Shown: one piece after another, positions 1 through 64,000 of the stretch
Layout: the number at the start of each line of letters is the position of its first letter
Numbering within the stretch: position 1 is the stretch's first letter
Virus record (IMG/VR): IMGVR_UViG_3300020122_000238
Span: 211,301-275,300 of that record
Strand: one strand, 5' to 3'
Length of the DNA: 64,000 bases
Notes under the pieces: model-generated
What the model was told of the DNA's origin: nothing
The model's input: the letters and a program-made list of their open reading frames with translations, nothing else
The model's database searches: none
Made by a program: the position numbers and the translations under genes

Positions 1-18
1 CCCAGTATAATTTTCCTC

Positions 19-65
19 GCATGGGGATCTATACAAGGCTCCCCACCTTGTATAGATCCCCATGC
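19..65. repeat. 20-bp perfect inverted repeat carrying two divergent start codons
   Basis: Arms 19-38 and 46-65 (GCATGGGGATCTATACAAGG / CCTTGTATAGATCCCCATGC), 7-nt loop. Each arm contains TTGTA-N9-ATG; the minus-strand ORF runs off the left edge. Confidence 0.9.
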
Positions 66-268
66 CCATCGAACTCTCTCCCCAGCTCATGAACACCCTC
101 GCCGGCTTGATCGGTGAAGGCGCTTCCATCGATGACCTGTTCGCCCGTCTGCGGGAGGAAGGGGACATCCCGGAACACGAGTTTCCGGGCATCCTCTGCA
201 AGGTGCTGACGACCACCTTGGCGGAGAACACCAACAACTTCCGCAACCAGCTCGTGAAGTTCCTGTGA
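62..268 (+). CDS. hypothetical protein
   Basis: 68-aa ORF, GC3-rich codons, TTGTA 9 nt upstream, GTGA overlap with next gene. Confidence 0.75.
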   Translation: MPIELSPQLMNTLAGLIGEGASIDDLFARLREEGDIPEHEFPGILCKVLTTTLAENTNNFRNQLVKFL

Positions 269-543
269 ACCTCGAAATTCACGACAACACGACGGATGAG
301 GGGGGCACCTTGATAGGAGTCGCCAGAAATCTGGACTACATGTACCAGGCGGAGCAGTGGGTGATCGACTCCAAGGACGAGAGGCGGGTCGCTCGCTTCG
401 TCCTGTTCTCGGGCCCTATGACGCCGATTCGCGAATGGCGTATGGTCAACGGAGAGCCGAGCGACGTCCCCATCACGCCGGGGACGGTCGCCGATCCCCG
501 AACGTTCGCCCGCGAGACAACGGACCGAACATGTAGAGGTTGA
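265..543 (+). CDS. hypothetical protein
   Basis: 92-aa ORF coupled to previous gene. Confidence 0.7.
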   Translation: MNLEIHDNTTDEGGTLIGVARNLDYMYQAEQWVIDSKDERRVARFVLFSGPMTPIREWRMVNGEPSDVPITPGTVADPRTFARETTDRTCRG

Positions 544-573
544 TCGGCAGCTCCCTCGGACTGTAGGACGGGC
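540..573 (+). promoter_or_regulatory. class A putative promoter TTGATC-N15-CTGTA-N8-ATG (representative copy)
   Basis: TTGATC 540-545, CTGTA 561-565, ATG 574. The same geometry recurs about 15 times in the window. Confidence 0.75.
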
Positions 574-807
574 ATGAACACTGAAGAAATGGTGGACGCC
601 CTATTCGCCAACAAGCCCGTGAAAGTCAGAGTGCCCGAAACGGGCCTGGCGTTCACGATCGCTCCGAAGAGGGGGTCTTTCGGGATCCTGTTCTTCGGGA
701 TCATCCCCGAGGGAAAGAAGCGCGCTCTGAAAACTCATGGGTACATGCTCATGGGGCGGAATGAGATGTGGGCCTGGGTAAACAGTCTTGAGTCCGTGGA
801 GAACTGA
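574..807 (+). CDS. hypothetical protein
   Basis: 77-aa ORF directly after class A motif. Confidence 0.75.
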   Translation: MNTEEMVDALFANKPVKVRVPETGLAFTIAPKRGSFGILFFGIIPEGKKRALKTHGYMLMGRNEMWAWVNSLESVEN

Positions 808-808
808 C

Positions 809-1168
809 ATGTTGAGCACCATTGAACGAGCCATTGCTCTCAGAACGCACTACCGGGAAATCCTGGTCGCTCGCAACGGACACTGGGGTACTTGCTCTGG
901 GTGCCCTCGCGACGAAGATGGTGTCCCACACCCTGGACGCTGTTCGGAGTATTCGCGATCCGATCATCACATTCCGGCCAGCGAAACGCATCGTGGTGAA
1001 GGCGTAAACACGACCGAAGCCATCGCTGCATTGGCTCGGGTTCTTTACGAGCGCGCTCCGAAGCCTGTGAAGACTGGCCACGCGGAAGCCGACGCGAAAG
1101 CGGAATGGCTGGCTGCGTGGGGCTGTGTGGAAGAAGCCGAGAAGAAATTTTATCCTCCTCGTGGTTGA
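809..1168 (+). CDS. hypothetical protein
   Basis: ORF; ATG 809 follows the previous stop. Confidence 0.65.
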   Translation: MLSTIERAIALRTHYREILVARNGHWGTCSGCPRDEDGVPHPGRCSEYSRSDHHIPASETHRGEGVNTTEAIAALARVLYERAPKPVKTGHAEADAKAEWLAAWGCVEEAEKKFYPPRG

Positions 1169-1198
1169 TCGACAGCCACCCCCGACTGTAGGACTCCC

Positions 1199-1561
1199 AT
1201 GACGACCACCAAGTACGACTTCACCAAGCTCACCGCGGACCTCAAGGCTGGCCTCCTCGTGGCCAAGCAGGTTGCGGCGGCCACCCACGACGGCGGCACC
1301 TGTAACTTCGACGCCCCCAAGTTCCACTTCGATCGTTCACCGTCCCCCAAGGTGCGGGCGGAGTTCGAGAAGGCCGCAACGGAAGCGGGGGTTCCCGGCT
1401 ACTGGACGGGGGACACGTTCGGCCGTCACCAAAACCGTCGCTTCGTCTTCGGTCCCGGGTGCGGCGGGCAGGGCCACTCGCGCACGAAGGCCGCGGAAGC
1501 TCTCAAGGATCACCTCGTCGCTGCGGGCTGGGACGTCAGCATGTACTACCAGGCGGACTGA
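1199..1561 (+). CDS. hypothetical protein
   Basis: 120-aa ORF, strong codon bias, class A motif at 1165-1190. Confidence 0.8.
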   Translation: MTTTKYDFTKLTADLKAGLLVAKQVAAATHDGGTCNFDAPKFHFDRSPSPKVRAEFEKAATEAGVPGYWTGDTFGRHQNRRFVFGPGCGGQGHSRTKAAEALKDHLVAAGWDVSMYYQAD

Positions 1562-1563
1562 TC

Positions 1564-1810
1564 ATGGGACGCCTGGTAGTTACCGTGAGGGGAGAATGCG
1601 AGCACCACAAGCGACGCGGACATCTACTGTGATGTCCGCGTCGCTTGTGGTGCAACGATCCTCCGCGTCGAGATGATAGGGGACTACCCCTCCACGGGCG
1701 CCCACATCTACGTGAAGTGCCAAAAATCTCCCGCCGAGCTGTCCGCGGCTATCGACGCTGCGGACGAGATCCCGCAATATTCAATCAGGACGGAAGTAGA
1801 GCGAAAATGA
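1564..1810 (+). pseudogene. small gene apparently split by a +1 frameshift
   Basis: ATG 1564 gives MGRLVVTVRGEC. The +1 frame continues STTSDADIYCDVRVACG...TEVERK and its stop overlaps the PurA-like ATG (ATGA). Confidence 0.5.
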
Positions 1811-3123
1811 GTAACGTAATCCTGATCGCGGGCCTCAACTACGGAGATGAGGGCAAGGGGACGACCGTCGACTACCTCGCTCGGAAGCACGAAGCGCACA
1901 CGGTCGTCCGCTACAACGGCGGAGCCCAAGCAGGCCATTCGGTGGTCCTGGAGGATGATCGGCACCACACCTTCGCCCAGTTCGGGAGCGCCACCTTCGT
2001 CCCTGGGGTGAAGACGCACCTCAGCCGGCACATGCTCATCAACCCGATCTTCATGATGTCTGAGGAGAAGCACCTCCGCACTGTCGGCGTCGAGGATGCC
2101 TTCGAACGGATGACCATCGAACGGGATGCGCTGATCACGACTCCCTACCATGTCGCCGCGAATCGCATCCGGGAGATGGCTCGCTCAAACCGCCACGGAT
2201 CTTGTGGGATGGGAATCGGCGAGACGGTGAGCAGTCACCTGTTCCACCCTCAAGAGGATCTCCGGATTGGGGATCTGGAAGGGCCAATCACCGCGCGATT
2301 GGAGCAGATCCGAGCGCGGTATTTGTGGGAGCTGGCTACTCTGCACATTCCCGAGTGCAAGTTCCGCGACTACGATTGCATCTGCCCGTTCAAGCATGAA
2401 TGGGGCATGCTCTTGAACAAGAGCCTTCTCCCCTTGATTGTGGGGTTGCTCACGGGATTTCTCAAGCTCCCGCTCAAGGTTGTCGATGAGACCTACCTCC
2501 CGCTCATCATGGGGGAAGGGACCACGATCTTCGAGGGTGCTCAGGGTGTCCTCCTTGATCAGGACTACGGGTTCCACCCCTACACGACCTGGTCCGACAC
2601 GACCTTCAGCAACGCCCTCAACCTGATCGAAGGCTTCTCTGGAGACGTAAGGAAGATCGGGATCGTTCGATCCTACATGACCCGGCACGGGGCGGGCCCA
2701 TTCGTCACGGAAGATGTCACCCTCCAGCTCCCCTCCACGAAGGTTGAGCACAACTCGCTCAATCCCTGGCAATCGAATTTCCGGGTGGGGCATTTCGACG
2801 CCTTCGCGACCAATTACGCCCTCAAGGTGATTGGGGGTGTCGACGAGATCGCCATGACACACTGCGATGTGCCAAGTAGTGGTAAAATTTGTGTTGGATA
2901 CAGGGGAGAGTTTACCCCCGAAGTGCTTCAGGATATGCCGCATGTGAAGCATATTCGTGAAGACCTCGACGTTCGTACGGGTATCACAAATGCTCTTTTC
3001 AATGTCTTTCCGGTGTACTTGACCGATGTGGCAGAGAAGGATTTCATCCCCAAAATTGAAGATTTCGTGGGGACTCCCATCACCATCAAGTCGTACGGCC
3101 CCACGGCCAAGGACAAGCGATAA
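1807..3123 (+). CDS. purA: adenylosuccinate synthetase (PurA)-family ligase, divergent
   Basis: Motifs GLNYGDEGKG, RYNGGAQAGH, GSCGMGIGE, FEGAQGVLLD, YMTRHGAGPF, FRVGHFD, THCD, SYGP; start at ATG 1807 (MSNVILIAG). Confidence 0.9.
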   Translation: MSNVILIAGLNYGDEGKGTTVDYLARKHEAHTVVRYNGGAQAGHSVVLEDDRHHTFAQFGSATFVPGVKTHLSRHMLINPIFMMSEEKHLRTVGVEDAFERMTIERDALITTPYHVAANRIREMARSNRHGSCGMGIGETVSSHLFHPQEDLRIGDLEGPITARLEQIRARYLWELATLHIPECKFRDYDCICPFKHEWGMLLNKSLLPLIVGLLTGFLKLPLKVVDETYLPLIMGEGTTIFEGAQGVLLDQDYGFHPYTTWSDTTFSNALNLIEGFSGDVRKIGIVRSYMTRHGAGPFVTEDVTLQLPSTKVEHNSLNPWQSNFRVGHFDAFATNYALKVIGGVDEIAMTHCDVPSSGKICVGYRGEFTPEVLQDMPHVKHIREDLDVRTGITNALFNVFPVYLTDVAEKDFIPKIEDFVGTPITIKSYGPTAKDKR

Positions 3124-4037
3124 TGGACCCCATCAAGATCATCCTCCCGCCCACCAGGCCCAAGCACGCGACGAACGCGTGGGAAGCCCTCATGGCGGAT
3201 GATGATGGTATCCTTGAGGGTGATACCGCGACCTTCACCTTCGACACGAAGGTTGCGGAAGGGGACCTCTGCGACATCTACCGAGGCACCTACAACGGCC
3301 GCCCGGCGGCTTTGAAGGTGTCCCATGGGGTCGACGTCAACGACCTCGTCGAGCATGAGGCGGACGTCATCCGGCACCTCTTCCCCGCAGAAGAGGCGAA
3401 CGTCGGGTTCCTCCGCTACCTCTCCAAGCTCAGCTACTCCTTCCATGACGAACGGGAGGGAAAGCGGATCAACGTCTTCCCCTGGCTCGGAGAACATGTC
3501 TCCGTCGCCGACATCCTGAAGGCGTATCCAGGCGGCATCGAGTACCAAAACATGGTCTGGATGTTCAAGCGTGGACTGGAAGGCCTCGGATACGTTCACG
3601 AAAAGAACGTCATTCACGGTGCGGTCCTCCCCCCGCATCTGCTGATCCATCCGGCCGACCACGGGGCCAAGCTGATCGACTGGTCCTACGCCGTCCTCAA
3701 CGCGGACGCACGACGGAACAAGGTCCGGGCCATGTCCGCACCCTGGAGGTCCTTCTATGCCCCCGAGATTCCCGGGAAAGGGATCCCGACGGCGGCGACG
3801 GATATCTACATGCTGGCCAAGTGCATGGTCGCTCTGCAAGGCGGGGACGTCACCACGGACGCGATGCCGGATACGACCCCAGAGCCCATTCAGAGGTTCT
3901 TGAGGGAGTGCCTGTCTCCCATGCAGCACCTTCGGCCGAACAGCGCATGGGATCTCGTCGAGGAGTTCAACGCGCTTCTTCGCTCCGTGATCGGCCCGCC
4001 GAAATACTTCAAGTTCGAGATGTCCCCCAAGGTGTAA
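3123..4037 (+). CDS. atypical Ser/Thr protein kinase-fold protein
   Basis: AALKV (Lys), VEHEA (Glu), VIHGAVLPPHLLI catalytic-loop variant, LIDWSY, FYAPE, TDIYML; TAATG-coupled to the PurA-like gene. Confidence 0.8.
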   Translation: MDPIKIILPPTRPKHATNAWEALMADDDGILEGDTATFTFDTKVAEGDLCDIYRGTYNGRPAALKVSHGVDVNDLVEHEADVIRHLFPAEEANVGFLRYLSKLSYSFHDEREGKRINVFPWLGEHVSVADILKAYPGGIEYQNMVWMFKRGLEGLGYVHEKNVIHGAVLPPHLLIHPADHGAKLIDWSYAVLNADARRNKVRAMSAPWRSFYAPEIPGKGIPTAATDIYMLAKCMVALQGGDVTTDAMPDTTPEPIQRFLRECLSPMQHLRPNSAWDLVEEFNALLRSVIGPPKYFKFEMSPKV

Positions 4038-4039
4038 TC

Positions 4040-4201
4040 ATGCTGAGTATGCAAAATATCCCGCCCGTCTGTGGGATCGTCATCGTGGTGGTTCTCATCC
4101 TCTCCGCTCTGGGGGTGGAAAATCGCTACTTGGGATACTTCATTATCGGAGCGGCGTTGGCCATGATTCTCGATGTGATCATCATGTGGGCACGTAAATA
4201 A
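4040..4201 (+). CDS. small two-TM membrane protein
   Basis: Two hydrophobic stretches; GGTGTA upstream. Confidence 0.55.
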   Translation: MLSMQNIPPVCGIVIVVVLILSALGVENRYLGYFIIGAALAMILDVIIMWARK

Positions 4202-4232
4202 CGTTCTCCCACTCTGGCCGTAGAGGAGTTCC

Positions 4233-4541
4233 ATGTTCAAATTCAACGGAGGCCGGGGCGCAACGATATGTGACTTCTGCCGGACCATGTTGACCAGCGG
4301 GTCCCGCCAGATTCGACCTTTTCTCACGGTCAAGATGATGGAAGGGTCCGAAGAGCATCTCGCTTTGGTCCACCTGTGTGACGCACAGTGCTTGGCCAAG
4401 AAGATCGACCGCGTGGTCGATCAGACCGAAGCGGGCTGGGGTGACGACCACGACTTCGGAGCTGAGAACCTGCAACTCCTGATCGCCGCCCTCAAAGAGC
4501 AAGGCGTCAGGGAGGCTCGCCGTATCACGCAGCCTCGATAA
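4233..4541 (+). CDS. hypothetical protein (CxxC, HxC)
   Basis: ORF with GGAG Shine-Dalgarno-like element. Confidence 0.65.
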   Translation: MFKFNGGRGATICDFCRTMLTSGSRQIRPFLTVKMMEGSEEHLALVHLCDAQCLAKKIDRVVDQTEAGWGDDHDFGAENLQLLIAALKEQGVREARRITQPR

Positions 4542-4597
4542 ACACAGCACACACCTAAAGTATTGACCTACCTCACGTCATACGTCAATATGTACGT

Positions 4598-5299
4598 ATG
4601 GGACGTCCTGCCACAGACCTGACGGATTTCAGGTCTGGTAAACTAACAGCCACACATCGAGAAGGGAGCACTGCTCAAGGAGCTGCTCTCTGGTTCTGCC
4701 GTTGCGATTGCGGGGAATTCGTACTCGTTCGAGGCACCAAGCTCAAATCAGGACAGATACAATCCTGTGGGTGCGGGATGCGTGAGTACCAAAACAGCCC
4801 AAAAGACTGGGAGATTCACGGTCAGGCGGGCACCCCAAAACGCAAGCCCACATCACTTTACAACACCTGGACCCTGATGCGATCCAGGTGTTGTAAAGTG
4901 AGAAACCCTGACTATCCGTCATATGGCGGGCGGGGGGTACAAGTGTGTGAAAGATGGCTAAATAGCTTCACGGCTTTCCAAGAAGATATGGGGCCGAAGC
5001 CGGGAGCCTCATACACAATCGATCGTATCGATGTCAACGGGAACTACACCCCCGAAAATTGTAGGTGGGCCACACGTAAAGAACAGGCGAGAAACCGCCG
5101 AGATAATGTCTTTGTGTCTTACGAAGGTGAGACGCTGTGCCTCACAAACTGGTCCGAACGTTTCGGGGTTGCAGCTAGAGACATCAAACGAAGGCTGTAC
5201 TTGGGCTGGTCTATTGAGCGAGCCCTGAGAGAACCTTCTCGTATGCTACCCAAGAGGCGACATGGTGACTCCGAAAGAAGTGGGCTGGGGATCGTATAA
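4598..5299 (+). CDS. free-standing HNH homing endonuclease-like protein
   Basis: CRCDCG...SCGC, YGGRGVQVCERW, TIDRIDVNGNYTPENCRWATRKEQARNRR; lower GC than neighbours; paralog of 28305-28940. Confidence 0.85.
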   Translation: MGRPATDLTDFRSGKLTATHREGSTAQGAALWFCRCDCGEFVLVRGTKLKSGQIQSCGCGMREYQNSPKDWEIHGQAGTPKRKPTSLYNTWTLMRSRCCKVRNPDYPSYGGRGVQVCERWLNSFTAFQEDMGPKPGASYTIDRIDVNGNYTPENCRWATRKEQARNRRDNVFVSYEGETLCLTNWSERFGVAARDIKRRLYLGWSIERALREPSRMLPKRRHGDSERSGLGIV

Positions 5300-6389
5300 A
5301 TCCTATGAAGGACCGATTTGGCTCGGTCGCGATACCCCCTACAAGATGCCCGACGCCCCTACAAGTGCGGAGAAAGTGATGACTGTCATCACAAGTACGG
5401 AAGGGGGGTCCTTCTCAGCGATCAACATGTACGACCGCATGGTTATTTCATGCGGCATTTTGCAGTGGGGCGAGGCAGGCCAGTACAGCGTCTCCGATAT
5501 GATCGGGGCCATCGTTGACCAGGCAGGGGGCTTCCCGAAGCCTTTCCAAACCCAGCTCTCCAACGTCGACATCAACTTCGAGAAGAACGCCAAGGGGCGC
5601 TGGAGGTTCTTCTTCCGGGACTTCCGAGGTGAGGTCGACCGTCTCGGAGAGCAGAAGCAGCTCTTCTTGCTCCGCTCGAATGGCCTGAAGGGGACATGGG
5701 ACGAGGGCTCCAAGGAGTACGCCAAGAGCTGGGCAGCGGCTATCGCGAGCACCCTGGCACTCCCCGAGGCGCAGAAGGTCCAGGTTGCCTTCACGGTCCC
5801 GAAACTCTTGAGCTTCATCACGCCCGAGGCCCATGCGATCCTTTGGGAAGGGTCTCTCACGACGGACGCATCCGCCATGTCTTCTGGCTGGATCGGGGCT
5901 CTCCGTTCGGCCTACCTTTCCTTCGCCGCCAATCTCCCCATGGTCGCAAGCAACCAGCTCAAGATCGCGGTCGCGAAGTCAAAGGCTCCGAAGTGGTCCT
6001 CGGACTGGTGCATCGACATCTTGAAGCAGCTCACCTTTGGGCCGCAGATCACGATCTACCCGGTCCGCTACAACGGGATCCGGCCGGTCATTGAGCGGAT
6101 CTACGGTGTGGACCTACCTGACTTCGCTGCGGATCTCCAGGCATGGAGCGCGAAGCTGGGGATCGACCCGACGGATTCGATGCCTCCTTTCCTGACCCCG
6201 AAAGAGATTCAGATGGAGCTGATCGCAGAGGGTTATGACCTCGGGCCGGCGGGAGCTGATGGGCGGATTGGGGTCAAGACCACGGATGCCTTGTTTGCAT
6301 TCCAGGCAATACACGGGCTCAAGGTCGACGGAATCATCGGACCCATGACCCGCAAGGCTCTTCTGGCCGAGTGGCAGCGGCGGAACTAG
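5262..6389 (+). CDS. putative endolysin / peptidoglycan hydrolase with C-terminal PG-binding domain
   Basis: N-terminal TEGG..AIN.YD..S.GILQW lysozyme-like motif; C-terminal GYDLGPAGADGRIG...FQAIHGLKVDGIIGP PG_binding_1-type motif. Confidence 0.7.
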   Translation: MVTPKEVGWGSYKSYEGPIWLGRDTPYKMPDAPTSAEKVMTVITSTEGGSFSAINMYDRMVISCGILQWGEAGQYSVSDMIGAIVDQAGGFPKPFQTQLSNVDINFEKNAKGRWRFFFRDFRGEVDRLGEQKQLFLLRSNGLKGTWDEGSKEYAKSWAAAIASTLALPEAQKVQVAFTVPKLLSFITPEAHAILWEGSLTTDASAMSSGWIGALRSAYLSFAANLPMVASNQLKIAVAKSKAPKWSSDWCIDILKQLTFGPQITIYPVRYNGIRPVIERIYGVDLPDFAADLQAWSAKLGIDPTDSMPPFLTPKEIQMELIAEGYDLGPAGADGRIGVKTTDALFAFQAIHGLKVDGIIGPMTRKALLAEWQRRN

Positions 6390-6449
6390 AGGAGGCGCCA
6401 AGTCGGAAGATGTAGGAGCTTGGGCGCATCCCACATCTTCACACCGACA

Positions 6450-7139
6450 TCAGATCGTCGGGATGGTCATCGACTCGACCGGCTCATCGACGGCCTCCGG
6501 CTTCAAGATGTCCGCGGTCGTGAAGCTCGGGATGTGCGTGCCGAACCAGCGAACAGCAACCCCCATGCGGAGCTGGCTCTCCTTGGAGCCGCCCTCGCAT
6601 GTGCCGCTCGCATAGGCCCGGAGACCCTCCAGCGTGCCAAGACGTGAGCACGAAGCCACCGACGACTTCATCAAGTGATGCGCCGCTCGAAAGCACTTCT
6701 TCCGATCCGCTAGCAGCTCGTCAGCCGTCCACCCAATCTGGACATCGGCTGCATCATCGTAGGGAGAAGCCCAGCGACTCAGGGTCTTGTTCCAGTCCCT
6801 CGTTCGCCCCTTACCCACGTTGATCTGCATCAAGCAGACGCTCTTCCCACCGTCGCCTCGAAGGAGGCCATTGTCCACCTTCGAGGCGAAACGACCCGAC
6901 TCAAAGTAGGCCCCTCCGAGCATTGCCGCAGCCGTGCGAACAAGCCCATGGTCTGGACCTTTTGCCGGGGTGCTGTAGAAAGAAGGCTCGCTCATGACCA
7001 CTTCAGCAAGGTCTTGGGCAGTCTGCTCATACCGTGCCTGGGTTTGCTCGGGAGTTTCGAGACCTCCCCCATATTGGGTGTGACCCGGCGGAGACTTAGT
7101 CACCAAGAACGTCAGGATCCAAGAAACAAGCAACTTCAC
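6450..7139 (-). CDS. secreted lysozyme/transglycosylase-fold protein
   Basis: Signal-peptide-like N-terminus after AGGAGG; FES...GDGGKSVCLMQIN resembles the ES/GLMQI motifs. Confidence 0.55.
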   Translation of the reverse strand: MKLLVSWILTFLVTKSPPGHTQYGGGLETPEQTQARYEQTAQDLAEVVMSEPSFYSTPAKGPDHGLVRTAAAMLGGAYFESGRFASKVDNGLLRGDGGKSVCLMQINVGKGRTRDWNKTLSRWASPYDDAADVQIGWTADELLADRKKCFRAAHHLMKSSVASCSRLGTLEGLRAYASGTCEGGSKESQLRMGVAVRWFGTHIPSFTTADILKPEAVDEPVESMTIPTI

Positions 7140-7224
7140 AATCAACCTCCTGAAAGCCTGACCCAAAAAGGGTAGGGCTGGCCTTTCTACACCAGATAAA
7201 GTCTAAATCAAGAGAAATCGACGT

Positions 7225-7270
7225 AATTATGAGCCTTTTGGGGATCCACACCCCCAAAAGGCTCATAATT
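7225..7270. repeat. 19-bp perfect inverted repeat in divergent intergenic region
   Basis: AATTATGAGCCTTTTGGGG (7225-7243) / CCCCAAAAGGCTCATAATT (7252-7270). Confidence 0.9.
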
Positions 7271-7305
7271 TCTAGAACGCCTACACTTCTGGTGTAGACG
7301 CCCTT

Positions 7306-7821
7306 GTGACCATCGACGCAAAGAAGCTCCGGGCGATTCACGAGATGTTCCTGTGCAAGTCTCCGGACTCGACTCAAGAACTCCTCTACACAGCATACCC
7401 CAAAGCACGAGGTTTCTCCCACAATGAACGGAATCTAGCGGTTCTCGACGCGACCATCATTTTGGGGCTAGCTCAGACGTGGCCGGAAAACGAAGAGGAA
7501 CCGAACCAGGTGTTTTTCTTGGTCCGGTCCGCAGACGAGCTGGTCTGGTGTCTGAAAAGGCTCAAGGAGATCGCCAGAGGCTTCTTCGAGCGCCTCAAGC
7601 AGATGCCCAGTCAGAAGGAGGCCAAGGTGCAAGCGGCAAAGCTCATTGCCTCTTTCTTCAACAACCTTCGTATCGGGATCTCCACTCAGTTTGACGAGCC
7701 CCCGGCAAACTGGGTGTCCTTTAGCTACCTCGCATCCGACCCGGTCCCGACCTGGATGCGAGACAAGCTTATCCCTGTGCCTGTGCAACAGGACATGTTC
7801 GCCGGAGTCGAGGAGCAGTGA
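7306..7821 (+). CDS. hypothetical protein
   Basis: GTG start 9 nt after GGTGTA. Confidence 0.7.
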   Translation: MTIDAKKLRAIHEMFLCKSPDSTQELLYTAYPKARGFSHNERNLAVLDATIILGLAQTWPENEEEPNQVFFLVRSADELVWCLKRLKEIARGFFERLKQMPSQKEAKVQAAKLIASFFNNLRIGISTQFDEPPANWVSFSYLASDPVPTWMRDKLIPVPVQQDMFAGVEEQ

Positions 7822-7913
7822 GTATGTCCAGAGAGTAGACTTTCACGTTTTCCGTCTAGTACGTGATCCAACATACTAGACGATACCCGTCGAAGTCGGT
7901 GTAACCTCTCCCC

Positions 7914-8729
7914 ATGTATGACGATGCCTCGCTGGACGATTACTGGGCCATGTTGCGGCCCCCCGAGCCCATGCCGTCCCCTGTGATCTCCCTTGAGACC
8001 GCTACCGAATGGCTGAAAACCATTGGGGCTCCGAGACATTCTCCCCTCTTGGTAGTCCCTGGTACATCTGTGGAGCGTTGCAGCGTTTTTCGGGCTCTGG
8101 GGAAAGTCGTGGACAGCACCTACTTCGAGTGCGACCTGGAAAACGCCTCCTGGTTAGAGGTGGGTCTCGACACGACCATCGCAGCTCTCGTCTCCTGTCA
8201 GGACCTCGATCTGGAGGGCACCATTCGAACGATGGCTGACACGTCCCATTACCTGGAGCATGACGTGTACCGGATTCTCTGGGAAATTCGGTTCTTGCGT
8301 CGTGAAGATCGGCATCAAGCGGACGAGCTGTTCGATATCTTCCGGCGATTGGTCCGTGACACACAACTTCGAGAACATGAGGTTCGGAGGCTCCGGGACC
8401 TTGGCATCTCGAAGTTCATCTTCTCTTTCCGGGAGAAAGTGGAAGTGCTGTGCTTCCTCCGCACCCTCGCCTCTCAGAACGAAATCCCGAGTCGCCTGGT
8501 TCTTTCTTTCGACGGGTTGGACCAGGCCATACAAGCTGAGAACAAGGGGGTTCTTCGCCAGCTCGTGATGCTCATCTCTGAAGTCCGACGTTGGACGCTA
8601 ATCACCAGTTGCCCGATTGGCATCCTCCTGGGTTTTTCAGCGGCCCGAAGTAATACCGCAAAACTCCGCAAGCTCAATCAGAATCTCACCGCCGAAATGG
8701 AGGCCGGGCTCGCCTGGACCAAGTCATGA
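7914..8729 (+). CDS. hypothetical protein with N-terminal acidic-W tag
   Basis: Begins MYDDASLDDYWAMLRPPEP; GGTGTA 10 nt upstream. Confidence 0.75.
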   Translation: MYDDASLDDYWAMLRPPEPMPSPVISLETATEWLKTIGAPRHSPLLVVPGTSVERCSVFRALGKVVDSTYFECDLENASWLEVGLDTTIAALVSCQDLDLEGTIRTMADTSHYLEHDVYRILWEIRFLRREDRHQADELFDIFRRLVRDTQLREHEVRRLRDLGISKFIFSFREKVEVLCFLRTLASQNEIPSRLVLSFDGLDQAIQAENKGVLRQLVMLISEVRRWTLITSCPIGILLGFSAARSNTAKLRKLNQNLTAEMEAGLAWTKS

Positions 8730-9235
8730 TCCGGATCAATTTCACTTGCGATGTTGTCGAACTCGAACCGCTCAACACTGACGAGTACGACGGCCTGCTC
8801 ATGGTGATCTCCACAGCCACCACCCCGATTGGAGGGAATGACCAGGTGAAACATCAGGATACGGCGACGGGGGAATGGGACGACATCCCTGTTTCTGCGG
8901 GGGCCCGCTCAACAGGGGGGTTGGTCTTCCGGGAGCGGCAAGTCACTCTGCCGGGGAAGTACCTGATCCGCTCCGCGATCCGCAATGGGAAAGAGCCCTT
9001 CAGGACTTTCGACCTCTTCCTCGAACATCTGGGAGACCGAAATGCCCGCCTCACGGTCGAGCCTGGAAGCACCCTTGCGTTCTGGATCATGGGCAACTTC
9101 GACCCGATCTTGATCGGTGCAGAGCGTACGATCATTCACATCGAGAATGGGCAAATCACGTTGATCGACACAGGGAAGCCGAGCGATCAGCGCCGTCCGA
9201 CCGCCTGGGAGAAAATGGACGACGACGACATCTAG
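8726..9235 (+). CDS. hypothetical protein with C-terminal PTAW-acidic tag
   Basis: Ends RRPTAWEKMDDDDI; ATGA-coupled. Confidence 0.8.
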   Translation: MIRINFTCDVVELEPLNTDEYDGLLMVISTATTPIGGNDQVKHQDTATGEWDDIPVSAGARSTGGLVFRERQVTLPGKYLIRSAIRNGKEPFRTFDLFLEHLGDRNARLTVEPGSTLAFWIMGNFDPILIGAERTIIHIENGQITLIDTGKPSDQRRPTAWEKMDDDDI

Positions 9236-9238
9236 CTC

Positions 9239-9859
9239 TTGGTGTCCATAGAAGGGATGCCCCCTCGTCACCATCAACTAGACCCCCAAAGTGGAATGGG
9301 TATGAGCCCTCCGCACTGCCTCGTCTGTCGGGCCAGCTTCAACCCCAACGAGCCGCTCACCTCATGCGACCATATCTCGATCGACGACCTGAAGATCCAG
9401 ACAGTCTACGACATCGACATGGACGAGAAGCCCATCGGCATGGGGCTCTCGGGGGAGTGCTTCAACCTGAAGTGCCCCGACTGCAAGCAGACCTTCATGC
9501 AGCTCCGCAAGTCCATGCACGGGCTCTTCTATGGGTGCCCTTCCTACCCCGCGTGCAAGGGCACTCACGGGGCCAATGCGGACGGCGCTCCGAAGGGCAT
9601 CCCTGGAGACTTCGCGACCCGTCAGGCCCGTATAGCGGTTCACCTGGTCTTCGATCGTATATGGAATCAACCTGGCTCCAACCTGACCCGAATCCAGGCC
9701 TATACCTGGATGGCTTGGGAAATGAGGCTGGGAATCATGGAAGCCCATATCGCACGCTTCGACATTGAAATGTGCGAGAAGCTCGTCTCCCTGGTGAAAA
9801 AACACTTCGGGGTCACGAACGCGTGGGAAGCCATCCTCGACGACTCCATCTGGGATTGA
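9239..9859 (+). CDS. topoisomerase C4 zinc-finger / DUF3268-like protein with C-terminal tag
   Basis: CPDC...FYGCPSYPAC, RQARIAVHLVFDRIW, AYTWM, HIARFD..C; ends TNAWEAILDDSIWD; exact start uncertain. Confidence 0.7.
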   Translation: MVSIEGMPPRHHQLDPQSGMGMSPPHCLVCRASFNPNEPLTSCDHISIDDLKIQTVYDIDMDEKPIGMGLSGECFNLKCPDCKQTFMQLRKSMHGLFYGCPSYPACKGTHGANADGAPKGIPGDFATRQARIAVHLVFDRIWNQPGSNLTRIQAYTWMAWEMRLGIMEAHIARFDIEMCEKLVSLVKKHFGVTNAWEAILDDSIWD

Positions 9860-9883
9860 CGTCGTAAGACGCTACCCCGAAGG

Positions 9884-10108
9884 ATGGGTCCCCCAACAGC
9901 GTTTGCCGGGGGTTCATTTTGCGCCCGCGGACCCATGCGTCTTATCGACGGACCCTACGGCCGGTTCTACGGCTGCAAGCACTGGCCTGACTGTGTGTCT
10001 CGAATTCCGGCCGAGTATGACGGTACGCCGAAGTACCCGAAAAAGAAGCTGCCCCGAAGTCATTCGCGGGGCAGCTTCTTTCGGACGACTTCGACTAGTC
10101 GTTGGTGA
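9884..10108 (+). CDS. possible small C4 zinc-finger fragment
   Basis: MRLIDGPYGRFYGCKHWPDC resembles the upstream finger. Confidence 0.35.
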   Translation: MGPPTAFAGGSFCARGPMRLIDGPYGRFYGCKHWPDCVSRIPAEYDGTPKYPKKKLPRSHSRGSFFRTTSTSRW

Positions 10109-10541
10109 CGGTCTCGACCGTCCAGTAAGGCGGGAGGGGCTCGGCGATCCGAGCGGCCATGGCCTGGACGACGTCCAGGGGAGTTCCGTGCAGGTTCCGA
10201 GCTGCCGCCTTCTCGACAGAGCACTCGATGCGCAGGATGGCCGCCTCGTACCCGAAGGCCGAAGCCGCGAGCATGTAAGGCGCGATCTCGGCAACCGACG
10301 TGTTCGTGTTGTCGACGACGATGAGACTCCAGTCGGCCTCCAACGCAATGAGGAATCTCTTGAAGCACCTTCCGTGCGCTTCCCCGATCTTGGTGGGATC
10401 GAACTCATACTCCCCCGCCTCGTTGACCATGAATTGGTCGGTGGAGACGATGACCGCCTGGTTGACACCCTCGACCAGCTTTTTTGCAATCGTGGACTTC
10501 CCCGATCCCGACAGACCTTGCAAAACGATAACCTTCGGCAT
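10095..10541 (-). CDS. P-loop kinase, AAA_33 / N4BP2-like (polynucleotide-kinase-like)
   Basis: GLSGSGKST, STDQF, IVVDNTN, AARNLHGTP; class A motif upstream on the minus strand. Confidence 0.8.
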   Translation of the reverse strand: MPKVIVLQGLSGSGKSTIAKKLVEGVNQAVIVSTDQFMVNEAGEYEFDPTKIGEAHGRCFKRFLIALEADWSLIVVDNTNTSVAEIAPYMLAASAFGYEAAILRIECSVEKAAARNLHGTPLDVVQAMAARIAEPLPPYWTVETVTND

Positions 10542-10562
10542 GTGTACATCTACACAGGAAGA

Positions 10563-10605
10563 GGGAGGGGGATCAACCATATTTTCCCTGGTTGATCCCC
10601 CTCCC
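10563..10605. promoter_or_regulatory. back-to-back class A promoters forming a 17-bp inverted repeat
   Basis: GGGAGGGGGATCAACCA / TGGTTGATCCCCCTCCC; each TTGATC is 15 nt from (G/T)TGTA upstream of a divergent ATG. Confidence 0.75.
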
Positions 10606-10627
10606 GGTGTTTTTGTAAGACGACCAC

Positions 10628-11953
10628 ATGACGGCCACCCAAATGCACTTTCGGATCGATGGGGACGACTTCACTCGCATCGCCAGGGATTTCTTTCTGG
10701 AGGAGCGCCCTGATGCTGCGTGGCGCTTCATCACGGAAGGCCTGATGGGTGGTGAGCCAGGACAAGCCGAGCACTACGCCAAGCTCATCCTCAACGGAAA
10801 GACCAAGCTCATCGGCAACGAGACCGTGGGGCTGGAGCCGGTCGACGATGACGCGGCTGACTTTCAAAAGCAGGCCCGGTACATCTACGCCGGGCGCATC
10901 CGTAAAGAGGGCCGATGGTGGCGGCCGAGAGCCAAGGTCACGAACTTCGGCCCCGAGGATTGGCCGAAGGGAGCTGTGGCAGGTGATCAAGCCACCACGG
11001 CAGGCAAGGCGCATCTCCACGAGATCGGACGTCAGCGCGTCGCCCACTACGAGCTCAAGGACGAGCGCGTCTTCGATGTCGAAGGGGATTCCCTCATCTT
11101 CGAGCCGTGTGGAGAGCCACCGCATTGGTGGCCGGTTAACCGCACGACCGATGCCGCCCTCAAGGATTTCTTGGCCGCCGGGCGCAAGCTGGAGCTGGAT
11201 GGCTGGTCGCGTCGCTACCAGGTCCGTACCAAGAAGATCACCCCGCCGCCCCTCACGGACGACGAAAAGAGGGCCATTGCTGCCAAGCGGGCCAAGGAAG
11301 ACGAGGAAGATCGGAAGAAGATTGCAGCCTTCTCGATGAAGTGCACCATCATCGGGGCTCAGGTGGTGCTCCAAGCCGGCGAGGACACGTTCGACATGCC
11401 CTTGGAGGACGGGACGACGATCAAGGTCCCGCGGGCTCCGTTCGAAAACTGGGCCCTCCGGAACACGTCGCTGAGCCACCTCGCCCCGGCGTGGCAACCA
11501 ATATCCACGCCGGGGATGAAGATGCCGGGGGACGATGTCTTCCACACGGACTGGGTTCTCGGGGCCCAGCAGACGCTCAAGTCGGCCTATGAGGGCCCGG
11601 TCAAGGATGCCTCCTGGACTGCACGGTTCGATCTGCAACGGAAGCTGGGCAACTGGGAGTGTGGTGTCGTCGTCTCGGGGGAAGATGTGACGGGTGTGGT
11701 CGGCAAGGGCATCCTTGTGCTGTCCGACCTCGACCCCAAGAACCTCGAAGCCGTGATGAAGTCGAAAGCCGTCATCACGCAAGCGGGAGGGAGGCTCGCG
11801 CACCTGGCTCTGGTGGCCATGGAGCACTGCGTCCCGATCCTGCTTGTCCCCGACGCTCTGACCCGATACCCCAAGGGGGCGAAGTTGACCCTCTCGCCGA
11901 AAGACGGGAAGATCCACACGAGGGAGATCGGGGCCATCTACGACTGCGGTTGA
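10628..11953 (+). CDS. protein with C-terminal PEP-utilising enzyme mobile (phospho-His swivel) domain
   Basis: KAVITQAGGRLAHLALVAMEHCVPILLV...GAKLTLSPKDGKI matches the GGxxSHAAIVARE.GIP pattern; N-terminal ~330 aa unknown. Confidence 0.7.
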   Translation: MTATQMHFRIDGDDFTRIARDFFLEERPDAAWRFITEGLMGGEPGQAEHYAKLILNGKTKLIGNETVGLEPVDDDAADFQKQARYIYAGRIRKEGRWWRPRAKVTNFGPEDWPKGAVAGDQATTAGKAHLHEIGRQRVAHYELKDERVFDVEGDSLIFEPCGEPPHWWPVNRTTDAALKDFLAAGRKLELDGWSRRYQVRTKKITPPPLTDDEKRAIAAKRAKEDEEDRKKIAAFSMKCTIIGAQVVLQAGEDTFDMPLEDGTTIKVPRAPFENWALRNTSLSHLAPAWQPISTPGMKMPGDDVFHTDWVLGAQQTLKSAYEGPVKDASWTARFDLQRKLGNWECGVVVSGEDVTGVVGKGILVLSDLDPKNLEAVMKSKAVITQAGGRLAHLALVAMEHCVPILLVPDALTRYPKGAKLTLSPKDGKIHTREIGAIYDCG

Positions 11954-11983
11954 TCCCGGTCGCCCACTTGCTGTAGGTGAAAC

Positions 11984-12223
11984 ATGGACCGTCGAACCAA
12001 CTACGAAGATCGCACCATCCGTCGTCTGACCCGCATCATGTACCCCAAGTACGTGGAGGTCATGAAGAAGGGGGTGGCGCAGGGTGACATCTGGACCCTG
12101 AACGTCTCTGGGAAGAATGTCCTCGCCATCATCGGCGACGGAAACATCACCGTGATGGCGGATGGCGGGGGCTTCCGCCAGGTGGGCACCCCCAAGCGCA
12201 GCAAGTACACCCCCATCTTCTGA
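11984..12223 (+). CDS. hypothetical protein
   Basis: Class A motif at 11950-11975; strong codon bias. Confidence 0.75.
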   Translation: MDRRTNYEDRTIRRLTRIMYPKYVEVMKKGVAQGDIWTLNVSGKNVLAIIGDGNITVMADGGGFRQVGTPKRSKYTPIF

Positions 12224-12227
12224 CCCC

Positions 12228-12443
12228 ATGTCGACCCCTCAGCACCCTTCCCTGGAAGAACGCCTCAGTCTCTCTTGGGCCTCGTGGCTGCACTCGCATG
12301 AGGACGCAACACAGAAGTGCCCGGTGGTCCACTGCGAGCATAACCGCCCGCTTGGGACTATGCCGGGCTCCTCGTGTTGTTGCTCGTGGTGTCAAGGCCC
12401 GCCTTGGCCGATAAAAGAGCCGAATCCTAGTCCGAAGGTGTAA
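12228..12443 (+). CDS. small Cys/His-rich protein
   Basis: CPVVHCEH...CCCSWC; ends in GGTGTAA. Confidence 0.55.
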   Translation: MSTPQHPSLEERLSLSWASWLHSHEDATQKCPVVHCEHNRPLGTMPGSSCCCSWCQGPPWPIKEPNPSPKV

Positions 12444-12446
12444 TCT

Positions 12447-12911
12447 ATGGCGATGAACCCCGACGCCGTAGCCGTGTGGCAAGACTTGAAGACATGGGCG
12501 ATCCCTATCTTCGAGTGGTGCAAGGTGCATCCCTGGGGTGTTCTTACGTTCAACTTGTTCTTCGTCCTCGGGTGTTTCGACTCCTACCGCAGAGGGGCTC
12601 GCAAATACCGGCGTCTGGCAGAAGCTCAACAACTTCGAGACAGCAAACTGATCCGGGGCCTGGAGCAAAATGTGGAAAGTCGCATCCGGCGCCTGGACCA
12701 AGTGCAGCAAGCGCTTGCGGATCTTCGAGCGCAAGTCGCGTTGATTCGACCTGGGGGTGAGACAACGCCTGAACTCTTCCCCGAGATCCCGTCGCCACCC
12801 AAGAAGGCTCCGCGAAAGTCTCGGGCAAAGAAGGTCCCGCCGGAGCCGACCACATGGCACTCAAAGCTCCTCGACGACGGGGATGACATTGGGACGGCCG
12901 AGAAGAAGTAG
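12447..12911 (+). CDS. membrane-anchored coiled-coil protein with C-terminal tag
   Basis: One TM segment, coiled coil, ends EPTTWHSKLLDDGDDIGTAEKK; motif spacing suggests start at 12453. Confidence 0.75.
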   Translation: MAMNPDAVAVWQDLKTWAIPIFEWCKVHPWGVLTFNLFFVLGCFDSYRRGARKYRRLAEAQQLRDSKLIRGLEQNVESRIRRLDQVQQALADLRAQVALIRPGGETTPELFPEIPSPPKKAPRKSRAKKVPPEPTTWHSKLLDDGDDIGTAEKK

Positions 12912-12914
12912 ACG

Positions 12915-13658
12915 ATGCCTACCCCTGACGACGACATCCTCAAAGAGTACTGGGAAGACCTACAGGTTGGGCCGGTCCCGGACCCCACCCTCCCGAGCTT
13001 CTACGGGAAGCATCCTGGAGACCTGGTCATCGGGACATCCAAGGATCGGATCCTTGTTCGGATCCACCCCGACGGCACTCTGACCTATGGCCCGGACTAC
13101 ACGCCGGATGAAGCTGCGGTCGAGTTCTGGACGCAAATGTGCGTTCGTCGTATGGAGTCTGAAGAGCGGGTGATGCACCTCGGAGTCGTCGAGTCGATGC
13201 TCATTCGCATGGGGAACGCCGACCTCAACTACGAGGGCCGACAGAGGCAAGCTCAAGCCGAGGGCGCGACAGACCACGATCGCTTCCAAGCGGAGATGGC
13301 CCGACGCAACCTCGAAGCCATCGTTCACCAGACGATCGAATTCGGACGTGGCCTGGTCGCTCGTCCGGATGCTCCGGCTCCCATCGTGCCTGAACCTGCC
13401 CCCTCGGACGTGGACGGTCCTCCGGTCGATTACGAGCAGTATTCGTCCCCCATCGCGGATCCCCCTCCGACTCCGCGACCCTCGGCGAACCTTCAAGATG
13501 CGTGGAACATGATGAGCAACAGGCTCGAAGAGGCCGCAGCTCGTCGCCCCGTGGAGCACAGGCGAGCCCCTGGGTTTGGCAATGGCGTCGGGCCTTGTGT
13601 GTGTGGCGCTGCCTGGGATTTCAGGCAGCGTCGATGTTCGACCAGGAATTCTGGTTGA
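12915..13658 (+). CDS. hypothetical protein with N-terminal acidic-W tag
   Basis: Begins MPTPDDDILKEYWEDLQVGPVPDP. Confidence 0.75.
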   Translation: MPTPDDDILKEYWEDLQVGPVPDPTLPSFYGKHPGDLVIGTSKDRILVRIHPDGTLTYGPDYTPDEAAVEFWTQMCVRRMESEERVMHLGVVESMLIRMGNADLNYEGRQRQAQAEGATDHDRFQAEMARRNLEAIVHQTIEFGRGLVARPDAPAPIVPEPAPSDVDGPPVDYEQYSSPIADPPPTPRPSANLQDAWNMMSNRLEEAAARRPVEHRRAPGFGNGVGPCVCGAAWDFRQRRCSTRNSG

Positions 13659-13681
13659 GCGGATCAATCGAGTCGAAGATC

Positions 13682-13879
13682 ATGGAATTCGCGAGCATCG
13701 TCACTGAGTACCTCGAACTCGTTGGCTCGTATGCACTGGTCGACGAGTTCGAGGTAAGCCTAGTCACGGTCGAACGTTGGGCGACCGGCATTGCGACCCC
13801 ACACCCGAAGATCCAGGAGCTTGTCACGGCTTGGGTCCTCAAGCAGAAGCCGCTTGCAATTCTCGCTGTCTTGCTGTAG
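13682..13879 (+). CDS. small HTH-like protein
   Basis: EVSLVTVERWATGIATP resembles an XRE helix-turn-helix. Confidence 0.45.
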   Translation: MEFASIVTEYLELVGSYALVDEFEVSLVTVERWATGIATPHPKIQELVTAWVLKQKPLAILAVLL

Positions 13880-13917
13880 GCTGGTTTCTCTGGATCGGTC
13901 GTGGTGAGTGGGCATGG

Positions 13918-13950
13918 AAGCCCGGGAAGTTTTGACTTCCCGGGCTTTTT
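13918..13950. terminator. bidirectional intrinsic terminator
   Basis: 13-bp stem AAGCCCGGGAAGT/ACTTCCCGGGCTT plus T-run, between convergent genes. Confidence 0.8.
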
Positions 13951-14694
13951 TCATTGGCCAACGCCAGGCAGACGCACAAGTTTCAGGGCCCCGTTGTGGC
14001 TAACGAGAGGCGCCAGCTCGGGACTCCGGAACACGTCGAACAGGTGCATATCCTGACCGTCGACCGTGCAGCCCAACGAGACAAGGGTGACCGTCTGGCT
14101 GTAGTCCGTGTGCGCCATGTTGTGTCGCCACCCACAACCCTGAATGACGCGGACGAAGCGCCCCTTGGAGTCCTTCGAAAGAGAGACATTGGCTTCCCCT
14201 CGGATGCCCTTGTACCCCACGCCCTCGAAGTGCCAGCCGTAGTTCTCGACGAAGCCCGGGTGCGAGAGAATGGCGTTGTCGAGGACCCAGTGCTTGCCGA
14301 CGTTGCACACGAGGCCCTCAGGGTTCCCTTGCGCAGCGAGAGCCGTGTCAATCCGGCCGCTATGGGCGAGCATTGCAGCCGTTGAAGAATTGAACGGCTG
14401 AATCGAAGGCCCGAGAGTAACAACTTTCTGCGTCCAGATGAGATCCGCCAGCTTCGGGGTGAGTAGAGAACAGCCAAGAAGATCCGCGAGGTGCTGCTCC
14501 GTTTCGGCGGAAGCGTTGATCCGCACGCCCTCGATTTTGAGCGCATCCGAGAAGACCTGGAACTCGGCGTGGTGATCGCCATGGTCGGAGGTGACCGTGG
14601 ACCACAAGATAGGGTCAAAGGTCCCTTCTGCGACGAGTGCTCGGATTGCTTGTTCGCGAGCAGGGCCAGCGGACGGGGGAAGGTTCAGGCTCAT
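13951..14694 (-). CDS. hypothetical, enzyme-like (GKHWV, NYGWH, H...DYSQ)
   Basis: 247-aa ORF with clustered His/Trp/Asp motifs; family not assigned. Confidence 0.7.
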   Translation of the reverse strand: MSLNLPPSAGPAREQAIRALVAEGTFDPILWSTVTSDHGDHHAEFQVFSDALKIEGVRINASAETEQHLADLLGCSLLTPKLADLIWTQKVVTLGPSIQPFNSSTAAMLAHSGRIDTALAAQGNPEGLVCNVGKHWVLDNAILSHPGFVENYGWHFEGVGYKGIRGEANVSLSKDSKGRFVRVIQGCGWRHNMAHTDYSQTVTLVSLGCTVDGQDMHLFDVFRSPELAPLVSHNGALKLVRLPGVGQ

Positions 14695-14727
14695 ACTGAG
14701 GATCTTCCTAAAAAAACCCTATACACG

Positions 14728-15765
14728 ATGGCCATGATCGGACTCCGGGTGCCTCCCGAAACTGCTCAACTCCTGAAGCAGATCGACCTCAAGGGATTTG
14801 GGGTCCCCGAGCCTATGGATCAAGCGCACATCACGCTGCTCCATTTGGGGGATGATGTTCCGATTGAGTCTCTGACCGAGGCAATTCGGGTGTTGTACAC
14901 AGTGGCCTCGAAGACCAGACCATTTGCTGTGCAGACGAGCCGAGCGACAACCTTCCCGCCCCAAGATGGGAAGAAGACTCCCATGATTGCTCAGGTGGAC
15001 TCCAATGCCCTCCACGACTTCCACCGAGCCCTACAAGAAGCCTTCGAGGCTGCCGGGATCGACTTCTCGAAGAAGTGGCCCGAGTTCAAGCCTCATGTGA
15101 CTTTGGGGTATTCTAAAGACCCTTTGGTCGATGCAGACCACGTATTCGATGAGACTTTCCCTACGGTCGAGTGGGGCGCCCATGAAGCTGTGCTTTTTGG
15201 GGGTGACAAAGGAAAACAGACCATGATGGTAACAACCCCCTTCTCTCTGAGCCCCTTTCGCCAGGCTGTCCGACAGGCCATGTTCCGAGCTGCCAACCGG
15301 CCCTACGAACACGACCAGGAGGCTCAAAGCGAGAAGAAGGAGCTTCTTAAGAAGCTCGAATTGCTTTCCCAAGCAGCCTATGCTTCGGGAGACAACGCAA
15401 TGGCGTCCTTCGCAGAAAGTCTGGGGATGCAACTCGAACGAGCGGACACAGCCTGGAACTTCAGTCTCCCCCAAGAACGGAAACTCCGGGAAGGCCTACA
15501 ACAGTACCATCACCTGATGTCTCACCCGGCTGAGCTTGATCGACTGTTTGAAGAGAAGAACCGAGCCCCTCAAGTCAGCCCCGCGGAGCAGACGAGAAAC
15601 CTTCGGATCCGAATCAACCAGCTCCTCGATGCCGCGAAGCAAGATGGGGACAACTGGGTGATCAGTTTCGCAACCAATATCGGGAACATGGTGCGAAACA
15701 ACCGACAGCTATCTCCCGCTCAAAGCAACGCGCTGGAGAAAGCATTCAAGAAGTACCGTCTTTGA
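14728..15765 (+). CDS. 2H phosphoesterase (2'-5' RNA ligase/LigT-like) with helical C-terminal extension
   Basis: Two HxT motifs: AHITLLHLG and PHVTLGY. Confidence 0.8.
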   Translation: MAMIGLRVPPETAQLLKQIDLKGFGVPEPMDQAHITLLHLGDDVPIESLTEAIRVLYTVASKTRPFAVQTSRATTFPPQDGKKTPMIAQVDSNALHDFHRALQEAFEAAGIDFSKKWPEFKPHVTLGYSKDPLVDADHVFDETFPTVEWGAHEAVLFGGDKGKQTMMVTTPFSLSPFRQAVRQAMFRAANRPYEHDQEAQSEKKELLKKLELLSQAAYASGDNAMASFAESLGMQLERADTAWNFSLPQERKLREGLQQYHHLMSHPAELDRLFEEKNRAPQVSPAEQTRNLRIRINQLLDAAKQDGDNWVISFATNIGNMVRNNRQLSPAQSNALEKAFKKYRL

Positions 15766-16135
15766 GATTCGAGCCCCAGTAAATGACGTCATTCTGAGAG
15801 TACGACCTCGCGTGCCCCATTTCTTCGAGCCACGCGAGACCGTGCCGTAGAAGGGCAGAGGAGACCCCCGACGTCTTCCGCCACGCTTCGAGTTGGGGCC
15901 ACGTCCGAGGCTCCGACAAGTACTTGGAGATGGGGGCAGTCCACCCCACCCAACAGGGGTCCGTGAGAGTTGGAGCCCGCACATCCGAGAGCCGATGGTC
16001 GAACTTGTTCCTGGGAACCCCAGGAACAAGTTCGGGTTTTTTGGTGCGGGAGGGTCTCTTCACAGACGGGACTTTTGCTGCGGGGGCCACGTTGGAAACA
16101 GGGAACCCCAAGTCGTCTTCTGTCTCTTGCCACAT
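15746..16135 (-). CDS. hypothetical protein
   Basis: GGTGTA 9 nt upstream on the minus strand. Confidence 0.65.
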   Translation of the reverse strand: MWQETEDDLGFPVSNVAPAAKVPSVKRPSRTKKPELVPGVPRNKFDHRLSDVRAPTLTDPCWVGWTAPISKYLSEPRTWPQLEAWRKTSGVSSALLRHGLAWLEEMGHARSYSQNDVIYWGSNLKDGTS

Positions 16136-16198
16136 CCCCGTCCCTACACCGACATTTTTATCGTTGCAGGATTACCCAAAGAATCGTAGGAAATAGGT

Positions 16199-17008
16199 AT
16201 GGCCACCGTAATCGCCCAATGCAAGAGCTGTCATCAGATGATCTATTGGGAGGACCACATCGCCGGAGCGTGTTCCTGCCCTGAAGGCTCCTTGCGTCAG
16301 CTTCTCGCGCAGAAGCAACGTCGGCCGGCAACAATGGCTCGAACCGCGAGCCAAGCTCCAGTTCGTCAACAACTTCCGGACCTTACCCCCGAGATGCTCC
16401 TATCGAGCAGTGCCCTCCGAGAAATGCGAGCGGCCGAGGGCCACACGCATCGGATGCCTGCTCCTCGGCCTCCCCGAAATGAGGACAGGAACGCCTATCG
16501 GCGTGAGTATGCCGCCTCCTTCGACTCCGAGGATGAGCCCGCTGAAGACCCGGCGGCGTCCCTGGGGAGCCTGGAGGACATCTGGGGAGGGGCTGTGGCG
16601 AGGGATACCGGACGGCGAGGGAGCCTCGACATCGACTTCTCGACCGGGGAGCTGGATTACGAACCGCCTGTGCAGCAAGCACGGCCTTCGGGCATGGGAG
16701 CCGCCAGCCTTCCTCGCTTCAATGTCACCCGTCCTCCGGTGGATCAGACCGCGTTCCGCCGAGAGCTGGTCGGGGCCAACATGCGTGAGATCGGCCGGAC
16801 CCGAAACGGGCAGGTGATCTTCTCCGATCGGAGCACCCGCTCGGTTGATGAGCCCGCGCCTCGCCCCAGCTTCATCGAGCACACCTCCAGGACGGTGCCT
16901 GCCTCGCAAGCAAACGCCAGAACGGCCGCGATTCGAGCCGCGGAGCATGCGAAGCTCCCGACGGCGTTCGAGGTTCTACAGAGGCCCTTCCTCGAAGACG
17001 ACGACTGA
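16199..17008 (+). CDS. hypothetical protein (N-terminal Cys cluster, disordered) with C-terminal tag variant
   Basis: CKSC...CSC; ends LPTAFEVLQRPFLEDDD. Confidence 0.75.
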   Translation: MATVIAQCKSCHQMIYWEDHIAGACSCPEGSLRQLLAQKQRRPATMARTASQAPVRQQLPDLTPEMLLSSSALREMRAAEGHTHRMPAPRPPRNEDRNAYRREYAASFDSEDEPAEDPAASLGSLEDIWGGAVARDTGRRGSLDIDFSTGELDYEPPVQQARPSGMGAASLPRFNVTRPPVDQTAFRRELVGANMREIGRTRNGQVIFSDRSTRSVDEPAPRPSFIEHTSRTVPASQANARTAAIRAAEHAKLPTAFEVLQRPFLEDDD

Positions 17009-17049
17009 TTTGGGGTCGTCTTGGGAGTCCCTTGGTGTACTCTCAAGGA

Positions 17050-17440
17050 ATGGACCTCGAAGCATTCTCAAGCCCGCAATGAGGACGAGCGCCTGGAAAT
17101 GCAAGTCATCCTCGTGGGGCAAAAGGGGTCTGTCCCCGAGACGGTCAAAGACATCATTCAGGTTGTCCCGGACTTGTTCGAGATGACCATCGAACAAGTC
17201 CGTGATCATCTGGCTCATGTCCAGCCTCAGATCCCCACGTTCATCATCTTGCCCGAAGTGGCAGAGGAGCTGCTGGGGTTGAATCTGACGCAGATATACG
17301 CCTGTGTGACACAGGCGGTTCTGGACCTCAAGCTCACCCCGAACGAGCCCAACGAGCCCAACGAGCTGGTCCGTGGCGTCAGGGACATGTCCGCGGAGCT
17401 GGTCCGCCTGCATCGCAATCGTCTCTTCCCGGCCAAATAG
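17050..17440 (+). CDS. hypothetical protein (possible +1 frameshift near start, or start at 17099)
   Basis: GGTGTA-N10-ATG 17050 is out of frame with the long ORF; there is an in-frame ATG at 17099. Confidence 0.6.
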
Positions 17441-17477
17441 GCTCAGGACAGCCATGGGGCGGTGTAGTCCCGCCTCC

Positions 17478-17915
17478 ATGCTAGACATTTCTTCTCCCGA
17501 GTCCTTCATCAAGGGTCTCGAAGTCCTCAACACCCTCCGAGACCTCGTCGTCGACAATTCCACGAAGAAGGGCTTTCGAGCCCAGCTCATGTTGGGCTTG
17601 ACGGCAGCTCAGATCGCGGGCCCGATCGGCACCCTCATCCGAGCTGCCGTGATGACGATGAACGAAGTCGGCGAGCTGGCCGAGTTCTGGGAGTCGTTCC
17701 GGGATGGAACTCTCTTCTCGGAATGCGATAAGGCCGAGAAGATGCGCTTGATGGGGCTACCCGTTCTCACGAGTGCCGAAGAAGAAGTCGCGGACTCCTT
17801 CATTCGGAATCTCGATCGGGCAGAAGCCTTCAACGTTGATGTGGCGAAGGCGGTCGCCGTGAAGATGCTGATGAACGCAGGGCGCGCGCATCTTCACGGC
17901 GGAAAATTGGCATAG
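17478..17915 (+). CDS. hypothetical protein
   Basis: GGTGTA 11 nt upstream. Confidence 0.75.
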   Translation: MLDISSPESFIKGLEVLNTLRDLVVDNSTKKGFRAQLMLGLTAAQIAGPIGTLIRAAVMTMNEVGELAEFWESFRDGTLFSECDKAEKMRLMGLPVLTSAEEEVADSFIRNLDRAEAFNVDVAKAVAVKMLMNAGRAHLHGGKLA

Positions 17916-17946
17916 TTGGAGGAAGTGCTTGTAAAGCGTCTCAGGT

Positions 17947-18565
17947 ATGACACTGAGCGACGAAGCACGACAACAAAAAATTAGAGCCAAAGCTGAAGGA
18001 CGAGCTTGGAGGGAAGCCAACCCCAAGCTCGTCCTTCAGGGTATCCGGCGGTGTGCCCGATGTGGTTATATCGGGCAGCAAGAAACAGATTTCATTGCTG
18101 ATGCTCGGTGTCAAGGGGGCTACCGAAATGTGCCGAAAGTGTATTCGGGAATCTTCAGTCAAGTATCGTGAGACAAATCACGACGAGCTTCGCGAACGAT
18201 TCAAGAAGTGGCACCAAGCGAACATGGAAACATACCGAGCTAGCAAAAGAGCGTCTAACAAGAAACATGCGGTAAAGATCGCAGTGCAGAAGCGATCCGC
18301 TCGTCTCAAGCGGAATTATGGCCTCACGCTTGAGGATTACGAACACATGCTAGCGGAACAGGGGGGTGCATGTGCGATCTGTCACGACACTCCAAACGGG
18401 CGTTGGACGAAATTGAATATCGACCATTGCCACATAACCGGAAAAGTCCGGGGCCTTCTTTGCGTCAACTGTAACCGGGCTCTGGGGTATCTCAAGGATG
18501 ACCCCTCTAGGGCGATCCGTTGTGCAGAGTATCTTCAAATTAGCAAAGAAGGGAAGCTTCCCTGA
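17947..18565 (+). pseudogene. endonuclease VII-like HNH gene, apparently frameshifted near 18127
   Basis: C-terminal CAIC..IDHCHITGKVRGLLCVNCNRALG in 18053-18565; N-terminal CARC part in another frame (17947-18171). Intact counterpart at 39079-39633. Confidence 0.7.
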
Positions 18566-18578
18566 TGGACACTATTCC

Positions 18579-18634
18579 CCCGCGGATCCCGATCCCAAGC
18601 CGTACTAGTACGGCTTGGGATCGGGATCCGCGGG
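18579..18634. repeat. 56-bp perfect palindrome between convergent genes
   Basis: CCCGCGGATCCCGATCCCAAGCCGTACT|AGTACGGCTTGGGATCGGGATCCGCGGG, no loop. Confidence 0.95.
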
Positions 18635-18642
18635 AAGCGGGC

Positions 18643-19203
18643 CTAGAAGCAGGTCCCCTCGCTGAACCATCCGCCGGCTTTGTTCTGGGCCGTGCAGATG
18701 CTTCCGTGCTTGCAGTAGCCGAGATCCGCCGGGTTACCCGAGCAGAGAAGCTTCCTCATCGGGTCATCCCACTTCCCCTGGAAGAGATTGTACCCGTTGG
18801 GAGAAGTATTCCCCGACCCGTCGCACCCAAGCACCGTGATGTACCCACCCTCAGGAGCCGGCACAGCACAGACGACAGGGACATGGGGCAAGCAGACTCC
18901 ATCGAGACAGACTCCGTCGGGGCACAGATCCCCATCTGTCGCACAGAACCCGCCCCCCGAAGACGAAGACGAAGACGAAGACGCCGAAACGGATGTTGAC
19001 GAGCTGGTCTCGCCCGTCCCTCCGGCCGTACCCATCTCACCCCCAGCTCCGCCGAGTCCAGGCATCCCCCCCATGCCGCCCATGCCGCCCGTACCCGAAG
19101 AGCCGGCGTTCGTTGCGGTCGTGCTGCCGCCAGATCCCGAAGGGTCAGGGGTGGAAGCACAGCCAGTCAAAACCAAGATTCCCAAGAGAACGATGTTCTT
19201 CAT
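18643..19203 (-). CDS. Cys-rich lipoprotein with Ser/Gly/Thr linker
   Basis: Lipobox-like LVLTGC, GSGGSTT...GGMGG linker, C-x6-C..GVC.DGVC. Confidence 0.75.
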   Translation of the reverse strand: MKNIVLLGILVLTGCASTPDPSGSGGSTTATNAGSSGTGGMGGMGGMPGLGGAGGEMGTAGGTGETSSSTSVSASSSSSSSSGGGFCATDGDLCPDGVCLDGVCLPHVPVVCAVPAPEGGYITVLGCDGSGNTSPNGYNLFQGKWDDPMRKLLCSGNPADLGYCKHGSICTAQNKAGGWFSEGTCF

Positions 19204-19263
19204 GTTTTTGGGGTACACCGAAGCCAGGGTCTTACTTCCCTGGTTTCGATGTACGGGGGATCC

Positions 19264-19809
19264 TTAGTTCGTCGAGTTGGCGAGGTAACAGGTCCCGCGC
19301 ATCATGAAGAACGGCCCCCCATTGGGGTACACGACCGTCACCGCGCAGGAGTCGCCGTTGTCGCAGAACCCGATCTCCTCGACCTTGCCCGTGCAGAGCT
19401 GAAGAGCCGCCGCCCAGTCCTCGTTGGTGGGCACATCGGGCAGCGGACCATCCGTCTTGTAGATGGTGACCCCGTGCGGGGGAAAGCCGACTGCGTCGAT
19501 CCCATCCTTGCCGTCGCAGCCCTTCACGAAGAGGGAGGGCTTGGCCGGGTCCTTGTCCACGATCTGACAGGTGACCGGGATGCGCTCGACGCACTCACCC
19601 TGGAAGCAGATGCCCGTGGTGGGTCCGCCGCCTTCCAAGGGGCAGACGGTTCCGTTTTCCCCACAGAGGTTCGGTTTGCCGCCCGTACCGGAGCTGGATG
19701 AAGTCGTCGTCGTCGAGCTGGATGCGTCGGACCACGGAGCAGTATCGTCCGTGCCGCAGCCGCAGCCGAAGATGAAACCAGAGAAAATGATCAAAATGGT
19801 GTGCTTCAT
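19264..19809 (-). CDS. Cys-rich lipoprotein, paralog of 18643-19203
   Basis: FIFGC lipobox-like, shared VxGCDG and LCxG..(L/I)GxC..G..C motifs; class A motif upstream. Confidence 0.75.
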   Translation of the reverse strand: MKHTILIIFSGFIFGCGCGTDDTAPWSDASSSTTTTSSSSGTGGKPNLCGENGTVCPLEGGGPTTGICFQGECVERIPVTCQIVDKDPAKPSLFVKGCDGKDGIDAVGFPPHGVTIYKTDGPLPDVPTNEDWAAALQLCTGKVEEIGFCDNGDSCAVTVVYPNGGPFFMMRGTCYLANSTN

Positions 19810-19864
19810 GTCGCCTCTATAGTCCGACCTGGATTCGGATCAACTGGTGTAAGTAAAAAAAGAT

Positions 19865-20347
19865 ATGCCTAAGCTCGACAAGAAACTCCGCCTGGAAGTC
19901 GCACAGACCGTGCTCGATGGGGGGTCCGTCCTCTTCCTCACTCCGAACTCAGAAATGAATGACCGGGTTGCGGACCTCTTCAGGAAGGCATTCGTGGAGA
20001 ACGCCATGGATGTCACAGGCTGCGCGGAACTCACCGCCCGCAAGCTCATGAAGCCCGAAGGCGCAAATCCGAGCTATGTCCAGCTCGCGAAAGGCCCCGG
20101 GCATGCCTTCTTCCACCCGAACCAGGACATGACCGCCGACGAAGAGATCGGGAACCCCACCTTCGTCTACTGGCCGACCGAGGGCGGGGACTACCAGAAG
20201 GTGCCCTATAACACATGGAAGCGAGAGCGTCGGGCTCACCTCTGGCGGCCGGTTCACCTGAAGGGACAGCTCCTTTGGGAAGACACGCCGGCTGTGATTG
20301 CGGGCCCGTCGAATGCGTGGGCCAAGATCCTGGAGGATGACCTGTGA
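19865..20347 (+). CDS. hypothetical protein with C-terminal tag
   Basis: Ends GPSNAWAKILEDDL; GGTGTA upstream. Confidence 0.8.
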   Translation: MPKLDKKLRLEVAQTVLDGGSVLFLTPNSEMNDRVADLFRKAFVENAMDVTGCAELTARKLMKPEGANPSYVQLAKGPGHAFFHPNQDMTADEEIGNPTFVYWPTEGGDYQKVPYNTWKRERRAHLWRPVHLKGQLLWEDTPAVIAGPSNAWAKILEDDL

Positions 20348-20580
20348 CCCCAAGCGAGATGAAGCTGGCGGGCATTCTCCTGGAGATGGCGGCCGACGAG
20401 TTCGGCAATCACAGCTGCAACGACTTCAAGTTGCCACCGATGCCGGAGACAGCCGTGCTCACCCTCCTCACGGAGTACTACGCCCCGGATCCGATCCCTG
20501 AGCTTCAGAGCCCCATCCTCAACGACGCCATCCTCATGTCGATGATGGCCAAGAAGCTCCTGGTGGATGCCGGGCCATGA
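20344..20580 (+). CDS. hypothetical protein
   Basis: Coupled ORF. Confidence 0.7.
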   Translation: MTPSEMKLAGILLEMAADEFGNHSCNDFKLPPMPETAVLTLLTEYYAPDPIPELQSPILNDAILMSMMAKKLLVDAGP

Positions 20581-21002
20581 GCACGACGGCATGGGACCTG
20601 ATCCTGAACGATTTCGATGAAATCGAAGACCGGATCACGGCGGCCTGCCTCGCCTGCAAAGCCCGAGGGATTGTTGTCCAGTCTGGCGACTGGGGCGTCA
20701 CCTATGACGAAGACACCCACAAGTGGGTCCAGGGTACACCTTGGCGGGAGAGCACCTCTCTCCCTGTGAATCTCCTCGGCGCCTTGTTGCTCATCGAGAA
20801 CCCTTTCCCCGAGATGTACGTGTACGAGAACCGCACATGTTACGCGCCCACCGACACGGTGAGTAGACTTTTGGGCGTTGGGATCGCCTGGACTCTCTCA
20901 TTCTTCGCGGGGTGGGATGCAGCTCGGTTCCCCTCTTCGGGAGTCAGGACCGCCTATGACTTCGGGCAGCGGTTGGCAACAGAGATTTCATGTCCTCTGT
21001 GA
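20577..21002 (+). CDS. hypothetical protein with TAW-acidic tag at N-terminus
   Basis: Begins MSTTAWDLILNDFDE. Confidence 0.7.
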   Translation: MSTTAWDLILNDFDEIEDRITAACLACKARGIVVQSGDWGVTYDEDTHKWVQGTPWRESTSLPVNLLGALLLIENPFPEMYVYENRTCYAPTDTVSRLLGVGIAWTLSFFAGWDAARFPSSGVRTAYDFGQRLATEISCPL

Positions 21003-21045
21003 AATCTCTGAATGTCCGGGATAATTTCTGGTGTACTACGAGAAT

Positions 21046-21369
21046 ATGACCGACCCCACTTCGATTCCGACCGCAACCGCAACTGCAACTGCAACCCCGA
21101 AGCGCATCAAGCGCCCGACCAAGAAGACCTCGGCGAAGAAAACCGCCAAGAAGGTGGCCAAGAAGACCGTGGACACCACCATCAACGCCGTGGCTGCGTG
21201 GGCGACCACCAAGGCCAAGGCCAAGAAGGGTGACCGTGCCATGTTCGAGGCTGCCGCTGGCTTCCTCAACCAGCTCGCCAGCGCTCAGGCGGCGCTCCTC
21301 GCGAACCTCAGCCCCAGCGTGCTGAAGGCCGTCAAGGATCGCCTCGCTGCACTCCCGTACGGAAAGTGA
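21046..21369 (+). CDS. Ala/Lys-rich histone-H1-like protein
   Basis: KKTSAKKTAKKVAKK; extreme codon bias; GGTGTA-N10-ATG; strong terminator follows. Confidence 0.75.
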   Translation: MTDPTSIPTATATATATPKRIKRPTKKTSAKKTAKKVAKKTVDTTINAVAAWATTKAKAKKGDRAMFEAAAGFLNQLASAQAALLANLSPSVLKAVKDRLAALPYGK

Positions 21370-21373
21370 ACGC

Positions 21374-21415
21374 AAAAAAGCCCCCGGAGCAGCACGCTGC
21401 TCCGGGGGCTTTTTT
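21374..21415. terminator. bidirectional intrinsic terminator
   Basis: AAAAAAGCCCCCGGAGCAGC / GCTGCTCCGGGGGCTTTTTT, 20 bp, between convergent genes. Confidence 0.9.
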
Positions 21416-21419
21416 CATT

Positions 21420-22283
21420 TCAGCCCGCCTTCTTCCAGCCGTCTTCCGTCAACGTGACCCTGAACGTCCCCTTCGGGTTGTCCTTCGAGGTCCCGTTGTC
21501 ACGCTCGTTCAGCCAGAACCGGATGCCCAGCCCCGGCTTCTGGTGAAGAAGCCACACGAAGCAGACCCCGCCGCCATTCTCCAGCTCGCGAGAGACGACC
21601 ATCGGACGACCGTCGCGGTGGACCAGGATGCGCTCATCCGCGTCCTTGATGCGACGGAGGTTGTTGACCGTGCAGTTCGAGTTACGCGTGCAACCCGCCC
21701 GCTTCGCCGAGTGAATGACCGCCGTGCCGACGATCGTGTAGTACTTGCCAGCGATCTGGCAGGGAACCGTCTCGATGAAGGGGTGCTTCAACCCCTTCGA
21801 GAAACGATCCGCCGCCTCCTCCAGAGCCACCTGAAGGCCATCCTTCGGGGGAGCCGGAGCAGGCTCGTTCAGGTCCTCCAGAAGGAGGTCCATGTCCGCC
21901 GGATCGAGCGCGAGATTCACACCCGGGTTCGAGGGAGGAGTCTTGTCCTCCTCCTTCTTCCCCTGGAGGAAGTTCTGGAGAGCCTCTTCCGTCTTGGACT
22001 GGACAGGACGGAAGAGATTCCGGAGTGCCTCTTCCATCTTGTCCACGACAGGAGGAAGCTGCATCGCCATCGGAGGCTGCGGGAAGAGCCTGGATAGAAT
22101 CGTCCAGGCGTGGCGGTTCGTCTCCGCCGGGTACTGCTTGCCCATCGGCTCCAACATCAGCAGCTCCAGGAACTTGGTCCGCACAGCGTCCGCCTTGTCG
22201 GGCCGGAGAGCACCCTCCGAGACGAGAACCGTCGTGAGGGTCTGGAGTAGAAACGAGTTCGAGCCTTCCTTGATCTTCGCCAT
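21420..22283 (-). CDS. hypothetical protein
   Basis: ORF from MAKIKEGS; GC3-rich. Confidence 0.75.
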   Translation of the reverse strand: MAKIKEGSNSFLLQTLTTVLVSEGALRPDKADAVRTKFLELLMLEPMGKQYPAETNRHAWTILSRLFPQPPMAMQLPPVVDKMEEALRNLFRPVQSKTEEALQNFLQGKKEEDKTPPSNPGVNLALDPADMDLLLEDLNEPAPAPPKDGLQVALEEAADRFSKGLKHPFIETVPCQIAGKYYTIVGTAVIHSAKRAGCTRNSNCTVNNLRRIKDADERILVHRDGRPMVVSRELENGGGVCFVWLLHQKPGLGIRFWLNERDNGTSKDNPKGTFRVTLTEDGWKKAG

Positions 22284-22409
22284 GACACACCTCTGTGTGA
22301 GTGTTTCGACCCTCGATCCCCCACTGAGGACTTCGAGGGAGGCCGAGACTCCTCTGAGCCCCGGTCGTATACCCACTCTACACCAGAGATATCGTGTCTC
22401 AGACGGAAA

Positions 22410-22709
22410 TCAGAAGTCTTCGTCTTCTTTTAGCAACCGCTCATGCCACGTCCGAATTTTTTGAGCCCGAAGTCTGGCGAGGGGGCTAGGAAACAGAACA
22501 TCATACCCACGCAACTCACTCCGGAATGGCCCTCTGTAGCCTTCTTTGAAGATGACACGAATTCTAAATGAGTCCCTCGTAAAAATGGACTCCAACACGG
22601 CTTCAACCATCGAATCAGAACGGAAAAGAGAGACAATATGACGGAAACGAGTTTTCTCCTCAATCGTGAAGGTAGGGAACTCCAAGTCCCAAACGACTTG
22701 ATTAGACAT
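22410..22709 (-). CDS. hypothetical protein (AT-rich) with C-terminal tag
   Basis: Ends IRTWHERLLKEDEDF. Confidence 0.7.
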   Translation of the reverse strand: MSNQVVWDLEFPTFTIEEKTRFRHIVSLFRSDSMVEAVLESIFTRDSFRIRVIFKEGYRGPFRSELRGYDVLFPSPLARLRAQKIRTWHERLLKEDEDF

Positions 22710-22710
22710 A

Positions 22711-23106
22711 TCAGTCCTCCAGGATGGCATCCCAAACCGTGGGACCCTTCAAAGAATGAAACTGGTTGATAAAGTTTACCCATGAAGTAATTCGGAATTG
22801 TCTTGAATCATCGTGACTATAAGACAGCCAGCCATTTTTGATGGTCATAACGGAGACCATGTTTTTAAAATGTGTGGGATCCTTGTCTACAAAAACGGCG
22901 TCATGGTGTACCCAATGAGGAACGGGGGTGCCTTCATATTTCGGATGGAAAGGCGACCAAAAACGCTCAACTCTCTCAAGAGAAGTACATCCTGGTCGAC
23001 TCTCCCCCACGGCCAAAAGCCAGAGCCCATTGTCCGAGAAAGCCACGACCTCCGCCCAATACCCGGGCCCCTCAAGTTCCAACCAATCCCCAATTTCGTA
23101 GGCCAT
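22711..23106 (-). CDS. hypothetical protein (AT-rich) with C-terminal tag
   Basis: GGTGTA-N9-ATG; ends GPTVWDAILED. Confidence 0.7.
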   Translation of the reverse strand: MAYEIGDWLELEGPGYWAEVVAFSDNGLWLLAVGESRPGCTSLERVERFWSPFHPKYEGTPVPHWVHHDAVFVDKDPTHFKNMVSVMTIKNGWLSYSHDDSRQFRITSWVNFINQFHSLKGPTVWDAILED

Positions 23107-23121
23107 ACAAGAGATTACACC

Positions 23122-23448
23122 ATGAAGTGGAACGTCGACAAAGCCCTGACCGACTTGGCGAAGTGGGCGAGCGATCGGGACACCTTGGCGGGCATCTCGC
23201 AGGTCTACGTGGACGCTTCGAGGGCGACAGAGGTTGGGGTGCATCCGACCCCGCCCGAGACGAAGAAGGGGGTCGTCTACGTCTGGAAGGTGTACCTGCT
23301 CGCCGGGATGAACATCCACAGTTTCTACGGCCGGACGATTCAGGAGGCCTACCACAAGGCTCGCCGGATGCTTCGGCCCCCGGTCGGCAAGTCGACCAAG
23401 AAGAAGGTTGATCGGTTCAAACGTCGGCGTGTAGGACACGAGCAATGA
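23122..23448 (+). CDS. hypothetical protein
   Basis: ORF from MKWNVDKA. Confidence 0.7.
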   Translation: MKWNVDKALTDLAKWASDRDTLAGISQVYVDASRATEVGVHPTPPETKKGVVYVWKVYLLAGMNIHSFYGRTIQEAYHKARRMLRPPVGKSTKKKVDRFKRRRVGHEQ

Positions 23449-23690
23449 GCACAGTAGAATCCAAAGAGCCTGCCTGCTTCGCCATTTCGTTGGCAGTCAG
23501 TTCCTACATCGTTACCACGGCGGTCCGATCAGGAGGGACCGTGGTGTATGTCACAAAAAGTGTGGGAACTCACGCTCATCACAAGTACATCGGGACCTTC
23601 GGAGCTGAGGATGAAACTCCGGAGATGGAGCATCTCCGAGGCTACCGAGATTTACTGCTCGACACTGTCAAGAGGATGTTCGTGAAATGA
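23445..23690 (+). CDS. hypothetical protein
   Basis: ATGA-coupled. Confidence 0.65.
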   Translation: MSTVESKEPACFAISLAVSSYIVTTAVRSGGTVVYVTKSVGTHAHHKYIGTFGAEDETPEMEHLRGYRDLLLDTVKRMFVK

Positions 23691-23965
23691 AAGAAAAAAA
23701 GCCCCCCATCTCTCTGAAGGCTGTCCGCAAGGTGTGCAGCTTGCCGGGGAACAAGGCAAGCGTCGCCTGGTGGGATGACACGCTTCACGTCTGGTGGTAC
23801 AAGCCTTTGAGCATCGAAGCCGCACAGGGGCGCCTGAACAAGCTTCTGGACGACAAGGATGTGCATGACGGGCGTTGCCCCTACGCCCTGAGCCCCAAGC
23901 CGGGGGCTCGTCCCGCCCTCACGGTCGACGACGTGTACACGCCTCCGAAGCACATCCTGGAGTAA
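23687..23965 (+). CDS. hypothetical protein
   Basis: ATGA-coupled. Confidence 0.65.
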   Translation: MKEKKPPISLKAVRKVCSLPGNKASVAWWDDTLHVWWYKPLSIEAAQGRLNKLLDDKDVHDGRCPYALSPKPGARPALTVDDVYTPPKHILE

Positions 23966-23969
23966 GAAT

Positions 23970-24350
23970 TTTGGGTACGCGAGCCTGAATCCCTATATGG
24001 TCAAGACTCGCGTACGTCGTCCGGTGGACCTTCCCAGTAATGGGTGAGCTACGATGCTCTTGAGCCATTCGACCGCGGAATCAACAGCGGGCAAACCCGG
24101 CGGGCGTGGTGGAAAGCCACGCCATTTTCTCTAGAACTCCTCGTCGAGCCTCTCCCACCCCGTGAGATACGGGAGTTTCGGTGGGGTGAGTGGCGGGGTT
24201 CAGGATTGGAGCAAGGCTCCACAAGAATCGAACCTACCCCGATTGGGAAGTAGGTTGCTATCTCCTTCGAACAACGCGTGCAGATGTAGAAGTGCTTTGC
24301 CCAAAGCCCAATCGCACCGGACTCAACCTGAGTCCGGTGCGATTGGGGGC
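23970..24350. ncRNA. candidate structured non-coding RNA (class unknown)
   Basis: Largest gap between convergent operons, with at least 8 hairpins including a 19-bp stem at 24307-24347. Confidence 0.35.
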
Positions 24351-24367
24351 AAAAGAGGTGCCCAGCG

Positions 24368-24733
24368 TTATACGTCGTCGCCATCAAGATGCTCCCAAAC
24401 CGTGGGGTTGGTCTCTGGCAGCTTCGGTTGAGCTTGCGCCATCGGGGGCAGAGTTGTTCTCAGAACGAGGCTCAGAAGCTCTGAATCACCCCGCGGTCGA
24501 GCTTGTGCCTGAAGCTGGGCTCGTAGCTCCCTGCGTTCTCGGATGATCCTCTCCAGGACCTCGACGGAGTTCTCGTCGCTGTCTTCCGCGTACCTTTGCA
24601 GACGTTCCGTGAGCTGCTTGAGGAGGACTGCATCTTCAGACTCCGTGTGAACGTAGGCAAGGAGCTTGCCTACGCCAATTGCTATCGCAATGAGCAGCAC
24701 CGCGAGACCAAGGGTAACAATGAAAGCGATCAT
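24368..24733 (-). CDS. membrane-anchored coiled-coil protein with C-terminal tag
   Basis: N-terminal TM, coiled coil, ends NPTVWEHLDGDDV. Confidence 0.8.
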   Translation of the reverse strand: MIAFIVTLGLAVLLIAIAIGVGKLLAYVHTESEDAVLLKQLTERLQRYAEDSDENSVEVLERIIRERRELRAQLQAQARPRGDSELLSLVLRTTLPPMAQAQPKLPETNPTVWEHLDGDDV

Positions 24734-25122
24734 CCGATCTCCTCTTCATCCGAGAGCAAGGCCGCAGCTCCCGCCGGTTGCGGGGGAGGAGTAGGTTCTT
24801 CAAACACATCTCCTCCCGCCCAGACCACTTCACCCCCACGAGTACAAATATAGCCAAAGCAAGAGGCCTTAAGCCCCCTCACGATTTCCCGAGTGTCATC
24901 GAGAACCTGACTGTGAGGTGGCGTCTCGTTGCCATCCTTGAAGGTTGTCCCTGTCCCCCCCACAGTCAGAGACAGGAGAGCAGAGTACTTGGTGTTCTGC
25001 GAGAGCTTCTTGGTTGATGCGAGGGCGCCCACTGTATACCCTTTGGCCACCAATCCCGCAATAATGCGAGGGATGTGCATCTCGGATATGAGGGTCACCC
25101 AAAGTCGACACGTAGCTTCCAT
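24730..25122 (-). CDS. hypothetical protein, acidic C-terminus
   Basis: Ends PPPQPAGAAALLSDEEEIG. Confidence 0.7.
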   Translation of the reverse strand: MEATCRLWVTLISEMHIPRIIAGLVAKGYTVGALASTKKLSQNTKYSALLSLTVGGTGTTFKDGNETPPHSQVLDDTREIVRGLKASCFGYICTRGGEVVWAGGDVFEEPTPPPQPAGAAALLSDEEEIG

Positions 25123-25136
25123 GACGTCTCCAAAAA

Positions 25137-25174
25137 AAGGAAGGTCTGTCCCGCTTTCGGGACAGACCTTCCTT
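25137..25174 (-). terminator. intrinsic terminator
   Basis: 17-bp stem followed by T-run on the minus strand. Confidence 0.8.
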
Positions 25175-25198
25175 ACACCTCAACCAGAGCGAACCTGC

Positions 25199-26365
25199 TT
25201 ACCAGTCGGAGCCGCCGCCGCTGGAGTCCGAGCTGGACGATGAGTCCGAGCTGGACGATGAGTCCGAGCTGCTTCCTCCGCGGTCCGAGGGCGGAGAAGT
25301 CGAGGAGACCCAGTTCGAGGACCCGCCACCCGCATCGTAGCTCGAAGAACCTCCCGAGCTGGGCTCGTAGCTCGGCGTGGGCGTGTAGCTGTGACGTTGG
25401 ATCGGAACCTCACGCTCGATGTACACGTCCCGCTCGACGACGCGACCCCGATCCCGATGCAAGGCATCTCCGATGAGCATGCCCGTGAGCAGGTCGTTGC
25501 CATTCGAGCCGTAGTGGCCACCGTACCCGCCGTTGTTGTTGATGACCGTCGTGGAACTCGATGCAGCGGCAGCCGCGGGAGCCGGCTGGATGTAGGTGGG
25601 AGCCGCGACCCGGCGAGGAATGGGGGTGCTCGCCACGTTGTAGTCACCTCGGCCGATGCCACCCGTCCTCGCCCTGGCGGCCCCTGCTGAGGCGCTGGCT
25701 GTCGCCGTGGACTTCCGGATACCCTCGGCCCACGCACCTTCCTCGATGTTCCGCGAGCGCATTTCCTGAGCTTCCTCGCGGGTTTCGTTCAACACGGCCT
25801 GGTAGCGGGCCTGATCCGCCTGCGACTTGCGGTACAGGTAGATGGCGAACCAGACGAGCGAGCCGACACCGAGGAGGATGAGAGCCCAGCCACCGACACC
25901 GAGGCCTTCATGCACGACGATCGGGGGCGGGGGAGCGAGAGTCCCGCTGGTCGTCCTGGTCGACACATCGGCACGGGCTCCGATGGCCGTGAGTCCGCCC
26001 ACCCAGTTCTTCTCGCGAAAGGCCGGATTGCCCGCGGCGAAGATGGAGTCCTGATCGAGGGCCTTCACCGGGACGCCGACCCCGAACCGAACGATCGTCG
26101 AGTGATGGTCCGGATCGAGCGCGATGACGATGACGTTGGGCGAGTCCACCCAGGCTTTGGCCGCGCTGACGAGCGCTTCCTTGGCGGGCGAAACCCGGAT
26201 GAGGACATGGGTCTCGAAGGACCAGCTCGACCCTCTGGCCTGGAGGTTCGCGACATCAGCCGACGAAAGCAGATGCGCCTCATCGTTGACGACGACATGT
26301 CCAGCCATGGCGGACAAGGTCCAGAAGAAGACGGCGAATGCGAGGGAAATGCTGTGTTTTTTCAT
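25199..26365 (-). CDS. TPM (DUF477-like) domain membrane protein with Gly/Ser-rich tail
   Basis: Signal peptide, VNDEAHLLS.AD motif, TM, GGSSSYDAGGG...GGGSDW tail. Confidence 0.7.
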   Translation of the reverse strand: MKKHSISLAFAVFFWTLSAMAGHVVVNDEAHLLSSADVANLQARGSSWSFETHVLIRVSPAKEALVSAAKAWVDSPNVIVIALDPDHHSTIVRFGVGVPVKALDQDSIFAAGNPAFREKNWVGGLTAIGARADVSTRTTSGTLAPPPPIVVHEGLGVGGWALILLGVGSLVWFAIYLYRKSQADQARYQAVLNETREEAQEMRSRNIEEGAWAEGIRKSTATASASAGAARARTGGIGRGDYNVASTPIPRRVAAPTYIQPAPAAAAASSSTTVINNNGGYGGHYGSNGNDLLTGMLIGDALHRDRGRVVERDVYIEREVPIQRHSYTPTPSYEPSSGGSSSYDAGGGSSNWVSSTSPPSDRGGSSSDSSSSSDSSSSSDSSGGGSDW

Positions 26366-26379
26366 GTCTTCTCTTCAAT

Positions 26380-27486
26380 CTACACCAGCTTGAGATCAAC
26401 CGAAGCGCGTTCAAGAGAGTCGAACGATGCCCTCAAATCCCCGACACCACCACGGTAGGCGAGAGCGTAAGGGGTAGGGTTGTCCCCAGCGGCATCCGTC
26501 AGTTTTTTGGAAACGGCGTGCCCGATCAGACCTTCCAAGATGATCATGGCACCCACACCCCCATTTCGGATCTTATGCGCGAGGTTGGATGATATCTTGT
26601 GCCCGCCGTTGTCGGTGGGATACCATTCGGCCTCGATGTTGAAGCGCTCCCGAATCGTCCGGAGCTTCTCGTCTTTGACGATGCCCCCGATGATGACGAG
26701 CGGCTTGTTTTGAAGCCGGGCCCTGAGCGTGGGCCATTCCCCAGGGGTGACTGTCTTCGCGAGGATCACATCTTCTTCCCCCTCGAAGGCGGCGAGCTTC
26801 TCCCTGGATTCGCGGGCGATCCTATCCCAGTCGTCGTTATGATCCTTCGCGAGTCCTCGTACGTAGTTGTGGGGGCAGTTGTCCCCACGGACCTTGGAGA
26901 GCAGGGGGATCGAGCGTTCGACCTGCCAGAACAGGTGATGGGTTGAGGGCAGCCGCGTCAACATCTGGCGCACCTCAGCCGTGAGAGCCTGCACGTAGGT
27001 TTGGATCTGAGCAGGGGGTTTCTTCCGAAGATCTGACGTGGCGAAATCCTCGATCTCATCGAGGATCCTCTGTGCACTATGTGCGAGAGGATCTTCCTCG
27101 ACTGCCGGGTCTTCGTGCGGGGGTGCCTGGGGTGGGAGGACCACCTTGACAGGAGGCACCTCTACCACCTTGACAGGGACAGGCGAGGCTTTCAGCTCTT
27201 GCGGGGGAGCTTGAAACGGAACCGCACCGATCAACTCCAGAAGGCTTGTCAACGCATCGCATAGTTTGAGACGCTCTGCATCGATGATTGAAGGCGCTGG
27301 AGTGGACGCTTCCTGTTTGATGGCCGCGAGCATGGCGGCGATCGTTCGTTGTTCCGCATCCTCTCTGTGCGCGACCTCGAAGGAGGTGAGTCGTTCGCGG
27401 AGACATGCGACCATGTCAGATATCGGCCGCACCTCGGCTTCGACGCTGAGAGCACAGGCATTGTATAGTAAATTGGGCAGTTCCAT
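26380..27486 (-). CDS. protein with C-terminal DUF2325-like alpha/beta domain
   Basis: PLVIIGG...EWY...AMIILEGLIGHAVS...GGVGDL; start uncertain. Confidence 0.6.
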   Translation of the reverse strand: MELPNLLYNACALSVEAEVRPISDMVACLRERLTSFEVAHREDAEQRTIAAMLAAIKQEASTPAPSIIDAERLKLCDALTSLLELIGAVPFQAPPQELKASPVPVKVVEVPPVKVVLPPQAPPHEDPAVEEDPLAHSAQRILDEIEDFATSDLRKKPPAQIQTYVQALTAEVRQMLTRLPSTHHLFWQVERSIPLLSKVRGDNCPHNYVRGLAKDHNDDWDRIARESREKLAAFEGEEDVILAKTVTPGEWPTLRARLQNKPLVIIGGIVKDEKLRTIRERFNIEAEWYPTDNGGHKISSNLAHKIRNGGVGAMIILEGLIGHAVSKKLTDAAGDNPTPYALAYRGGVGDLRASFDSLERASVDLKLV

Positions 27487-27635
27487 TGTTTCCCGAGTTA
27501 CCTTTGAAAGGTGTACAATGTAGGCAAAAATGGCCTCGTTGAGGTTCTCCCTTCTATACACCGGGGAGCCCTGGGGGTAAAACAGGGCTCCCCGCACGTC
27601 GACCTAGAATACAAATTGCCGGTGTATAGGCCAAC

Positions 27636-28025
27636 ATGTCCGACGACGACTTGGAAGAATACTGGGAGGTCAGTGTCCTCCCTCCCCGCCCTCCTGGTCT
27701 TCTCCAACCTTTGGGCCCTCCGGAAGGATCTGGAGGGCCTCTCTATATTTTTGGAAAGGCCTCTGTGCTCTATTTGGAGGTAGGGGCCGCAAATTGCGAG
27801 CGCTTTGGAGACCGGCAACCCATTACGATGACCCCCGTATCTGACACAGGGGGCACGCAATGGCGACTCAGCCCGGAATTCCGATTTACACGATCAGCAC
27901 TCATCTCAAGGTTCGATCTTTGGGATAATCCAAGCGGCGGGCGCAAGCTATACACCTCTGACTTCGAGCCTCTCAACGTTGGCCCTGAGTATACATTCAC
28001 CTTCCACCTGAATATTAAAATTTGA
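27636..28025 (+). CDS. N-tagged protein with degenerate tail-fibre-like domain (paralog of 33924)
   Basis: MSDDDLEEYWEVSVLPPRPP; LWDNPSGGRKLY. Confidence 0.7.
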   Translation: MSDDDLEEYWEVSVLPPRPPGLLQPLGPPEGSGGPLYIFGKASVLYLEVGAANCERFGDRQPITMTPVSDTGGTQWRLSPEFRFTRSALISRFDLWDNPSGGRKLYTSDFEPLNVGPEYTFTFHLNIKI

Positions 28026-28026
28026 C

Positions 28027-28308
28027 ATGCCTACCGATCGCCAAACCCTCGTCGCTGTTCTATCGCTCCCTCCGGGCAAGCTATCCCCGCGAGAGAAGAC
28101 CATCTTCACGCAGTGGCTCGATACTCTCGACGCTGGAGTCATCGCCCTGACCAAGGGGCAGCGAAAGTGGGTGGATGATGTCTTCGTGAAAAATGAGCTA
28201 GACAAGGGGGAGCGGCCTCCCCCCAAGCCGCTGAAGGGGCGCATCAAGAATGAGCAGCCCCTCGACAAGATGCCCCGACCTCTGCGTCCCCCGGGGCGAT
28301 CGAAATGA
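28027..28308 (+). CDS. hypothetical protein
   Basis: 93-aa ORF. Confidence 0.7.
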   Translation: MPTDRQTLVAVLSLPPGKLSPREKTIFTQWLDTLDAGVIALTKGQRKWVDDVFVKNELDKGERPPPKPLKGRIKNEQPLDKMPRPLRPPGRSK

Positions 28309-28940
28309 GCGGTACCCATGAAAATCTCATGGGGCAGGTCTTCGGTCGCCTCACGGTAATCGCGGGCCCGACCCATAAACGTGGGCGCACAGCCTGGATG
28401 TGTCTGTGCTCATGCAGCAAACGAAACTCTTTTATCGTTTGCTCGAAAGAGTTGAAGATGGGGCAGTCCACCTCATGCGGTTGCATCAAGGATGAGCTTC
28501 ATCGCGTCCGCCTCGCAACACATGGGATGTCCGAAACCCCTGAATACCGTGCCTGGCAGCTCATCAAGAACAGATGTGGAAACCCCAAGGCAAGAGAGTA
28601 CCTCTACTACGGGGGACGGGGAATCAAGCTATACGACGCCTGGCAGACCTCCTTTGTGCTATTCCACACACATCTTGGGCCAAGACCCTCACCCCTACAT
28701 TCTGTGGATCGGCATCCCGACATGAATGGGGACTATGCACCTGGTAACGTTCGATGGGCAACCTCCAAAGAGCAGAACAGAAATCGTAGAAACAACGTAC
28801 TAATCGTAGTTGGCGGGCGCACAATAACGTTGGCACAGGCTGCCGAAGAAGCTGGCCTCCCTTACGGTCTGGTGTATCGAAGATTCGTCAGAGATAAATT
28901 TACACCTGAATTGACTCTCAAACCTCCTGGACGAAAATGA
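28305..28940 (+). CDS. free-standing HNH homing endonuclease-like protein
   Basis: CLCSC...SCGC, YYGGRGI, SVDRHPDMNGDYAPGNVRWATSKEQNRNRR. Confidence 0.85.
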   Translation: MSGTHENLMGQVFGRLTVIAGPTHKRGRTAWMCLCSCSKRNSFIVCSKELKMGQSTSCGCIKDELHRVRLATHGMSETPEYRAWQLIKNRCGNPKAREYLYYGGRGIKLYDAWQTSFVLFHTHLGPRPSPLHSVDRHPDMNGDYAPGNVRWATSKEQNRNRRNNVLIVVGGRTITLAQAAEEAGLPYGLVYRRFVRDKFTPELTLKPPGRK

Positions 28941-29497
28941 AACGCTGGGATCCTGACATCGAGGATTACATCGACGAGACGAATGGCGAGGAGCCGGATA
29001 TCGAAGACGATATCCGCTTCAAGCTCGATATGGTCGAGATGATCCGTACCGAGTTGGGAGACAAGAAAGCAGCTTTGGCTCAAACCACGCTGAAGATCCC
29101 CGAGCTGGACTATTCTATGTCCTTCCACGTCGGGATGTGGCTGCGCCATGCTGAAGACGAAGTAACCAGAGTTCGTCTCGAAATATTGGAGGTTCGAGAC
29201 GAAACCTGTCTCGTCTACTGCGTCGGGTGGGAGGAGCCGACTGAGAAAACAAAGAAGATACTCTGTTGGTATAGAATATCTGAACCCCCCTCGACGGCTC
29301 TGCCATCTTGGGTGAAGCCGGGTGCGTACTTCGGCAGCAATTCTCGCAACAGATGGTGCATTCTTACCATCAAAGAGGGCATGTTCACAGCGAAGCGTAC
29401 ACGCGATCAGTACTTCGCCACCTGGACATCAGAGGACCTGTTCGACGAGTGCCGTCCCATCCTCACGGCATGGGAACAGCTCGACGACTTGGGATAG
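28937..29497 (+). CDS. hypothetical protein with C-terminal tag
   Basis: Ends ILTAWEQLDDLG. Confidence 0.75.
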   Translation: MKRWDPDIEDYIDETNGEEPDIEDDIRFKLDMVEMIRTELGDKKAALAQTTLKIPELDYSMSFHVGMWLRHAEDEVTRVRLEILEVRDETCLVYCVGWEEPTEKTKKILCWYRISEPPSTALPSWVKPGAYFGSNSRNRWCILTIKEGMFTAKRTRDQYFATWTSEDLFDECRPILTAWEQLDDLG

Positions 29498-29499
29498 CT

Positions 29500-29805
29500 A
29501 TGGCTCGTTTCTGTACACACTTTTCCGATATCGACTGCTGTGATGTCCCTTGTTCAAGGCAAGGCTGTGGACACGAATGCTCGTACCACGAAGAGAAGTT
29601 GTGCATTGGCGTGGGTTGTACCTGCACAGCCTTCGACAACACCCCCGTTGTCCGAGATCACCATGCTGAGGACCTCAGCTTCATCCTGGAGCTGAGGACT
29701 GCGACCCCCGAGAAGCTCCGCGAGCTTGAGATCAACCTGCACTTTGGGGGTCCACAGTGGCAGCGCATCGCAGTTGAACGAGAAGTCTCAAAAAGATCGG
29801 TGTAG
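29500..29805 (+). CDS. Cys-rich hypothetical protein
   Basis: CGHECSYH...C...CTCTAF. Confidence 0.65.
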   Translation: MARFCTHFSDIDCCDVPCSRQGCGHECSYHEEKLCIGVGCTCTAFDNTPVVRDHHAEDLSFILELRTATPEKLRELEINLHFGGPQWQRIAVEREVSKRSV

Positions 29806-29814
29806 TCGCTCGGG

Positions 29815-30387
29815 ATGTTGACGAAGAAGATCCTGACGGCGACGAAGCATTACCTGAGCAAGACCCCCGAAGAGAACCGCGCCTATGGCCTGGTTACGGA
29901 TGGGAAGATCAACCCCGGCACCTTCCGCTTCATGCCGGTGCTGGCGTGGCTTCGCAAGAAGCCCGAGAGGAGCAGGATTGTCCTCTCGGGCTTCTTGCTG
30001 CGCATGACGGAAGGTGCTTTCGTGGGAGGCCTCGACTGGTCCATCCCGCTGAACCCGGAAACCGAGAACGACGCCGCGAACCTTCTCTCGTCCTTCGGGT
30101 GGGACAATCGAGTGTGGCCTTCAGACCCGGGCTGGCCCGACGATCTGCCGGATGAGGAACACACGCTGCACGGGATGCTCAAGAAGAAGGGCATCTTGGA
30201 GACGCTCACGTTCCCGCCGAAGGAATCGGGCAACAGGGTGATGACGCTTCATGTGCTGAAGGTGTCGAACCCCTTCCCGCTGCCGATCCTGGTTGCTGAT
30301 GAAGACCGTCAGGAGGTGGCCCCCGAGATGCTCTCGAAACTTCGAGAGCTGGTCGCCGACCCGAGCTGCTTCTCGCTGTCCTCCTAG
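29815..30387 (+). CDS. hypothetical protein
   Basis: GGTGTA-N10-ATG. Confidence 0.75.
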   Translation: MLTKKILTATKHYLSKTPEENRAYGLVTDGKINPGTFRFMPVLAWLRKKPERSRIVLSGFLLRMTEGAFVGGLDWSIPLNPETENDAANLLSSFGWDNRVWPSDPGWPDDLPDEEHTLHGMLKKKGILETLTFPPKESGNRVMTLHVLKVSNPFPLPILVADEDRQEVAPEMLSKLRELVADPSCFSLSS

Positions 30388-30977
30388 TCGTCCGCGAGAA
30401 GGTGCCCCCACGCGTTGTCAGGTCTACCTTTGGGCCCTCTCGTCCGAAGCAACCTGACAATGGGGAGATCGGCTGCCGCAGCCAGGGAATCATCCAGCTC
30501 CCTGGTTGCGATGGAGCACTGGTCGATGTGGTGCGCGGGATTTGAGATGTCCCGCACCGTGATGAGCCACACCCCCTTCTTCTTCTGAATGTAGACCCCA
30601 GCCCGCCAGGTGTTCATGACCTTCGTGTTGGGGTCTTGGGCTCCCGTGGCGACATCGAATGGCTCTGGGATCAAAGCCATCGTGTTCTCCGTCTCACGGT
30701 AGAGATGTTTCCCGAAGGGCCGTCGCGTGTACTCCGTGCTGATCTGGTTCAGCGGAATTTGAGTCTCATGGCAGACAGTATCCCACCGCGTAAGAATTCC
30801 CCCAGGCACGAGAGTGGTGATTGGCCCTGTAGTTCTTGACCCGTGGGGGGTCGTCAGGTCAGGCCGCCAGGTCACGATCCCATCAACCTCGGAGGTCTTC
30901 AGCGATCGAATCACAACATGACCGGGGCACATGTCCCCCAAAATCATGACAGGCTTCTGCATCAGGACAAGGATCAT
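30384..30977 (-). CDS. hypothetical protein with C-terminal tag
   Basis: Ends PDNAWGHLLADD; GGTGTA-N10-ATG. Confidence 0.7.
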   Translation of the reverse strand: MILVLMQKPVMILGDMCPGHVVIRSLKTSEVDGIVTWRPDLTTPHGSRTTGPITTLVPGGILTRWDTVCHETQIPLNQISTEYTRRPFGKHLYRETENTMALIPEPFDVATGAQDPNTKVMNTWRAGVYIQKKKGVWLITVRDISNPAHHIDQCSIATRELDDSLAAAADLPIVRLLRTRGPKGRPDNAWGHLLADD

Positions 30978-30987
30978 CTTGAGGATC

Positions 30988-31001
30988 TACACCGCGGTGT
31001 A
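30988..31001. promoter_or_regulatory. palindromic bidirectional class B element TACACC-GC-GGTGTA
   Basis: Exactly 10 nt from ATG 30977 (-) and from ATG 31012 (+). Confidence 0.8.
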
Positions 31002-31011
31002 CTCTAGCGAC

Positions 31012-31731
31012 ATGGGATCGACCCCCAAAAAGACCCCTGTGAAGTACCACTCCTGGTGGACCGAGAAAGCCGTACCTCATCGGAACATGTTGATGGTGAG
31101 GTACGACTACGGGCACTCCAGGGTCGATAGATCCTTGTACGGATGTCTGGTCGTCGGAGACGACCAGACGCTCCTCTGGCTCAGCAGTGAGGAGATCCGG
31201 GAAAAGTGGAAGCCCTTCCGCGTACCCTTCTCGGCAGTTATTCCTCTGGGGGTGTGGCCCCAGTGGGTGACTCGACGAGATGTCCAATGGCACACAGCGC
31301 CAGACCATCCTCGGCGAATGACCATCGTCTCGTACAAGCCCAAGAGCTTCTGGCTTGCAACCACCACCGTGGTCGAGCCCTTCGAGGGCCCAAGATTCCA
31401 AGTCTACAGAGCAACGCAGAGTTTCAAGGTTGATCACGAGATGGTGCAATACGGGGACCATCTCACCCTCGATAGAGACTACAACGTGTGGACCGTGCGT
31501 AAGAAGAGCATCGCTCGGTTCTGCAACCGGGAGATCACAGCCTTCCTTGCTATGCAATACCTCATCCCCGTGATTCAACCGAGCGGGATGCCCTTCGATT
31601 GGAGCATTCAGAAGTTCACCACACGCTTCTGGAGTCTCCACACTTTCGCTCAGAACCATCGGCCTCTGATGCCCTCAAAACCGACCGCTTGGGACGTTGT
31701 GATGGCCGACGAATTCGAGGAAATGGTGTAG
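31012..31731 (+). CDS. hypothetical protein with C-terminal tag
   Basis: Ends KPTAWDVVMADEFEEMV. Confidence 0.75.
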   Translation: MGSTPKKTPVKYHSWWTEKAVPHRNMLMVRYDYGHSRVDRSLYGCLVVGDDQTLLWLSSEEIREKWKPFRVPFSAVIPLGVWPQWVTRRDVQWHTAPDHPRRMTIVSYKPKSFWLATTTVVEPFEGPRFQVYRATQSFKVDHEMVQYGDHLTLDRDYNVWTVRKKSIARFCNREITAFLAMQYLIPVIQPSGMPFDWSIQKFTTRFWSLHTFAQNHRPLMPSKPTAWDVVMADEFEEMV

Positions 31732-31740
31732 GTATAGCCC

Positions 31741-32286
31741 ATGGGAATCCTCGATCGTGTTGTGCGTCGCGTCTGTGAAAAAGTCTCCAAGTGGGCCCCT
31801 TCGTGGCGCATGATCACCCGAGGTGACAACGAGCCCTACCTGAAGAGGTACTACTTCTTCAGGCGTGAATGGGTTCTGGAATGGTTCGAGACTCAGGGTT
31901 GGGAGACCCCGAGGTTCGTGGCCAAGATCCCCTCGCTCTACCTTCACCATTTCGTGGCGGGGGATGATGAGGTCGAGCTGCACAACCATCCCTTCAAGAA
32001 GAGCCTCGCCCTCGTTCTGACGGGCGGGTATCACGAGGAACGTAAGGTGGGGAACGAGGTCCACAGCCGGATCGTCCCGCCCTGGTCCTTCAACCTCATC
32101 GACGCCAATACCTTCCACAAGGTGGAACTCCTCGACAAGGAGAAGGGCGCCTGGACCATCTTCCTTTCGGGAGAGCGTACCCAGCGCTGGGGTTTTTGGC
32201 ATCCGGAGACGTTCGAGTACGTCGACTGGGAAAACCATGTGGACGCCCGCCCCAACCCCGAGGCAAGGCTTCACCATGCCCCCTAG
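31741..32286 (+). CDS. cupin-like phage protein
   Basis: LYLHHF...LHNHPF...LTGGYHEE...FHKVEL...WTIF. Confidence 0.65.
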   Translation: MGILDRVVRRVCEKVSKWAPSWRMITRGDNEPYLKRYYFFRREWVLEWFETQGWETPRFVAKIPSLYLHHFVAGDDEVELHNHPFKKSLALVLTGGYHEERKVGNEVHSRIVPPWSFNLIDANTFHKVELLDKEKGAWTIFLSGERTQRWGFWHPETFEYVDWENHVDARPNPEARLHHAP

Positions 32287-32608
32287 AATGTGGGCTGGGG
32301 GGCCCCTCTACCCTGACTGGTTGGTCATCAACCAACTCGTTGAGACGACGGCAAGACACCCAGGGATACGACAACAATCAGTCATTACCAGGATCACTGA
32401 CGGGTTGGTGTACGTCCGATCAAATACCGGCATCGGAGATATTTGGTATCGAGCAGAGCACTTCGTGGACGAATGGCGGGTGCTTCATACCCCCCTGAAG
32501 AACGATCTCGCTCCCGAGGACTACAGGTGGGAGCCCAAGCCTGTCGAGCCCCCCAAGCCCGCTCCGACGTGGCATGAGCTCCTCATTGACGATGACTTCG
32601 ACATCTAG
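32276..32608 (+). CDS. hypothetical protein with C-terminal tag
   Basis: Ends APTWHELLIDDDFDI. Confidence 0.75.
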   Translation: MPPRMWAGGPLYPDWLVINQLVETTARHPGIRQQSVITRITDGLVYVRSNTGIGDIWYRAEHFVDEWRVLHTPLKNDLAPEDYRWEPKPVEPPKPAPTWHELLIDDDFDI

Positions 32609-32633
32609 TCGAAGTCATCGTCAATGAGGAGCT
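32577..32633. repeat. 26-bp perfect inverted repeat encoding the same C-terminal peptide in two convergent genes
   Basis: AGCTCCTCATTGACGATGACTTCGAC-ATCTA-GTCGAAGTCATCGTCAATGAGGAGCT. Confidence 0.95.
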
Positions 32634-33321
32634 GCTCCCAGGCAGTGGGCCAGAAGATGTGGACCCTGGGGGTGGCCGGAGGGGGAGGGGGCTGCGTCGG
32701 CACCCCGGGAAGGTACCTCCCCATCAGAGAGGGGGTCTCGGTCGGATCGAACTCCGGGACTTCAACTCGACGTCGCATGTTTTCCAAAGCCCGCGTGTTG
32801 AAGACCATGTCCCCAACGTGTTCGTGAGCCGTTAACCCCTCGCCGGAAATCCGATCCATGGCGTCGAAGACCCGCTGGTCCTCTTCCTCTCGAAGACGCT
32901 CTTGCGCGAACATCTCTCGTGTCCTCACAACATCCTGCCACACAGTATTAGGGGCAACCTGCACGAAGGAGGGCGTAAACTCCTCTCGGAAAACCGAGTA
33001 CCTGGGGTCAGGAGAGGGTTCTCCAATCCCGTAGACGTTGCGGAACGTTTCTTGGGAGACGCACAGATCCACGTGGACCATACGCTCCATGATCTCCATT
33101 TCCTCCGATAGGTTGAGGGATGAGGGCAGCAAAGGAAGCAACTGTATGGGGGGTGCCGGTAGGATGGGGAGCGCCGGTAGGACCGGTAGGATGGGGAGCG
33201 CCGGTAGGACCGGTAGGAGCCCCATCCTCCTGATCACTTCATTCGCACGCTCACGTATGTCTTGGAGCACCAGATGCTCCAGAACTCGCCGGATGAGAGG
33301 GACACCATCACGAGGGGGCAT
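32605..33321 (-). CDS. hypothetical protein with Pro/Leu repeat and C-terminal tag
   Basis: Ends WPTAWEQLLIDDDFD; GGTGTA-N9-ATG. Confidence 0.75.
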   Translation of the reverse strand: MPPRDGVPLIRRVLEHLVLQDIRERANEVIRRMGLLPVLPALPILPVLPALPILPAPPIQLLPLLPSSLNLSEEMEIMERMVHVDLCVSQETFRNVYGIGEPSPDPRYSVFREEFTPSFVQVAPNTVWQDVVRTREMFAQERLREEEDQRVFDAMDRISGEGLTAHEHVGDMVFNTRALENMRRRVEVPEFDPTETPSLMGRYLPGVPTQPPPPPATPRVHIFWPTAWEQLLIDDDFD

Positions 33322-33362
33322 GGAGAGCCCTACACCACCTTTCCGCGGTGTAGGGCAGGAAG

Positions 33363-33836
33363 ATGGCTGACGAAGATCCGGATGATTTGAGCGCGGACTG
33401 GAAACTGATCGGAGGACCTCCGCCTCCTCCCGAAGAACCCCCTCCGATCAGTGCAACCGAAGCCATCGAGCGCATGGTGATGGCTTCGGTTCAGTACTTG
33501 GCCATCCTATCGGCAAGGGTGGAAAAGTCCCCATCCATCACCATACAGGTGCATCACAAGAAGGACGCAGAGGGGCAAATCGTCACGACCTGGTCTGCCC
33601 AATACCGCTCCGAGTCGAACCCAGCCATCAGCCTGGTCCCCAGTACGCAGTTCCCCACCATCGACGAAGCCGTTGAGAGCTTGCATAGCAACATGGCTAC
33701 CATGCTCTCGAATCAGTTGAGAGCATGGCAAAAAGAGGCGGCCTCGCACCAACAGCAGATGGAGGAGAAGTTCAAGATCGCTTCCTCCATCGCTACGATC
33801 TTGGGGAATTTAGGGGTTCCGCAGACGAAAGTCTAG
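33363..33836 (+). CDS. hypothetical protein with N-terminal acidic-W tag
   Basis: MADEDPDDLSADWKLIGGPPPPP; GGTGTA-N10-ATG. Confidence 0.75.
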   Translation: MADEDPDDLSADWKLIGGPPPPPEEPPPISATEAIERMVMASVQYLAILSARVEKSPSITIQVHHKKDAEGQIVTTWSAQYRSESNPAISLVPSTQFPTIDEAVESLHSNMATMLSNQLRAWQKEAASHQQQMEEKFKIASSIATILGNLGVPQTKV

Positions 33837-33923
33837 CCTTACAGGCTACGTCTGTGTTACCCTCGCCTCGAAACCCTGCCAGATCAGCGCGATCTAGGGC
33901 AAAGCCGGTGTATAGGAGTACTC

Positions 33924-34349
33924 ATGAGCGAAGACCTGTATGATTTGGACAGCTATTGGGAGTTGAGGGTTCTACCTCCTCGGCCTCCCGAACCTGAGAT
34001 CGAAGCAGCGCCAGAACCCATTCAAGAACTCACTTTCACTCCGAGGGGAGTGTACTTGGGCCTATTCACAGCCCTACCCCAAGACACCAATGAGGGTGTG
34101 GAGCTTACCGATACCAGATACGCTCGCGCATCTGTGAATCCCAGATTCACATCAAACAGTAGGGGGGAATCGGTAGCTGAGATCACACACCGATTCCCCC
34201 CTATGAGCACTCCCGTGGTTGTGATGGGTGGGGGTCTTTGGGATGCCCCTGTGGGGGGCAATCTCCTCTACTTTTCAAGCCTAGCCGTGAATCTCCGCGT
34301 CGACCTCGGAATGAACGCGGAGATTCACCTCACCGTCTCTGCTGACTAG
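33924..34349 (+). CDS. N-tagged protein with phage tail-fibre-like domain
   Basis: MSEDLYDLDSYWELRVLPPRPP; YLGLFTA.P...E...YAR...GLWDAPVGGNLLY. Confidence 0.7.
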   Translation: MSEDLYDLDSYWELRVLPPRPPEPEIEAAPEPIQELTFTPRGVYLGLFTALPQDTNEGVELTDTRYARASVNPRFTSNSRGESVAEITHRFPPMSTPVVVMGGGLWDAPVGGNLLYFSSLAVNLRVDLGMNAEIHLTVSAD

Positions 34350-34735
34350 AGCTGTACCTTCACCTGAGCGTAAGCGAGCGCATCGGCCCAGCCCTCTTCG
34401 GAGGCGGGAAAGCGAGCGGAAGGACCCGGGGCCTCCGTGGCGTCACGAGAAGCCTTCTTAGGGTCTCGGAAGTGCGGGTCGATGGTCCGCCAGCGCATCG
34501 CATTCAGAGACGAGACGCCCAGATAGACGAGGACCTTCACCCCCTCGTAACTGCATGTCTTGCAGTTGGGGTAGGACACCTTGATGACGAGGTGCCGTCC
34601 AACCGCAACTGCGTCCACGATTGTGTAGTTCTTGGCGTCGGGTGTCTTGGGCACGGAGGAGTAGCTTTCGTAGGGGTCTCTGTAGTCCTTGTGGCTGCTA
34701 CAGCTCGGGTCATTGGCGCTGTGTCGACAGGTCAT
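34346..34735 (-). CDS. hypothetical protein
   Basis: 129-aa ORF. Confidence 0.7.
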   Translation of the reverse strand: MTCRHSANDPSCSSHKDYRDPYESYSSVPKTPDAKNYTIVDAVAVGRHLVIKVSYPNCKTCSYEGVKVLVYLGVSSLNAMRWRTIDPHFRDPKKASRDATEAPGPSARFPASEEGWADALAYAQVKVQL

Positions 34736-34759
34736 GGGCTCTCTTCAAGGGTAAGACGT

Positions 34760-34999
34760 TTAGACGTAACGTGGATCCCGCAAGTACGGAAACAGCTCTT
34801 GCATCGAACCAGGCTTGGCCGGAGGGAACCCTTCACCATCCGGCACCCCCAGCATCTTGCTGAAGTTCGGCTCGCCCGTTTCAGCCGCCATATCATTCAG
34901 GGTATCGGCGAAAGACGCTGCCAGATCCTCCGGAAGATCGGGGTTGGCGTCGATGGCCTTTTGTTCTGCGGGCGTCCAGTTCGTCGTCTTCATCGTCAC
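34760..34999 (-). CDS. hypothetical protein
   Basis: Coupled to upstream gene. Confidence 0.6.
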   Translation of the reverse strand: MTMKTTNWTPAEQKAIDANPDLPEDLAASFADTLNDMAAETGEPNFSKMLGVPDGEGFPPAKPGSMQELFPYLRDPRYV

Positions 35000-36129
35000 T
35001 TCGCCGTGTTGCGCAGCTCGGTCGAGCTGATGTCCCAGCGGCCCGGGACGTCCTTGAACAGAAAGACAAGGATGTCGACGACATCCTTGTGGGCGTAGAT
35101 GATGTCACTGCCCGTCTTGTACTCACCCTTGACGAGCCGACCGAGCACGTAAAAGCGCGTGCAGTGGGCCGAGAACTCCTCCAGCAAGGGCGCGACTTCG
35201 ATGCCCCACTTGGGGTCGAGCATCGTCGCCAGGGTGTCCGCCCCGAGCACGAAGGCAGCACCCGGGAAGGCCTTCGCCTTGTCGAGGAAGAGCGGGTCGT
35301 TCTCCGACAAGAGGTAGTTACGCCCTCGCATCCCAGCCACCCGTTGCAACAGCTCCGGGACCGTGACAGGCGTCTTGTGGACCGGGTTGATGGTGGTCAT
35401 GTGGACCAACGTCTGGTAGAACCTGTAGGCGAGAAGATGCGCTTCCCGGCCCCCCTTCTCGTGCCCATCATGGAAGGGATTGAAGCTCCCCGGGTAGATA
35501 AGGGTCGTCAGGGGGTTGATGTCCGCAGCCGTTCCGCGCGTCCCATCCGCCTTGAAGTAGGGGTGAGCGAAGAGACGAGCCCGCGCTTTGTCCATGGCCT
35601 CGATGGGCTCGAACTTCACCCCGAGGATGTCGGGGTCGACCGGGAGGCCCATCGCTCGCGAGAGGATGTTCAACCCCATCGAATCGGCGATCATCCCGTC
35701 CACCGTGCGCTGCTCCCAGCCCACTCCTTTGGGGATGACAGCGGAGGCGATGTAGCAGCCCCCATCACCGAAGGCCGCGACGAAGATCCGGTGATCTCCC
35801 CGGTGCTCCCGAGTCGAAGCGACCGAAGCAGCGAGGCCAATCCCGATTGCCTTCGAGCCAGGCTTCACGGCCCGGAGGTACGCGGTCATGGCGAGGTCGA
35901 GCGCGATGTTCTCGTCGCAGTACTTCTCGGGGATGAATCCGAGATGGCGCGCGGTGGCCTCGGGCTCGTACGGGAAGCACGCTTCGATGAAGAAGTTAGA
36001 AATGCCCGGAGGAGCCCAGAGGCGGGACTGGACCCCTGCTCCGGCCCCCGTGGCGATGACGACGACCCGTGGAGCGTCAGCCCCAAGGTCGCGGAGGATT
36101 TCGATGTTGCGTGTGGTGTTGGTGCTCAT
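34996..36129 (-). CDS. CinA-like domain fused to NMN adenylyltransferase-like (HxGH) domain
   Basis: ATGAG...PPGISNFFIEACFPY; YPGSFNPFHDGH; FLDKA...FVLGADT; ISSTELR; class A motif upstream. Confidence 0.75.
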   Translation of the reverse strand: MSTNTTRNIEILRDLGADAPRVVVIATGAGAGVQSRLWAPPGISNFFIEACFPYEPEATARHLGFIPEKYCDENIALDLAMTAYLRAVKPGSKAIGIGLAASVASTREHRGDHRIFVAAFGDGGCYIASAVIPKGVGWEQRTVDGMIADSMGLNILSRAMGLPVDPDILGVKFEPIEAMDKARARLFAHPYFKADGTRGTAADINPLTTLIYPGSFNPFHDGHEKGGREAHLLAYRFYQTLVHMTTINPVHKTPVTVPELLQRVAGMRGRNYLLSENDPLFLDKAKAFPGAAFVLGADTLATMLDPKWGIEVAPLLEEFSAHCTRFYVLGRLVKGEYKTGSDIIYAHKDVVDILVFLFKDVPGRWDISSTELRNTAK

Positions 36130-36283
36130 GTTGTCGGCTCTACAAGACGAGAAAGCCACGGATCAACCAGGATTCTCTTCGGGGTTGTGGGTCCCCACAG
36201 AGATCGGACCAGTGGCGTCGATGTAGCATAGCCTAACCTTCCAGGGCTTCCTTCTCCCGAAGGACATGGTGCTTTGGGGCACC

Positions 36284-36562
36284 TTAAAAATCGTCGTCTT
36301 CCAAGAGGAAGGCCACATGTGGGGGAGGCAGAAGCCGTAACCGACTCACGAGCACGCCTGCATGTGTCGTCTCCCCATACTGAAGATCCAGGGGGCATAC
36401 AGTGACCCACCCCTTCTGGAAATGATACCCGGGAGTGGAGTTGTCGCGCACTCCCGAAATCAATCGAACTTTTCTCCCCTGCCAACTATAACCCAAGCGA
36501 CCTTCGACGATGTATATCTCGGGAGAAAAGTTGGCACGTGGTTGAGGACAGTCTTCGCTCAT
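36284..36562 (-). CDS. hypothetical protein with degenerate C-terminal tag
   Basis: Ends PPPHVAFLLEDDDF; ATGA-coupled. Confidence 0.65.
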   Translation of the reverse strand: MSEDCPQPRANFSPEIYIVEGRLGYSWQGRKVRLISGVRDNSTPGYHFQKGWVTVCPLDLQYGETTHAGVLVSRLRLLPPPHVAFLLEDDDF

Positions 36563-36783
36563 TTGCGGTGGAAGACCTTGATCTCCCCCTCGGTCTCTTC
36601 GACGGAAGCCAGCATTTGCAGGGCTTCTTGGGCGGTTCGGACCTTCTCCCGAGTGCTGTAGGTGAAGGCCCAAGATCGTACGTCAACCCATCCGTCGGTA
36701 TCCCCCGCCCACCAATACCTCCGAGCCCAGCGATTGGCGGCAGAGGTATCAACACGCACATCTCGACGGATGATGTAGAGCAT
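36559..36783 (-). CDS. hypothetical protein
   Basis: 74-aa ORF. Confidence 0.65.
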   Translation of the reverse strand: MLYIIRRDVRVDTSAANRWARRYWWAGDTDGWVDVRSWAFTYSTREKVRTAQEALQMLASVEETEGEIKVFHRK

Positions 36784-36786
36784 GGA

Positions 36787-37878
36787 CTACTTCGCAGCCG
36801 GCTCGTCGCGCACAGCCCAGCCGATGGCCGGACGCACGATGAGGCTCTCCTCGTTCTGTGATACGCCAACGAAGCCCCCGAGGAACTCCATCTCGAACTT
36901 CGCGTCGTAGTAGAGCCAGGTGAACGGGACCTTCGAGAGACCGAGCGAGAAATCGGAGGGGTTGGGCCCTCCGCACATGTCCCCGATGCCCCGGGACCAC
37001 TTGTCGAGCGCGCGGTTCTTCCCGCGCGTGAGGTACGGGAAGAGCACGTTGATCCAACCCGTCACGTACGGCCCGCCGCTACCCCCGCCCTCATGGTAGA
37101 AGCTCTCCCAGAACTTGGGGTCGGCCTTACCTTCGGCCGACTCGATGACCTTGTCCAACACGGGGAGCAGCGCGTCAATCCACCACCCAAGGTCGTACTC
37201 CGCGAGGACCGCTGCCCGCGCCTTGACCCGACGCCAGTCTTCCACGGTGCCGAGCAGGGTGATCTCCGGGATGCCGCATGCCGTCCGCATGCCGTATGTG
37301 AAGTAGGCGCTCATGGCGTCCATGAGGACAATCTCGGAGGCCGCCTTCTCGATCAGGCCGGTCGTCGAGAAGTCCGCAACGATGAGGTCACGGGTCTTGC
37401 CGATGTGCTGGGCGAGCTGGTCAGAGAACTCACCGAAGGCTCCCGGCCAATCATTATCGGCGGAGCCCTTCACGAAGAAGTCCCGCACGACCTCGATGTG
37501 CTCCTTCCCCTCGTGCTTGACGAAGCGGCTCCGGAGCTTCTCCGCATTCTCATTGACATGGGCCGCGAAGCCCTGCGCGATGCAGAGCCAGAAGTCGTCC
37601 GGGCTCAGGGCGAACGGGTAGTGGTGATCGAAGGCGATGTGGACAGCCGAGATGAAGGGGTTGATGCTGACGGTGTCCCCTTTTCTCTCCGACTTGCGGG
37701 TTCCGATGAGGGTCTCCGAGCTGGAGGCCGCTGCTTCGGGGGGAGCACCCCCAACGAGCCGGTGAATGGCTTCACCAACGGCAATACCGGCATCATAGGG
37801 CCGGTATTTGTTTTTGATCTGGGTGTACGGAGCTTCCGCGAGGGCGATCTTTTTGATCGTGGCTTTGAAGGTCTGCAT
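36787..37878 (-). CDS. DUF4419 family protein
   Basis: NPFISAVHIAFDHHYPFALSPDDFWLCIAQG, FVKHEGK, CGIPEITLLGTVEDW; GGTGTA-N10-ATG. Confidence 0.8.
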   Translation of the reverse strand: MQTFKATIKKIALAEAPYTQIKNKYRPYDAGIAVGEAIHRLVGGAPPEAAASSSETLIGTRKSERKGDTVSINPFISAVHIAFDHHYPFALSPDDFWLCIAQGFAAHVNENAEKLRSRFVKHEGKEHIEVVRDFFVKGSADNDWPGAFGEFSDQLAQHIGKTRDLIVADFSTTGLIEKAASEIVLMDAMSAYFTYGMRTACGIPEITLLGTVEDWRRVKARAAVLAEYDLGWWIDALLPVLDKVIESAEGKADPKFWESFYHEGGGSGGPYVTGWINVLFPYLTRGKNRALDKWSRGIGDMCGGPNPSDFSLGLSKVPFTWLYYDAKFEMEFLGGFVGVSQNEESLIVRPAIGWAVRDEPAAK

Positions 37879-37904
37879 GAGGACCTCTTACACCAAGACG
37901 ACCC

Positions 37905-38234
37905 TCAAGAGAGGAAGAAAAAGTCCACCCTTTTGCCCTCGAACTCCCAAACCTCGACGATCTTCTCATCCTGAGACCCCAAGCTCCGCCACCTCGCCTG
38001 GACGATGTCCTTGTCGTAGAGCTTCTTCAGCCCAGCGCCTCGAAGGATCTGTTCCACCCAGAGCTTGTCCTGATCAGCGGACGACGCCGGGTAGACGATC
38101 AGATCCATGTCTTTGGTGCTCGACCCCTTGATCAAAACACTCCCCGTCAAGCCGAGATAGTACCTCGGCTTGAGAAGCTCGGAAAGCGTGAGAATGAAGG
38201 TCAGGCCGGAATCTCGATCCCAGGTGATAGGCAT
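37905..38234 (-). CDS. minimal nucleotidyltransferase (Pol-beta fold)-like protein
   Basis: LTGSV...KDMDLIV and GKRVDFFF match the hGS..DxD..D pattern. Confidence 0.55.
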   Translation of the reverse strand: MPITWDRDSGLTFILTLSELLKPRYYLGLTGSVLIKGSSTKDMDLIVYPASSADQDKLWVEQILRGAGLKKLYDKDIVQARWRSLGSQDEKIVEVWEFEGKRVDFFFLS

Positions 38235-38245
38235 CCCCAGGGGCT

Positions 38246-38272
38246 ACACCAACCAGGTCAGAGCGATTCCGT
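38246..38272 (-). pseudogene. relic original 3' end of the DUF3307 gene (GIALTWLV*)
   Basis: gga atc gct ctg acc tgg ttg gtg tag encodes the same peptide as the current DUF3307 terminus. Confidence 0.75.
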
Positions 38273-39070
38273 CTCAAGCCACCAAAAATGAGGCAAGTAC
38301 TCTGCGGGTACGAATGGAGATTGACGTCCAGCCACTCGCATAGGTTGGAAATTCACCAGAAGGCGAAGCAAGGTTTCGAACTCCCAAGGTTCTGGTGTTT
38401 TGGGGTCCTTGAGCCATTCTTCAATGAAACCGCGCTGCTCGTATCGAAATCTGGACAGAAAAACTCTTGTCTCAAGAAGTTTGTGCGCCGCGACCATCTG
38501 ATCATAGGCAAGAGCATCCAGTCGAGCCTGCATCTCTACAGAGATGCAGGCTTCCGGCACTCGAAGTCGGAAGCGTTCGGGAACAACAGTTTGAGGGTTC
38601 CAGTCTTCAAGACCCAAGGATGCTCGAAGTTCATTGATATAGGACAGCAGAGAAGAAGACAGACGAAACAATTCTCGTGTCCCCTCCACATAGATCCAGT
38701 CCGACGAAAACCGACTGTGGAGGAGTTTTTCGTCCTCCATGTCTCCTGTTACCCATGCCAGAAGCTCAATCTTGCGCGTCGATGACGACTGTATATTGTT
38801 CAGTCGTTGATGTATGTTGGTGGCAAATCCAATCTTTACCACGTCCGCATCAAGTCGAACAATGTATACCCCTGTAGCTTTTGGCCGAGGGTAAATAGGC
38901 GCGTCCAACTGTGCGGGCATCAATGTGTGCATGGCCCTGCGCCAATAAAAAAGACATGCTGCACATGTGAAGGATACCCAATATCCGTGCCCCTCATGCA
39001 CCTCAACGGTCGTTGAGGTGCATGAGGGGCACGGAGGGGTAAGCGCGGGCGGGAAGAAAACAAGAACCAC
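38258..39070 (-). CDS. GIY-YIG superfamily (T5orf172/MUG113-like) protein with N-terminal zinc ribbon
   Basis: CPSC...CAAC; GVYIV...VKIGFATNIHQRL...EKLLHSRF...ELF; AT-richer. Confidence 0.75.
   Translation of the reverse strand: MVLVFFPPALTPPCPSCTSTTVEVHEGHGYWVSFTCAACLFYWRRAMHTLMPAQLDAPIYPRPKATGVYIVRLDADVVKIGFATNIHQRLNNIQSSSTRKIELLAWVTGDMEDEKLLHSRFSSDWIYVEGTRELFRLSSSLLSYINELRASLGLEDWNPQTVVPERFRLRVPEACISVEMQARLDALAYDQMVAAHKLLETRVFLSRFRYEQRGFIEEWLKDPKTPEPWEFETLLRLLVNFQPMRVAGRQSPFVPAEYLPHFWWLETESL
38984..39035. repeat. 25-bp perfect inverted repeat inside the 5' coding region of the GIY-YIG gene
   Basis: TCCGTGCCCCTCATGCACCTCAACG-GT-CGTTGAGGTGCATGAGGGGCACGGA. Confidence 0.95.
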
Positions 39071-39078
39071 GAGGACAC

Positions 39079-39633
39079 CTACACCAAGGCTGCCCTCAAA
39101 TATCCGGTGGCAGTCTCCAGACGCTCCAAAGTGTCCCCCAGCAAACCAAGCGCCAGATTGCAGCTATGACAGAGAAGACCCCGGACCTTGCCCGTTGTGT
39201 GGCAGTGGTCGACGGCCCAAGAGGAGTTGTCCTTCTGTCCAGGTTTGTCTGCTCGGCAAATGGCACAACGTCCGCCTTGAGCTTCAAGCATCCTGGCGTA
39301 GTCGTCAGGGGTCAAGCCCTTCTTCTTGAGTCGTGAAACCCACGACTTGTAAGTGTTTTCGTTGCGATGCCCCTTCCGATACTCTTGGGCCTCAACGAGG
39401 TGCTCAGAATGGTACTTGCGCATCCGAGCCCGACGAGCATCAGAATTCTCGTGGTATCTGCGGTTGTTGTCCGAGATGCGCTTCTCGTGGTGCTTCCTGA
39501 AGTCGGCCTTCGATTGGAGGCGACGACAAGGCGGGCACCTCGATTGCGGCTTCATCACGCCGCGTTTCTTGATGAGACCGAAGACTTCCAACGGGAATGG
39601 GAGGGTACAGCCGGGGCAGATTTTCTCTTCCAT
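39079..39633 (-). CDS. endonuclease VII-like HNH protein
   Basis: CPGC...CPPC; QGGRCAIC...VDHCHTTGKVRGLLCHSCNLALG. Confidence 0.85.
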   Translation of the reverse strand: MEEKICPGCTLPFPLEVFGLIKKRGVMKPQSRCPPCRRLQSKADFRKHHEKRISDNNRRYHENSDARRARMRKYHSEHLVEAQEYRKGHRNENTYKSWVSRLKKKGLTPDDYARMLEAQGGRCAICRADKPGQKDNSSWAVDHCHTTGKVRGLLCHSCNLALGLLGDTLERLETATGYLRAALV

Positions 39634-39684
39634 TCTGACAAGCGGCTCGTATTAATGAGAAACCACGCCAGAATGATGAGAAAC

Positions 39685-40230
39685 CTAAAGCCAGGTCAAC
39701 GCGATGCCATTACAAATCAAATGGCAAGTATTATCACAAATGATGAGGAGCCAGACGGAGAGCCACATCGGCCGGTCCTTGTGGTAGCCCGTCCCGACGC
39801 AGTCCGACCACATATAGTTGCGGACCATGGGCTTCTCGCTGGGGATATCCGAAGGGTCCATGTGCGTGCAAGTGCCGCATTTACGACAGGCTTTGATACC
39901 GCTGGGAGGAGCATCATGCTCTGTGAGGCTCACGCAGACCGCACAGAAGGTATCCCGTCGGTAGGTCGGAGCAAGCCACTTCGGAGCGAGGAAGTTTTTC
40001 GCCCAACAGACGTAGCGGGCGAGCCGGAAGCGGTCGATGAGGAAGTGGGTGAGGATGATGAACGCGAGCGCAGGGAGCGAACGCGTGATGAAGAGGAACG
40101 GTAGGCTGTAGCTCAGCGCATGAGCCGCAGCCGGAACCGAACTCTTCGTTTTTTCTTGAGCTTGCCAATCACTTTGTAAAAGGTAGTCCCCCACCAAGTG
40201 ACAAAGAAGCGCATCAGCAGTTAGAAACAT
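39685..40230 (-). CDS. DUF3307 family membrane protein with inserted CxxC...CxxC
   Basis: HLVGDYLLQSDW, AHALSY, THFLIDRF, DNTCH. Confidence 0.8.
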   Translation of the reverse strand: MFLTADALLCHLVGDYLLQSDWQAQEKTKSSVPAAAHALSYSLPFLFITRSLPALAFIILTHFLIDRFRLARYVCWAKNFLAPKWLAPTYRRDTFCAVCVSLTEHDAPPSGIKACRKCGTCTHMDPSDIPSEKPMVRNYMWSDCVGTGYHKDRPMWLSVWLLIICDNTCHLICNGIALTWL

Positions 40231-40726
40231 TTTCTATCCTTTGATGGGGGCAAGTACCCCCAAATCGAGTCGACCAATTGCAGTTCATGCAGAGCACCGT
40301 ATACCCTTCCTGGGGCCATCCCTTGTTTCGTAGGTCCCGGTAGGTATTCGATCCCCCTCCCACCTGTTTGCGATGGGAGGCCCCGTCCCTATTCAAATGC
40401 TCCAGGGTCAAAAACTCTTCGCACTCCTCACCGCAGCACTTACAGGAGCCCCCATAAGCAGCAATCATCTCTCGCTTCAAACGGAGAAATGACGCGTGAC
40501 TGCTCTGTCGAGCTTCCTCTGGGTGCTCTTTTCTGAAGCGCAGTTGGGCTGCGTTATTTCTTTCGCGTTTTTTGGGGTCTGACAGGTATGTCTGCCTATA
40601 GACAGCCTGCTTTGTCTTGAAACAGGCTTTACACCAAGGTTGACGGCCATCCTTGGACCCCTTACGAGGCGGGAAAGTATCCGTGGGGAAGGGATCTCCA
40701 CAGGTGCGGCAGTTTTTGAGAGGCAT
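40214..40726 (-). CDS. HNH endonuclease-like protein
   Basis: CRTC...CKAC; CKCCG...LTLEH...VLCMNCN; AT-rich. Confidence 0.75.
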   Translation of the reverse strand: MPLKNCRTCGDPFPTDTFPPRKGSKDGRQPWCKACFKTKQAVYRQTYLSDPKKRERNNAAQLRFRKEHPEEARQSSHASFLRLKREMIAAYGGSCKCCGEECEEFLTLEHLNRDGASHRKQVGGGSNTYRDLRNKGWPQEGYTVLCMNCNWSTRFGGTCPHQRIENVSNC

Positions 40727-40763
40727 GTCTACAAACAGACAGCCGTATAATTGGAGTACCGCA

Positions 40764-40796
40764 ATCTCCGATGAGTTGAGCGGCAGTAAAAATCAT
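40764..40796 (-). pseudogene. relic original 5' end of the DUF3307 gene (MIFTAAQLIGD)
   Basis: Preceded by GGTGTA-N10; resembles the current start MFLTADALLCHLVGD. Confidence 0.6.
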
Positions 40797-40842
40797 ACCG
40801 CTCAACTACACCAGCTACGAGACAATCAGAGGGAAGCCCCGT

Positions 40843-41823
40843 TCAGTCCTCCCAGAGAGAATTGTCCCAGAGCTTCACATTCATCTCCCAGATCATGTCG
40901 TGACCCTCCAGCCCGGTCAGGTACTTCTCGGGGATGCCCTTGTAGCGGTAGAAAGCCCCCGCGAAGGATCCGGCGATGGCCGCTGTCGTATCCGTGTCTC
41001 CGCCCGCCCGAATGGCCGAGACAATCGCTTCCTCGTAGGTGTCCGTGAGCAGGAAGCAGGCGAACGCAGCCGGCACCGTCTGGAGAACATGGCCCTTGGT
41101 GCCAATCTCCAGAAGGAGAGTGGGCAGATTCACCCTCGGCTCCGTCACCGCTTCCACAGCCAGCCGGTTCAGCAGATCCTTGATCTGCGAAGACCGCAGC
41201 TTGGAAATGACCTCCGTGAAGGCATTCAGCTTGCTGTAGGTACAGTCCCGACGGCACAGGAGAGCAACCATCCCGGCGACGGCAGCGGAGCCTTCCTCGG
41301 CCTCCAGGGAGCGATGGGTGAGCTGGGCATCCCGACGAGCCACAGCCATCCCCTCATCGAGGGGCCGATGGCAGTAGTACATCCCAATCGGGGTCGCCCT
41401 CATCGCGGTCCCGTTGCCCTCGGACCCAACGACTCCGCACGTCTCGGGGTTTCCTTCGCGAGCGAAGGTCTCCAGGGCCTTCTTCGTCGTCCCACCAATG
41501 CCCCGGCAATCCACAGACTGGAACCAGGCGAGGTAAAACTGAGCCACGGTGACAGGGTCAAACCCCCGACGCTTCACCAGAGCCCCTGCGAGCGCGAGCG
41601 ACATCTGAGTGTCGTCCGTCCACTCCCCAGCTTCTTGGTCGTGGAAGCCCCCGCGGGAATCGCGGTACTCCCCCTTCCAGGTGAGAAGGTCCTGGTCGAC
41701 GATGTGGGACTTGCTGAAGGGCTTCTCGAACGGCGCCCCGAGAGCATCCCCAATGGCGAGCCCGACGAGCGGGGCGGGGTAATGCTGCATGATATCCGCC
41801 AATGCTTCCTTCGAAAGAGTCAT
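40843..41823 (-). CDS. ADP-ribosylglycohydrolase (DraG/ARH family)
   Basis: GLAIGDALG, WTDDTQM, GNGTAMR, LTH, GGDTDTTAAIAG. Confidence 0.92.
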   Translation of the reverse strand: MTLSKEALADIMQHYPAPLVGLAIGDALGAPFEKPFSKSHIVDQDLLTWKGEYRDSRGGFHDQEAGEWTDDTQMSLALAGALVKRRGFDPVTVAQFYLAWFQSVDCRGIGGTTKKALETFAREGNPETCGVVGSEGNGTAMRATPIGMYYCHRPLDEGMAVARRDAQLTHRSLEAEEGSAAVAGMVALLCRRDCTYSKLNAFTEVISKLRSSQIKDLLNRLAVEAVTEPRVNLPTLLLEIGTKGHVLQTVPAAFACFLLTDTYEEAIVSAIRAGGDTDTTAAIAGSFAGAFYRYKGIPEKYLTGLEGHDMIWEMNVKLWDNSLWED

Positions 41824-42227
41824 TACAATCCGCTCTCCTGGGGGGTCTTGCGCACACGGGCCTTGGTCATGCTGAGCGCAGCATGACTCACGGTATCCTT
41901 GCCCAAGACCTTGAACTCGTGATCCACGATGAGCAACCCCACCCGGTTGTCCCAGCCGATGGAAAAACGGTAGAGCCAGGCGTCATCGACCTTGAGGATG
42001 GTCTTCAGATGAGTCCAGGCTTGAGCGCTTTTGGCCAGATCGAAAGCCCACAGGACAGCGCCCAGAGCGGTACATCGAACGGGGACATTCTTGTCCAACC
42101 CCGTCCAATCGAACATCGCTCCACGGTCGAGCTGGATCCCTTGAGCTTCGGCCGTGTCGCACGCTTCCCCGATGATCTGGAGGGCCGGCTTCCGAGGCGG
42201 GACATAGAGAACGTTCAGTTCAATCAC
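41823..42227 (-). CDS. hypothetical protein
   Basis: GTG start 11 nt after GGTGTA. Confidence 0.7.
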   Translation of the reverse strand: MIELNVLYVPPRKPALQIIGEACDTAEAQGIQLDRGAMFDWTGLDKNVPVRCTALGAVLWAFDLAKSAQAWTHLKTILKVDDAWLYRFSIGWDNRVGLLIVDHEFKVLGKDTVSHAALSMTKARVRKTPQESGL

Positions 42228-42900
42228 CTTTTGGGTTTACACCGAATTCGGGGGAATCGAGCTGGTCCCAAGATGTTGGACGTCGATTGTACTCCGCCTC
42301 AGCCCGACGGCGCTTTTTCTCTTCTCGACGCCGGACCTGGTCATCGGTGAGAGACGGAGTATTTGCAGCTTGAAGCTCGACGCCATCAACCCAAGGGGGG
42401 CGTTGGGGCGTATATTCCTCAAGAACCACGTCAACCGCAAAAGACAGCGTTGCAACCTGTACTTCTCTTGGGGTTCTTTCGGCGGAACCAGCGAAGTTCA
42501 CCTCGAAGGGACCATCTTGCCGTTCTTGCAGGATGGTAAAGGCATCCTGAAATAAAGTGATATCTCTTTCGATGATGGTGTGTGTACCCCCCAAAATGTG
42601 TACTCCAAACCTGTCAATGGAAGAGACCATTGACAGGTTACATACAAGTCCAGCTTGTCGGAGCTGTCGGCTGGCTTCAAAAGGAGAAATAGGCACTACT
42701 ACTTCCGACACTGGAGCAGGCTGCGGCGGAGGAGACCAACCATGGGGCTTGCGAATCACCCGCGTGAGCACCCCGTTCTGCTCTGAGAAGGCCTGGCTGC
42801 TTTGAATCGCCTCGTGCTCATGCACAGAAGCGAGAGACGGAAGGTCAACCCACCCGGCACGGGCCGCACGAGACTGGACGCAGTAGAAGCGAGAAGGCAT
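42220..42900 (-). CDS. hypothetical protein with near-C-terminal tag
   Basis: RRPTSWDQLDSPEF; GGTGTA-N10-ATG. Confidence 0.75.
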   Translation of the reverse strand: MPSRFYCVQSRAARAGWVDLPSLASVHEHEAIQSSQAFSEQNGVLTRVIRKPHGWSPPPQPAPVSEVVVPISPFEASRQLRQAGLVCNLSMVSSIDRFGVHILGGTHTIIERDITLFQDAFTILQERQDGPFEVNFAGSAERTPREVQVATLSFAVDVVLEEYTPQRPPWVDGVELQAANTPSLTDDQVRRREEKKRRRAEAEYNRRPTSWDQLDSPEFGVNPKGD

Positions 42901-42909
42901 ACCCCGCTT

Positions 42910-43245
42910 CTACACCGCGGGGTATGTCGACCTTTTGGGTATCTCGACCCCCACCCGGGCCGTGGAGATCAAAACAGCAACAAGAGCCTCCCGTTGATTC
43001 GGTGTGAGGCTCGTGGGGTCGATCTCGACGGGCCCCGATTCAATGCTTCGTTCCGCCAGCGTCAGAATGTCGAGCGTCGGAAGAGCCTTGATCAGCTTCC
43101 CCCATCGAGACACAGCAAGCCGGCGACGGTCGTGCTCCACTTCCCACAAGTAAGGAGCTGAAAGACCCATAATCTTCCCAAGCCCCCTGAGACTCAATCC
43201 CACAGCTTGACGTTGCTCACGAATGAGGCTTCCGACTGTTTGCAT
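42910..43245 (-). CDS. XRE-family helix-turn-helix regulator
   Basis: LIREQRQAVGLSLRGLGKIMGLSAPYLWEVEHDRR. Confidence 0.8.
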   Translation of the reverse strand: MQTVGSLIREQRQAVGLSLRGLGKIMGLSAPYLWEVEHDRRRLAVSRWGKLIKALPTLDILTLAERSIESGPVEIDPTSLTPNQREALVAVLISTARVGVEIPKRSTYPAV

Positions 43246-43257
43246 ACGCGCTAACTA

Positions 43258-43431
43258 CTACACCGAAGGTTTGGGCAGCTTCGTCTTGGGGGTGCCGACC
43301 ATCTTGACGCCCCTCGCCGGGCTCGTCTTCCCCGCGCAAGAGGAGCAAAGAGGGACCGTGGTGCCCCCTTTGGTGGTGTATGCGGGGGCTCCGCAGTTGA
43401 GGCACTTGTCACCCTGAGTCGTGGTAGTCAT
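43258..43431 (-). CDS. small zinc-ribbon protein (57 aa, not in ORF track)
   Basis: MTTTTQGDKCLNCG...PLCSSC...; ends in GGTGTAG. Confidence 0.55.
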   Translation of the reverse strand: MTTTTQGDKCLNCGAPAYTTKGGTTVPLCSSCAGKTSPARGVKMVGTPKTKLPKPSV

Positions 43432-43455
43432 GTCGAGAGGTCTACCACAAATTCT

Positions 43456-44289
43456 TCAGGGGATGCTCAGATCAACGCCCGCGGCCAGAGCCAGGCGTCG
43501 GAGGGTCTCCCGTACCTGCTTGCGATACTTCGGGTTGAAGCTCCTACGCATGGCGTCCGTGTAGACTTGCCGGAGGTAGACAGGGTTCCCCACCACCGCA
43601 TTGGAAGCCTGGAAATCCGCGATTCCAGCCGACATGAGGAGGTCATAGTCGGGGTTGTCTTCGTAGACGGGCGTGACCTCGGGGAATGCTTTCAGCAGTT
43701 CCGTGTACATGCTCTCCAAGGTCAACCCCCAGGTGAGCTGGTACACCTTCCCCGTGGGAGGCACCACCAACAGGAAGTTGTGCTCCCTGTTGTAGGGAGG
43801 GCAAACCCCCTCCCAGCAATACCAATCCGATTCGCCTCCCCACTCGTGCCAGGCTTCCCGGGTATCCCATCGAGCGATCCACCCATAGCGACACTTGCGA
43901 AGATCTCCAATCACCCGATACTTGGCGTCGAAGCCCTCGACGTGTTTGAGCCACTCCTCTGCCGCAATATGCGCTTCGCGGCCCCCGAAGATATCGACCT
44001 CTTTCAAGTCCTTGATGTTCTGAGGCGGACCATGATCGCGCCCTTGGCGGTCGGCCTGGATCACTCTCCCGAGCATGTGTTGAAACGACAGAGCGTATTC
44101 CTTCGCCTCCTCGAAGGAGGCGAAGGGGAGCTGGGTGTTGAGCGGGATCATGCCGAACCCGACGTCATAGCCGCCAGGCTCAGCATGCGGGTGACAACGA
44201 GCATCATTCCCAGAGGCCGTTCGCCCCTTGCACCGCCAAATGTGTACGTGACAGGACGCTTCTTCTTCGGCGGTCAAGGGGGTTGCCAT
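43456..44289 (-). CDS. hypothetical protein
   Basis: 277-aa ORF. Confidence 0.7.
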   Translation of the reverse strand: MATPLTAEEEASCHVHIWRCKGRTASGNDARCHPHAEPGGYDVGFGMIPLNTQLPFASFEEAKEYALSFQHMLGRVIQADRQGRDHGPPQNIKDLKEVDIFGGREAHIAAEEWLKHVEGFDAKYRVIGDLRKCRYGWIARWDTREAWHEWGGESDWYCWEGVCPPYNREHNFLLVVPPTGKVYQLTWGLTLESMYTELLKAFPEVTPVYEDNPDYDLLMSAGIADFQASNAVVGNPVYLRQVYTDAMRRSFNPKYRKQVRETLRRLALAAGVDLSIP

Positions 44290-44297
44290 TGGGAGAC

Positions 44298-45140
44298 CTA
44301 CTGCGCTTCGACGGCCCAGCTCGTTCCGGGGACGACGCGCTCGAACAGGTTGGTGTTCTGCCCCTCGTAGCCGAGACGAGCGAAGTTCCGGATGGGGAAG
44401 TACCAGTCCCCATTGCGCATGGTCCGCATGGTCTTCACCCCTGCCACGCGAGCCGCGAGATAGGGCTGGACGCTGCGGTCCATGCTCCGGTCCGTATAGT
44501 AGACCGGGCTCGCTTGAGACATCGCGCGAAGCCCCGTCCCGACGATGAGGGAGTGGTCCGTGGCCACGTCGGCATTGAGATTCGGGGGACGACCGTCGTG
44601 CCCATCCAGACCCGGGAGGAAGAGATTCGCGGTGTCAGTCGGCGTGTACCACCAGAGGAGGGGCTCCGCGCTCACATGCCCGCTCCAGCAACACAGAGCG
44701 AACTGCGAGTAGGGGTAGAGCCTGGCGTAGGCGTCGAAGATGGCCTGGTTGATCTTCGGCCGCTTGGCCATGGGCACGAACCCGAGCGCGGACGGGATGG
44801 CGCTCGCATCTTCCGCGAGGACGACCGTGTAGGACCCGCTGTCGAAGACCTGGATCCCCTTGAGACCATCGGACCCCAGCGAGCGCGTGTCGCTCCGCGT
44901 CTTGGGGGTGATGGCTTCCACCATATCCTTGAGGCAGTTCGGAGCCGAGCGCGTGTCGATGATGTTCTCTGGGCCCATCGGGGTCTTCGAGGGGATCGGC
45001 AAAAGCATCGCATTCGGCCCGACGCTCACAGCCATGTTGCTGTAGCCGAGCGTGTGCATCACCCCGCCCTTGGGGTCAGGCAGCTCGGCAGTGTAGAGGA
45101 TGGTCTTTGAGAGGGTGGCGGGAGCGAGGGTGCAACACAT
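44298..45140 (-). CDS. conserved hypothetical protein
   Basis: MCCTLAPA...GPNAMLLP...CCW...PLLWWY.P...PGLDGHDG; very GC3-rich. Confidence 0.75.
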   Translation of the reverse strand: MCCTLAPATLSKTILYTAELPDPKGGVMHTLGYSNMAVSVGPNAMLLPIPSKTPMGPENIIDTRSAPNCLKDMVEAITPKTRSDTRSLGSDGLKGIQVFDSGSYTVVLAEDASAIPSALGFVPMAKRPKINQAIFDAYARLYPYSQFALCCWSGHVSAEPLLWWYTPTDTANLFLPGLDGHDGRPPNLNADVATDHSLIVGTGLRAMSQASPVYYTDRSMDRSVQPYLAARVAGVKTMRTMRNGDWYFPIRNFARLGYEGQNTNLFERVVPGTSWAVEAQ

Positions 45141-45163
45141 GGAGATTCGATACTTTCGAGGGT

Positions 45164-45946
45164 TCAGATCAGACGAAGAGAGGGAATCGTCCGCTCTTCC
45201 TGAGAGACGATGTTTTCTTCTTGGGCCTTCTTGAGGAAGCTCAGAGTCGGAGTGAAGGTCTTCTCCAGCTCCCGACGAGAGTTGTTGAGTGAGGTGATCT
45301 TGGACAGGAGGTCGCTCTGGGTCGTGATGGTCACCGCGTCGACCTTGTACCCCTTCTGCGCTTCTTGAGCGAGGAGCCGAAAGCTTGCAGAGATCGCCCG
45401 ACAGTCCCCGAGGTCTCGCCGAATCGCCTTGAAGTAGAAGTCGTTGCTGATGGCCGTGGTGACGAACGCGACGATCATGCTGACGATCACGATCCAGAGG
45501 CGGTAGTTTTCGGGGCCCCATCCGTGATGGGCAAGGATGCCGATGACGGGGACGAAGCTCACGAGCAACCCGTAGAAGATCCACATGCGGGTCTGCTTCT
45601 CCGAATCGTGTTTCGTGAGCTGGTCGTCGTGCATCATCATCGACGCGGTCGCCTTGATCCCGCAGTCTGTCTCCATCTCGAAACAGAACTGTTGGAAGGC
45701 CTCGCGGTCCTTCAGCTCAGGCGGAACGTTCGCCGCCACACGAGCCGCCTCTTTGGCTCGTGCGGCCTCTTCCTGCTTCTGGACTGCGGACTGTGAGGCG
45801 ACCAGCTCCGCGTACCGATCGTCGGCCTCCTGCTTGACGTTGAGGACAAGATTCACGTCGAGATCCTGGAGCAGCTTGTGGAAGCTGCTCCGCGCCTCTT
45901 GGACGAGAGAGGCGCAGCGGTCTTCGAGGCTCTTGGGTGTGGGCAT
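45164..45946 (-). CDS. coiled-coil two-TM membrane protein
   Basis: N-terminal coiled coil, two TM helices, helical C-terminus; GGTGTA-N10-ATG. Confidence 0.75.
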   Translation of the reverse strand: MPTPKSLEDRCASLVQEARSSFHKLLQDLDVNLVLNVKQEADDRYAELVASQSAVQKQEEAARAKEAARVAANVPPELKDREAFQQFCFEMETDCGIKATASMMMHDDQLTKHDSEKQTRMWIFYGLLVSFVPVIGILAHHGWGPENYRLWIVIVSMIVAFVTTAISNDFYFKAIRRDLGDCRAISASFRLLAQEAQKGYKVDAVTITTQSDLLSKITSLNNSRRELEKTFTPTLSFLKKAQEENIVSQEERTIPSLRLI

Positions 45947-45955
45947 GGGGGACCT

Positions 45956-46189
45956 TTACACCACAAAGCCACGATACTCGATCGCGTCCAGCTTGGGGGT
46001 GCCTTCTCCGCGAAGGATGAGCCCTACCTCATCCTTCGGTCTCGGGTAGCGGGGGAAGTCGATGCCGACGAGCTGCCAGGACCGATCCCCTTGATGCAAG
46101 AAATCTCCCACTCTGATGGGGGTCTCGGGCAACCCCTTGATGAGAGCGATCATCCGGTCCTTGGTGTGGAAAATCGCGAAGATGTTCAA
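45956..46189 (-). CDS. hypothetical protein
   Basis: Coupled ORF. Confidence 0.65.
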   Translation of the reverse strand: MNIFAIFHTKDRMIALIKGLPETPIRVGDFLHQGDRSWQLVGIDFPRYPRPKDEVGLILRGEGTPKLDAIEYRGFVV

Positions 46190-46881
46190 AATTCATCCTC
46201 CCCCAAAAGCGCGCGGCCCAACGTCGAGAGATGGGGGCCGAAGGGCTTCGCCGGGGCCAGCTCATTTCTGGATTCGACCCTGGAGTCCAGAGTTCTCGAA
46301 AAGACGTAGCAGAGCCGGGGGTGGCTGAGTTGTCGAAGAGCCTGTTGCAAGTCTTTGGCTGCTCGGGGCGCAAGGTGCATGTCCTCGAACGCGAAGACGA
46401 ACAGGGGGTTCTCGTTTCGCAAACCACCCGCGATGAACTCCGTAGCCTCATTGACGTATTCGTACCAGACCGAGTGTCTATCCGTGGCGGCCCACCTCGG
46501 CGGTTCGAGTTCAAACAGTACGCTCACGTACTGCCGCCAGGCGTTCTGCACTCGCTCCGAGCTGTTCTCGTTCCACCCCATAGTCCGAAATCGACTCAAA
46601 ACGACAGCATTCAACGCCGACATCAGGTAGAAAGGCAGGGAGGTGGTGTTTCGAGTAACTTCGTTGATCTCGAAGTTATCCCAGACTCGCACAGGGATGA
46701 TGTTGTGGTACAGGCACTCGTTCAACAGCTCGCCGATAGTACAGGCGCCATGGAGATCCAGGGTGATCGGTTGTCCCCGTCCCCTCAGATCCACGAAGTC
46801 TTGTCGTCTGTGGGACTCGTTGCGCCAAGGACGGTCGAGCTGACGAAGAGCATCATGAAGTTGCTGGGGTCTGATTTCCAC
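46186..46881 (-). CDS. hypothetical protein with degenerate C-terminal tag
   Basis: Ends LSTLGRALLGEDEF; GGTGTA-N10-GTG. Confidence 0.7.
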   Translation of the reverse strand: MEIRPQQLHDALRQLDRPWRNESHRRQDFVDLRGRGQPITLDLHGACTIGELLNECLYHNIIPVRVWDNFEINEVTRNTTSLPFYLMSALNAVVLSRFRTMGWNENSSERVQNAWRQYVSVLFELEPPRWAATDRHSVWYEYVNEATEFIAGGLRNENPLFVFAFEDMHLAPRAAKDLQQALRQLSHPRLCYVFSRTLDSRVESRNELAPAKPFGPHLSTLGRALLGEDEF

Positions 46882-46890
46882 AAGGGGGGC

Positions 46891-47298
46891 TTACACCGGG
46901 TCGTTGATCCCCAACGCGGCCCTCTCTGCCGAATCGAGCTTGGCGAGTGCTCTCTGACGCACCTGCTCCACGGACATGATGCGAGGCAGCACAATGACCG
47001 GCTCCCCGATCTTGATGATGTGCCCGACCATTCCCTCATCCAACAAAACGCGGACCGAACGGACAAATCCCGTACCCCCAGCCACACCTCTGCCCCGCGC
47101 AAATTCCAGCGCCGTGCTCTCATCTTCGGTGACGCAAATGTGGTAGGTCCCCTGGGTTGCGGGGGTACGGCATCCACGTACCTCGAAGGCGTCGATGATA
47201 CGCACAAGATGTGGGAGCGGAGGAGGGGGGGGCAGAATGGTCATGGAGGATGGGGGGGAGACCTCTGTCTCTCGGTCTGAATAATCTTCGTCCAACAT
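46891..47298 (-). CDS. hypothetical protein
   Basis: GGGAGGA Shine-Dalgarno; acidic then Pro-rich N-terminus. Confidence 0.7.
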   Translation of the reverse strand: MLDEDYSDRETEVSPPSSMTILPPPPPLPHLVRIIDAFEVRGCRTPATQGTYHICVTEDESTALEFARGRGVAGGTGFVRSVRVLLDEGMVGHIIKIGEPVIVLPRIMSVEQVRQRALAKLDSAERAALGINDPV

Positions 47299-47391
47299 AA
47301 ATCCTCCCTGTACCCTACACCCAAGACAGAAAATCCTGGACGTCGAATTTCTAACACAGCCAAAAAGTCTGGCATGGTGTAAAATAAACCC

Positions 47392-48135
47392 ATGAGCGTC
47401 AACGACATTTACAGGGACTACCTTCGAGCGGCTTCCAGGACCAACGAAACCGTCTACCTCCGCAAGGTATATGCGTGGTTGACTGTGGGCCTGATGCTCA
47501 CATCCGGCGCGGCTTGGTACTCCTTGACGGGCTTTGGTGAGAGGCTCCTGGTTCAGGGCGACAAGCAGGCGATGGTCCCGAACCTCGTCGCCGACATGGA
47601 GGCGCATCCCTTCATGGCCATCGGGATGTTCTTCGCCCTCGGCCTCGGAGCCATGATCTTCAGCCGTACGAAGGGGCTGAACGCGGTGCTCTTCTTCAGC
47701 TTCTCGGCGTTCTCGGGGGCCTTTATCGGGCCGTCACTCTTCATCGCCCAGCTCTCCGCGAGCCACGGCCACACGCTCAGCCCGAATCCCATCCTCCATG
47801 CTGGGGTGCTCACCGTGAGTGCCTTCGTCGGGCTCACCACCTACGTCTTGACGACGCGGAAGGACTTCTCCGCCTGGGGGGGCTTCTTGATGTCTGGGCT
47901 CTTCGTTCTCATCGCGGCTGGCATCCTTGGGCTCTTCGTCCAGGCTGAGGTCTTCCACCTGGCCGTTGCAAGCGCGGGTGTCTTCATCTTCCTCGGGTAC
48001 ATCCTCTATGACACGTCGAAGATTCTCCTGAAGTCGGACTACAGCGATCCGATCGGGGACGCGTTGAACCTCTACCTGGACGTCCTCAACCTCTTCCTGA
48101 ACTTGCTGCGGATCTTCGCCTCGTCCAAGGACTGA
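47392..48135 (+). CDS. Bax inhibitor-1 / YccA family membrane protein
   Basis: YLRKVY, seven TM segments, RKDFS, YILYDTSKI, ALNLYLDVLNLFLNLLRIF. Confidence 0.9.
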   Translation: MSVNDIYRDYLRAASRTNETVYLRKVYAWLTVGLMLTSGAAWYSLTGFGERLLVQGDKQAMVPNLVADMEAHPFMAIGMFFALGLGAMIFSRTKGLNAVLFFSFSAFSGAFIGPSLFIAQLSASHGHTLSPNPILHAGVLTVSAFVGLTTYVLTTRKDFSAWGGFLMSGLFVLIAAGILGLFVQAEVFHLAVASAGVFIFLGYILYDTSKILLKSDYSDPIGDALNLYLDVLNLFLNLLRIFASSKD

Positions 48136-48138
48136 GTC

Positions 48139-48613
48139 ATGGAAGACGTCGACCTGGACTCCGATTGGGCCGTTTTGAAGGGAGAGCCGGACAGGCTCTC
48201 CCTTCGTGGCGACAGGCGATTGGGACAAGCCCAGCGCGATCTGGCTCGTCGAGTGTACAGGCAGTACTAAAGAGTGCTGGCACATCGCGAACCCCAAGCT
48301 GGTATGGGTCGAGTCCAGCCCTCTCTTGGACACGCCCAAAAACGCGGAGTACATTCGCCGATACCATCTCGGGGGTGTGCAAACCACAACAGGGCGTTGT
48401 AGCAAGGATTCAGCTACGTTCACTATGGCAGAGGCGCACACCCTGATTCGCCGGAGTCGAGTCGGGCATCTGAATCGTATCAAAGAAGAGATCAAGACGG
48501 TTGAGATCGAGCAGGAAAGAGCGCTGCTCTTTCTGGAGTGGGCTCGCAATCGAGCCCGCGAGATCGTCGATGACCTCGAAGGTAACCCGTACCGCTCTTC
48601 CCCACCTCCCTAA
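48139..48613 (+). pseudogene. N-tagged hypothetical gene with apparent +1 frameshift near 48197
   Basis: MEDVDLDSDWAVLKGEPDRL; +1 frame continues PFVATGDWDKP... to 48613. Confidence 0.55.
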
Positions 48614-49248
48614 TCGTACGACTGTCGAGACTTCACCCGCATACTGGCTTCCCAGGCCAGATGAAGCGCCAAGAGGCTAATGTTCAACGCGAACATAAGG
48701 CCCATAGCCGCGGGCCAATTCGCAAAGTAATACCCCCCAAGCACCGCGGTTTCCGCTGACAGGTATGCCATAATGGCCTGTTCGGTGAGCCCCAACCAGC
48801 ACTTCCCTCTCCAGAGTGCCCGGCCGATATAGAACCAGCCCACGCCTATGCTGACGGCCTGGACCACTGCATATACCCAGAAGCTCGCTGAGTAGGGATA
48901 TCCGAGAGCGATTGCCAGAGTGACCCATAGGCACACTTCTGGTGTAATCCAACTCCACTTCTTTCGGATCGTGCGTATGACAGTCACGCAGAGCCCGACT
49001 GGGAGCGAGAGGAACGAGACCTCGTCGAGAATGAACATCAGGCCTCGATGGGGTCTCGTCATTTCGAGAGGGACCCTACCAAAATCAACGAGGGCCACCC
49101 AGAGGGCGTAGTACGCGAGAGGTTTATGGAAAGGCGCCTTCTTGGCGTGACTGAACGCCAAGAAGGCGACCCCCCCTTGCATGGCATACCCCACCCAAGC
49201 GAGCCACGTAAGGGGCATGAAAGTATCAGGTCTTGGGAACGGGAGCAC
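48610..49248 (-). CDS. multi-pass membrane protein
   Basis: About 7 hydrophobic segments. Confidence 0.75.
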   Translation of the reverse strand: MLPFPRPDTFMPLTWLAWVGYAMQGGVAFLAFSHAKKAPFHKPLAYYALWVALVDFGRVPLEMTRPHRGLMFILDEVSFLSLPVGLCVTVIRTIRKKWSWITPEVCLWVTLAIALGYPYSASFWVYAVVQAVSIGVGWFYIGRALWRGKCWLGLTEQAIMAYLSAETAVLGGYYFANWPAAMGLMFALNISLLALHLAWEASMRVKSRQSYD

Positions 49249-49429
49249 CCAGAACGGCGGGGTCGATCAGCTCGATCGCCTTCGTAGCGACCGCTCGCCA
49301 CGCGTTCTTGGTGCTAACGTCGAGCTTTTCCCACGTGATGTACGTGGTTTCTCCACGTGTGGCAAGCGACGTCTTCCAGAGTTCTTCAGCGACACGATCG
49401 GGCGGCGGGGGCGGGGATGTAAAACCCAT
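49226..49429 (-). CDS. hypothetical protein
   Basis: 67-aa ORF from MGFTSPPP. Confidence 0.55.
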   Translation of the reverse strand: MGFTSPPPPPDRVAEELWKTSLATRGETTYITWEKLDVSTKNAWRAVATKAIELIDPAVLGAPVPKT

Positions 49430-49578
49430 GGTTGATCTCCTCCTAGAGATGACTCTCAGGAATAATAAGAGAAACCCCACAGGAAAACCCTTACGCTCTG
49501 GGGACAGCACGATTATTACCGTGTCGGTGGAATACACGCGGCGGTTGATCGGGAGCAGTTGGGGGTGTACTAGGAACC

Positions 49579-49896
49579 ATGCCCAACCATTTCGAAACCT
49601 GCATGTCCGACGCCATCGCTTCCCTGCGGAATCTCAGCCGAGACGCGAAGGAGACCAAACCCATCCTCGCCTGTCAGGCAGGGCTGATCTCCTACATGCT
49701 GATGGCCGCCGACTACCCGTTCTGCATCGCGGCGGCCATTCACTCCGGGCTGGACACCCTGGCGCCGTACGAGGAGTTCATGGTGGAAGGCGACCCGATG
49801 ATCGAACGAGAGCGCCCGACCGAGCTGACCAACATCGCGTGCCACGCTGTCACCGCGCTCCTCCGCCTCGCAGACACCCTCACCAAGATCGATTGA
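49579..49896 (+). CDS. hypothetical protein
   Basis: TTGATC and GGTGTA upstream. Confidence 0.75.
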   Translation: MPNHFETCMSDAIASLRNLSRDAKETKPILACQAGLISYMLMAADYPFCIAAAIHSGLDTLAPYEEFMVEGDPMIERERPTELTNIACHAVTALLRLADTLTKID

Positions 49897-49907
49897 TAGG
49901 AGACCCC

Positions 49908-50195
49908 ATGCTTCACCTGCACACCGAAAAAGCTCTTGCTGTTGCACGCACGGAGCTGGGCAAGCTCTTCGCTTCGACGAAGAACTACGGAGCTTCTGTC
50001 TTCGCACGACGGGTTGGGCTCCTTGCGACCGACCTGGAACGGGCGGGGAGCTTCGGGCACGTCAACGAACTTCCGTTACTCGTCGATCGTGGGCTCGATC
50101 TCATGACCGGATTCATGGGTAAGTCGTTCATGACGGAGAACACTCTCGGGCTCTCCAAAGAAGAGTTCGACATCTTGTTTGGAGGATGGCATTGA
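49908..50195 (+). CDS. hypothetical protein
   Basis: AGGAG Shine-Dalgarno. Confidence 0.7.
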   Translation: MLHLHTEKALAVARTELGKLFASTKNYGASVFARRVGLLATDLERAGSFGHVNELPLLVDRGLDLMTGFMGKSFMTENTLGLSKEEFDILFGGWH

Positions 50196-50295
50196 TGGGC
50201 AGACCTACCAGGCTGCTCGTGCCCTCATGCTCCTTGCCGACGAACTCATCACGCTCTGAGGTTGATCCCGGCTTCGGCGTACCTGTAGTACCCCC

Positions 50296-50661
50296 ATGAA
50301 GCACTACTGGAAGTTCCCCGCCGACCTACCCGAAGACGCTGCGGAAGGTATCGCAACGTGCCAACACTGTGGCGCTCTAATGAAGGTCGACGTTGGGCCT
50401 CAAGGCGGATCACGGTCGCACTACAGGTGGTCCCTCGACGCTGATTGGGGAGCGAAGAAGCTGGGGAACTGCCCCGGATCGGCGAAGATCAAGATTTCCC
50501 TCGTTCGTATCGGTCAAGCCTACATTAGGGGGATCGTGGAGACCAAGGGGGAGCGCTACGGCTACGAGATGAACAACGTGGCTCGCTGCGATGTGATCAT
50601 CACCCCGTGGGACATTCGAGCCAAGTGGGAGAAGTACCCCACAAATTTCACCAAGCTGTGA
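50296..50661 (+). CDS. hypothetical protein (CxxC)
   Basis: Class A motif at 50262-50287. Confidence 0.7.
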   Translation: MKHYWKFPADLPEDAAEGIATCQHCGALMKVDVGPQGGSRSHYRWSLDADWGAKKLGNCPGSAKIKISLVRIGQAYIRGIVETKGERYGYEMNNVARCDVIITPWDIRAKWEKYPTNFTKL

Positions 50662-50664
50662 GAG

Positions 50665-50847
50665 ATGATGGGACGCTTCAGCACCATCCTGGAGGCCCAA
50701 GTTCTGGGTCATACCCTATGGTGCACCCACTGGGAGCTTGGCCTGGTTGACGTCGCGGTCTTCAAGAAGGGGCACATCCTCTGGCGACCCTTCGGAGACG
50801 TCAAACCACGCACAGCGTGGTTTGTGCTCGACAACGACGACTTCTAA
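50665..50847 (+). CDS. small protein with C-terminal tag
   Basis: Ends PRTAWFVLDNDDF. Confidence 0.65.
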   Translation: MMGRFSTILEAQVLGHTLWCTHWELGLVDVAVFKKGHILWRPFGDVKPRTAWFVLDNDDF

Positions 50848-51266
50848 CGACGAAAGCGATCCCCCAAAGAAAACGTCAGGGGGATCGCTTTCGTCGTTTT
50901 GCCTCGGTCCCCACGCGGGGGTTTCGCCGTGTACCCCGGAACGAGCTTCGCCCGCTCTTGCCCCAGAATGCTCAAGAGGTTCCTGCGAACGTGCTCCTCG
51001 GAGTCCTCGGGGTGAACCACAAGCACAGGGATGTTGGGATGCTTCTTCTTGAACTCTTGGGCCCGCTTCCAGCTCGACTTGACTTGAACCTTCAGGATGC
51101 CGGCGTCGAGGACCACCACGAGGTCAATTCCTTGGTGGTCCTCTTCTTGTGTTGCACGCCGTACTGAATGCACCCATGATGGCATCCTGTTGGGACACAC
51201 CTCAAAACAGAGCGACGCGAGAAGCTCTGCCGTCTCGCCCATGACCTGTCCCGCACGTCCTGTCAT
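50844..51266 (-). CDS. PD-(D/E)XK nuclease-like protein
   Basis: GETAE...DHQGIDLVV...KVQVKSS; GGTGTA-N11-ATG. Confidence 0.6.
   Translation of the reverse strand: MTGRAGQVMGETAELLASLCFEVCPNRMPSWVHSVRRATQEEDHQGIDLVVVLDAGILKVQVKSSWKRAQEFKKKHPNIPVLVVHPEDSEEHVRRNLLSILGQERAKLVPGYTAKPPRGDRGKTTKAIPLTFSLGDRFRR
50846..50898. repeat. 20-bp inverted repeat at convergent junction (terminator-like)
   Basis: AACGACGAAAGCGATCCCCC / GGGGGATCGCTTTCGTCGTT, 13-nt loop. Confidence 0.85.
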
Positions 51267-51319
51267 CCTCTTGCCACTACACCAGTTGATCCGCGGCCCC
51301 CCAACCTTGTAGAAAAGCC

Positions 51320-52039
51320 ATGCCTTCCGATGAAGAGTACAGCCGTGAAGATTGGATGCGAGGCGTACCCCCACCTGGAACGGCCCCCGTTGTGCCTCCT
51401 GTGACCACGTACACATACGGAGTTGGCCTTGGGGATGAGAACCAGCTCATTCCGTTCCTGGTTCGTACTGGAAGACCCACACCCGGTGACGTGGTCGAGG
51501 TCCTCGAACAGCACGATATGGAAGGGAAGGCCTCGGAAGCTGCCGCCCAAAGGAACGCGCTCCTCAAGAAGTACCGATGGGCTCTCGCCGAAGTCCGACA
51601 AGACCAAACCGACAAGCACAAGTCCCGGGCAAGCCTGGCTCTGGAGCAACAGCGGTCTGAGGAGGCCCGGCGTCTGGAGGAAGAACGCTGGCAGAAGCAA
51701 CAAGCCGAACGACAGATCCAGCTCAGAGCGGCTCGGAAGCTGGAGATTGGCCGTGTGGCTGCTCACTCGGATGGGCAGTCGATCCACATGGCCATCTTGC
51801 TGGACGTTGAAGACGAGTGCCTTGCGCTCTTCTTGACCTCTAGGCCGGGCTGGGCTCGTCAGTATCGGGAGATGACGGCAGATGAGCGGGCTCTCTGTGG
51901 GATGAGCGCCCGGAACAGGACCACCTATCTGGCCCCGGTCATTCGTCCTTGGGACACGTTCTCGATGACCCCCAAGCAGTTTCCAGAGTCGCGAGTCATC
52001 GAGCTGCGCGAGGAATTCAAGCGAGAATATGCCGACTGA
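51320..52039 (+). CDS. hypothetical coiled-coil protein
   Basis: Class A motif at 51286-51311. Confidence 0.75.
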   Translation: MPSDEEYSREDWMRGVPPPGTAPVVPPVTTYTYGVGLGDENQLIPFLVRTGRPTPGDVVEVLEQHDMEGKASEAAAQRNALLKKYRWALAEVRQDQTDKHKSRASLALEQQRSEEARRLEEERWQKQQAERQIQLRAARKLEIGRVAAHSDGQSIHMAILLDVEDECLALFLTSRPGWARQYREMTADERALCGMSARNRTTYLAPVIRPWDTFSMTPKQFPESRVIELREEFKREYAD

Positions 52040-52567
52040 TCAGCGGCACTCAGGAGATCCGAACGACCCGTCCGAGTTGCAGCACGATGTACAGGTCATG
52101 CCCTCGGGGCAGAAGATCTGATCGTCGTCCGCGCAGTAGGACCCGCCCTGGCACGTCGTGCTGTAGTAGTCCGAGCAGACCGCGGGAGGGGGCTGGCCGT
52201 CGTCCACGCAGGCGTAGAAATCGTCAAAGCAGGCGATGATCATCGCCACCTTGCAGTCCGTGTCGGGGACTTGTTGGGGGCTCTGGCAGAAGTTCGAGCC
52301 GCACTCCGGCTGGGCACAGATGCAGGACAGAGCAGCATCGAAGACACCCTGCGAGGCCTCACAAAGCACCCGCGGAGGCCCAAAGTCCTCGCCAATGGTG
52401 CCGAGCACGCCCGCGCAGAAGTCGCACTCGACAGGGGCTCCCCCTGTCCCTCCCGTACCGCCCATGCCTCCCGAGCAGAGAGCCTGGGAGTGCTCTGCTA
52501 CAGGTTCGATCGAGCTACAAGAGGCGAGGATACCGACGAGAATTGAGATGGAAATGAGCTTGTTCAT
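52040..52567 (-). CDS. Cys-rich lipoprotein
   Basis: ILASC lipobox-like, GGMGGTGGTGG, about 14 Cys. Confidence 0.75.
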   Translation of the reverse strand: MNKLISISILVGILASCSSIEPVAEHSQALCSGGMGGTGGTGGAPVECDFCAGVLGTIGEDFGPPRVLCEASQGVFDAALSCICAQPECGSNFCQSPQQVPDTDCKVAMIIACFDDFYACVDDGQPPPAVCSDYYSTTCQGGSYCADDDQIFCPEGMTCTSCCNSDGSFGSPECR

Positions 52568-52631
52568 ACCCCAAGTCCTGTATAAAAAGAACTGCGGCCC
52601 CCAGTAGGGCTCTTATGATCCTCTCTGAGTG

Positions 52632-53348
52632 ATGTACTCCTACGACCGACGGGCTAACGTGAAGATGTCTCCCTGGATCTGGAAGCTGTTCGACAAGATC
52701 GCCCAAGTACGCAAATCGAAGATCGACGAGTGGGTGAAAGAGGCGGCCGAGAGCGTCTACACGGGCGAAGACCTCGTTCGAGACAACCCGAACGACTCGG
52801 ATGAGGAGCTGGCGAAACGGGCCATGTCGTCCCTGGAAATCAATTGGGACGACATCATCAAGGACGAGACCCCTCGCATCGCCAAGTGGGTCAACCACGT
52901 CCTCTCGCAGGTCAGTGGCTCTCTTGCCCTCGACGATGACTCCTACGCGGACATCAACGTTGACGGTAAAACGTTGACGGTCGAGACGCAGGCTACTGGG
53001 GCCATGTACGAATACGACCCCAACGACTACCTCTCTCGAACCGAAGTGCCTGCCCTGAGCGACATGCACAACAAGGAAATCGAAGCGAAGTTTGAATCTA
53101 CAGGGGCCGATGTCGATGTTCGGTGGTCCCTGGAGAAGCACGCCACCTACGACGCAGACGAAGTGATCTACAAGATCAAGCTCAAATGGGCATACGACTC
53201 GAAAGAGCTGAGCCTGAAGTATGGGGCAGCGACGTTCGAGCACGCGTTCAAGGCCAAGCTGCCGGAGTTCCGGGCGGAGGTCGCGGCGAACCCGCGATCG
53301 CCTACTCCGGTGGGACCCGCTGTGAAGACACGCCGTCGTGGTCGTTAG
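52632..53348 (+). CDS. acidic hypothetical protein
   Basis: 239-aa ORF, GC3-rich. Confidence 0.75.
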   Translation: MYSYDRRANVKMSPWIWKLFDKIAQVRKSKIDEWVKEAAESVYTGEDLVRDNPNDSDEELAKRAMSSLEINWDDIIKDETPRIAKWVNHVLSQVSGSLALDDDSYADINVDGKTLTVETQATGAMYEYDPNDYLSRTEVPALSDMHNKEIEAKFESTGADVDVRWSLEKHATYDADEVIYKIKLKWAYDSKELSLKYGAATFEHAFKAKLPEFRAEVAANPRSPTPVGPAVKTRRRGR

Positions 53349-53575
53349 GCCATCCCCTGGATCCCATGAGCGTCCAAGTAGTCGAGACGCTCAACAGCTC
53401 GTGTAGCCGTTCGCTTGACGATTTCGGCCGAGCTAGGGTCCGAGAGAATCTCTTGAAATATGACTCGAAGCCTCGCTCGTCCCTTCGGCGAGGCCTGAGC
53501 TTCATAAACGAGCCGACTGATATCCTCCAAGACAGTCATCAGAACTTCTCCGGATGGGGGTCCCAAGATGGCCAT
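53345..53575 (-). CDS. hypothetical protein
   Basis: 76-aa ORF. Confidence 0.55.
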   Translation of the reverse strand: MAILGPPSGEVLMTVLEDISRLVYEAQASPKGRARLRVIFQEILSDPSSAEIVKRTATRAVERLDYLDAHGIQGMA

Positions 53576-53964
53576 TCGCTATCGTAGGGGCGAGAGGGTG
53601 CTTCGTAGCCAGTCTCCCATCGAGTCATGGCCTCTCGGAAGACTTCTTCGTCAACGCCCTCCTCAGGGATCCAGAGCATCCATATGCGAAGACGTTCTTG
53701 AGCTTTGTGGGACATCGTTTTCCACTTCGCGGGAGTCCCCGCACAACCGTTGGGGGGCAAGCGGTCGATTGGCTTCGGGGTGAAGGGTCCTTGAATGACT
53801 CCCGCGACCCAAACGATATGCCGTCGACAATTGAGGCAAACGAAGAGGTGCTTGGTTGTCCACTGATAGGTCTTCTCTCGCAAGAATTGCCACTTGTGGG
53901 GGTCGCCAATCAGCTCCTCGGGCTTGTGCTCGGGCAATTGATCATCGTCCAAATCGTCAGTCAT
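53539..53964 (-). CDS. hypothetical protein (CLNC)
   Basis: ATGA-coupled to upstream small ORF. Confidence 0.6.
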   Translation of the reverse strand: MTDDLDDDQLPEHKPEELIGDPHKWQFLREKTYQWTTKHLFVCLNCRRHIVWVAGVIQGPFTPKPIDRLPPNGCAGTPAKWKTMSHKAQERLRIWMLWIPEEGVDEEVFREAMTRWETGYEAPSRPYDSEWPSWDPHPEKF

Positions 53965-54137
53965 AGAGTTGGCACGTAGATGAATCGTTTGAACTGCACG
54001 CACCACTTGCAGACCCAGAGAGCGCCGCTCTTGACCCAACCCTCTTTCGGTTGATGTCCTGGAGCCGTGCTAGCCCCTGTGGGGGCAAAGCGACGCTTCT
54101 TCTTGCAGACAGGGCACTTCTTGCTGAAGGAACCCAT
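53961..54137 (-). CDS. small zinc-ribbon protein (58 aa, not in ORF track)
   Basis: KCPVC...VCKWC. Confidence 0.5.
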   Translation of the reverse strand: MGSFSKKCPVCKKKRRFAPTGASTAPGHQPKEGWVKSGALWVCKWCVQFKRFIYVPTL

Positions 54138-54226
54138 GGGATCAATCTCTATGTACCTTGATCCACGTGAGATGAATTTTGATCCACGTGTGTTGAATTT
54201 TAACCCACCTTTTACACATGCTAACC

Positions 54227-54793
54227 TCAGCTTCTTCTCGGCAAGCCCATAGACTCCAGGACCTTAAACGCAGACTCTTTGCTCGGATCCTTCCGAAGAA
54301 GGAAGCGGGGACGATACTTCCCGTCGGGCCATTTCACGAGTTCGGTCCAGACGTCGACATGCCTGGCGAACATCTCGCTCTTCAAGTTCGTGTAGAGGAC
54401 CACCTGTCTACCTTCATCTCCCGTCCACGTGTGCAGAGGAAGCATCACGAAGTAGACACCACCCTTGAAGTGGTCGTAGACCCCCGCGACCACTTGCTGC
54501 GACCGAAGACTGTGGGCCCATCCCTCAGCACAACAGATGAGGAGGAGACGAATTTCCTCTTCATTTTTGACAGGCGGGGGAGGCACGAACGTTTCCCAGT
54601 TGGGGTTCAGCCATCCTGCGAAAGTAGCTCCCTGCGGAGGGAGCCCGCGATTCTCACCATGAGCAGCGGACCACTGATTGAACATGAGACCCACAGCCAT
54701 TTCGATGCCGTTGTGACCCATGCACTGGGTGTTCCCCTCATACCAGAGATCGACGATGCGTTTCCAGACGTTACGGATGCCGGGGGTTGCCAT
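54227..54793 (-). CDS. hypothetical protein
   Basis: GGTGTA-N9-ATG. Confidence 0.7.
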   Translation of the reverse strand: MATPGIRNVWKRIVDLWYEGNTQCMGHNGIEMAVGLMFNQWSAAHGENRGLPPQGATFAGWLNPNWETFVPPPPVKNEEEIRLLLICCAEGWAHSLRSQQVVAGVYDHFKGGVYFVMLPLHTWTGDEGRQVVLYTNLKSEMFARHVDVWTELVKWPDGKYRPRFLLRKDPSKESAFKVLESMGLPRRS

Positions 54794-54886
54794 GAGTAAG
54801 TAATACACCGGAGGGCATTTTTAGTCTCCTTGTATCGAACGTCTAACTAGAAGGTACACCTTCAACTTCGTCCCACAGGAGACTAC

Positions 54887-55288
54887 ATGAAAGGTTATGT
54901 ATACCCTTCAAATGCAACACCCCTCACTGATTCGCAATTAGCAGTAGTTGCTCTTGCATCTGACCGGTCACTCAAAGTGACCGTTGTAAGTGGGGGTGGA
55001 GGATCAACAGCAGCCACCACGGTTACCACGAGCGAAGTTACAGTGGATACCAGCTCGGCAGCCCTGAGCGGAGTCTACCCTCTTGGCGTTCAGTTGTACG
55101 CTGACGATACAAACACCGTGACCATCTTTCTTGGAGGAGAAGCGGTTACTACTTCTGGGGCTACCCGAGGGATGCCTTTGGCCCCTGGTAGTTTCTACAC
55201 ACCTCCTGACAGTATACAAGATCTCAGCAAACTCTTTGCTGTAGCTGCCTCAAATTCACAAAAACTTGTCATCCTGGGAGTCGTCTGA
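54887..55288 (+). CDS. possible virion-associated small protein
   Basis: AGGAG Shine-Dalgarno; Thr/Ser/Val-rich; AT-richer codons. Confidence 0.6.
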   Translation: MKGYVYPSNATPLTDSQLAVVALASDRSLKVTVVSGGGGSTAATTVTTSEVTVDTSSAALSGVYPLGVQLYADDTNTVTIFLGGEAVTTSGATRGMPLAPGSFYTPPDSIQDLSKLFAVAASNSQKLVILGVV

Positions 55289-56727
55289 TGAGCAACGGAA
55301 CTCTCAACCGAATCGTCCCCACCCTCCTCATCGCTGACCGTGCCGCACTGGCGGCACTCGTCGGCTATTCCAACGGCGAGATCGTCAGTACGATCTCGCC
55401 GCCTGCAACATGGCGGTTCCGCGTCACCCTGGCTTCGTCTCCTGATCCTCGGCGTGAGGTACGGGCCGGGGACGACTCTGGTACCTGGTTCAGGCATCTC
55501 GCTATCGGCGAGCCCGGAGGGAACACAATCCCCGAATGGTACATCAATGCCGACCTTGGCTCTGACGACAACCCAAGCGGCTCGGACGACAACCCACTCG
55601 CGAGCATTCAGGAAATGCTCTACCGTCTGGGGCAGCAACCGATCGACGGCTACAGTCCGTTCTTGTCTGACGTGGGTGGAATCGTCTACGTCTACCTGAA
55701 CGGCACCTTCTTCGATCCGCTTACGATAGACGTGAGTTTCGTGAACGATGGTGGGCTCGCCTTCGTCGGTAATCGTACTGTCCTCACGTCCCATACCATC
55801 TCGGCGGTCACCCCTTGGAACTCGGCAACAGGTGTCATCGGGTCCTACACGGTCTCTGGGACGGCACTGTCAACGAACGCCGCTGGGAAGTTCATGCGGA
55901 TTAGCGGAGGCGCCAGGCAGGGCAACAAGGCGCCCATCGCCAAGGTCATCACTGGGGGCGTCGGGGGTAGCTTCAGGGCCAACTGGGCCGATCAAGCCAC
56001 CAATGGCGGTGTCATTGAACCTCAAGTTGGAGACCCCGTCGACATCATCTATTGTACGGTCATTGCAGCGGATATCAGAATTCGTAGTGGTGTGGCCGGT
56101 ACTAATGGTGGGACGGTATACTTCGAGGCGTGTGAGCTGGGTATCGTGGGCCAAAACCACAGCGTCGTGGTCGAGTCTGGACAGGCCAGTTTCACCGCGT
56201 GCGTGGTCCACGGGCTCGACTTCTACGAGGGAGTGGTGAGCGGCTTGCTCAATACCTGCCTCGTGAACGAGTGCAGGTCGTACAGCTTTGTTGACGCTGC
56301 TGGAACCACATTCAAGTCCATCGGCGGCACTCCACTCTCGGCTCGTGGAGGAGGCATCATCAGAGTGTCAACACGATGTCTCGTGCAAGGTGGCGGTATA
56401 TCGGTCGGGCACGTGCAAGAGGGACCGGGGCACATCCGCTGCTTGAGTCCCATCGCCTGTGCCGACTACACCCCAAGCGCGGCCCTTGTCATGGCCGGGT
56501 CGTCCATCGTCCTCGATGACGTGCTGACAGCCCGAGACGCAGCTCCCGCGCCACTCGCGGTGCAAGTCATGTCGGGGGGTCAGTTTTTTTACGCTTCCAC
56601 CAAGGCTCCGGTCATCGTCGGAACCAACCCGACGAATGACTACAAGATTGGGGGCACATTCAAGGCAAAAGGTGCCATCCCCTACTTTGAAGTTCTCAAC
56701 GGTGCTGTTGTCGCGGTCAACCAGTAG
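55288..56727 (+). CDS. tail-fibre / beta-helix-like structural protein (putative)
   Basis: WYINADLGSDDN..G...PLASI motif; Gly/Val/Ser-rich. Confidence 0.5.
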   Translation: MSNGTLNRIVPTLLIADRAALAALVGYSNGEIVSTISPPATWRFRVTLASSPDPRREVRAGDDSGTWFRHLAIGEPGGNTIPEWYINADLGSDDNPSGSDDNPLASIQEMLYRLGQQPIDGYSPFLSDVGGIVYVYLNGTFFDPLTIDVSFVNDGGLAFVGNRTVLTSHTISAVTPWNSATGVIGSYTVSGTALSTNAAGKFMRISGGARQGNKAPIAKVITGGVGGSFRANWADQATNGGVIEPQVGDPVDIIYCTVIAADIRIRSGVAGTNGGTVYFEACELGIVGQNHSVVVESGQASFTACVVHGLDFYEGVVSGLLNTCLVNECRSYSFVDAAGTTFKSIGGTPLSARGGGIIRVSTRCLVQGGGISVGHVQEGPGHIRCLSPIACADYTPSAALVMAGSSIVLDDVLTARDAAPAPLAVQVMSGGQFFYASTKAPVIVGTNPTNDYKIGGTFKAKGAIPYFEVLNGAVVAVNQ

Positions 56728-56880
56728 AGGGGCGGGAGAGGCACGAACGTTTCCCAGTTGGGGGTTACCATATGTCGGATAGGTCCTTGTCAAGGCGCTC
56801 CCAGGCTGTAGAACCACGCAGCTCTTGGTGTATAGTTTCTTTCGGTTGATCCCGAGCGTGTATTCCCCTGTAGGACCCCC

Positions 56881-57336
56881 ATGGCTCCCCCCGAAACCAG
56901 GAAATGGTGCGCCACTCGCGACCCCCACCCGAACGTGGCGGGCTGCCACGAGATGCACGGCTACTATACGGGAGATCAGTGCCCCGTGTGCTTCGAGGAT
57001 GCCTACGAAGCACAGCTCGCGGGCAACGATGACTACCGAAGGCGGCTCGCTCTGGACGGCTTCAGCTTCCGGCCGACCACCGACTACTGGTACCCCTGTT
57101 TCGATCGGGGCCTGGTTGGAATCTACATCACGGAACCCACCTCGAAAAGTCTCGCCGAACGATCCTCGAAATATGTGACCTATGTGGAAGGGGCCTGCAT
57201 GATCGTCGTCATGGGTGGGGACGACGACTCCTACACCCTCCAAGCGGCCTCCTACGAGGAGGCCGTCGCTATCGTCCGGGGGCTCCCGTTCATCATCTCG
57301 AAGGATGATCTCAAAGCCCGAGGCTTTCGGCCGTGA
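56881..57336 (+). CDS. hypothetical protein
   Basis: Class A motif with 16-nt spacer. Confidence 0.7.
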   Translation: MAPPETRKWCATRDPHPNVAGCHEMHGYYTGDQCPVCFEDAYEAQLAGNDDYRRRLALDGFSFRPTTDYWYPCFDRGLVGIYITEPTSKSLAERSSKYVTYVEGACMIVVMGGDDDSYTLQAASYEEAVAIVRGLPFIISKDDLKARGFRP

Positions 57337-57423
57337 TTCTGGACAGAGGGACCTTCGCAAAGAGATCGACGAGCCGGAGTTCCGCTCGGTCCCTGCCGGC
57401 TGAAGTCGGTGTAGAAACGCGGG

Positions 57424-57893
57424 ATGCCCCATCCCAAAGCTATTCATTCCGAAAACATCCTCGAATCCGCCTACTTCAACATCAGTGATGGAGGGTTGAA
57501 GATCAGCCTCATCGAGGACAACTGGACGCGGGAAGCTTTGATCTTCGCCGAGCGAAAGCCGGACTGATCGGCTTCGAGTACAAGCAGGTCGGCTCGGAGA
57601 CCAGGTACAACCGGAGCTGGATCTTCGAGGTGAAGATGTCCAACTCCGGGGAGACGACCACCTTCCGCTTCCCGATTGCCAGCCCTGTGGTCGTCTCCTG
57701 GACCATCGACGCGCTGAAGCGCGTCCTCGCCCGGATGCTGGTCCCTGAAATCAGGCCCACCGATGGTGTGGAGTTACCCTTCCGGGATCTGCGGTATGCG
57801 GATGTTTCCCGTATCGACGGACAAGACGCTCCCCCCCGCCCTCTTCCGGAAAAGGAAGCGTACACCCCCGGCTCCGAGGACATCAAGCAATAA
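57424..57893 (+). pseudogene. hypothetical gene with apparent -1 frameshift near 57543
   Basis: GGTGTA-N10-ATG 57424 ORF stops at 57567; the -1 frame is open 57489-57893. Confidence 0.55.
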
Positions 57894-57910
57894 ACCTCTC
57901 GGGTGCGGCC

Positions 57911-58834
57911 TTGGTTATGGATGATCTACGCCCGACGGGAACTGTCGAGGTCAAGTGCTCGCACTCTGGCTGCAATACCTATTGGTGGATCGATTGCCTC
58001 GATCCCAGGCTGCCTGACGGCCCATTCCTGTGTGGGTCAACCCACGAGGATGACCGCCAGAAACAAATCGACAGCCTTCAACCGCTCTTCGGGATTCGTT
58101 GGGGTCAACGGGTCTATCGTGGAGAACGCTCAGACGGTCTACCCAGCGTGGGTGGCTATGGGGGCGAACCCGCGGGTTCTGTGCTCTTCAACGACAAGTG
58201 GGGCGTCAAGAAGGGGAGCCTGGATTACGAAGACGTCACGAGCCTCGACAACCCCCTGACGATTCCCGAGCACATCAACTGGGATGACCTCGGCCCCTAT
58301 CTCAAGGACATGAATCAGGATCTTGAGACGTTCCCGCACATGGGAGGCAAGGTATACATCGGCCAAGCAGACGGCTCCCTCAAGGCCACGAATCTCGTCC
58401 TACATCAATGCACAAAGTGTGGGAGGGTCGCACATCTCAACGAAGCTCACCCTCGGGCTCTGACGGGGCCTGCCACTTGCGATGATGAGTATTCGTGGGA
58501 CGAGACGAGCCCGTGTCCGACCAAGGATGGCATTGCGCTGGCTCTCGATGACTTGTTGACGGCGTACCATGGCAAAGAGACCATCTGGACCATGTGGACG
58601 GGATGCGACACGAGCGCCCGGAATGCCGTCAACCACTACGATCAGGGTATCATCCTCATCAGAAAGCTCGTCGAGCCCTTCCCTGTCTTCGCGCTTCTCC
58701 GCTACTCCAGCCCCTACGAGATCCTCAGCCTCGTCAAGAGCCTGAAGTTCACCCGGCTTGTCGAGATCCCCATGCTTGCATCCACGCCCCCCGAGTTCTC
58801 CAGCCGGGCCTTGACGGCGCTCGACTTCGTTTGA
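57911..58834 (+). CDS. hypothetical protein with several CxxC motifs
   Basis: 307-aa ORF. Confidence 0.75.
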   Translation: MVMDDLRPTGTVEVKCSHSGCNTYWWIDCLDPRLPDGPFLCGSTHEDDRQKQIDSLQPLFGIRWGQRVYRGERSDGLPSVGGYGGEPAGSVLFNDKWGVKKGSLDYEDVTSLDNPLTIPEHINWDDLGPYLKDMNQDLETFPHMGGKVYIGQADGSLKATNLVLHQCTKCGRVAHLNEAHPRALTGPATCDDEYSWDETSPCPTKDGIALALDDLLTAYHGKETIWTMWTGCDTSARNAVNHYDQGIILIRKLVEPFPVFALLRYSSPYEILSLVKSLKFTRLVEIPMLASTPPEFSSRALTALDFV

Positions 58835-58868
58835 GCTTTTGGGGGTCCGTGGTGTAAGGTTGGGGGTC

Positions 58869-59156
58869 ATGTCTGAAACGACCCCCACGAGCTGCACACA
58901 CGACTGGAAGATCCAGCCGGACGCCTCCGACCGTAGGGTGACCCGCTACCAGTGCGCGACATGCCAGCGCTGGGGCTACCGGATGTGGACCGCGAAAGAG
59001 AACGGGCGAATACAGCTCTACACATCGCCGACCCCCGTCGCCTCCTGGTACAAGCTCCCCGAGTCGCCTCCTCGCCCCGCCAAGAAGAGGATCAACCCTG
59101 AGGAAGTCGTCGAGACTTTCGTGCCAGATTTCGAACGTTGGCGAAATCCGAGTTGA
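58869..59156 (+). CDS. hypothetical protein (CxH..CxxC)
   Basis: TTGAGC-N15-GTGTA upstream. Confidence 0.7.
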   Translation: MSETTPTSCTHDWKIQPDASDRRVTRYQCATCQRWGYRMWTAKENGRIQLYTSPTPVASWYKLPESPPRPAKKRINPEEVVETFVPDFERWRNPS

Positions 59157-59186
59157 TCCGCTTCGTCCTCGCCTTGTAGGATACTC

Positions 59187-59474
59187 ATGCCTTCCAAGAC
59201 AACCAAGACCGTCTCTGTTTTATCTGACGTCAAGATCAAAAGCAGAGGTCGGTTCGAGTACGTGTCCAAGCACGGGACCAGAACTAGCGCGCGCTTCGAT
59301 CTTTTTCTCATCCGTGAGGCGTGGGACCAGGACTGCGACTTCGAGGACCTCGCCGATGGTTATGGTGTGGGTAAGGGCACACAGGGCGACTGGAGCGCGA
59401 TCCGTGACTCGTCGCCCGCAGCCATCGACCGGATGTTGCAGAAGGCCATCAATTTTCTCTTTCCGAACGCGTAG
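59187..59474 (+). CDS. hypothetical protein
   Basis: Class A motif. Confidence 0.7.
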   Translation: MPSKTTKTVSVLSDVKIKSRGRFEYVSKHGTRTSARFDLFLIREAWDQDCDFEDLADGYGVGKGTQGDWSAIRDSSPAAIDRMLQKAINFLFPNA

Positions 59475-59508
59475 TTGATCGGCTGTGTCTTATGGCTGTA
59501 GGAGGTTC

Positions 59509-59808
59509 ATGAAAGAACCCCTCAGCAACATCGGCCACGTCTGCGAAGCCCACGCCGCCAAGGGCGGACGGTTCAGCTCGCATGCCCCCGAAAGCTTCGT
59601 CGGCAAGTACATCAAGATGAACTTCGTCGGTAAGACCGACGAAGGCGTCTCCAGGAACGAGCACATGTGGGTGCTTGTTGCGAGCGTGGAGAACGGCCTC
59701 TTGAAGGGCACGCTCAACAACGACCCCGTCTACGATCACGGCGGCCTGGTGTATGGCTCGATCGTCCAGGGGATCACGCTCGCCCAGATCGAGGAAGTCT
59801 GTGATTGA
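59509..59808 (+). CDS. DUF2314-like protein
   Basis: EHMWVLV...LKGTLNNDP; class A motif. Confidence 0.6.
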   Translation: MKEPLSNIGHVCEAHAAKGGRFSSHAPESFVGKYIKMNFVGKTDEGVSRNEHMWVLVASVENGLLKGTLNNDPVYDHGGLVYGSIVQGITLAQIEEVCD

Positions 59809-60362
59809 GCATCAGTGGGTTCTGGTCGACTACCGGGAAATCTGGAGAAAGCAACTCGATCAGGCCCGAGTAATCGAACTAGCCCAAAGCGCACTACCAG
59901 ATCCACGTCTCCTGGCGCGATCTGGAGAATCAGATCAGCAAGGACTCGGGTCTACCGATCAACATGGAGCCCGACTATCAGCGCGACCACGTCTGGACGC
60001 CGGAGCAGAAAACGGCCTTCGTCGAGTACGCCCTCATGGGTGGTGAGTCCTCGATGGACATCACCACCAACTGTCCCGGATGGATGACCGGTTACGAAGG
60101 CCCCTACGAGCTGGTGGACGGCCTTCAGCGCGTGTCTGCGGCCCTTGGCTTCATGCGGAACGAAGTCCCGGCGTTCGGGAAGCTTTACTCGGAGTTCGAT
60201 GGCAAGCTCAGCTACGCCTCGGGGCCATCGTTCAACTGGCGCGTGATGAACCTTGCGACCCGCGCCGAAGTTCTCAAGCTGTACCTCCTCATCAATGCGG
60301 GCGGGGTGGTCCACTCGGCGGAAGAGATCGCCCGCGTCAAAAAGATCCTGGAGACGGCCTAG
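59801..60362 (+). pseudogene. DUF262 (ParB-like) protein, apparent +1 frameshift at ~59882
   Basis: PDYQRDHVWT..Q, ELVDGLQR, INAGGVVH. The in-frame region upstream of ATG 59964 (HYQIHVSWRDLE) has no start and joins the GTG 59801 frame at cta-g-ccc. Confidence 0.7.
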
Positions 60363-60403
60363 TTGGTTGATCCGTGAAGCGCTTGACCTGTATGAAGGGG
60401 ACT

Positions 60404-60652
60404 ATGTATATCGCAATCGAAGCTGGTTGGCTGGTCATCGAGTTCGGCGAATCCTCGATGGGGACGTTCGCTCTCGACGACGTGGAAGGAGCGGCAACGT
60501 TCCTGGCTGCACACAAGGACCGCAACGACGGGGGCGCACTCTACTCGTCGTCGTGTGATGCTCCCGAGCTGTTCGGGGCCTCCCAGGGATGGAAGTTCGA
60601 GCCCCACATGGATCGCGTGATCGCGCGGGCCATGGTCCTCATCGAGGGTTGA
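60404..60652 (+). CDS. hypothetical protein
   Basis: Class A motif at 60367-60392. Confidence 0.7.
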   Translation: MYIAIEAGWLVIEFGESSMGTFALDDVEGAATFLAAHKDRNDGGALYSSSCDAPELFGASQGWKFEPHMDRVIARAMVLIEG

Positions 60653-60747
60653 TCCGTATGCCCCTCAACATCGCCCCGCTGTGGAGGTTGAATTGACGGA
60701 AGAAGTATCGCGGTTGATCCGTACGACCCTCGCGCTGTAGTCCCATC

Positions 60748-61002
60748 ATGAATACCGCCTACCGAAACACCCTCCTCGCGGAATGCCTCGAAGGAGCCCG
60801 CAAGCACATCGCCGAGTTCAACGCAGGCGGAGGGCACATCTCCTTCTCGGGTCTACGCGGAGCTGTGTCCTCCTGGGGTGGCGGCCTGAACGAAGAAGAC
60901 CGTGCCGTCATCACCAACACGCTCGCCAGCGAACTCGTCACCTCTGGCTTTGATCTTCGCGTGAGCGTCATGAACCCCAAGGTCTGGACCCCCAAGAGCT
61001 GA
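60748..61002 (+). CDS. hypothetical protein
   Basis: Class A motif at 60714-60739. Confidence 0.7.
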   Translation: MNTAYRNTLLAECLEGARKHIAEFNAGGGHISFSGLRGAVSSWGGGLNEEDRAVITNTLASELVTSGFDLRVSVMNPKVWTPKS

Positions 61003-61005
61003 ACC

Positions 61006-61377
61006 ATGCTTCGAGGAACCGTGAAGCTTCGTACCTGGCACTTCGAGAACGCCGTCGTTGCGGCCATTCTGCTCTGTGTGTGGGTCGTGACCGGCATGAA
61101 GCCCATCGAGCTGTTCGGCTCTGTGGCCGTCTTCTGCGGCCACGTCTGCACGTCGATGGGCGACCGGATGACCGAGAAGGACGCCGCTCGGGAGAAGCCC
61201 TCGGTCCCCTGCGCCCGGCACTTCTGGTACTTCTTCGTGGTGAAGGAGCTGTGCTGGCTCACGTACTTCGCTCTGAAGGGCGCCTGGAGTGCTCTCGCTG
61301 GAGTGGGGATCGCGCTGGGGTACATCGCCTGGAGGAAGTTCTGGCGGCGCTACCACCCCATGAGCATGGAGTCCTGA
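61006..61377 (+). CDS. membrane protein
   Basis: Four hydrophobic segments. Confidence 0.7.
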   Translation: MLRGTVKLRTWHFENAVVAAILLCVWVVTGMKPIELFGSVAVFCGHVCTSMGDRMTEKDAAREKPSVPCARHFWYFFVVKELCWLTYFALKGAWSALAGVGIALGYIAWRKFWRRYHPMSMES

Positions 61378-61381
61378 AACT

Positions 61382-61588
61382 ATGAAACAAAGCGAAGTCA
61401 CTCAACAACAATTTGCTGAATGGTCGTTCGAACGAGACCAAAGCATCGGGATCTACCCCGGGCGCACCTCTTTGGCCGACCTTCCCGAGGACGAGCAGAA
61501 TCAGTACCAAGAGGAAGCTGCCTACTACCTCAACGAGCACCCGAAAGATGATTGGCCAAAGGACATCATGGTGAGGTTGGAGCCCTGA
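61382..61588 (+). CDS. hypothetical acidic protein
   Basis: 68-aa ORF. Confidence 0.6.
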   Translation: MKQSEVTQQQFAEWSFERDQSIGIYPGRTSLADLPEDEQNQYQEEAAYYLNEHPKDDWPKDIMVRLEP

Positions 61589-61611
61589 TTCACCTGTGGC
61601 AGGTCTTGTGT

Positions 61612-61872
61612 ATGAAAGTCCAAGACCTTCTCAACCTGCTCTCGGGTGTGGACCCCTCCCTGGACATCTGCATCAGCACAGGTCCTGGGGGAGGGGACAC
61701 GTACACCATTGCCTACTTCTCAGCAGTCAAGATTCAGACACCCGTCAAGGACGTCCAAGCCGATGCCACTTGGCGTAGGGTCGACTGCTTCATCCTCGCG
61801 GCGACCCAAGGCGAGCTGCTCCCGGTCTACGTACCCGCACCTCTAATACAATCGAACCCCTGCGACTGTTGA
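61612..61872 (+). CDS. hypothetical protein
   Basis: ORF from MKVQDLL. Confidence 0.6.
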   Translation: MKVQDLLNLLSGVDPSLDICISTGPGGGDTYTIAYFSAVKIQTPVKDVQADATWRRVDCFILAATQGELLPVYVPAPLIQSNPCDC

Positions 61873-61873
61873 C

Positions 61874-62239
61874 ATGCTGATCCAGAGCGAAGGCACCATC
61901 GAAATCAGCATTTCGCTCGACGGGATGTTCCGCTTGGTGTTGCTTGTTGACCCCGAGATCACCGCCCTTGCGAGGGCTCTGGTGCCTCCCAGCGTTCGGC
62001 TCAACAAGCAGAAGTTCGCACCCCATATCACGGTCGTGCGAAGTACACAAGGGATCCTCTCCTTCCGATCCATGTCCCTGGCAGGGAAGACCGTCCCCTT
62101 CGAGTACGACCCCGAGGTGCATGTCGGAGAGGTCTACTACTGGCTCAATGTCTACTCCCCCCAGCTCCAAGAAATCCGAGTAAGGCTGGGGCTGAGTCCC
62201 TCGGACTGGTACACGAGGCCGTCATGTGGGGCGCTCTAA
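61874..62239 (+). CDS. possible half 2H-phosphoesterase-like protein
   Basis: Single PHITVV motif. Confidence 0.45.
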   Translation: MLIQSEGTIEISISLDGMFRLVLLVDPEITALARALVPPSVRLNKQKFAPHITVVRSTQGILSFRSMSLAGKTVPFEYDPEVHVGEVYYWLNVYSPQLQEIRVRLGLSPSDWYTRPSCGAL

Positions 62240-62369
62240 GGGTTCAATACCCCCTTTGGACGTGCCCCTATCACGCTGGGAACCAGCCGCTGGATGCTCT
62301 CAGCGCCTTCCGTCATGGCTTCTGTACGCCCATGGAAAAGGGCCTTTGCCGCAAGATCCAGGATTGACC

Positions 62370-62714
62370 ATGCAAGACAAAGCCGCTCTCCTCGCCCGCG
62401 CTGCTCAAGTTCGCGAAATGCTCATCGAAGAGCTGGCTCATTTCGGAAGCACCTTGGTGGAATGCTCCAACCGAGAGTACGTCGTGGCGCACTACAAAAT
62501 CTTGAACCGAGAAATGGGCGTGCTGCACTTCGGGGCCACTCGCGATGATGCGGAGGCCGCTCTCTGCGAGCTGGGATGGACAACCCTGGTCCACAGGTAT
62601 CAAGGCAGCTATCGCACCTGGTACGTCTGCCCTGACGACGGAAAGCCCCTTCTCCTCAACGAGGCCATGGAGCGCATCCTGTTGGGATCGATCCACATCG
62701 ACATCCCGGTGTAA
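62370..62714 (+). CDS. hypothetical protein
   Basis: ORF from MQDKAALL; ends GGTGTAA. Confidence 0.7.
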   Translation: MQDKAALLARAAQVREMLIEELAHFGSTLVECSNREYVVAHYKILNREMGVLHFGATRDDAEAALCELGWTTLVHRYQGSYRTWYVCPDDGKPLLLNEAMERILLGSIHIDIPV

Positions 62715-62722
62715 GGGTTGAT

Positions 62723-63034
62723 ATGCCCACCGACCTCGTTCTTGCTCAGAAAATCCTCGATTTCGTGAATGCCGAGTGCGGCAACTCGTTCCTGACACTG
62801 AAGGACATTCAGAGCATCGCCAAAGACGAGCCTGTCTTAGCCGCGTGTAAGTACTGGCAGTTCTTGCGGCTGATCCTCGAAGAGGGCGCCGTCAACTTCG
62901 GCTTCCTCAACCAGCACATCTTCATGCGTCGCCAGTACAAAGCCCTTCTGGCGAAGATCGAGCGATGGGACGCCTGGGGAGATGAGAACCTCCCCGGCTA
63001 CGATGGTGCTCACACCTACTTCCTCGGTTTCTAA
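62723..63034 (+). CDS. hypothetical protein
   Basis: TCGATC-N15-GTGTA upstream. Confidence 0.7.
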   Translation: MPTDLVLAQKILDFVNAECGNSFLTLKDIQSIAKDEPVLAACKYWQFLRLILEEGAVNFGFLNQHIFMRRQYKALLAKIERWDAWGDENLPGYDGAHTYFLGF

Positions 63035-63036
63035 CC

Positions 63037-63327
63037 ATGAGCCCGTACCGCGCTTCCCCACCTCTCCCCACTCAAGACCCCAAGCCTTTCAAGAGAAGCT
63101 GGAGAGCCAGGCTTCGACGCTTTTTGCGCCACTTCGCGGGGGCCTACAAGGGGAGCTTCCTCGCTCGCTACCCGGTGCGCTGCCCCGAGTGTGGGAAGCG
63201 AAGCTGGGACCCCCACGAGGAGCGTAAGACCCCCTACAAGCACCAAATGCGATGGGCTCGGGTTGTGATGAACGCCTACCGCTGCGGGCACCGTGGGACC
63301 CTCTCGTGTACGGTCAACTTCAGCTAG
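63037..63327 (+). CDS. basic zinc-ribbon protein
   Basis: CPECG...CGH...C. Confidence 0.6.
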   Translation: MSPYRASPPLPTQDPKPFKRSWRARLRRFLRHFAGAYKGSFLARYPVRCPECGKRSWDPHEERKTPYKHQMRWARVVMNAYRCGHRGTLSCTVNFS

Positions 63328-63343
63328 CGGTGTAAAAAGGGCC

Positions 63344-63622
63344 ATGCCGAAAGAAATCGGAGTATATCGAGCATCCCCTATGAAGGCGCACGTCTGGGAC
63401 ACTGAGTACGTGGACGGCGGAGCCGTCGGGGATGGGTACTTTTACCGCTGTCAGGGCTGTGGAGCTTCAGGCGGCCCTGTGTGGGACGAATCCAAGCCCA
63501 AACCCACCAACTGGACGTTTCTCGCAGGAACGGGACTTCAGCTCGATCCTCATGATTGTGAGGCGGCAAGAGCACAGATCAAAAACTATCGGGCAGACGT
63601 TGAAAAGGAATGGGCTCGCTGA
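63344..63622 (+). CDS. hypothetical protein (CQGC)
   Basis: GGTGTA-N9-ATG. Confidence 0.65.
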   Translation: MPKEIGVYRASPMKAHVWDTEYVDGGAVGDGYFYRCQGCGASGGPVWDESKPKPTNWTFLAGTGLQLDPHDCEAARAQIKNYRADVEKEWAR

Positions 63623-63658
63623 TACGGCCCCCTCCGACGTTGAACCCCGATAGAGACG

Positions 63659-63719
63659 TCGAAGACGACCTATGAGTCAGGTGCCACGGAATGGCACCTG
63701 ACTCATAGGTCGTCTTCGA
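63659..63719. repeat. 28-bp perfect inverted repeat at convergent junction
   Basis: TCGAAGACGACCTATGAGTCAGGTGCCA-CGGAA-TGGCACCTGACTCATAGGTCGTCTTCGA. Confidence 0.95.
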
Positions 63720-64000
63720 GAAGAACCACCCAGCACGGTTTCCCCTCAGAAGTGCTTCTGAGGGGTTCCTTCCCGAGGATCTGCCGCACCTCTTCGAGAT
63801 AGCTTTTGATCGCTGGTTTATGATCCGTGAAGTGAGGGGTGTTGTAATGAGACCTGAAGGCGCCCACCGTCCATGCCAGGACGACATCCCCTCGATACGC
63901 TCCATTGAGCAACTGTCGAGGGTCTTTCCACGGCAGCCATTCTCCAGGGTGTAGTTGCACACCAGCTCGAAGTGCGTCGAACCACGCTTGAAGCGACGTG
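63703..64000 (-). CDS. 5'-partial hypothetical protein with C-terminal tag
   Basis: Frame open to window edge; ends KPCWVVLLEDDL. Confidence 0.7.
   Translation of the reverse strand, partial: TSLQAWFDALRAGVQLHPGEWLPWKDPRQLLNGAYRGDVVLAWTVGAFRSHYNTPHFTDHKPAIKSYLEEVRQILGKEPLRSTSEGKPCWVVLLEDDL

What the first reader, a model, noticed from the sequence alone, without database searches (positions are those of the whole stretch)
540..60748. Class A motif TTGATC-N15-(C/T)TGTA-N8-ATG: bipartite promoter giving leaderless mRNAs
Seen, TTGATC position then start: 540/574, 1165/1199, 10592/10628, 10571(-)/10541, 11950/11984, 19838(-)/19809 (CTATA), 36161(-)/36129, 49545/49579, 50262/50296, 51286/51320, 56846/56881, 59153/59187, 59475/59509, 60367/60404, 60714/60748. 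The spacer is 15 nt in 13 of these 15, and the ATG is exactly 8 nt downstream in most. Few have a Shine-Dalgarno. TTGATC often overlaps the upstream TGA stop (543, 1168, 11953, 59156). Inference: a sigma-type -35/-10 promoter with the start codon at about +1, giving single-gene cassettes typical of early host-takeover genes. The cognate factor could be a host ECF sigma or a phage sigma.
Basis: partly seen in the sequence, partly recalled or inferred. Interest (0 to 1): 0.7.

Follow-up and report, generated by a model that had tools for sequence, protein, structure and literature searches.

The report
Leaderless-mRNA promoter regulon of a huge phage
A two-block DNA motif repeated about 40 times in this uncultivated soil phage fragment (about 95 times in its fuller relative) is almost certainly a sigma-factor promoter placed so close to the ATG that the messenger RNA has no leader, and its sequence closely resembles promoters read by ECF-type sigma factors, one of which the phage's closest relatives encode.

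Summary
All 15 listed sites exist, and the exact pattern occurs 11 times in the window against 0.02 expected.

The window is the end of a 275-kb IMG/VR phage contig. A weight-matrix scan finds about 42 sites there and 94 in a 350-kb relative with 78-93% nucleotide identity.

The consensus is RGTTGATC(C/G)-N14-YTGTAGRA-N4-C-ATG. Several features fit a sigma-type promoter that starts transcription at or within 3 nt of the A of ATG:
- Both blocks stay 93-98% identical between the two phages, while the spacer drops to 79%.
- Sites are co-oriented with genes and sometimes lie back to back.
- The start codon is almost always ATG.
- Sites without ATG at the fixed distance keep a C/A initiator signature there.
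- The GGA in the second block lies too close to the ATG to match the genome's Shine-Dalgarno position.

No transcript data exist, so the start point is inferred.

The motif nearly matches the published ECF11 consensus TGATCC-N16-CGTA. Relatives encode a divergent ECF-like sigma whose own gene carries the motif.

"Single-gene cassettes" and "early" are not supported. Terminators are not enriched, and half the sites use the TGA inside TTGATC as the previous gene's stop codon.

A second, -10-only class (YGGTGTA-N10-ATG) shares the TGTA core.

The parts
538..576 (+). Class A promoter: GGTTGATCG-N14-CTGTAGGA-N5-ATG (ATG at 574). The TGA at 541-543 ends the upstream ORF.
1163..1201 (+). Class A promoter, ATG at 1199. 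The TGA inside TTGATC ends the upstream ORF 788..1168.
10539..10578 (-). Class A promoter with GTGTAGAT as -10 and ATG at 10541. It is the minus-strand half of a back-to-back divergent pair and drives a P-loop kinase-like gene.
10590..10630 (+). Class A promoter with TTGTAAGA as -10 and ATG at 10628. It is the plus-strand half of the divergent pair, with 15 bp between the two -35 hexamers. It drives a 441-aa protein with a PEP-utiliser mobile domain.
11948..11986 (+). Class A promoter, ATG at 11984. The TGA of TTGATC ends ORF 10628..11953.
19807..19845 (-). Class A promoter with CTATAGAG as -10 (one mismatch), ATG at 19809.
23406..23447 (+).
26363..26401 (-). Doubtful class A site: perfect GGTTGATCT but TTGAAGAG in place of the -10. 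ATG at 26365 opens a 388-aa ORF.
   Evidence: score 16.4
36127..36168 (-). Class A promoter, ATG at 36129 (11 nt after TGTA). It drives a 377-aa cytidylyltransferase-like protein.
49543..49581 (+). Hybrid site: TTGATC with a 14-nt spacer and a GGTGTACTA -10 of class B type, ATG at 49579.
50260..50298 (+). Class A promoter, ATG at 50296. In the relative, the sequence downstream of the promoter is replaced by unrelated DNA.
51284..51322 (+). Class A promoter, ATG at 51320. The relative G001 has an ortholog with identical blocks.
56844..56883 (+). Class A promoter with a 16-nt spacer, ATG at 56881.
59151..59189 (+). Class A promoter, ATG at 59187. The TGA of TTGATC ends ORF 58839..59156.
59473..59511 (+). 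Class A promoter, ATG at 59509. The TAG stop of the preceding gene directly abuts TTGATC.
60365..60406 (+). Class A promoter with CTGTATGA as -10, ATG at 60404 (11 nt after TGTA).
60712..60750 (+). Class A promoter, ATG at 60748.

Best explanation
The class A motif is a promoter. The block RGTTGATC(C/G) acts as a -35 element and YTGTAGRA as a -10 element, for a bacterial core RNA polymerase carrying a sigma-70-family factor of the ECF type.

The geometry puts TGTA at -12 to -9, followed by 8 nt, usually ending in C, and then the A of ATG. This places the transcription start on the A of the start codon. In a minority of sites with 9-11 nt it lies 1-3 nt upstream of the ATG.

The resulting mRNA therefore has no leader and no Shine-Dalgarno sequence. 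By the established mechanism for leaderless mRNAs, 70S ribosomes would bind its 5'-terminal AUG directly.

The most likely sigma is phage-encoded. It is a divergent ECF-like protein of about 300 aa with a roughly 120-aa insertion in region 2. It is found in the nearest relatives, in the roughly 88-kb genome segment that this contig lacks. Its gene is itself preceded by a class A site, which would give ECF-style positive autoregulation.

Shown here: the motif, its statistics, its geometry, its conservation, and the existence of the sigma gene with its own class A site.

Inferred: the transcription start, leaderless translation, and which sigma reads the motif.
For: (1) Statistics. There are 11 exact matches against 0.02 expected in the window and 35 sites against 0.1 genome-wide. 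The relative G001 has 94 sites.

(2) Geometry. The first long ORF starts with ATG exactly 8 nt after TGTA at 19 of 36 sites in G000 and 40 of 82 in G001, with no GTG or TTG at that offset. Independent codon-score gene calls place the start there 21 and 35 times.

(3) Purifying selection on the two blocks only. At 29 G000 sites aligned to G001 through their flanks, the -35 block is 97.8% identical and the -10 block 92.9%. The spacer is 79.3%, upstream sequence 87.4% and downstream coding sequence 84.5%.

(4) It acts on DNA rather than RNA.
- One back-to-back divergent pair lies in the window and seven in G001, with only 4-32 bp between the -35 hexamers, leaving no room for another promoter.
- The motif region shows no consistent RNA fold (mean z -0.22).

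(5) Initiator signature. Sites without ATG at +9 still have C at TGTA+8 (21 of 39) and A at TGTA+9 (18 of 39) in G001. Background frequencies are about 0.29 for C and 0.21 for A.

(6) It is not a Shine-Dalgarno sequence.
- In other genes GGAG/GAGG starts at -12 to -9, whereas the GGA of class A sits at -8 to -6.
- Sites with long leaders carry a normal AGGAG/GAGGA before the ATG.
- ATG is the start in 27 of 28 and 50 of 51 class A genes, against 77-79% of other genes.

(7) ECF likeness.
- The published ECF11 consensus is TGATCC-N16-CGTA (PMC5507510). Here it is TGATC(C/G)-N15-TGTA.
- ECF sigmas need near-consensus promoters and commonly autoregulate, and predicted leaderless ECF promoters start with A (Todor et al.).

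(8) Phage sigma.
- The 302-aa protein of G001 and all 8 homologs hit TIGR02937, the sigma-70/ECF superfamily model (best E 3.4e-7).
- It also has a weak Sigma70_r2 match at residues 22-54.
- JGI names it a sigma-24 family protein.
- Its gene has a class A site in G001 and in two more distant relatives whose sigmas are 52% and 60% identical.

(9) No other polymerase or promoter type is evident.
- There is no DxDGD catalytic motif of a multisubunit RNA polymerase in any ORF over 150 aa of G000 or G001.
- TATAAT occurs only 3 times in the 275-kb contig.
- Sigma-70 consensus promoters are not enriched (4 against 5.2 expected).
Against: - No transcript 5' ends are available. Only two soil DNA runs hold traces of the sequence, and no RNA run was listed.
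- The sigma gene is not on the window's own contig, which ends before that region. Its presence in this phage is inferred from a relative with 78-93% nucleotide identity.
- The sigma assignment rests on sub-threshold profile hits. The AlphaFold model is poor (pLDDT 57), and Foldseek gave no significant match, although sigma factors recur among the weak hits.
- The spacer is one base shorter than in ECF11 promoters, and the -10 is TGTA rather than CGTA.
- If both promoter classes need phage sigmas, it is unexplained what transcribes the sigma gene first.
- One class A site sits only 4 nt upstream of a tRNA 5' end. The predicted start would truncate that tRNA.
Confidence: 0.7

Rival explanations
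1. Class A is a promoter giving leaderless mRNAs, but a host sigma reads it. The candidate is a host ECF11-type (RpoE/ChrR-like) sigma, or an unusual housekeeping sigma of an unknown host. The phage sigma-like proteins would serve other promoters, for example the -10-only class B.
For: - The -35 is identical to the ECF11 consensus TGATCC, and the -10 differs by one base.
- Many small unknown genes behind strong, uniform promoters recall host-transcribed early genes of T4-type phages (general knowledge).
- The phage sigma gene itself sits behind a class A site, as expected if the host makes it first.
Against: - An ECF sigma is normally sequestered by its anti-sigma factor and controls few genes, whereas this phage has about 95 such promoters.
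- A scan of 185,579 species genomes for the motif with ATG gave only scattered single hits in the rows shown.
- The companion TGTA motif is not enriched in the sampled genomes: 3-5 per Mb in 26 Planctomycetota and at most 2 per Mb in 16 Actinomycetota, against 76-156 per Mb in the phage.
- G at -11 and the lack of T at -7 are incompatible with known housekeeping -10 recognition (general knowledge).
- The host is unknown, so this test is weak.
Confidence: 0.2
2. TTGATC is not read by sigma region 4. Instead it is the box of a phage activator that replaces -35 recognition, as in T4 MotA/AsiA sigma appropriation, while a sigma reads only TGTA. The 236-aa phage protein with two region-4-like helix-turn-helix units would be the candidate.
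For: - Classes A and B share the TGTA core and differ in the upstream element.
- The 236-aa protein has a strong Sigma70_r4 domain (E 2.5e-13) without region 2, plus a second weak copy.
- That protein is 100% identical between G000 and G001, although the genomes differ by about 10%.
Against: - The distance from TGTA to ATG differs by 2 nt between the classes, and the bases flanking TGTA differ (GRA after it in A, YGG before it in B). The -10 elements are therefore not simply the same.
- The 16-nt spacing between ATC and TGT is exactly that of sigma-read ECF promoters.
- No direct test was possible; the complex prediction was not run by the tool.
Confidence: 0.1
3. The motif works on RNA as a translation signal. 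TAGGA would act as a short Shine-Dalgarno sequence and the upstream block as a re-initiation or coupling element after the UGA embedded in it, on polycistronic transcripts.
For: - The TGA of TTGATC is the stop of the upstream frame at about half of the sites.
- AGGA or GAG occurs at -9 to -6.
- Terminators are not enriched, so read-through transcripts containing the motif probably exist.
Against: - The invariant bases are TGTA, not the purine run.
- The GGA lies 3-4 nt closer to the ATG than the genome's Shine-Dalgarno peak.
- Back-to-back divergent pairs have no upstream same-strand transcript source.
- A/B-type sites also precede tRNA genes.
- There is no conserved RNA structure.
- A secondary role for the purines on read-through transcripts is not excluded.
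Confidence: 0.05

Closest known systems
ECF11-type (RpoE/ChrR) sigma promoters, consensus TGATCC-N16-CGTA (Pseudomonas syringae PSPTO_1043; PMC5507510)
   Same: - It is bipartite, with a near-identical -35 (TGATCC) and a four-base -10 of the type YGTA.
- The non-conserved spacer has a rigid length.
- The sigma gene carries its own promoter type (autoregulation).
   Different: - The spacer is 15 rather than 16.
- The -10 is TGTA followed by GRA.
- There are about 95 promoters in one phage genome rather than a small stress regulon.
- The start codon is fused to +1.
- The candidate sigma matches only the sigma-70/ECF superfamily model, carries a roughly 120-aa insertion, and has no recognisable anti-sigma neighbour.
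Leaderless genes with the -10 element adjacent to the ORF in Deinococcus-Thermus and Actinobacteria (PMC12340547, PMC3898074, PMC3160421)
   Same: - The -10 element ends 6-7 nt before an ATG.
- There is no Shine-Dalgarno sequence.
- A large share of genes is affected: here 22-24% of called genes have TGTA at -16 to -10.
   Different: In those organisms the element is the housekeeping TANNNT read by the primary sigma. Here it is TGTA, with G where the essential A-11 would be, so a different sigma specificity is implied. The system is also viral.
Thermus phages phiYS40 and P23-45: -10-only (extended -10) phage promoters; for phiYS40, leaderless transcripts as I recall them from Sevostyanova et al. 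2007 (not held in the library, so from memory); P23-45 from PMC4124052
   Same: - A large phage whose genes are expressed from promoters lying directly on the start codon.
- Promoter classes with and without a -35 element coexist.
   Different: Those promoters are read by the host primary sigma and have TATAAT-like -10 elements. Switching there relies on small polymerase-binding proteins rather than a phage sigma.
Phage-encoded sigma factors with -10-only promoters (T4 gp55, TATAAATA; phiEco32 gp36, whose element I recall as containing TGTA; both from memory)
   Same: A phage sigma redirects host core polymerase to a phage-specific short element. This resembles class B (YGGTGTA), the companion of class A.
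   Different: Class A has a full -35 element. The proteins show no detectable sequence relationship to these sigmas.

Membership tests
Sigma-70-family bipartite (-35/-10) promoter | Two short conserved blocks separated by a non-conserved spacer of fixed length | tested here: met
   The information content lies in RGTTGATC and YTGTAGRA only. The spacer is 15 nt in 31 of 34 exact sites.
Sigma-70-family bipartite (-35/-10) promoter | Upstream of, and co-oriented with, genes; mostly outside coding sequence | tested here: met
   In G000, 30 of 42 sites are fully intergenic and 8 more overlap a gene by 10 nt or less. A co-directional ORF follows nearly all of them.
Sigma-70-family bipartite (-35/-10) promoter | Blocks under selection, spacer free to vary | tested here: met
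   Identity between G000 and G001 is 97.8% and 92.9% for the blocks against 79.3% for the spacer.
Sigma-70-family bipartite (-35/-10) promoter | Transcripts start 6-9 nt downstream of the -10 block | not testable with these tools
   No RNA run was listed. The only indirect evidence is the C-1/A+1 signature at TGTA+8/+9.
ECF11 (RpoE/ChrR) regulon promoter | -35 element TGATCC | tested here: met
   TGATC is invariant. The next base is C in 17 and G in 10 of 31 sites. Consensus taken from PMC5507510.
ECF11 (RpoE/ChrR) regulon promoter | -10 element CGTA at a 16-nt spacing | tested here: not met
   The -10 is TGTA (T in 31 of 31 sites), and the spacing from TGATCS is 15 nt.
ECF11 (RpoE/ChrR) regulon promoter | Read by an ECF11-group sigma co-encoded with a ChrR-type anti-sigma factor | tested here: not met
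   The candidate phage sigma hits only the superfamily model TIGR02937. The neighbouring 265/285-aa ORF has no family match and is not a paralog.
ECF-type autoregulated sigma | The sigma gene is preceded by its own promoter type | tested here: met
   A class A site with ATG at the fixed distance precedes the sigma gene in G001, L252 and L256. Whether that sigma reads it is untested.
Sigma-70 family protein (candidate 302-aa factor) | Regions 2 and 4 recognisable | tested here: inconclusive
   All 9 family members hit TIGR02937 below its cut-off (best E 3.4e-7), and Pfam region 2 gives E 0.035. There is no match to sequences of solved structures. The model has pLDDT 57 and Foldseek E-values above 0.9.
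Leaderless mRNA genes | -10 element ends 6-7 nt before the start codon, with no Shine-Dalgarno sequence | tested here: met
   The modal distance is 6 nt between TGTAGR and ATG. There is no room for a Shine-Dalgarno sequence, and the GGA is displaced relative to the genome's peak.
Leaderless mRNA genes | Strong preference for AUG as start codon | tested here: met
   All 59 ORF starts at the modal offset are ATG. ATG is the start in 27 of 28 and 50 of 51 class A genes, against 77-79% of other genes.
Leaderless mRNA genes | Mapped 5' end on the A of AUG | not testable with these tools
   No transcriptome is available.
Promoter-bounded mobile gene cassettes (T4 PeSL-like) | Indel or replacement boundaries between related genomes coincide with the promoter repeats | tested here: inconclusive
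   Of 57 breakpoints in the small-gene region, 5 lie within 40 nt of a class A site against 2.0 +/- 1.4 expected. Clear examples are at window 50262 and 59179-59512.

The most novel reading that the evidence does not exclude
A clade of uncultivated soil and rhizosphere phages of about 350 kb may run a large share of its gene expression through its own ECF-like sigma factor(s) and leaderless mRNAs.

About 95 ECF-like promoters and about 75 to 140 -10-only TGTA promoters are fused to start codons. In half of the class A sites the -35 hexamer also supplies the stop codon of the preceding gene.

This would make both transcription initiation and translation initiation independent of the host's primary sigma and of Shine-Dalgarno-led 30S initiation. 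Such a design would let the phage shut those host pathways down.
Probability: 0.3. Interest if true: 0.8.

Novelty: new variant of a known kind. Interest (0 to 1): 0.62.

Why it matters
Phage transcription programmes are known in detail for only a handful of cultivated phages. For huge environmental phages they are essentially unknown.

This case offers a sequence-readable regulon of about 95 near-identical promoters with a candidate cognate sigma. It can be tested directly with synthetic DNA, with no need to culture the phage or find its host.

If confirmed:
- It would be an unusually large ECF-type regulon and would extend leaderless expression to a whole viral genome.
- It would supply an orthogonal sigma-promoter pair with built-in leaderless translation.
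- It would improve gene-start annotation for this phage clade, because the motif fixes the start codon of about a quarter of the genes when class B is included.

Tried and rejected
- Megablast of 20 kb of the window against cultivated-phage records found no match. The nearest record by DNA polymerase is an unannotated 485-kb metagenomic phage at 35% identity. It has neither the motif nor the sigma family.
- RNA evidence: only two soil DNA runs hold 7-9% of the sampled words, and no RNA run was listed.
- A phage RNA polymerase was looked for and not found. There is no DxDGD motif, and the large proteins have no Pfam or PHROG polymerase hits. A T7-like single-subunit polymerase was not searched for specifically.
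- A host regulon was sought by scanning 185,579 species genomes. The rows shown held scattered single hits, apart from one 3.7-kb, 68%-GC contig with two hits that has no similarity to the phage. The list was truncated.
- The class B pattern showed no phage-like density in samples of Planctomycetota and Actinomycetota. The Actinomycetota sample included one unpublished genome (G034).
- Host identification failed.
- The structure of the sigma candidate came out at low confidence and gave no significant fold match.
- The sigma-DNA complex prediction was not folded by the tool and is not evidence either way.
- The ORF downstream of the sigma gene was tested as a paralogous sigma and rejected.
- An RNA structure in the motif was rejected.
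- Depletion or enrichment of GATC as a sign of methylation interplay was not seen (observed/expected 0.95).
- A T4-late-like TATAAATA motif is not recurrent.
- tRNA genes were examined as translation-independent targets. A/B-type sites precede 3-4 tRNAs, but the distances (4-16 nt, one at 55 nt) are inconsistent, so this gives only weak support.

Full report
**Context**

The window is the last 64 kb (211,301-275,300) of a single 275,300-bp IMG/VR virus record with 58% G+C. The record is classed linear and estimated about 58% complete. It has no near relative among deposited phage genomes.

Its gene content marks it as a huge tailed phage:
- NAD-dependent ligase, RecD2-like and UvrD-like helicases, RecA and a family A DNA polymerase;
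- an intein-bearing protein;
- baseplate J and many very large proteins without family matches.

**Observation**

The exact pattern TTGATC-N15-YTGTA occurs 11 times in the window against 0.02 expected.

The aligned exact sites give the consensus RGTTGATC(C/G)-N14-YTGTAGRA-N4-C-ATG, with no information in the spacer.

A weight matrix made from the two blocks alone, without the ATG, finds:
- 35 sites at score 20 or more in the contig against 0.1 in shuffles;
- 42 sites at score 16 or more against 0.8.

Of the sites at score 12 or more, about 30 have an ATG-initiated ORF starting exactly 6 nt after the hexamer TGTAGR. The scan adds two unlisted window sites: 23408(+), and a weak one at 26399(-). 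It also shows that 49545 is a hybrid with a GGTGTA -10.

**Relatives**

Scanning IMG/VR for the motif with its ATG returned three huge contigs with many hits each, plus scattered single hits. The three belong to one phage, represented here by G001 (350,469 bp).

G001 is collinear with the window's contig at 78-93% nucleotide identity. The window's contig spans the two ends of G001. G001 is therefore probably circularly permuted and near complete. The window's contig lacks roughly 88 kb of what G001 holds (G001 about 235.8-324 kb).

G001 carries 94 class A sites with the same geometry.

**Why it is a promoter**

1. *Selection.* For 29 sites of the window's genome whose flanks align to G001 irrespective of motif score, the -35 block is 97.8% identical and the -10 block 92.9%. 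The spacer is 79.3%, the upstream sequence 87.4% and the downstream coding sequence 84.5%.

2. *Position.* Sites are co-oriented with the following gene and mostly intergenic.

3. *Divergent pairs.* One pair in the window (10576- / 10592+) and seven in G001 lie back to back with only 4-32 bp between the -35 hexamers. No other promoter could fit upstream, so the element must act on DNA.

4. *No RNA fold.* The region has no consistent RNA structure (mean z -0.22 over 100 sites).

5. *No competing signals.* Canonical sigma-70 consensus promoters and intrinsic terminators are not enriched in window 46-64 kb (4 against 5.2 and 15 against 14.7). TATAAT occurs three times in the whole 275-kb contig.

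**Why the mRNAs are probably leaderless**

If the A of ATG is +1, TGTAGR occupies -12 to -7. This is the standard position of a -10 hexamer (established promoter geometry).

- The ORF start at TGTA+9 is always ATG: 19 of 19 in this genome and 40 of 40 in G001. A second mode lies at +12, usually ACC-ATG.
- Sites without ATG at +9 keep C at +8 and A at +9: 21 of 39 and 18 of 39 in G001, against backgrounds of about 0.29 and 0.21. That is the pyrimidine/purine initiator signature.
- ATG is used by 27 of 28 and 50 of 51 class A genes, against 77-79% of the other called genes. This fits the known need of leaderless translation for a 5' AUG.
- In other genes the Shine-Dalgarno core GGAG/GAGG starts at -12 to -9. 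The GGA of class A sits at -8 to -6.
- The few class A sites with leaders of 20-48 nt carry a normal AGGAG or GAGGA before their ATG.

None of this replaces 5'-end mapping, which could not be done.

**A second class**

Upstream regions without class A are enriched for GGTGTA. The consensus is Y-GGTGTA-N10-ATG, with no conserved -35.

There are 136 such sites with ORFs of 45 aa or more in the two genomes. A looser scan allowing 8-12 nt to the ATG lists 26 in the window.

Class A has TGTA at -12 from the ATG, and class B has it at -14. The bases flanking TGTA also differ between the classes.

Together, 73 of 337 called genes in G000 and 111 of 468 in G001 have TGTA at -16 to -10. About 1.5% would be expected by chance.

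Class B drives larger genes such as the ligase and several proteins of 500-1,100 aa. Class A drives mostly small genes of unknown function. The two classes are interspersed.

**Which factor**

No multisubunit polymerase signature was found, so host core polymerase with a sigma is the likely enzyme.

The class A blocks resemble the ECF11 consensus TGATCC-N16-CGTA, determined by ChIP and expression analysis in Pseudomonas syringae (PMC5507510). The differences are a spacer one base shorter and T for C in the -10. ECF sigmas are known to need near-consensus promoters and to autoregulate (Todor et al.).

Two sigma-like phage genes were found.

*The 236-aa protein* (contig 23,072-23,782, outside the window):
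- It has a strong Sigma70_r4 domain and a second weak one, but no region 2.
- It is 100% identical in G001.

*The 302-aa protein* lies in the part of G001 missing from this contig.
- It has a weak region 2 match at residues 22-54 and a TIGR02937 match at residues 181-300.
- All nine members of its family hit TIGR02937, with best E 3.4e-7.
- JGI names it a sigma-24 family protein.
- Its structure model is poor and gives no significant fold match.
- Its gene is preceded by a class A site in G001 and in two more distant phages, whose sigmas are 52% and 60% identical and whose motif reads ATTGATCG or GTTGATCG-N15-YTGTAG.

Two comparisons suggest that this sigma family and class A occur together, though the sample is small:
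- A phage whose sigma is only 33% identical shows class B but no class A in the 21 kb available.
- A 485-kb phage related only through its DNA polymerase has neither the sigma family nor class A.

A host-sigma reading cannot be excluded, because the host is unknown. The scans of bacterial genomes gave no sign of a host regulon or of a host-wide TGTA promoter, but they were truncated or small samples.

- "Single-gene cassettes" is not supported. The window has 17 sites for about 100 genes, and terminators are not enriched.
- At about half of the sites the TGA inside TTGATC is the stop codon of the preceding frame. Units are therefore packed 30 nt apart, and read-through is likely.
- "Early" and "host takeover" remain conjecture. 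The driven genes with any annotation are a P-loop kinase-like protein, a protein with a PEP-utiliser mobile domain, a cytidylyltransferase-like protein and a DUF2314 protein.

**Comparison with what is known**

Leaderless genes with the -10 element against the ORF are well described in Deinococcus-Thermus and Actinobacteria (PMC12340547; PMC3898074 and PMC3160421, listed). As I recall, they are also described in Thermus phage phiYS40; that paper is not held, so this is from memory. There the element is the housekeeping TANNNT.

ECF promoters with TGATCC are known.

What is new here is the combination:
- a viral regulon of about 95 near-consensus ECF-like promoters fused to start codons;
- a companion -10-only class with the same TGTA core;
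- a -35 hexamer doubling as a stop codon;
- a phage-specific ECF-like sigma carrying an insertion.

I file it as a new variant of known kinds. It works like an ECF-type promoter giving leaderless mRNA. It does not meet the defining spacing, -10 and sigma-group criteria for membership of ECF11.

**Confidence**

| Claim | Confidence |
|---|---|
| It is a promoter | about 0.9 |
| Transcription starts at or within 3 nt of the ATG | about 0.75 |
| An ECF-type sigma reads it | about 0.6 |
| That sigma is the phage 302-aa family | about 0.45 |

Noticed in passing
Window, for example 7897-7916(+), 19201-19220(-), 29798-29817(+), 30975-30994(-) with 30995-31014(+), 37876-37895(-), 47375-47394(+), 54791-54810(-); 26 sites in all: A second promoter-like class, Y-GGTGTA-N10-ATG, has no -35 element and is also fused to start codons. 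There are 136 sites with ORFs in the two genomes. It shares the TGTA core with class A but lies 2 nt further from the ATG, and it drives larger genes (ligase, polymerase-region and some structural genes).
   Followed up: partly
G000 contig 23,072-23,782 (L004:12572-13279, + strand), outside the window: A 236-aa protein has a strong Sigma70 region 4 domain at residues 46-120, a second weak region-4-like helix-turn-helix near residues 165-190, and no region 2. It is 100% identical in the relative G001, although the genomes differ by about 10%.
   Followed up: partly
G001 about 242,600-265,700 (L119, L120), in the segment missing from the window's contig: An array of about 40 tRNA genes plus a tmRNA (tag peptide ANDNALVPMQMAA; Rfam RF00023, 121.6 bits). 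A few class A/B-type sites lie directly upstream of tRNA genes, and one would truncate the tRNA if the predicted start holds.
   Followed up: partly
Window 50262-50662 and 59179-59512 (also 54794-56812): Blocks with no counterpart in the relative G001 begin or end at conserved class A promoters. Whole genes appear to be exchanged between fixed promoter joints. The genome-wide enrichment of breakpoints at promoters is weak (5 against 2.0 expected).
   Followed up: partly
Window 22,457-44,300 against G001 ends (G001 1-1,399 and 345,388-350,469): The window's contig runs across the two ends of the 350-kb relative, so that relative is probably circularly permuted and nearly complete despite a 73% completeness estimate. 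The junction region holds about 15 kb (window 23,804-35,003 and 36,868-41,275) that is absent from the relative.
   Followed up: partly
G000 contig 29,680-33,072 (L005:8680-12069): An 1,130-aa protein is interrupted by an intein with a LAGLIDADG homing endonuclease domain (Pfam PF14890 and PF14528). The host protein was not identified.
   Followed up: no
L257 (G001 270,163-291,071) and L252, L256: The ECF-like sigma gene lies in a conserved block followed by an unknown 265-aa gene, N6/N4 DNA methyltransferases and a 1,330-aa DUF6094 protein. The -35 element contains GATC, so an interplay with adenine methylation is conceivable, but GATC frequency is ordinary (observed/expected 0.95).
   Followed up: partly
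Whole contig: Shine-Dalgarno use is low overall: only 26-28% of the non-class-A gene calls have GGAG/GAGG at -20 to -4. CTAG is strongly depleted (observed/expected 0.4-0.5).
   Followed up: no

What the first reader, a model, noticed from the sequence alone, without database searches (positions are those of the whole stretch)
1807..4037. Translationally coupled divergent PurA-like ligase and non-canonical kinase
Seen: PurA motifs with substitutions (GGAQAGH for GGxNAGH, TRHG for TRVG, THCD for TKLD), joined by TAATG to a kinase-fold protein with HGA for HRD and DWS for DFG. Established: the Asp in GDEGKG marks PurA rather than PurZ (Ser). From memory, and unverified, similar PurA-like plus kinase pairs recur with vWA and NUDIX genes in some bacteria and phages and are thought to be conflict or modification systems. 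Inference: the ligase probably acts on a non-standard nucleotide or amino-acid substrate, possibly one activated by the kinase.
Basis: partly seen in the sequence, partly recalled or inferred. Interest (0 to 1): 0.6.

Follow-up and report, generated by a model that had tools for sequence, protein, structure and literature searches.

The report
PurA-like ligase, vWA, pseudokinase cassette
The two genes are real and belong to a widespread, apparently uncharacterised three-gene cassette of large phages and filamentous bacteria, whose PurA-like enzyme keeps its catalytic core but has lost the aspartate pocket, so it probably makes something other than adenylosuccinate.

Summary
Window 1807-3123 (+) encodes a 438-aa PurA-fold protein and 3123-4037 (+) a 304-aa kinase-fold protein. 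They are joined by a one-base TAATG overlap, and every quoted motif is present.

The window is the end of a 275-kb phage record. Just upstream lie an NrtR-type Nudix-wHTH gene, NAMPT and a 319-aa vWA/MIDAS protein.

The vWA-like and PurA-like genes are near-obligate neighbours, and the kinase-like gene usually joins them:
- 58 of 80 bacterial loci read Nudix>kinase>vWA>PurA.
- 52 of 81 viral loci read kinase>vWA>PurA.
- 77 of 80 vWA-anchored viral loci hold the PurA-like gene.

The PurA-like family is a clade apart from housekeeping PurA and PurZ. Five of five host genomes tested also hold a normal PurA.

The family keeps D13, K16, H41, Q224 and D333. It has lost the L-aspartate loop (T300 deleted, T301W, R303 variable, R305F) and changed the IMP-phosphate contacts.

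The kinase-like protein keeps Lys, Glu and the DFG Asp but lacks the catalytic Asp. Most relatives carry an N-terminal J domain.

Best reading: a GTP-dependent ligase using a non-aspartate amine, working with a vWA adaptor in an NAD/ADP-ribose conflict setting. The product is unknown. I found no published description.

The parts
1591..1664 (.). Long inverted repeat (34-nt arms, 85% complementary, perfect 22-bp core, 6-nt loop). It lies between the preceding small ORF (1199-1561) and the PurA-like start, 143 nt upstream of the ATG. It could be a hairpin boundary or an operator; its role is unknown.
   Evidence: sequence read. It was not picked up as an intrinsic terminator, because there is no T-run.
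1807..3123 (+). PurA-like GTP-dependent ligase, 438 aa. The catalytic core is kept (D14, K17, H44, the Q of FEGAQG and the D of THCD, own numbering). The L-aspartate loop is lost and the IMP-phosphate contacts are changed. It belongs to a clade distinct from housekeeping PurA and PurZ.
3123..4037 (+). Atypical kinase-fold protein, 304 aa, translationally coupled to the ligase by the TAATG overlap. K65, E79 and D186 are kept. HRD is replaced by HGA, the catalytic-loop Asn by His, and the Gly-rich loop by GDLxDxY. Unlike most relatives it has no J domain.

Best explanation
The two genes are two thirds of a conserved cassette with three core proteins:
- a vWA-fold protein with a complete MIDAS metal site;
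- a divergent PurA-like ligase;
- an atypical kinase-fold protein, which in most relatives has an N-terminal J domain.

In bacteria the cassette is headed by an NrtR-type Nudix-wHTH repressor of the ADP-ribose-sensing kind. In this phage the order is NrtR-like, NAMPT, vWA-like (all just upstream of the window), five small ORFs, then PurA-like and kinase-like. The same window also holds an ADP-ribosylglycohydrolase, an NMNAT-like gene and a 2H phosphoesterase.

Shown: the PurA-like enzyme keeps the residues for GTP binding and for phosphorylating a 6-oxopurine (P-loop, D13, H41, Q224, D333). It has lost the L-aspartate pocket and altered the 5'-phosphate pocket. It is an extra paralogue beside a normal PurA.

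Inferred: it still carries out PurA-type chemistry, that is GTP-driven activation of a lactam carbonyl followed by attack of an amine. The amine is not aspartate, and the nucleotide may be larger or different from IMP. The vWA partner presents the substrate or is itself the substrate. The kinase-like protein is a nucleotide-binding scaffold or regulator that in most lineages recruits DnaK. The module serves virus-host conflict around NAD+/ADP-ribose rather than AMP supply or Z-DNA synthesis.
For: Cassette in the own genome: Nudix+NrtR_WHD, NAMPT and a vWA-like gene lie at G000:C1:207.4-210.9 kb, directly before the window.

Cassette elsewhere:
- Nudix>kinase>vWA>PurA in 58/80 bacterial loci and kinase>vWA>PurA in 9/80. 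Kinase>vWA>PurA in 52/81 viral loci.
- In a vWA-anchored survey, 77/80 viral loci hold the PurA-like gene and 74/80 the kinase-like gene.
- Junctions are tight. Nudix->kinase overlaps in 50/59, the median vWA->PurA gap is 7 nt in bacteria, and PurA->kinase overlaps in 7/8 phages of the window's type.
- The cassette is also in cultured phages. Cluster C mycobacteriophages have kinase gp250, a vWA-like gp251 split by an intein, and PurA-like gp253. The Rhizobium and Vibrio jumbo phages examined (RHph_TM39, phiKT1024) have the vWA>PurA pair.

Active site: G12, D13, K16, G17, H41, Q224, T239, D333, S414 and G416 are invariant. Family-wide changes are N38Q, T128S, T129C, R131M/L, V273H, T300 deleted, T301W, R303 to G/Q/S, R305F and K331H. 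Seven housekeeping PurAs and two PurZs keep T301, R/K303 and R305. PMC8342488 states that R303 contacts the aspartate substrate and that the matching loop in PurZ contacts aspartate.

Not an ordinary PurA or PurZ: the family is a separate clade (SH-aLRT 99). NCBIfam scores are 168 against a cut-off of 402 for PurA and 42 against 300 for PurZ. Five of five bacterial genomes also hold a housekeeping PurA.

vWA partner: the fold is confirmed (AF2 pLDDT 90.7; Ku80 vWA, integrin I domains, NorD).

NAD/ADP-ribose context: NrtR-like best hit is 'ADPR responsive transcriptional repressor'. NAMPT, ARG, NMNAT-like and 2H phosphoesterase are in the same genome. Related phages have an NMNAT-like gene or NADAR beside the cassette.
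Against: - No biochemical evidence exists. The substrate, product and even catalytic competence are inferred from residue conservation.
- Residue roles in E. coli PurA other than R303 and the aspartate loop are recalled from memory.
- The alignment around R143 is uncertain.
- The NAD/ADP-ribose link is contextual. Most phage cassettes (kinase>vWA>PurA) have no Nudix or NAMPT gene within 10 kb, and NrtR-family regulators can sense other ligands.
- Physical interaction of the three proteins was not tested, because the complex predictor was unavailable.
- The surveyed loci are the best 80 hits of each scan, not random samples.
Confidence: 0.5

Rival explanations
1. It is an ordinary auxiliary metabolic gene. 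The phage carries a working adenylosuccinate synthetase to boost AMP and ATP supply, for example to feed NAD+ resynthesis by NAMPT and NMNAT. The kinase and vWA genes are unrelated neighbours.
For: Full-length PF00709 match with the catalytic D13, H41 and Q224 intact. NAD salvage genes lie nearby.
Against: The aspartate loop is lost (T300 deleted, T301W, R303 not conserved, R305F), while housekeeping PurA and PurZ keep it. Scores are far below the PurA equivalog cut-offs. The family is a separate clade. Adjacency to the vWA-like gene is near-obligate (77/80). No PurB was found in the 275-kb record. Bacteria with the gene already have a PurA.
Confidence: 0.08
2. It is a PurZ-type enzyme that makes the precursor of 2-aminoadenine for a Z-DNA genome, as the PHROG and RefSeq label '2-aminooxy adenylosuccinate synthetase' implies.
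For: The best PHROG is 1211, which carries that label. RefSeq copies of Cluster C phage records use the same label.
Against: Position 13 is Asp, not the Ser found in all phage PurZ. The protein lies outside the PurZ clade. The NCBIfam PurZ model scores 42 bits against a cut-off of 300. No MazG or HD (DatZ-type) gene is in the record. The aspartate loop that PurZ keeps is lost here.
Confidence: 0.02
3. It is a direct aminase. With the aspartate pocket replaced by His, Trp and Phe, the enzyme uses ammonia or another small amine to turn a deaminated adenine nucleotide (IMP, ITP, IDP-ribose or deamino-NAD) straight back into the adenine form without PurB. This would repair nucleotide pools damaged by deaminase-type or NADase-type defences.
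For: The core chemistry is retained while the carboxylate-binding arginines are lost. There is no PurB in the record. New invariant His126, Cys129 and His273 sit at the positions that touch the ribose-phosphate in PurA, which would suit an extra phosphate. The setting is an NAD/ADP-ribose island.
Against: It does not explain the obligate vWA partner or the J-domain pseudokinase, nor why bacteria carry the same cassette under a repressor. There is no direct evidence for ammonia use.
Confidence: 0.12
4. The PurA-like protein no longer acts as a ligase. It works as a GTP-dependent switch or scaffold that, with the vWA adaptor and the J-domain protein, remodels or assembles a target protein. This would be like the MoxR-vWA chaperone pairs.
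For: vWA proteins commonly act as adaptors for NTPase remodellers. NorD is among the fold matches, and the theme is reviewed in PMC9503650. A J domain is present in most kinase-like partners.
Against: Residues needed only for chemistry on the purine are invariant across the family, which a mere switch would not require. These are D13, H41 and Q224, along with T239 and the FEGAQG motif.
Confidence: 0.1

Closest known systems
Adenylosuccinate synthetase PurA (E. coli PurA, PDB 1ade and relatives)
   Same: Same fold over the whole length (PF00709, E 3e-63; 1ade E 6e-32). The P-loop GDxGKG, catalytic D13, H41 and Q224, T239, and guanine-specifying D333 and S414-x-G416 are kept.
   Different: About 30% identity or less. 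The L-aspartate loop is lost (T300 deleted, T301W, R303 variable, R305F). Other changes are V273H, N38Q, T129C, R131M and K331H. It forms a separate clade, is always paired with a vWA-like gene, and is an extra paralogue beside a true PurA.
PurZ / PurZ0 of Z-genome phages (phiVC8, S-2L, Gordonia phage Archimedes)
   Same: A phage-borne PurA homologue. It shares the PHROG 1211 label.
   Different: PurZ has Ser at position 13 and keeps the aspartate loop. It travels with DatZ, MazZ and DpoZ, or with DutZ and DmtZ. This protein has Asp13, has lost the aspartate loop, lacks those partners in the record, and lies outside the PurZ clade.
ARG-centred bacterial systems with Nudix-HTH or WYL regulators and vWA chaperones (Iyer et al. 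2022, PMC9503650)
   Same: The operon is headed by a Nudix-wHTH one-component repressor predicted to sense ADP-ribose, and a vWA protein is a component. Both are enriched in actinobacteria.
   Different: The core enzyme here is a PurA-like ligase plus a J-domain pseudokinase, not an ADP-ribosylglycohydrolase plus a phosphatase. That paper does not mention PurA or adenylosuccinate.
TerY-P type triads (vWA protein, Ser/Thr kinase, PP2C phosphatase); recalled from memory
   Same: A vWA protein is genomically coupled to a kinase-fold protein in a compact operon linked to stress or phage defence.
   Different: No PP2C was found in the record. The kinase-fold protein lacks the catalytic Asp. The third partner is a PurA-like ligase. 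The PADLOC models, which are expected to include TerY, gave no hit for the vWA-like protein.
Atypical kinase-fold enzymes and pseudokinases (SelO, SidJ, POMK); recalled from memory
   Same: The protein-kinase fold keeps the nucleotide-binding Lys, Glu and DFG-Asp but lacks the canonical catalytic loop. New invariant residues (H159, H165, H172, H180, D48, D74) hint at other chemistry or a scaffold role.
   Different: No sequence or fold match specific to any of those families. The nearest structures are ordinary Ser/Thr kinases.
Phage NAD+ salvage by NAMPT plus NMNAT (the pathway called NARP2; recalled from memory), under NrtR-type control
   Same: The own genome has NrtR-like and NAMPT genes next to the cassette and an NMNAT-like gene about 32 kb downstream of the cassette. 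A related phage has the NMNAT-like gene directly after the kinase-like gene.
   Different: As recalled, the vWA, PurA-like and kinase-like genes are not part of that pathway. Most cassette-bearing phages show no NAMPT or Nudix gene nearby.

Membership tests
Adenylosuccinate synthetase (PurA, EC 6.3.4.4) | PurA fold / Pfam PF00709 over the full length | tested here: met
   E 3.3e-63, 214 bits against a cut-off of 27, residues 7-435. PDB PurA chains match at E 3e-32.
Adenylosuccinate synthetase (PurA, EC 6.3.4.4) | Reaches the curated equivalog score for PurA | tested here: not met
   NF002223 scores 167.7 against a cut-off of 402, and TIGR00184 scores 158 against 395.55.
Adenylosuccinate synthetase (PurA, EC 6.3.4.4) | Catalytic and GTP-binding residues (G12-D13-x-G-K16-G17, H41, Q224, D333, S414/G416) | tested here: met
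   All are invariant in 35 family members, including the window protein. K331 is replaced by His.
Adenylosuccinate synthetase (PurA, EC 6.3.4.4) | L-aspartate-binding loop (T300, T301, R303, R305) and V273 | tested here: not met
   T300 is deleted, T301 is W, R303 is S in the window protein (G/Q/S in the family), R305 is F and V273 is H. Seven housekeeping PurAs keep all of these, and two PurZs keep T301, R/K303, R305 and V273. The role of R303 and of the loop is taken from PMC8342488.
Adenylosuccinate synthetase (PurA, EC 6.3.4.4) | IMP 5'-phosphate contacts (N38, T129, R143 of the partner subunit, T239) | tested here: inconclusive
   N38 is Q, T129 is C, R143 aligns to D/E/Q (the alignment is uncertain there), and T239 is kept. 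The residue roles are recalled from memory.
Adenylosuccinate synthetase (PurA, EC 6.3.4.4) | Groups with housekeeping PurA in a tree and is the genome's purine-pathway copy | tested here: not met
   It forms a separate clade (SH-aLRT 99), and housekeeping PurA forms its own clade (99). Five of five bacterial genomes hold a high-scoring PurA as well.
Adenylosuccinate synthetase (PurA, EC 6.3.4.4) | Makes adenylosuccinate and complements a purA mutant | not testable with these tools
   This needs enzyme assays and genetics.
PurZ (succino-amino-deoxyadenylate synthase) | Ser in place of catalytic Asp13 | tested here: not met
   Asp is present in the window protein and in all 35 relatives, whereas phiVC8 and Bm1 PurZ have Ser. 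The rule is stated in PMC12884076.
PurZ (succino-amino-deoxyadenylate synthase) | Membership of the PurZ clade / curated model score | tested here: not met
   The PurZ pair is separated with support 100. NF038379 scores 42 bits against a cut-off of 300.
PurZ (succino-amino-deoxyadenylate synthase) | Z-cluster partners (DatZ HD hydrolase, MazZ/MazG) | tested here: not met
   There is no HD or MazG match in the 275-kb record. The record is estimated to be only 58% complete, so absence is not proven.
Eukaryotic-like Ser/Thr protein kinases | Protein-kinase fold | tested here: met
   The AF2 model has pLDDT 88.4. Foldseek gives MST3, PknA/PknB and Aurora at E 1e-12 to 1e-11 and TM about 0.65-0.75. 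The profile search against the PDB hits Sky1p, CK2 and StkP.
Eukaryotic-like Ser/Thr protein kinases | Reaches Pfam Pkinase gathering score | tested here: not met
   27.4 bits against a cut-off of 31.7.
Eukaryotic-like Ser/Thr protein kinases | Beta3 Lys, alphaC Glu, DFG Asp, APE Glu | tested here: met
   K65, E79, D186 and E215 are invariant.
Eukaryotic-like Ser/Thr protein kinases | Catalytic loop HRDxxxxN (Asp base, Asn) and Gly-rich loop GxGxxG | tested here: not met
   The catalytic loop reads HGAxxPxH across the family, with HGA in 95/128 surveyed proteins. The Gly-rich loop is replaced by GDLxDxY.
vWA / MIDAS proteins (partner gene, upstream of the window) | vWA fold with DxSxS-type MIDAS motif | tested here: met
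   There is no Pfam hit. The AF2 model (pLDDT 90.7) matches Ku80 vWA, integrin I domains and NorD with probability 1.0. The DxTGSM motif is present in 134/151 proteins, and the GDE Asp is invariant.
NrtR-type Nudix-wHTH regulators (partner gene, upstream of the window) | Nudix domain fused to the NrtR winged-helix DNA-binding domain | tested here: met
   PF00293 matches at 8e-22 and PF21906 at 3e-23. The best NCBIfam hit is 'ADPR responsive transcriptional repressor' at 173 bits, below its cut-off of 400. The Nudix box REUxEExG is intact.
TerY-P triad | PP2C phosphatase as third component | tested here: not met
   There is no PP2C_2 match in the record. PADLOC models give no hit for the vWA-like protein.

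The most novel reading that the evidence does not exclude
The PurA-like enzyme is a protein-modifying ligase. It activates a 6-oxopurine nucleotide with GTP and joins it through a C6-N bond to an amine on a protein. The candidate amine is the N-terminal glycine of its vWA partner, or a client held at the partner's MIDAS site. This would be a new kind of protein-nucleotide conjugate used in phage-host conflict.

Leads in its favour:
- The vWA-like protein begins with Met-Gly in 147 of 151 cases, and almost all of the 150 best representatives start exactly at profile position 1.
- 108 of 151 end in Arg-Leu after a variable linker.
- The ligase has swapped its carboxylate-binding arginines for Trp, Phe and His.
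- The two genes are near-obligate neighbours.
Probability: 0.1. Interest if true: 0.9.

Novelty: new variant of a known kind. Interest (0 to 1): 0.7.

Why it matters
- Annotation. Databases file these proteins as adenylosuccinate synthetase or, wrongly, as the Z-base enzyme PurZ. If the aspartate pocket is truly gone, hundreds of phage and bacterial annotations are misleading, and a third functional branch of the PurA superfamily awaits a substrate.
- Spread. The cassette is common. At least 590 hits were found among bacterial species genomes and 447 in IMG/VR, and the vWA partner has 1077 clusters at E 1e-30 or better.
- Tractability. It occurs in easily handled phages, including about 200 Cluster C mycobacteriophage records and several Rhizobium and Vibrio jumbo phages. 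The question can therefore be tested directly.
- Biology. The tie to an ADP-ribose-type repressor, and in this phage to NAMPT, an NMNAT-like gene and an ADP-ribosylglycohydrolase, suggests a new player in the NAD+/ADP-ribose arms race.

Tried and rejected
- A DNA-level search of phage records with the two genes found nothing.
- A single-protein scan of bacterial genomes found nothing. The alignment-based scan was needed.
No statement about binding rests on it.
The claim that the cassette is self-contained therefore rests only on the precomputed Pfam tables of five example loci.
- No ORF carries both vWA-like and PurA-like parts, so no vWA-PurA fusion was found. One long open frame in L057 carries both the Nudix and the kinase-like matches and was not resolved; a second double hit there is weak.
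- Six literature searches (PurA-like, adenylosuccinate with vWA, Nudix, NrtR, J domain) found no description of the cassette. Two Aravind-lab surveys that cover vWA and Nudix systems do not mention it.
- ESM Atlas searches for the vWA-like protein returned only its own unnamed family.
- PADLOC has no model for the ligase or the vWA protein. The kinase-like protein hits only the generic kinase parts of MkoA, Mad6 and PD-T4-6.
- No separate J-domain gene was found in this phage to replace the missing fusion.
- An attempt to cite E. coli residue roles from an H. pylori enzyme paper gave nothing useful.
Full report
**What is at the coordinates.**
The window is the last 64 kb of a 275,300-bp IMG/VR virus record (G000:C1:211301-275300). 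CheckV rates the record 58% complete. It has about 58% G+C and is densely packed with small genes.

An ATG at 1807 opens a 438-aa protein that ends with TAA at 3121-3123. The last A of that stop is the first base of the ATG of a 304-aa protein, which ends at 4037. So the TAATG coupling is real.

The first protein matches Pfam PF00709 over its whole length (E 3e-63) and PHROG 1211. The second scores just under the Pfam Pkinase cut-off (27.4 against 31.7 bits) but matches PHROG 3043 'kinase' at 1.8e-35.

**The pair is part of a larger conserved cassette.**
The best cultured relatives of both proteins are in Cluster C mycobacteriophages (about 40% and 34% identity), and there the two genes lie about 2 kb apart.

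Metagenomic homologues of the two proteins repeatedly share contigs. Two contexts were read first:
- A related 377-kb phage has a Nudix+NrtR-wHTH gene, NAMPT, a 325-aa unknown, then the PurA-like and kinase-like genes.
- Micromonospora echinospora has Nudix+NrtR-wHTH, a 327-aa unknown, a 336-aa unknown and the PurA-like gene in one operon.

The 327-aa protein is a homologue of the window's kinase-like protein (E 5e-39) and has the same HGAVLP loop. The 336-aa and 325-aa proteins are homologous to each other (41% identity) and carry a MIDAS-like DxTGSM motif.

The window's own genome has the same genes just before the window starts:
- Nudix+NrtR_WHD at L008 9441-10157;
- NAMPT at about L008 10174-11553;
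- the vWA-like gene at L008 11897-12856 (G000:C1:209896-210855).

Five small ORFs follow, and then the PurA-like gene.

**How general the cassette is.**
They are mainly Micromonosporaceae, Streptosporangiales, Streptomyces and Kitasatospora, and Chloroflexota, with some Myxococcota, Acidobacteriota and candidate-phyla bacteria. The same scan found 447 loci in IMG/VR, mostly on contigs of 100-500 kb.

I scanned the best 80 bacterial and 81 viral loci with HMMs built here.

| Gene order | Bacterial loci (of 80) | Viral loci (of 81) |
|---|---|---|
| Nudix>kinase>vWA>PurA | 58 | - |
| kinase>vWA>PurA | 9 | 52 |
| window-type order (PurA followed by kinase) | - | 10 (6 with both Nudix and NAMPT) |

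- Starting instead from the vWA-like protein, 77 of 80 viral loci hold the PurA-like gene and 74 the kinase-like gene. Two of the three exceptions are cut by contig ends.
- The genes are tightly packed. Nudix->kinase overlaps by 4 nt in 50 of 59 bacterial loci. The median vWA->PurA gap in bacteria is 7 nt. PurA->kinase overlaps in 7 of 8 phages of the window's type.
- A profile of the vWA-like family finds 1077 clusters at E 1e-30 or better among 1.84 billion representatives.
- Cultured carriers include Cluster C mycobacteriophages. In Cane17 the vWA-like gp251 is split by an intein-like insert at the MIDAS strand.
- Rhizobium phage RHph_TM39 and Vibrio phage phiKT1024 have the vWA>PurA pair.

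**The PurA-like enzyme.**
I aligned the family with E. coli PurA, six housekeeping PurAs from bacteria that also carry the paralogue, and two PurZs, then read the alignment in E. coli numbering.

Kept in all 35 family members: G12, D13, K16, G17, H41, E221-G-A-Q224-G, T239, R306, D333, S414 and G416.

Changed family-wide:

| E. coli residue | In the family |
|---|---|
| N38 | Q |
| I126 | H |
| T128 | S |
| T129 | C |
| R131 | M or L |
| P135 | E |
| V273 | H |
| T300 | deleted |
| T301 | W |
| G302 | Q |
| R303 | G, Q or S |
| R305 | F |
| K331 | H |

The housekeeping enzymes and both PurZs keep T301, R/K303 and R305. PMC8342488 states that E. coli R303 contacts both the ribose O2' and the free aspartate, and that the matching loop of PurZ contacts aspartate. 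The roles of the other residues I give from memory of the E. coli enzyme literature.

My reading is that the machinery for GTP binding and for phosphorylating O6 of a purine is intact. The pocket for L-aspartate is gone, and the pocket for the 5'-phosphate is altered.

Three further results agree with this:
- A maximum-likelihood tree puts the family, with the Rhizobium and Vibrio phage proteins, in one clade (SH-aLRT 99). Housekeeping PurA (99) and PurZ (100) are separate.
- NCBI's curated PurA and PurZ models are missed by wide margins.
- All five bacterial genomes tested have a high-scoring PurA as well as the paralogue.

The phage record has no PurB, MazG or HD gene, though it is incomplete.

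A 2026 survey of viral PF00709 proteins counted 481 homologues. It assigned 151 of its sequences, phage and archaeal, to PurZ and almost none of the viral ones to the PurA group, and it left the rest undiscussed (PMC12884076). Those unassigned proteins are probably this family.

**The kinase-like protein.**
The AF2 model (pLDDT 88.4) has an ordinary protein-kinase fold. The family keeps the beta3 Lys (K65), alphaC Glu (E79), DFG Asp (D186), APE Glu (E215), and D227 and R271.

The catalytic loop reads HGAxxPxH instead of HRDxxxxN, and the Gly-rich loop is GDLxDxY. New invariant residues are D48, D74, H159, H165, H172 and H180.

It therefore probably binds a nucleotide but cannot phosphorylate in the usual way. 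It may be a scaffold, or it may carry out other chemistry.

Of 128 surveyed relatives, 109 have an HPD motif in the first 120 residues, and one has a Pfam DnaJ hit. So the usual form is a J domain fused to the pseudokinase. The window's protein, like others in phages where the gene follows the ligase, lacks the J domain. No other J-domain gene is in the record.

**The vWA-like protein.**
It has no Pfam hit, but the AF2 model (pLDDT 90.7) matches Ku80 vWA, integrin I domains and NorD. The MIDAS residues are conserved.

Beyond these, the protein begins Met-Gly in 147 of 151 cases and ends Arg-Leu in 108 of 151 after a variable linker. In the large search nearly every one of the 150 best hits starts exactly at profile position 1. 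A fixed free N-terminal glycine next to a ligase that has lost its amino-acid pocket is the basis of the speculative reading given under the novel case.

**Setting.**
The Nudix-wHTH protein is nearest to the 'ADPR responsive transcriptional repressor' model, and its Nudix box is intact.

Besides NAMPT, the window holds:
- an ADP-ribosylglycohydrolase (40843-41823, minus strand);
- an NMNAT-like protein (34996-36159, minus strand);
- a 2H phosphoesterase with weak likeness to anti-CBASS Acb1 (14491-15765).

Related phages place an NMNAT-like gene or NADAR beside the cassette. This points to NAD+/ADP-ribose conflict. Most kinase>vWA>PurA phages, however, lack such neighbours within 10 kb, so the link is suggestive only.

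**Conclusion and limits.**

The most likely mechanism is PurA-type chemistry with a non-aspartate amine, carried out together with a vWA adaptor and a pseudokinase that usually recruits a chaperone. I hold it at about even odds.

The product, the physical complex and the biological role are not shown. The complex predictor was unavailable, and I found no paper describing the cassette.

Noticed in passing
Five small ORFs without matches separate the vWA-like gene from the PurA-like gene.
   Followed up: yes
window 40843-41823 (-): ADP-ribosylglycohydrolase (PF03747, E 6e-68). Together with NAMPT, the NMNAT-like gene and the Nudix gene, it shows that this phage carries a broad NAD/ADP-ribose toolkit.
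   Followed up: partly
window 34996-36159 (-): A 386-aa protein whose C-terminal part matches cytidylyltransferase-like PF01467 (23.3 bits against a cut-off of 21). It is a candidate NMNAT that would pair with NAMPT.
   Followed up: partly
window 14491-15765 (+): A 2H phosphoesterase (2_5_RNA_ligase2 3.5e-16, LigT) with a weak match to anti-CBASS Acb1 (22.6 bits, below the cut-off). It could be a cyclic-nucleotide or RNA-end processing enzyme.
   Followed up: no
window 4598-5299 (+) and 5262-6389 (+): Directly after the cassette lie an HNH endonuclease (PHROG 374, 5e-66) and a 375-aa protein with a C-terminal peptidoglycan-binding domain (endolysin-like).
   Followed up: no
window 9239-9859 (+) and 10628-11953 (+): A zinc-finger DUF3268 / Top1 zinc-ribbon protein, and a 441-aa protein with a PEP-utilising mobile domain (PHROG 11532). 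A 559-aa ORF on the opposite strand overlaps the latter.
   Followed up: no
window 36787-37878 (-): A strong match to DUF4419 (E 8e-78), a domain of unknown function, beside the NMNAT-like gene.
   Followed up: no
window 18579-18634, 38984-39035, 21367-21422, 19-65: Long perfect or near-perfect palindromes. They are a 56-bp perfect palindrome with no loop, a repeat with 25-nt arms, a 27-nt-arm hairpin with A/T runs on both sides that looks like a bidirectional terminator, and a repeat with 20-nt arms at the window start.
   Followed up: no
L001 3897-5714 (Mycobacterium phage Cane17 gp251): The vWA-like protein of Cluster C mycobacteriophages is split by an insert of about 255 aa with weak Hint/intein matches. 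The insert sits at profile position 178/179, next to the last MIDAS strand. The gene is annotated only as hypothetical.
   Followed up: partly
PHROG 1211 and RefSeq copies of Cluster C phage records: The label '2-aminooxy adenylosuccinate synthetase' (PurZ) is applied to proteins that have Asp13 and lie outside the PurZ clade. This is probably a propagated misannotation.
   Followed up: yes
window 1807-3123, protein residues about 175-200: A Cys-rich insert (three Cys in a C-x11-C-x-C pattern) is shared only with the closest phage relatives (P0005, P0007, P0008) and is absent from bacterial members. It may be a small metal site.
   Followed up: no
L185 (Vibrio phage phiKT1024): NADAR and TROVE (Ro60-like) genes flank the vWA>PurA pair in this cultured jumbo vibriophage.
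   Followed up: no
window 1-64000: No tRNA or tmRNA gene was found in the window (ARAGORN).
   Followed up: yes
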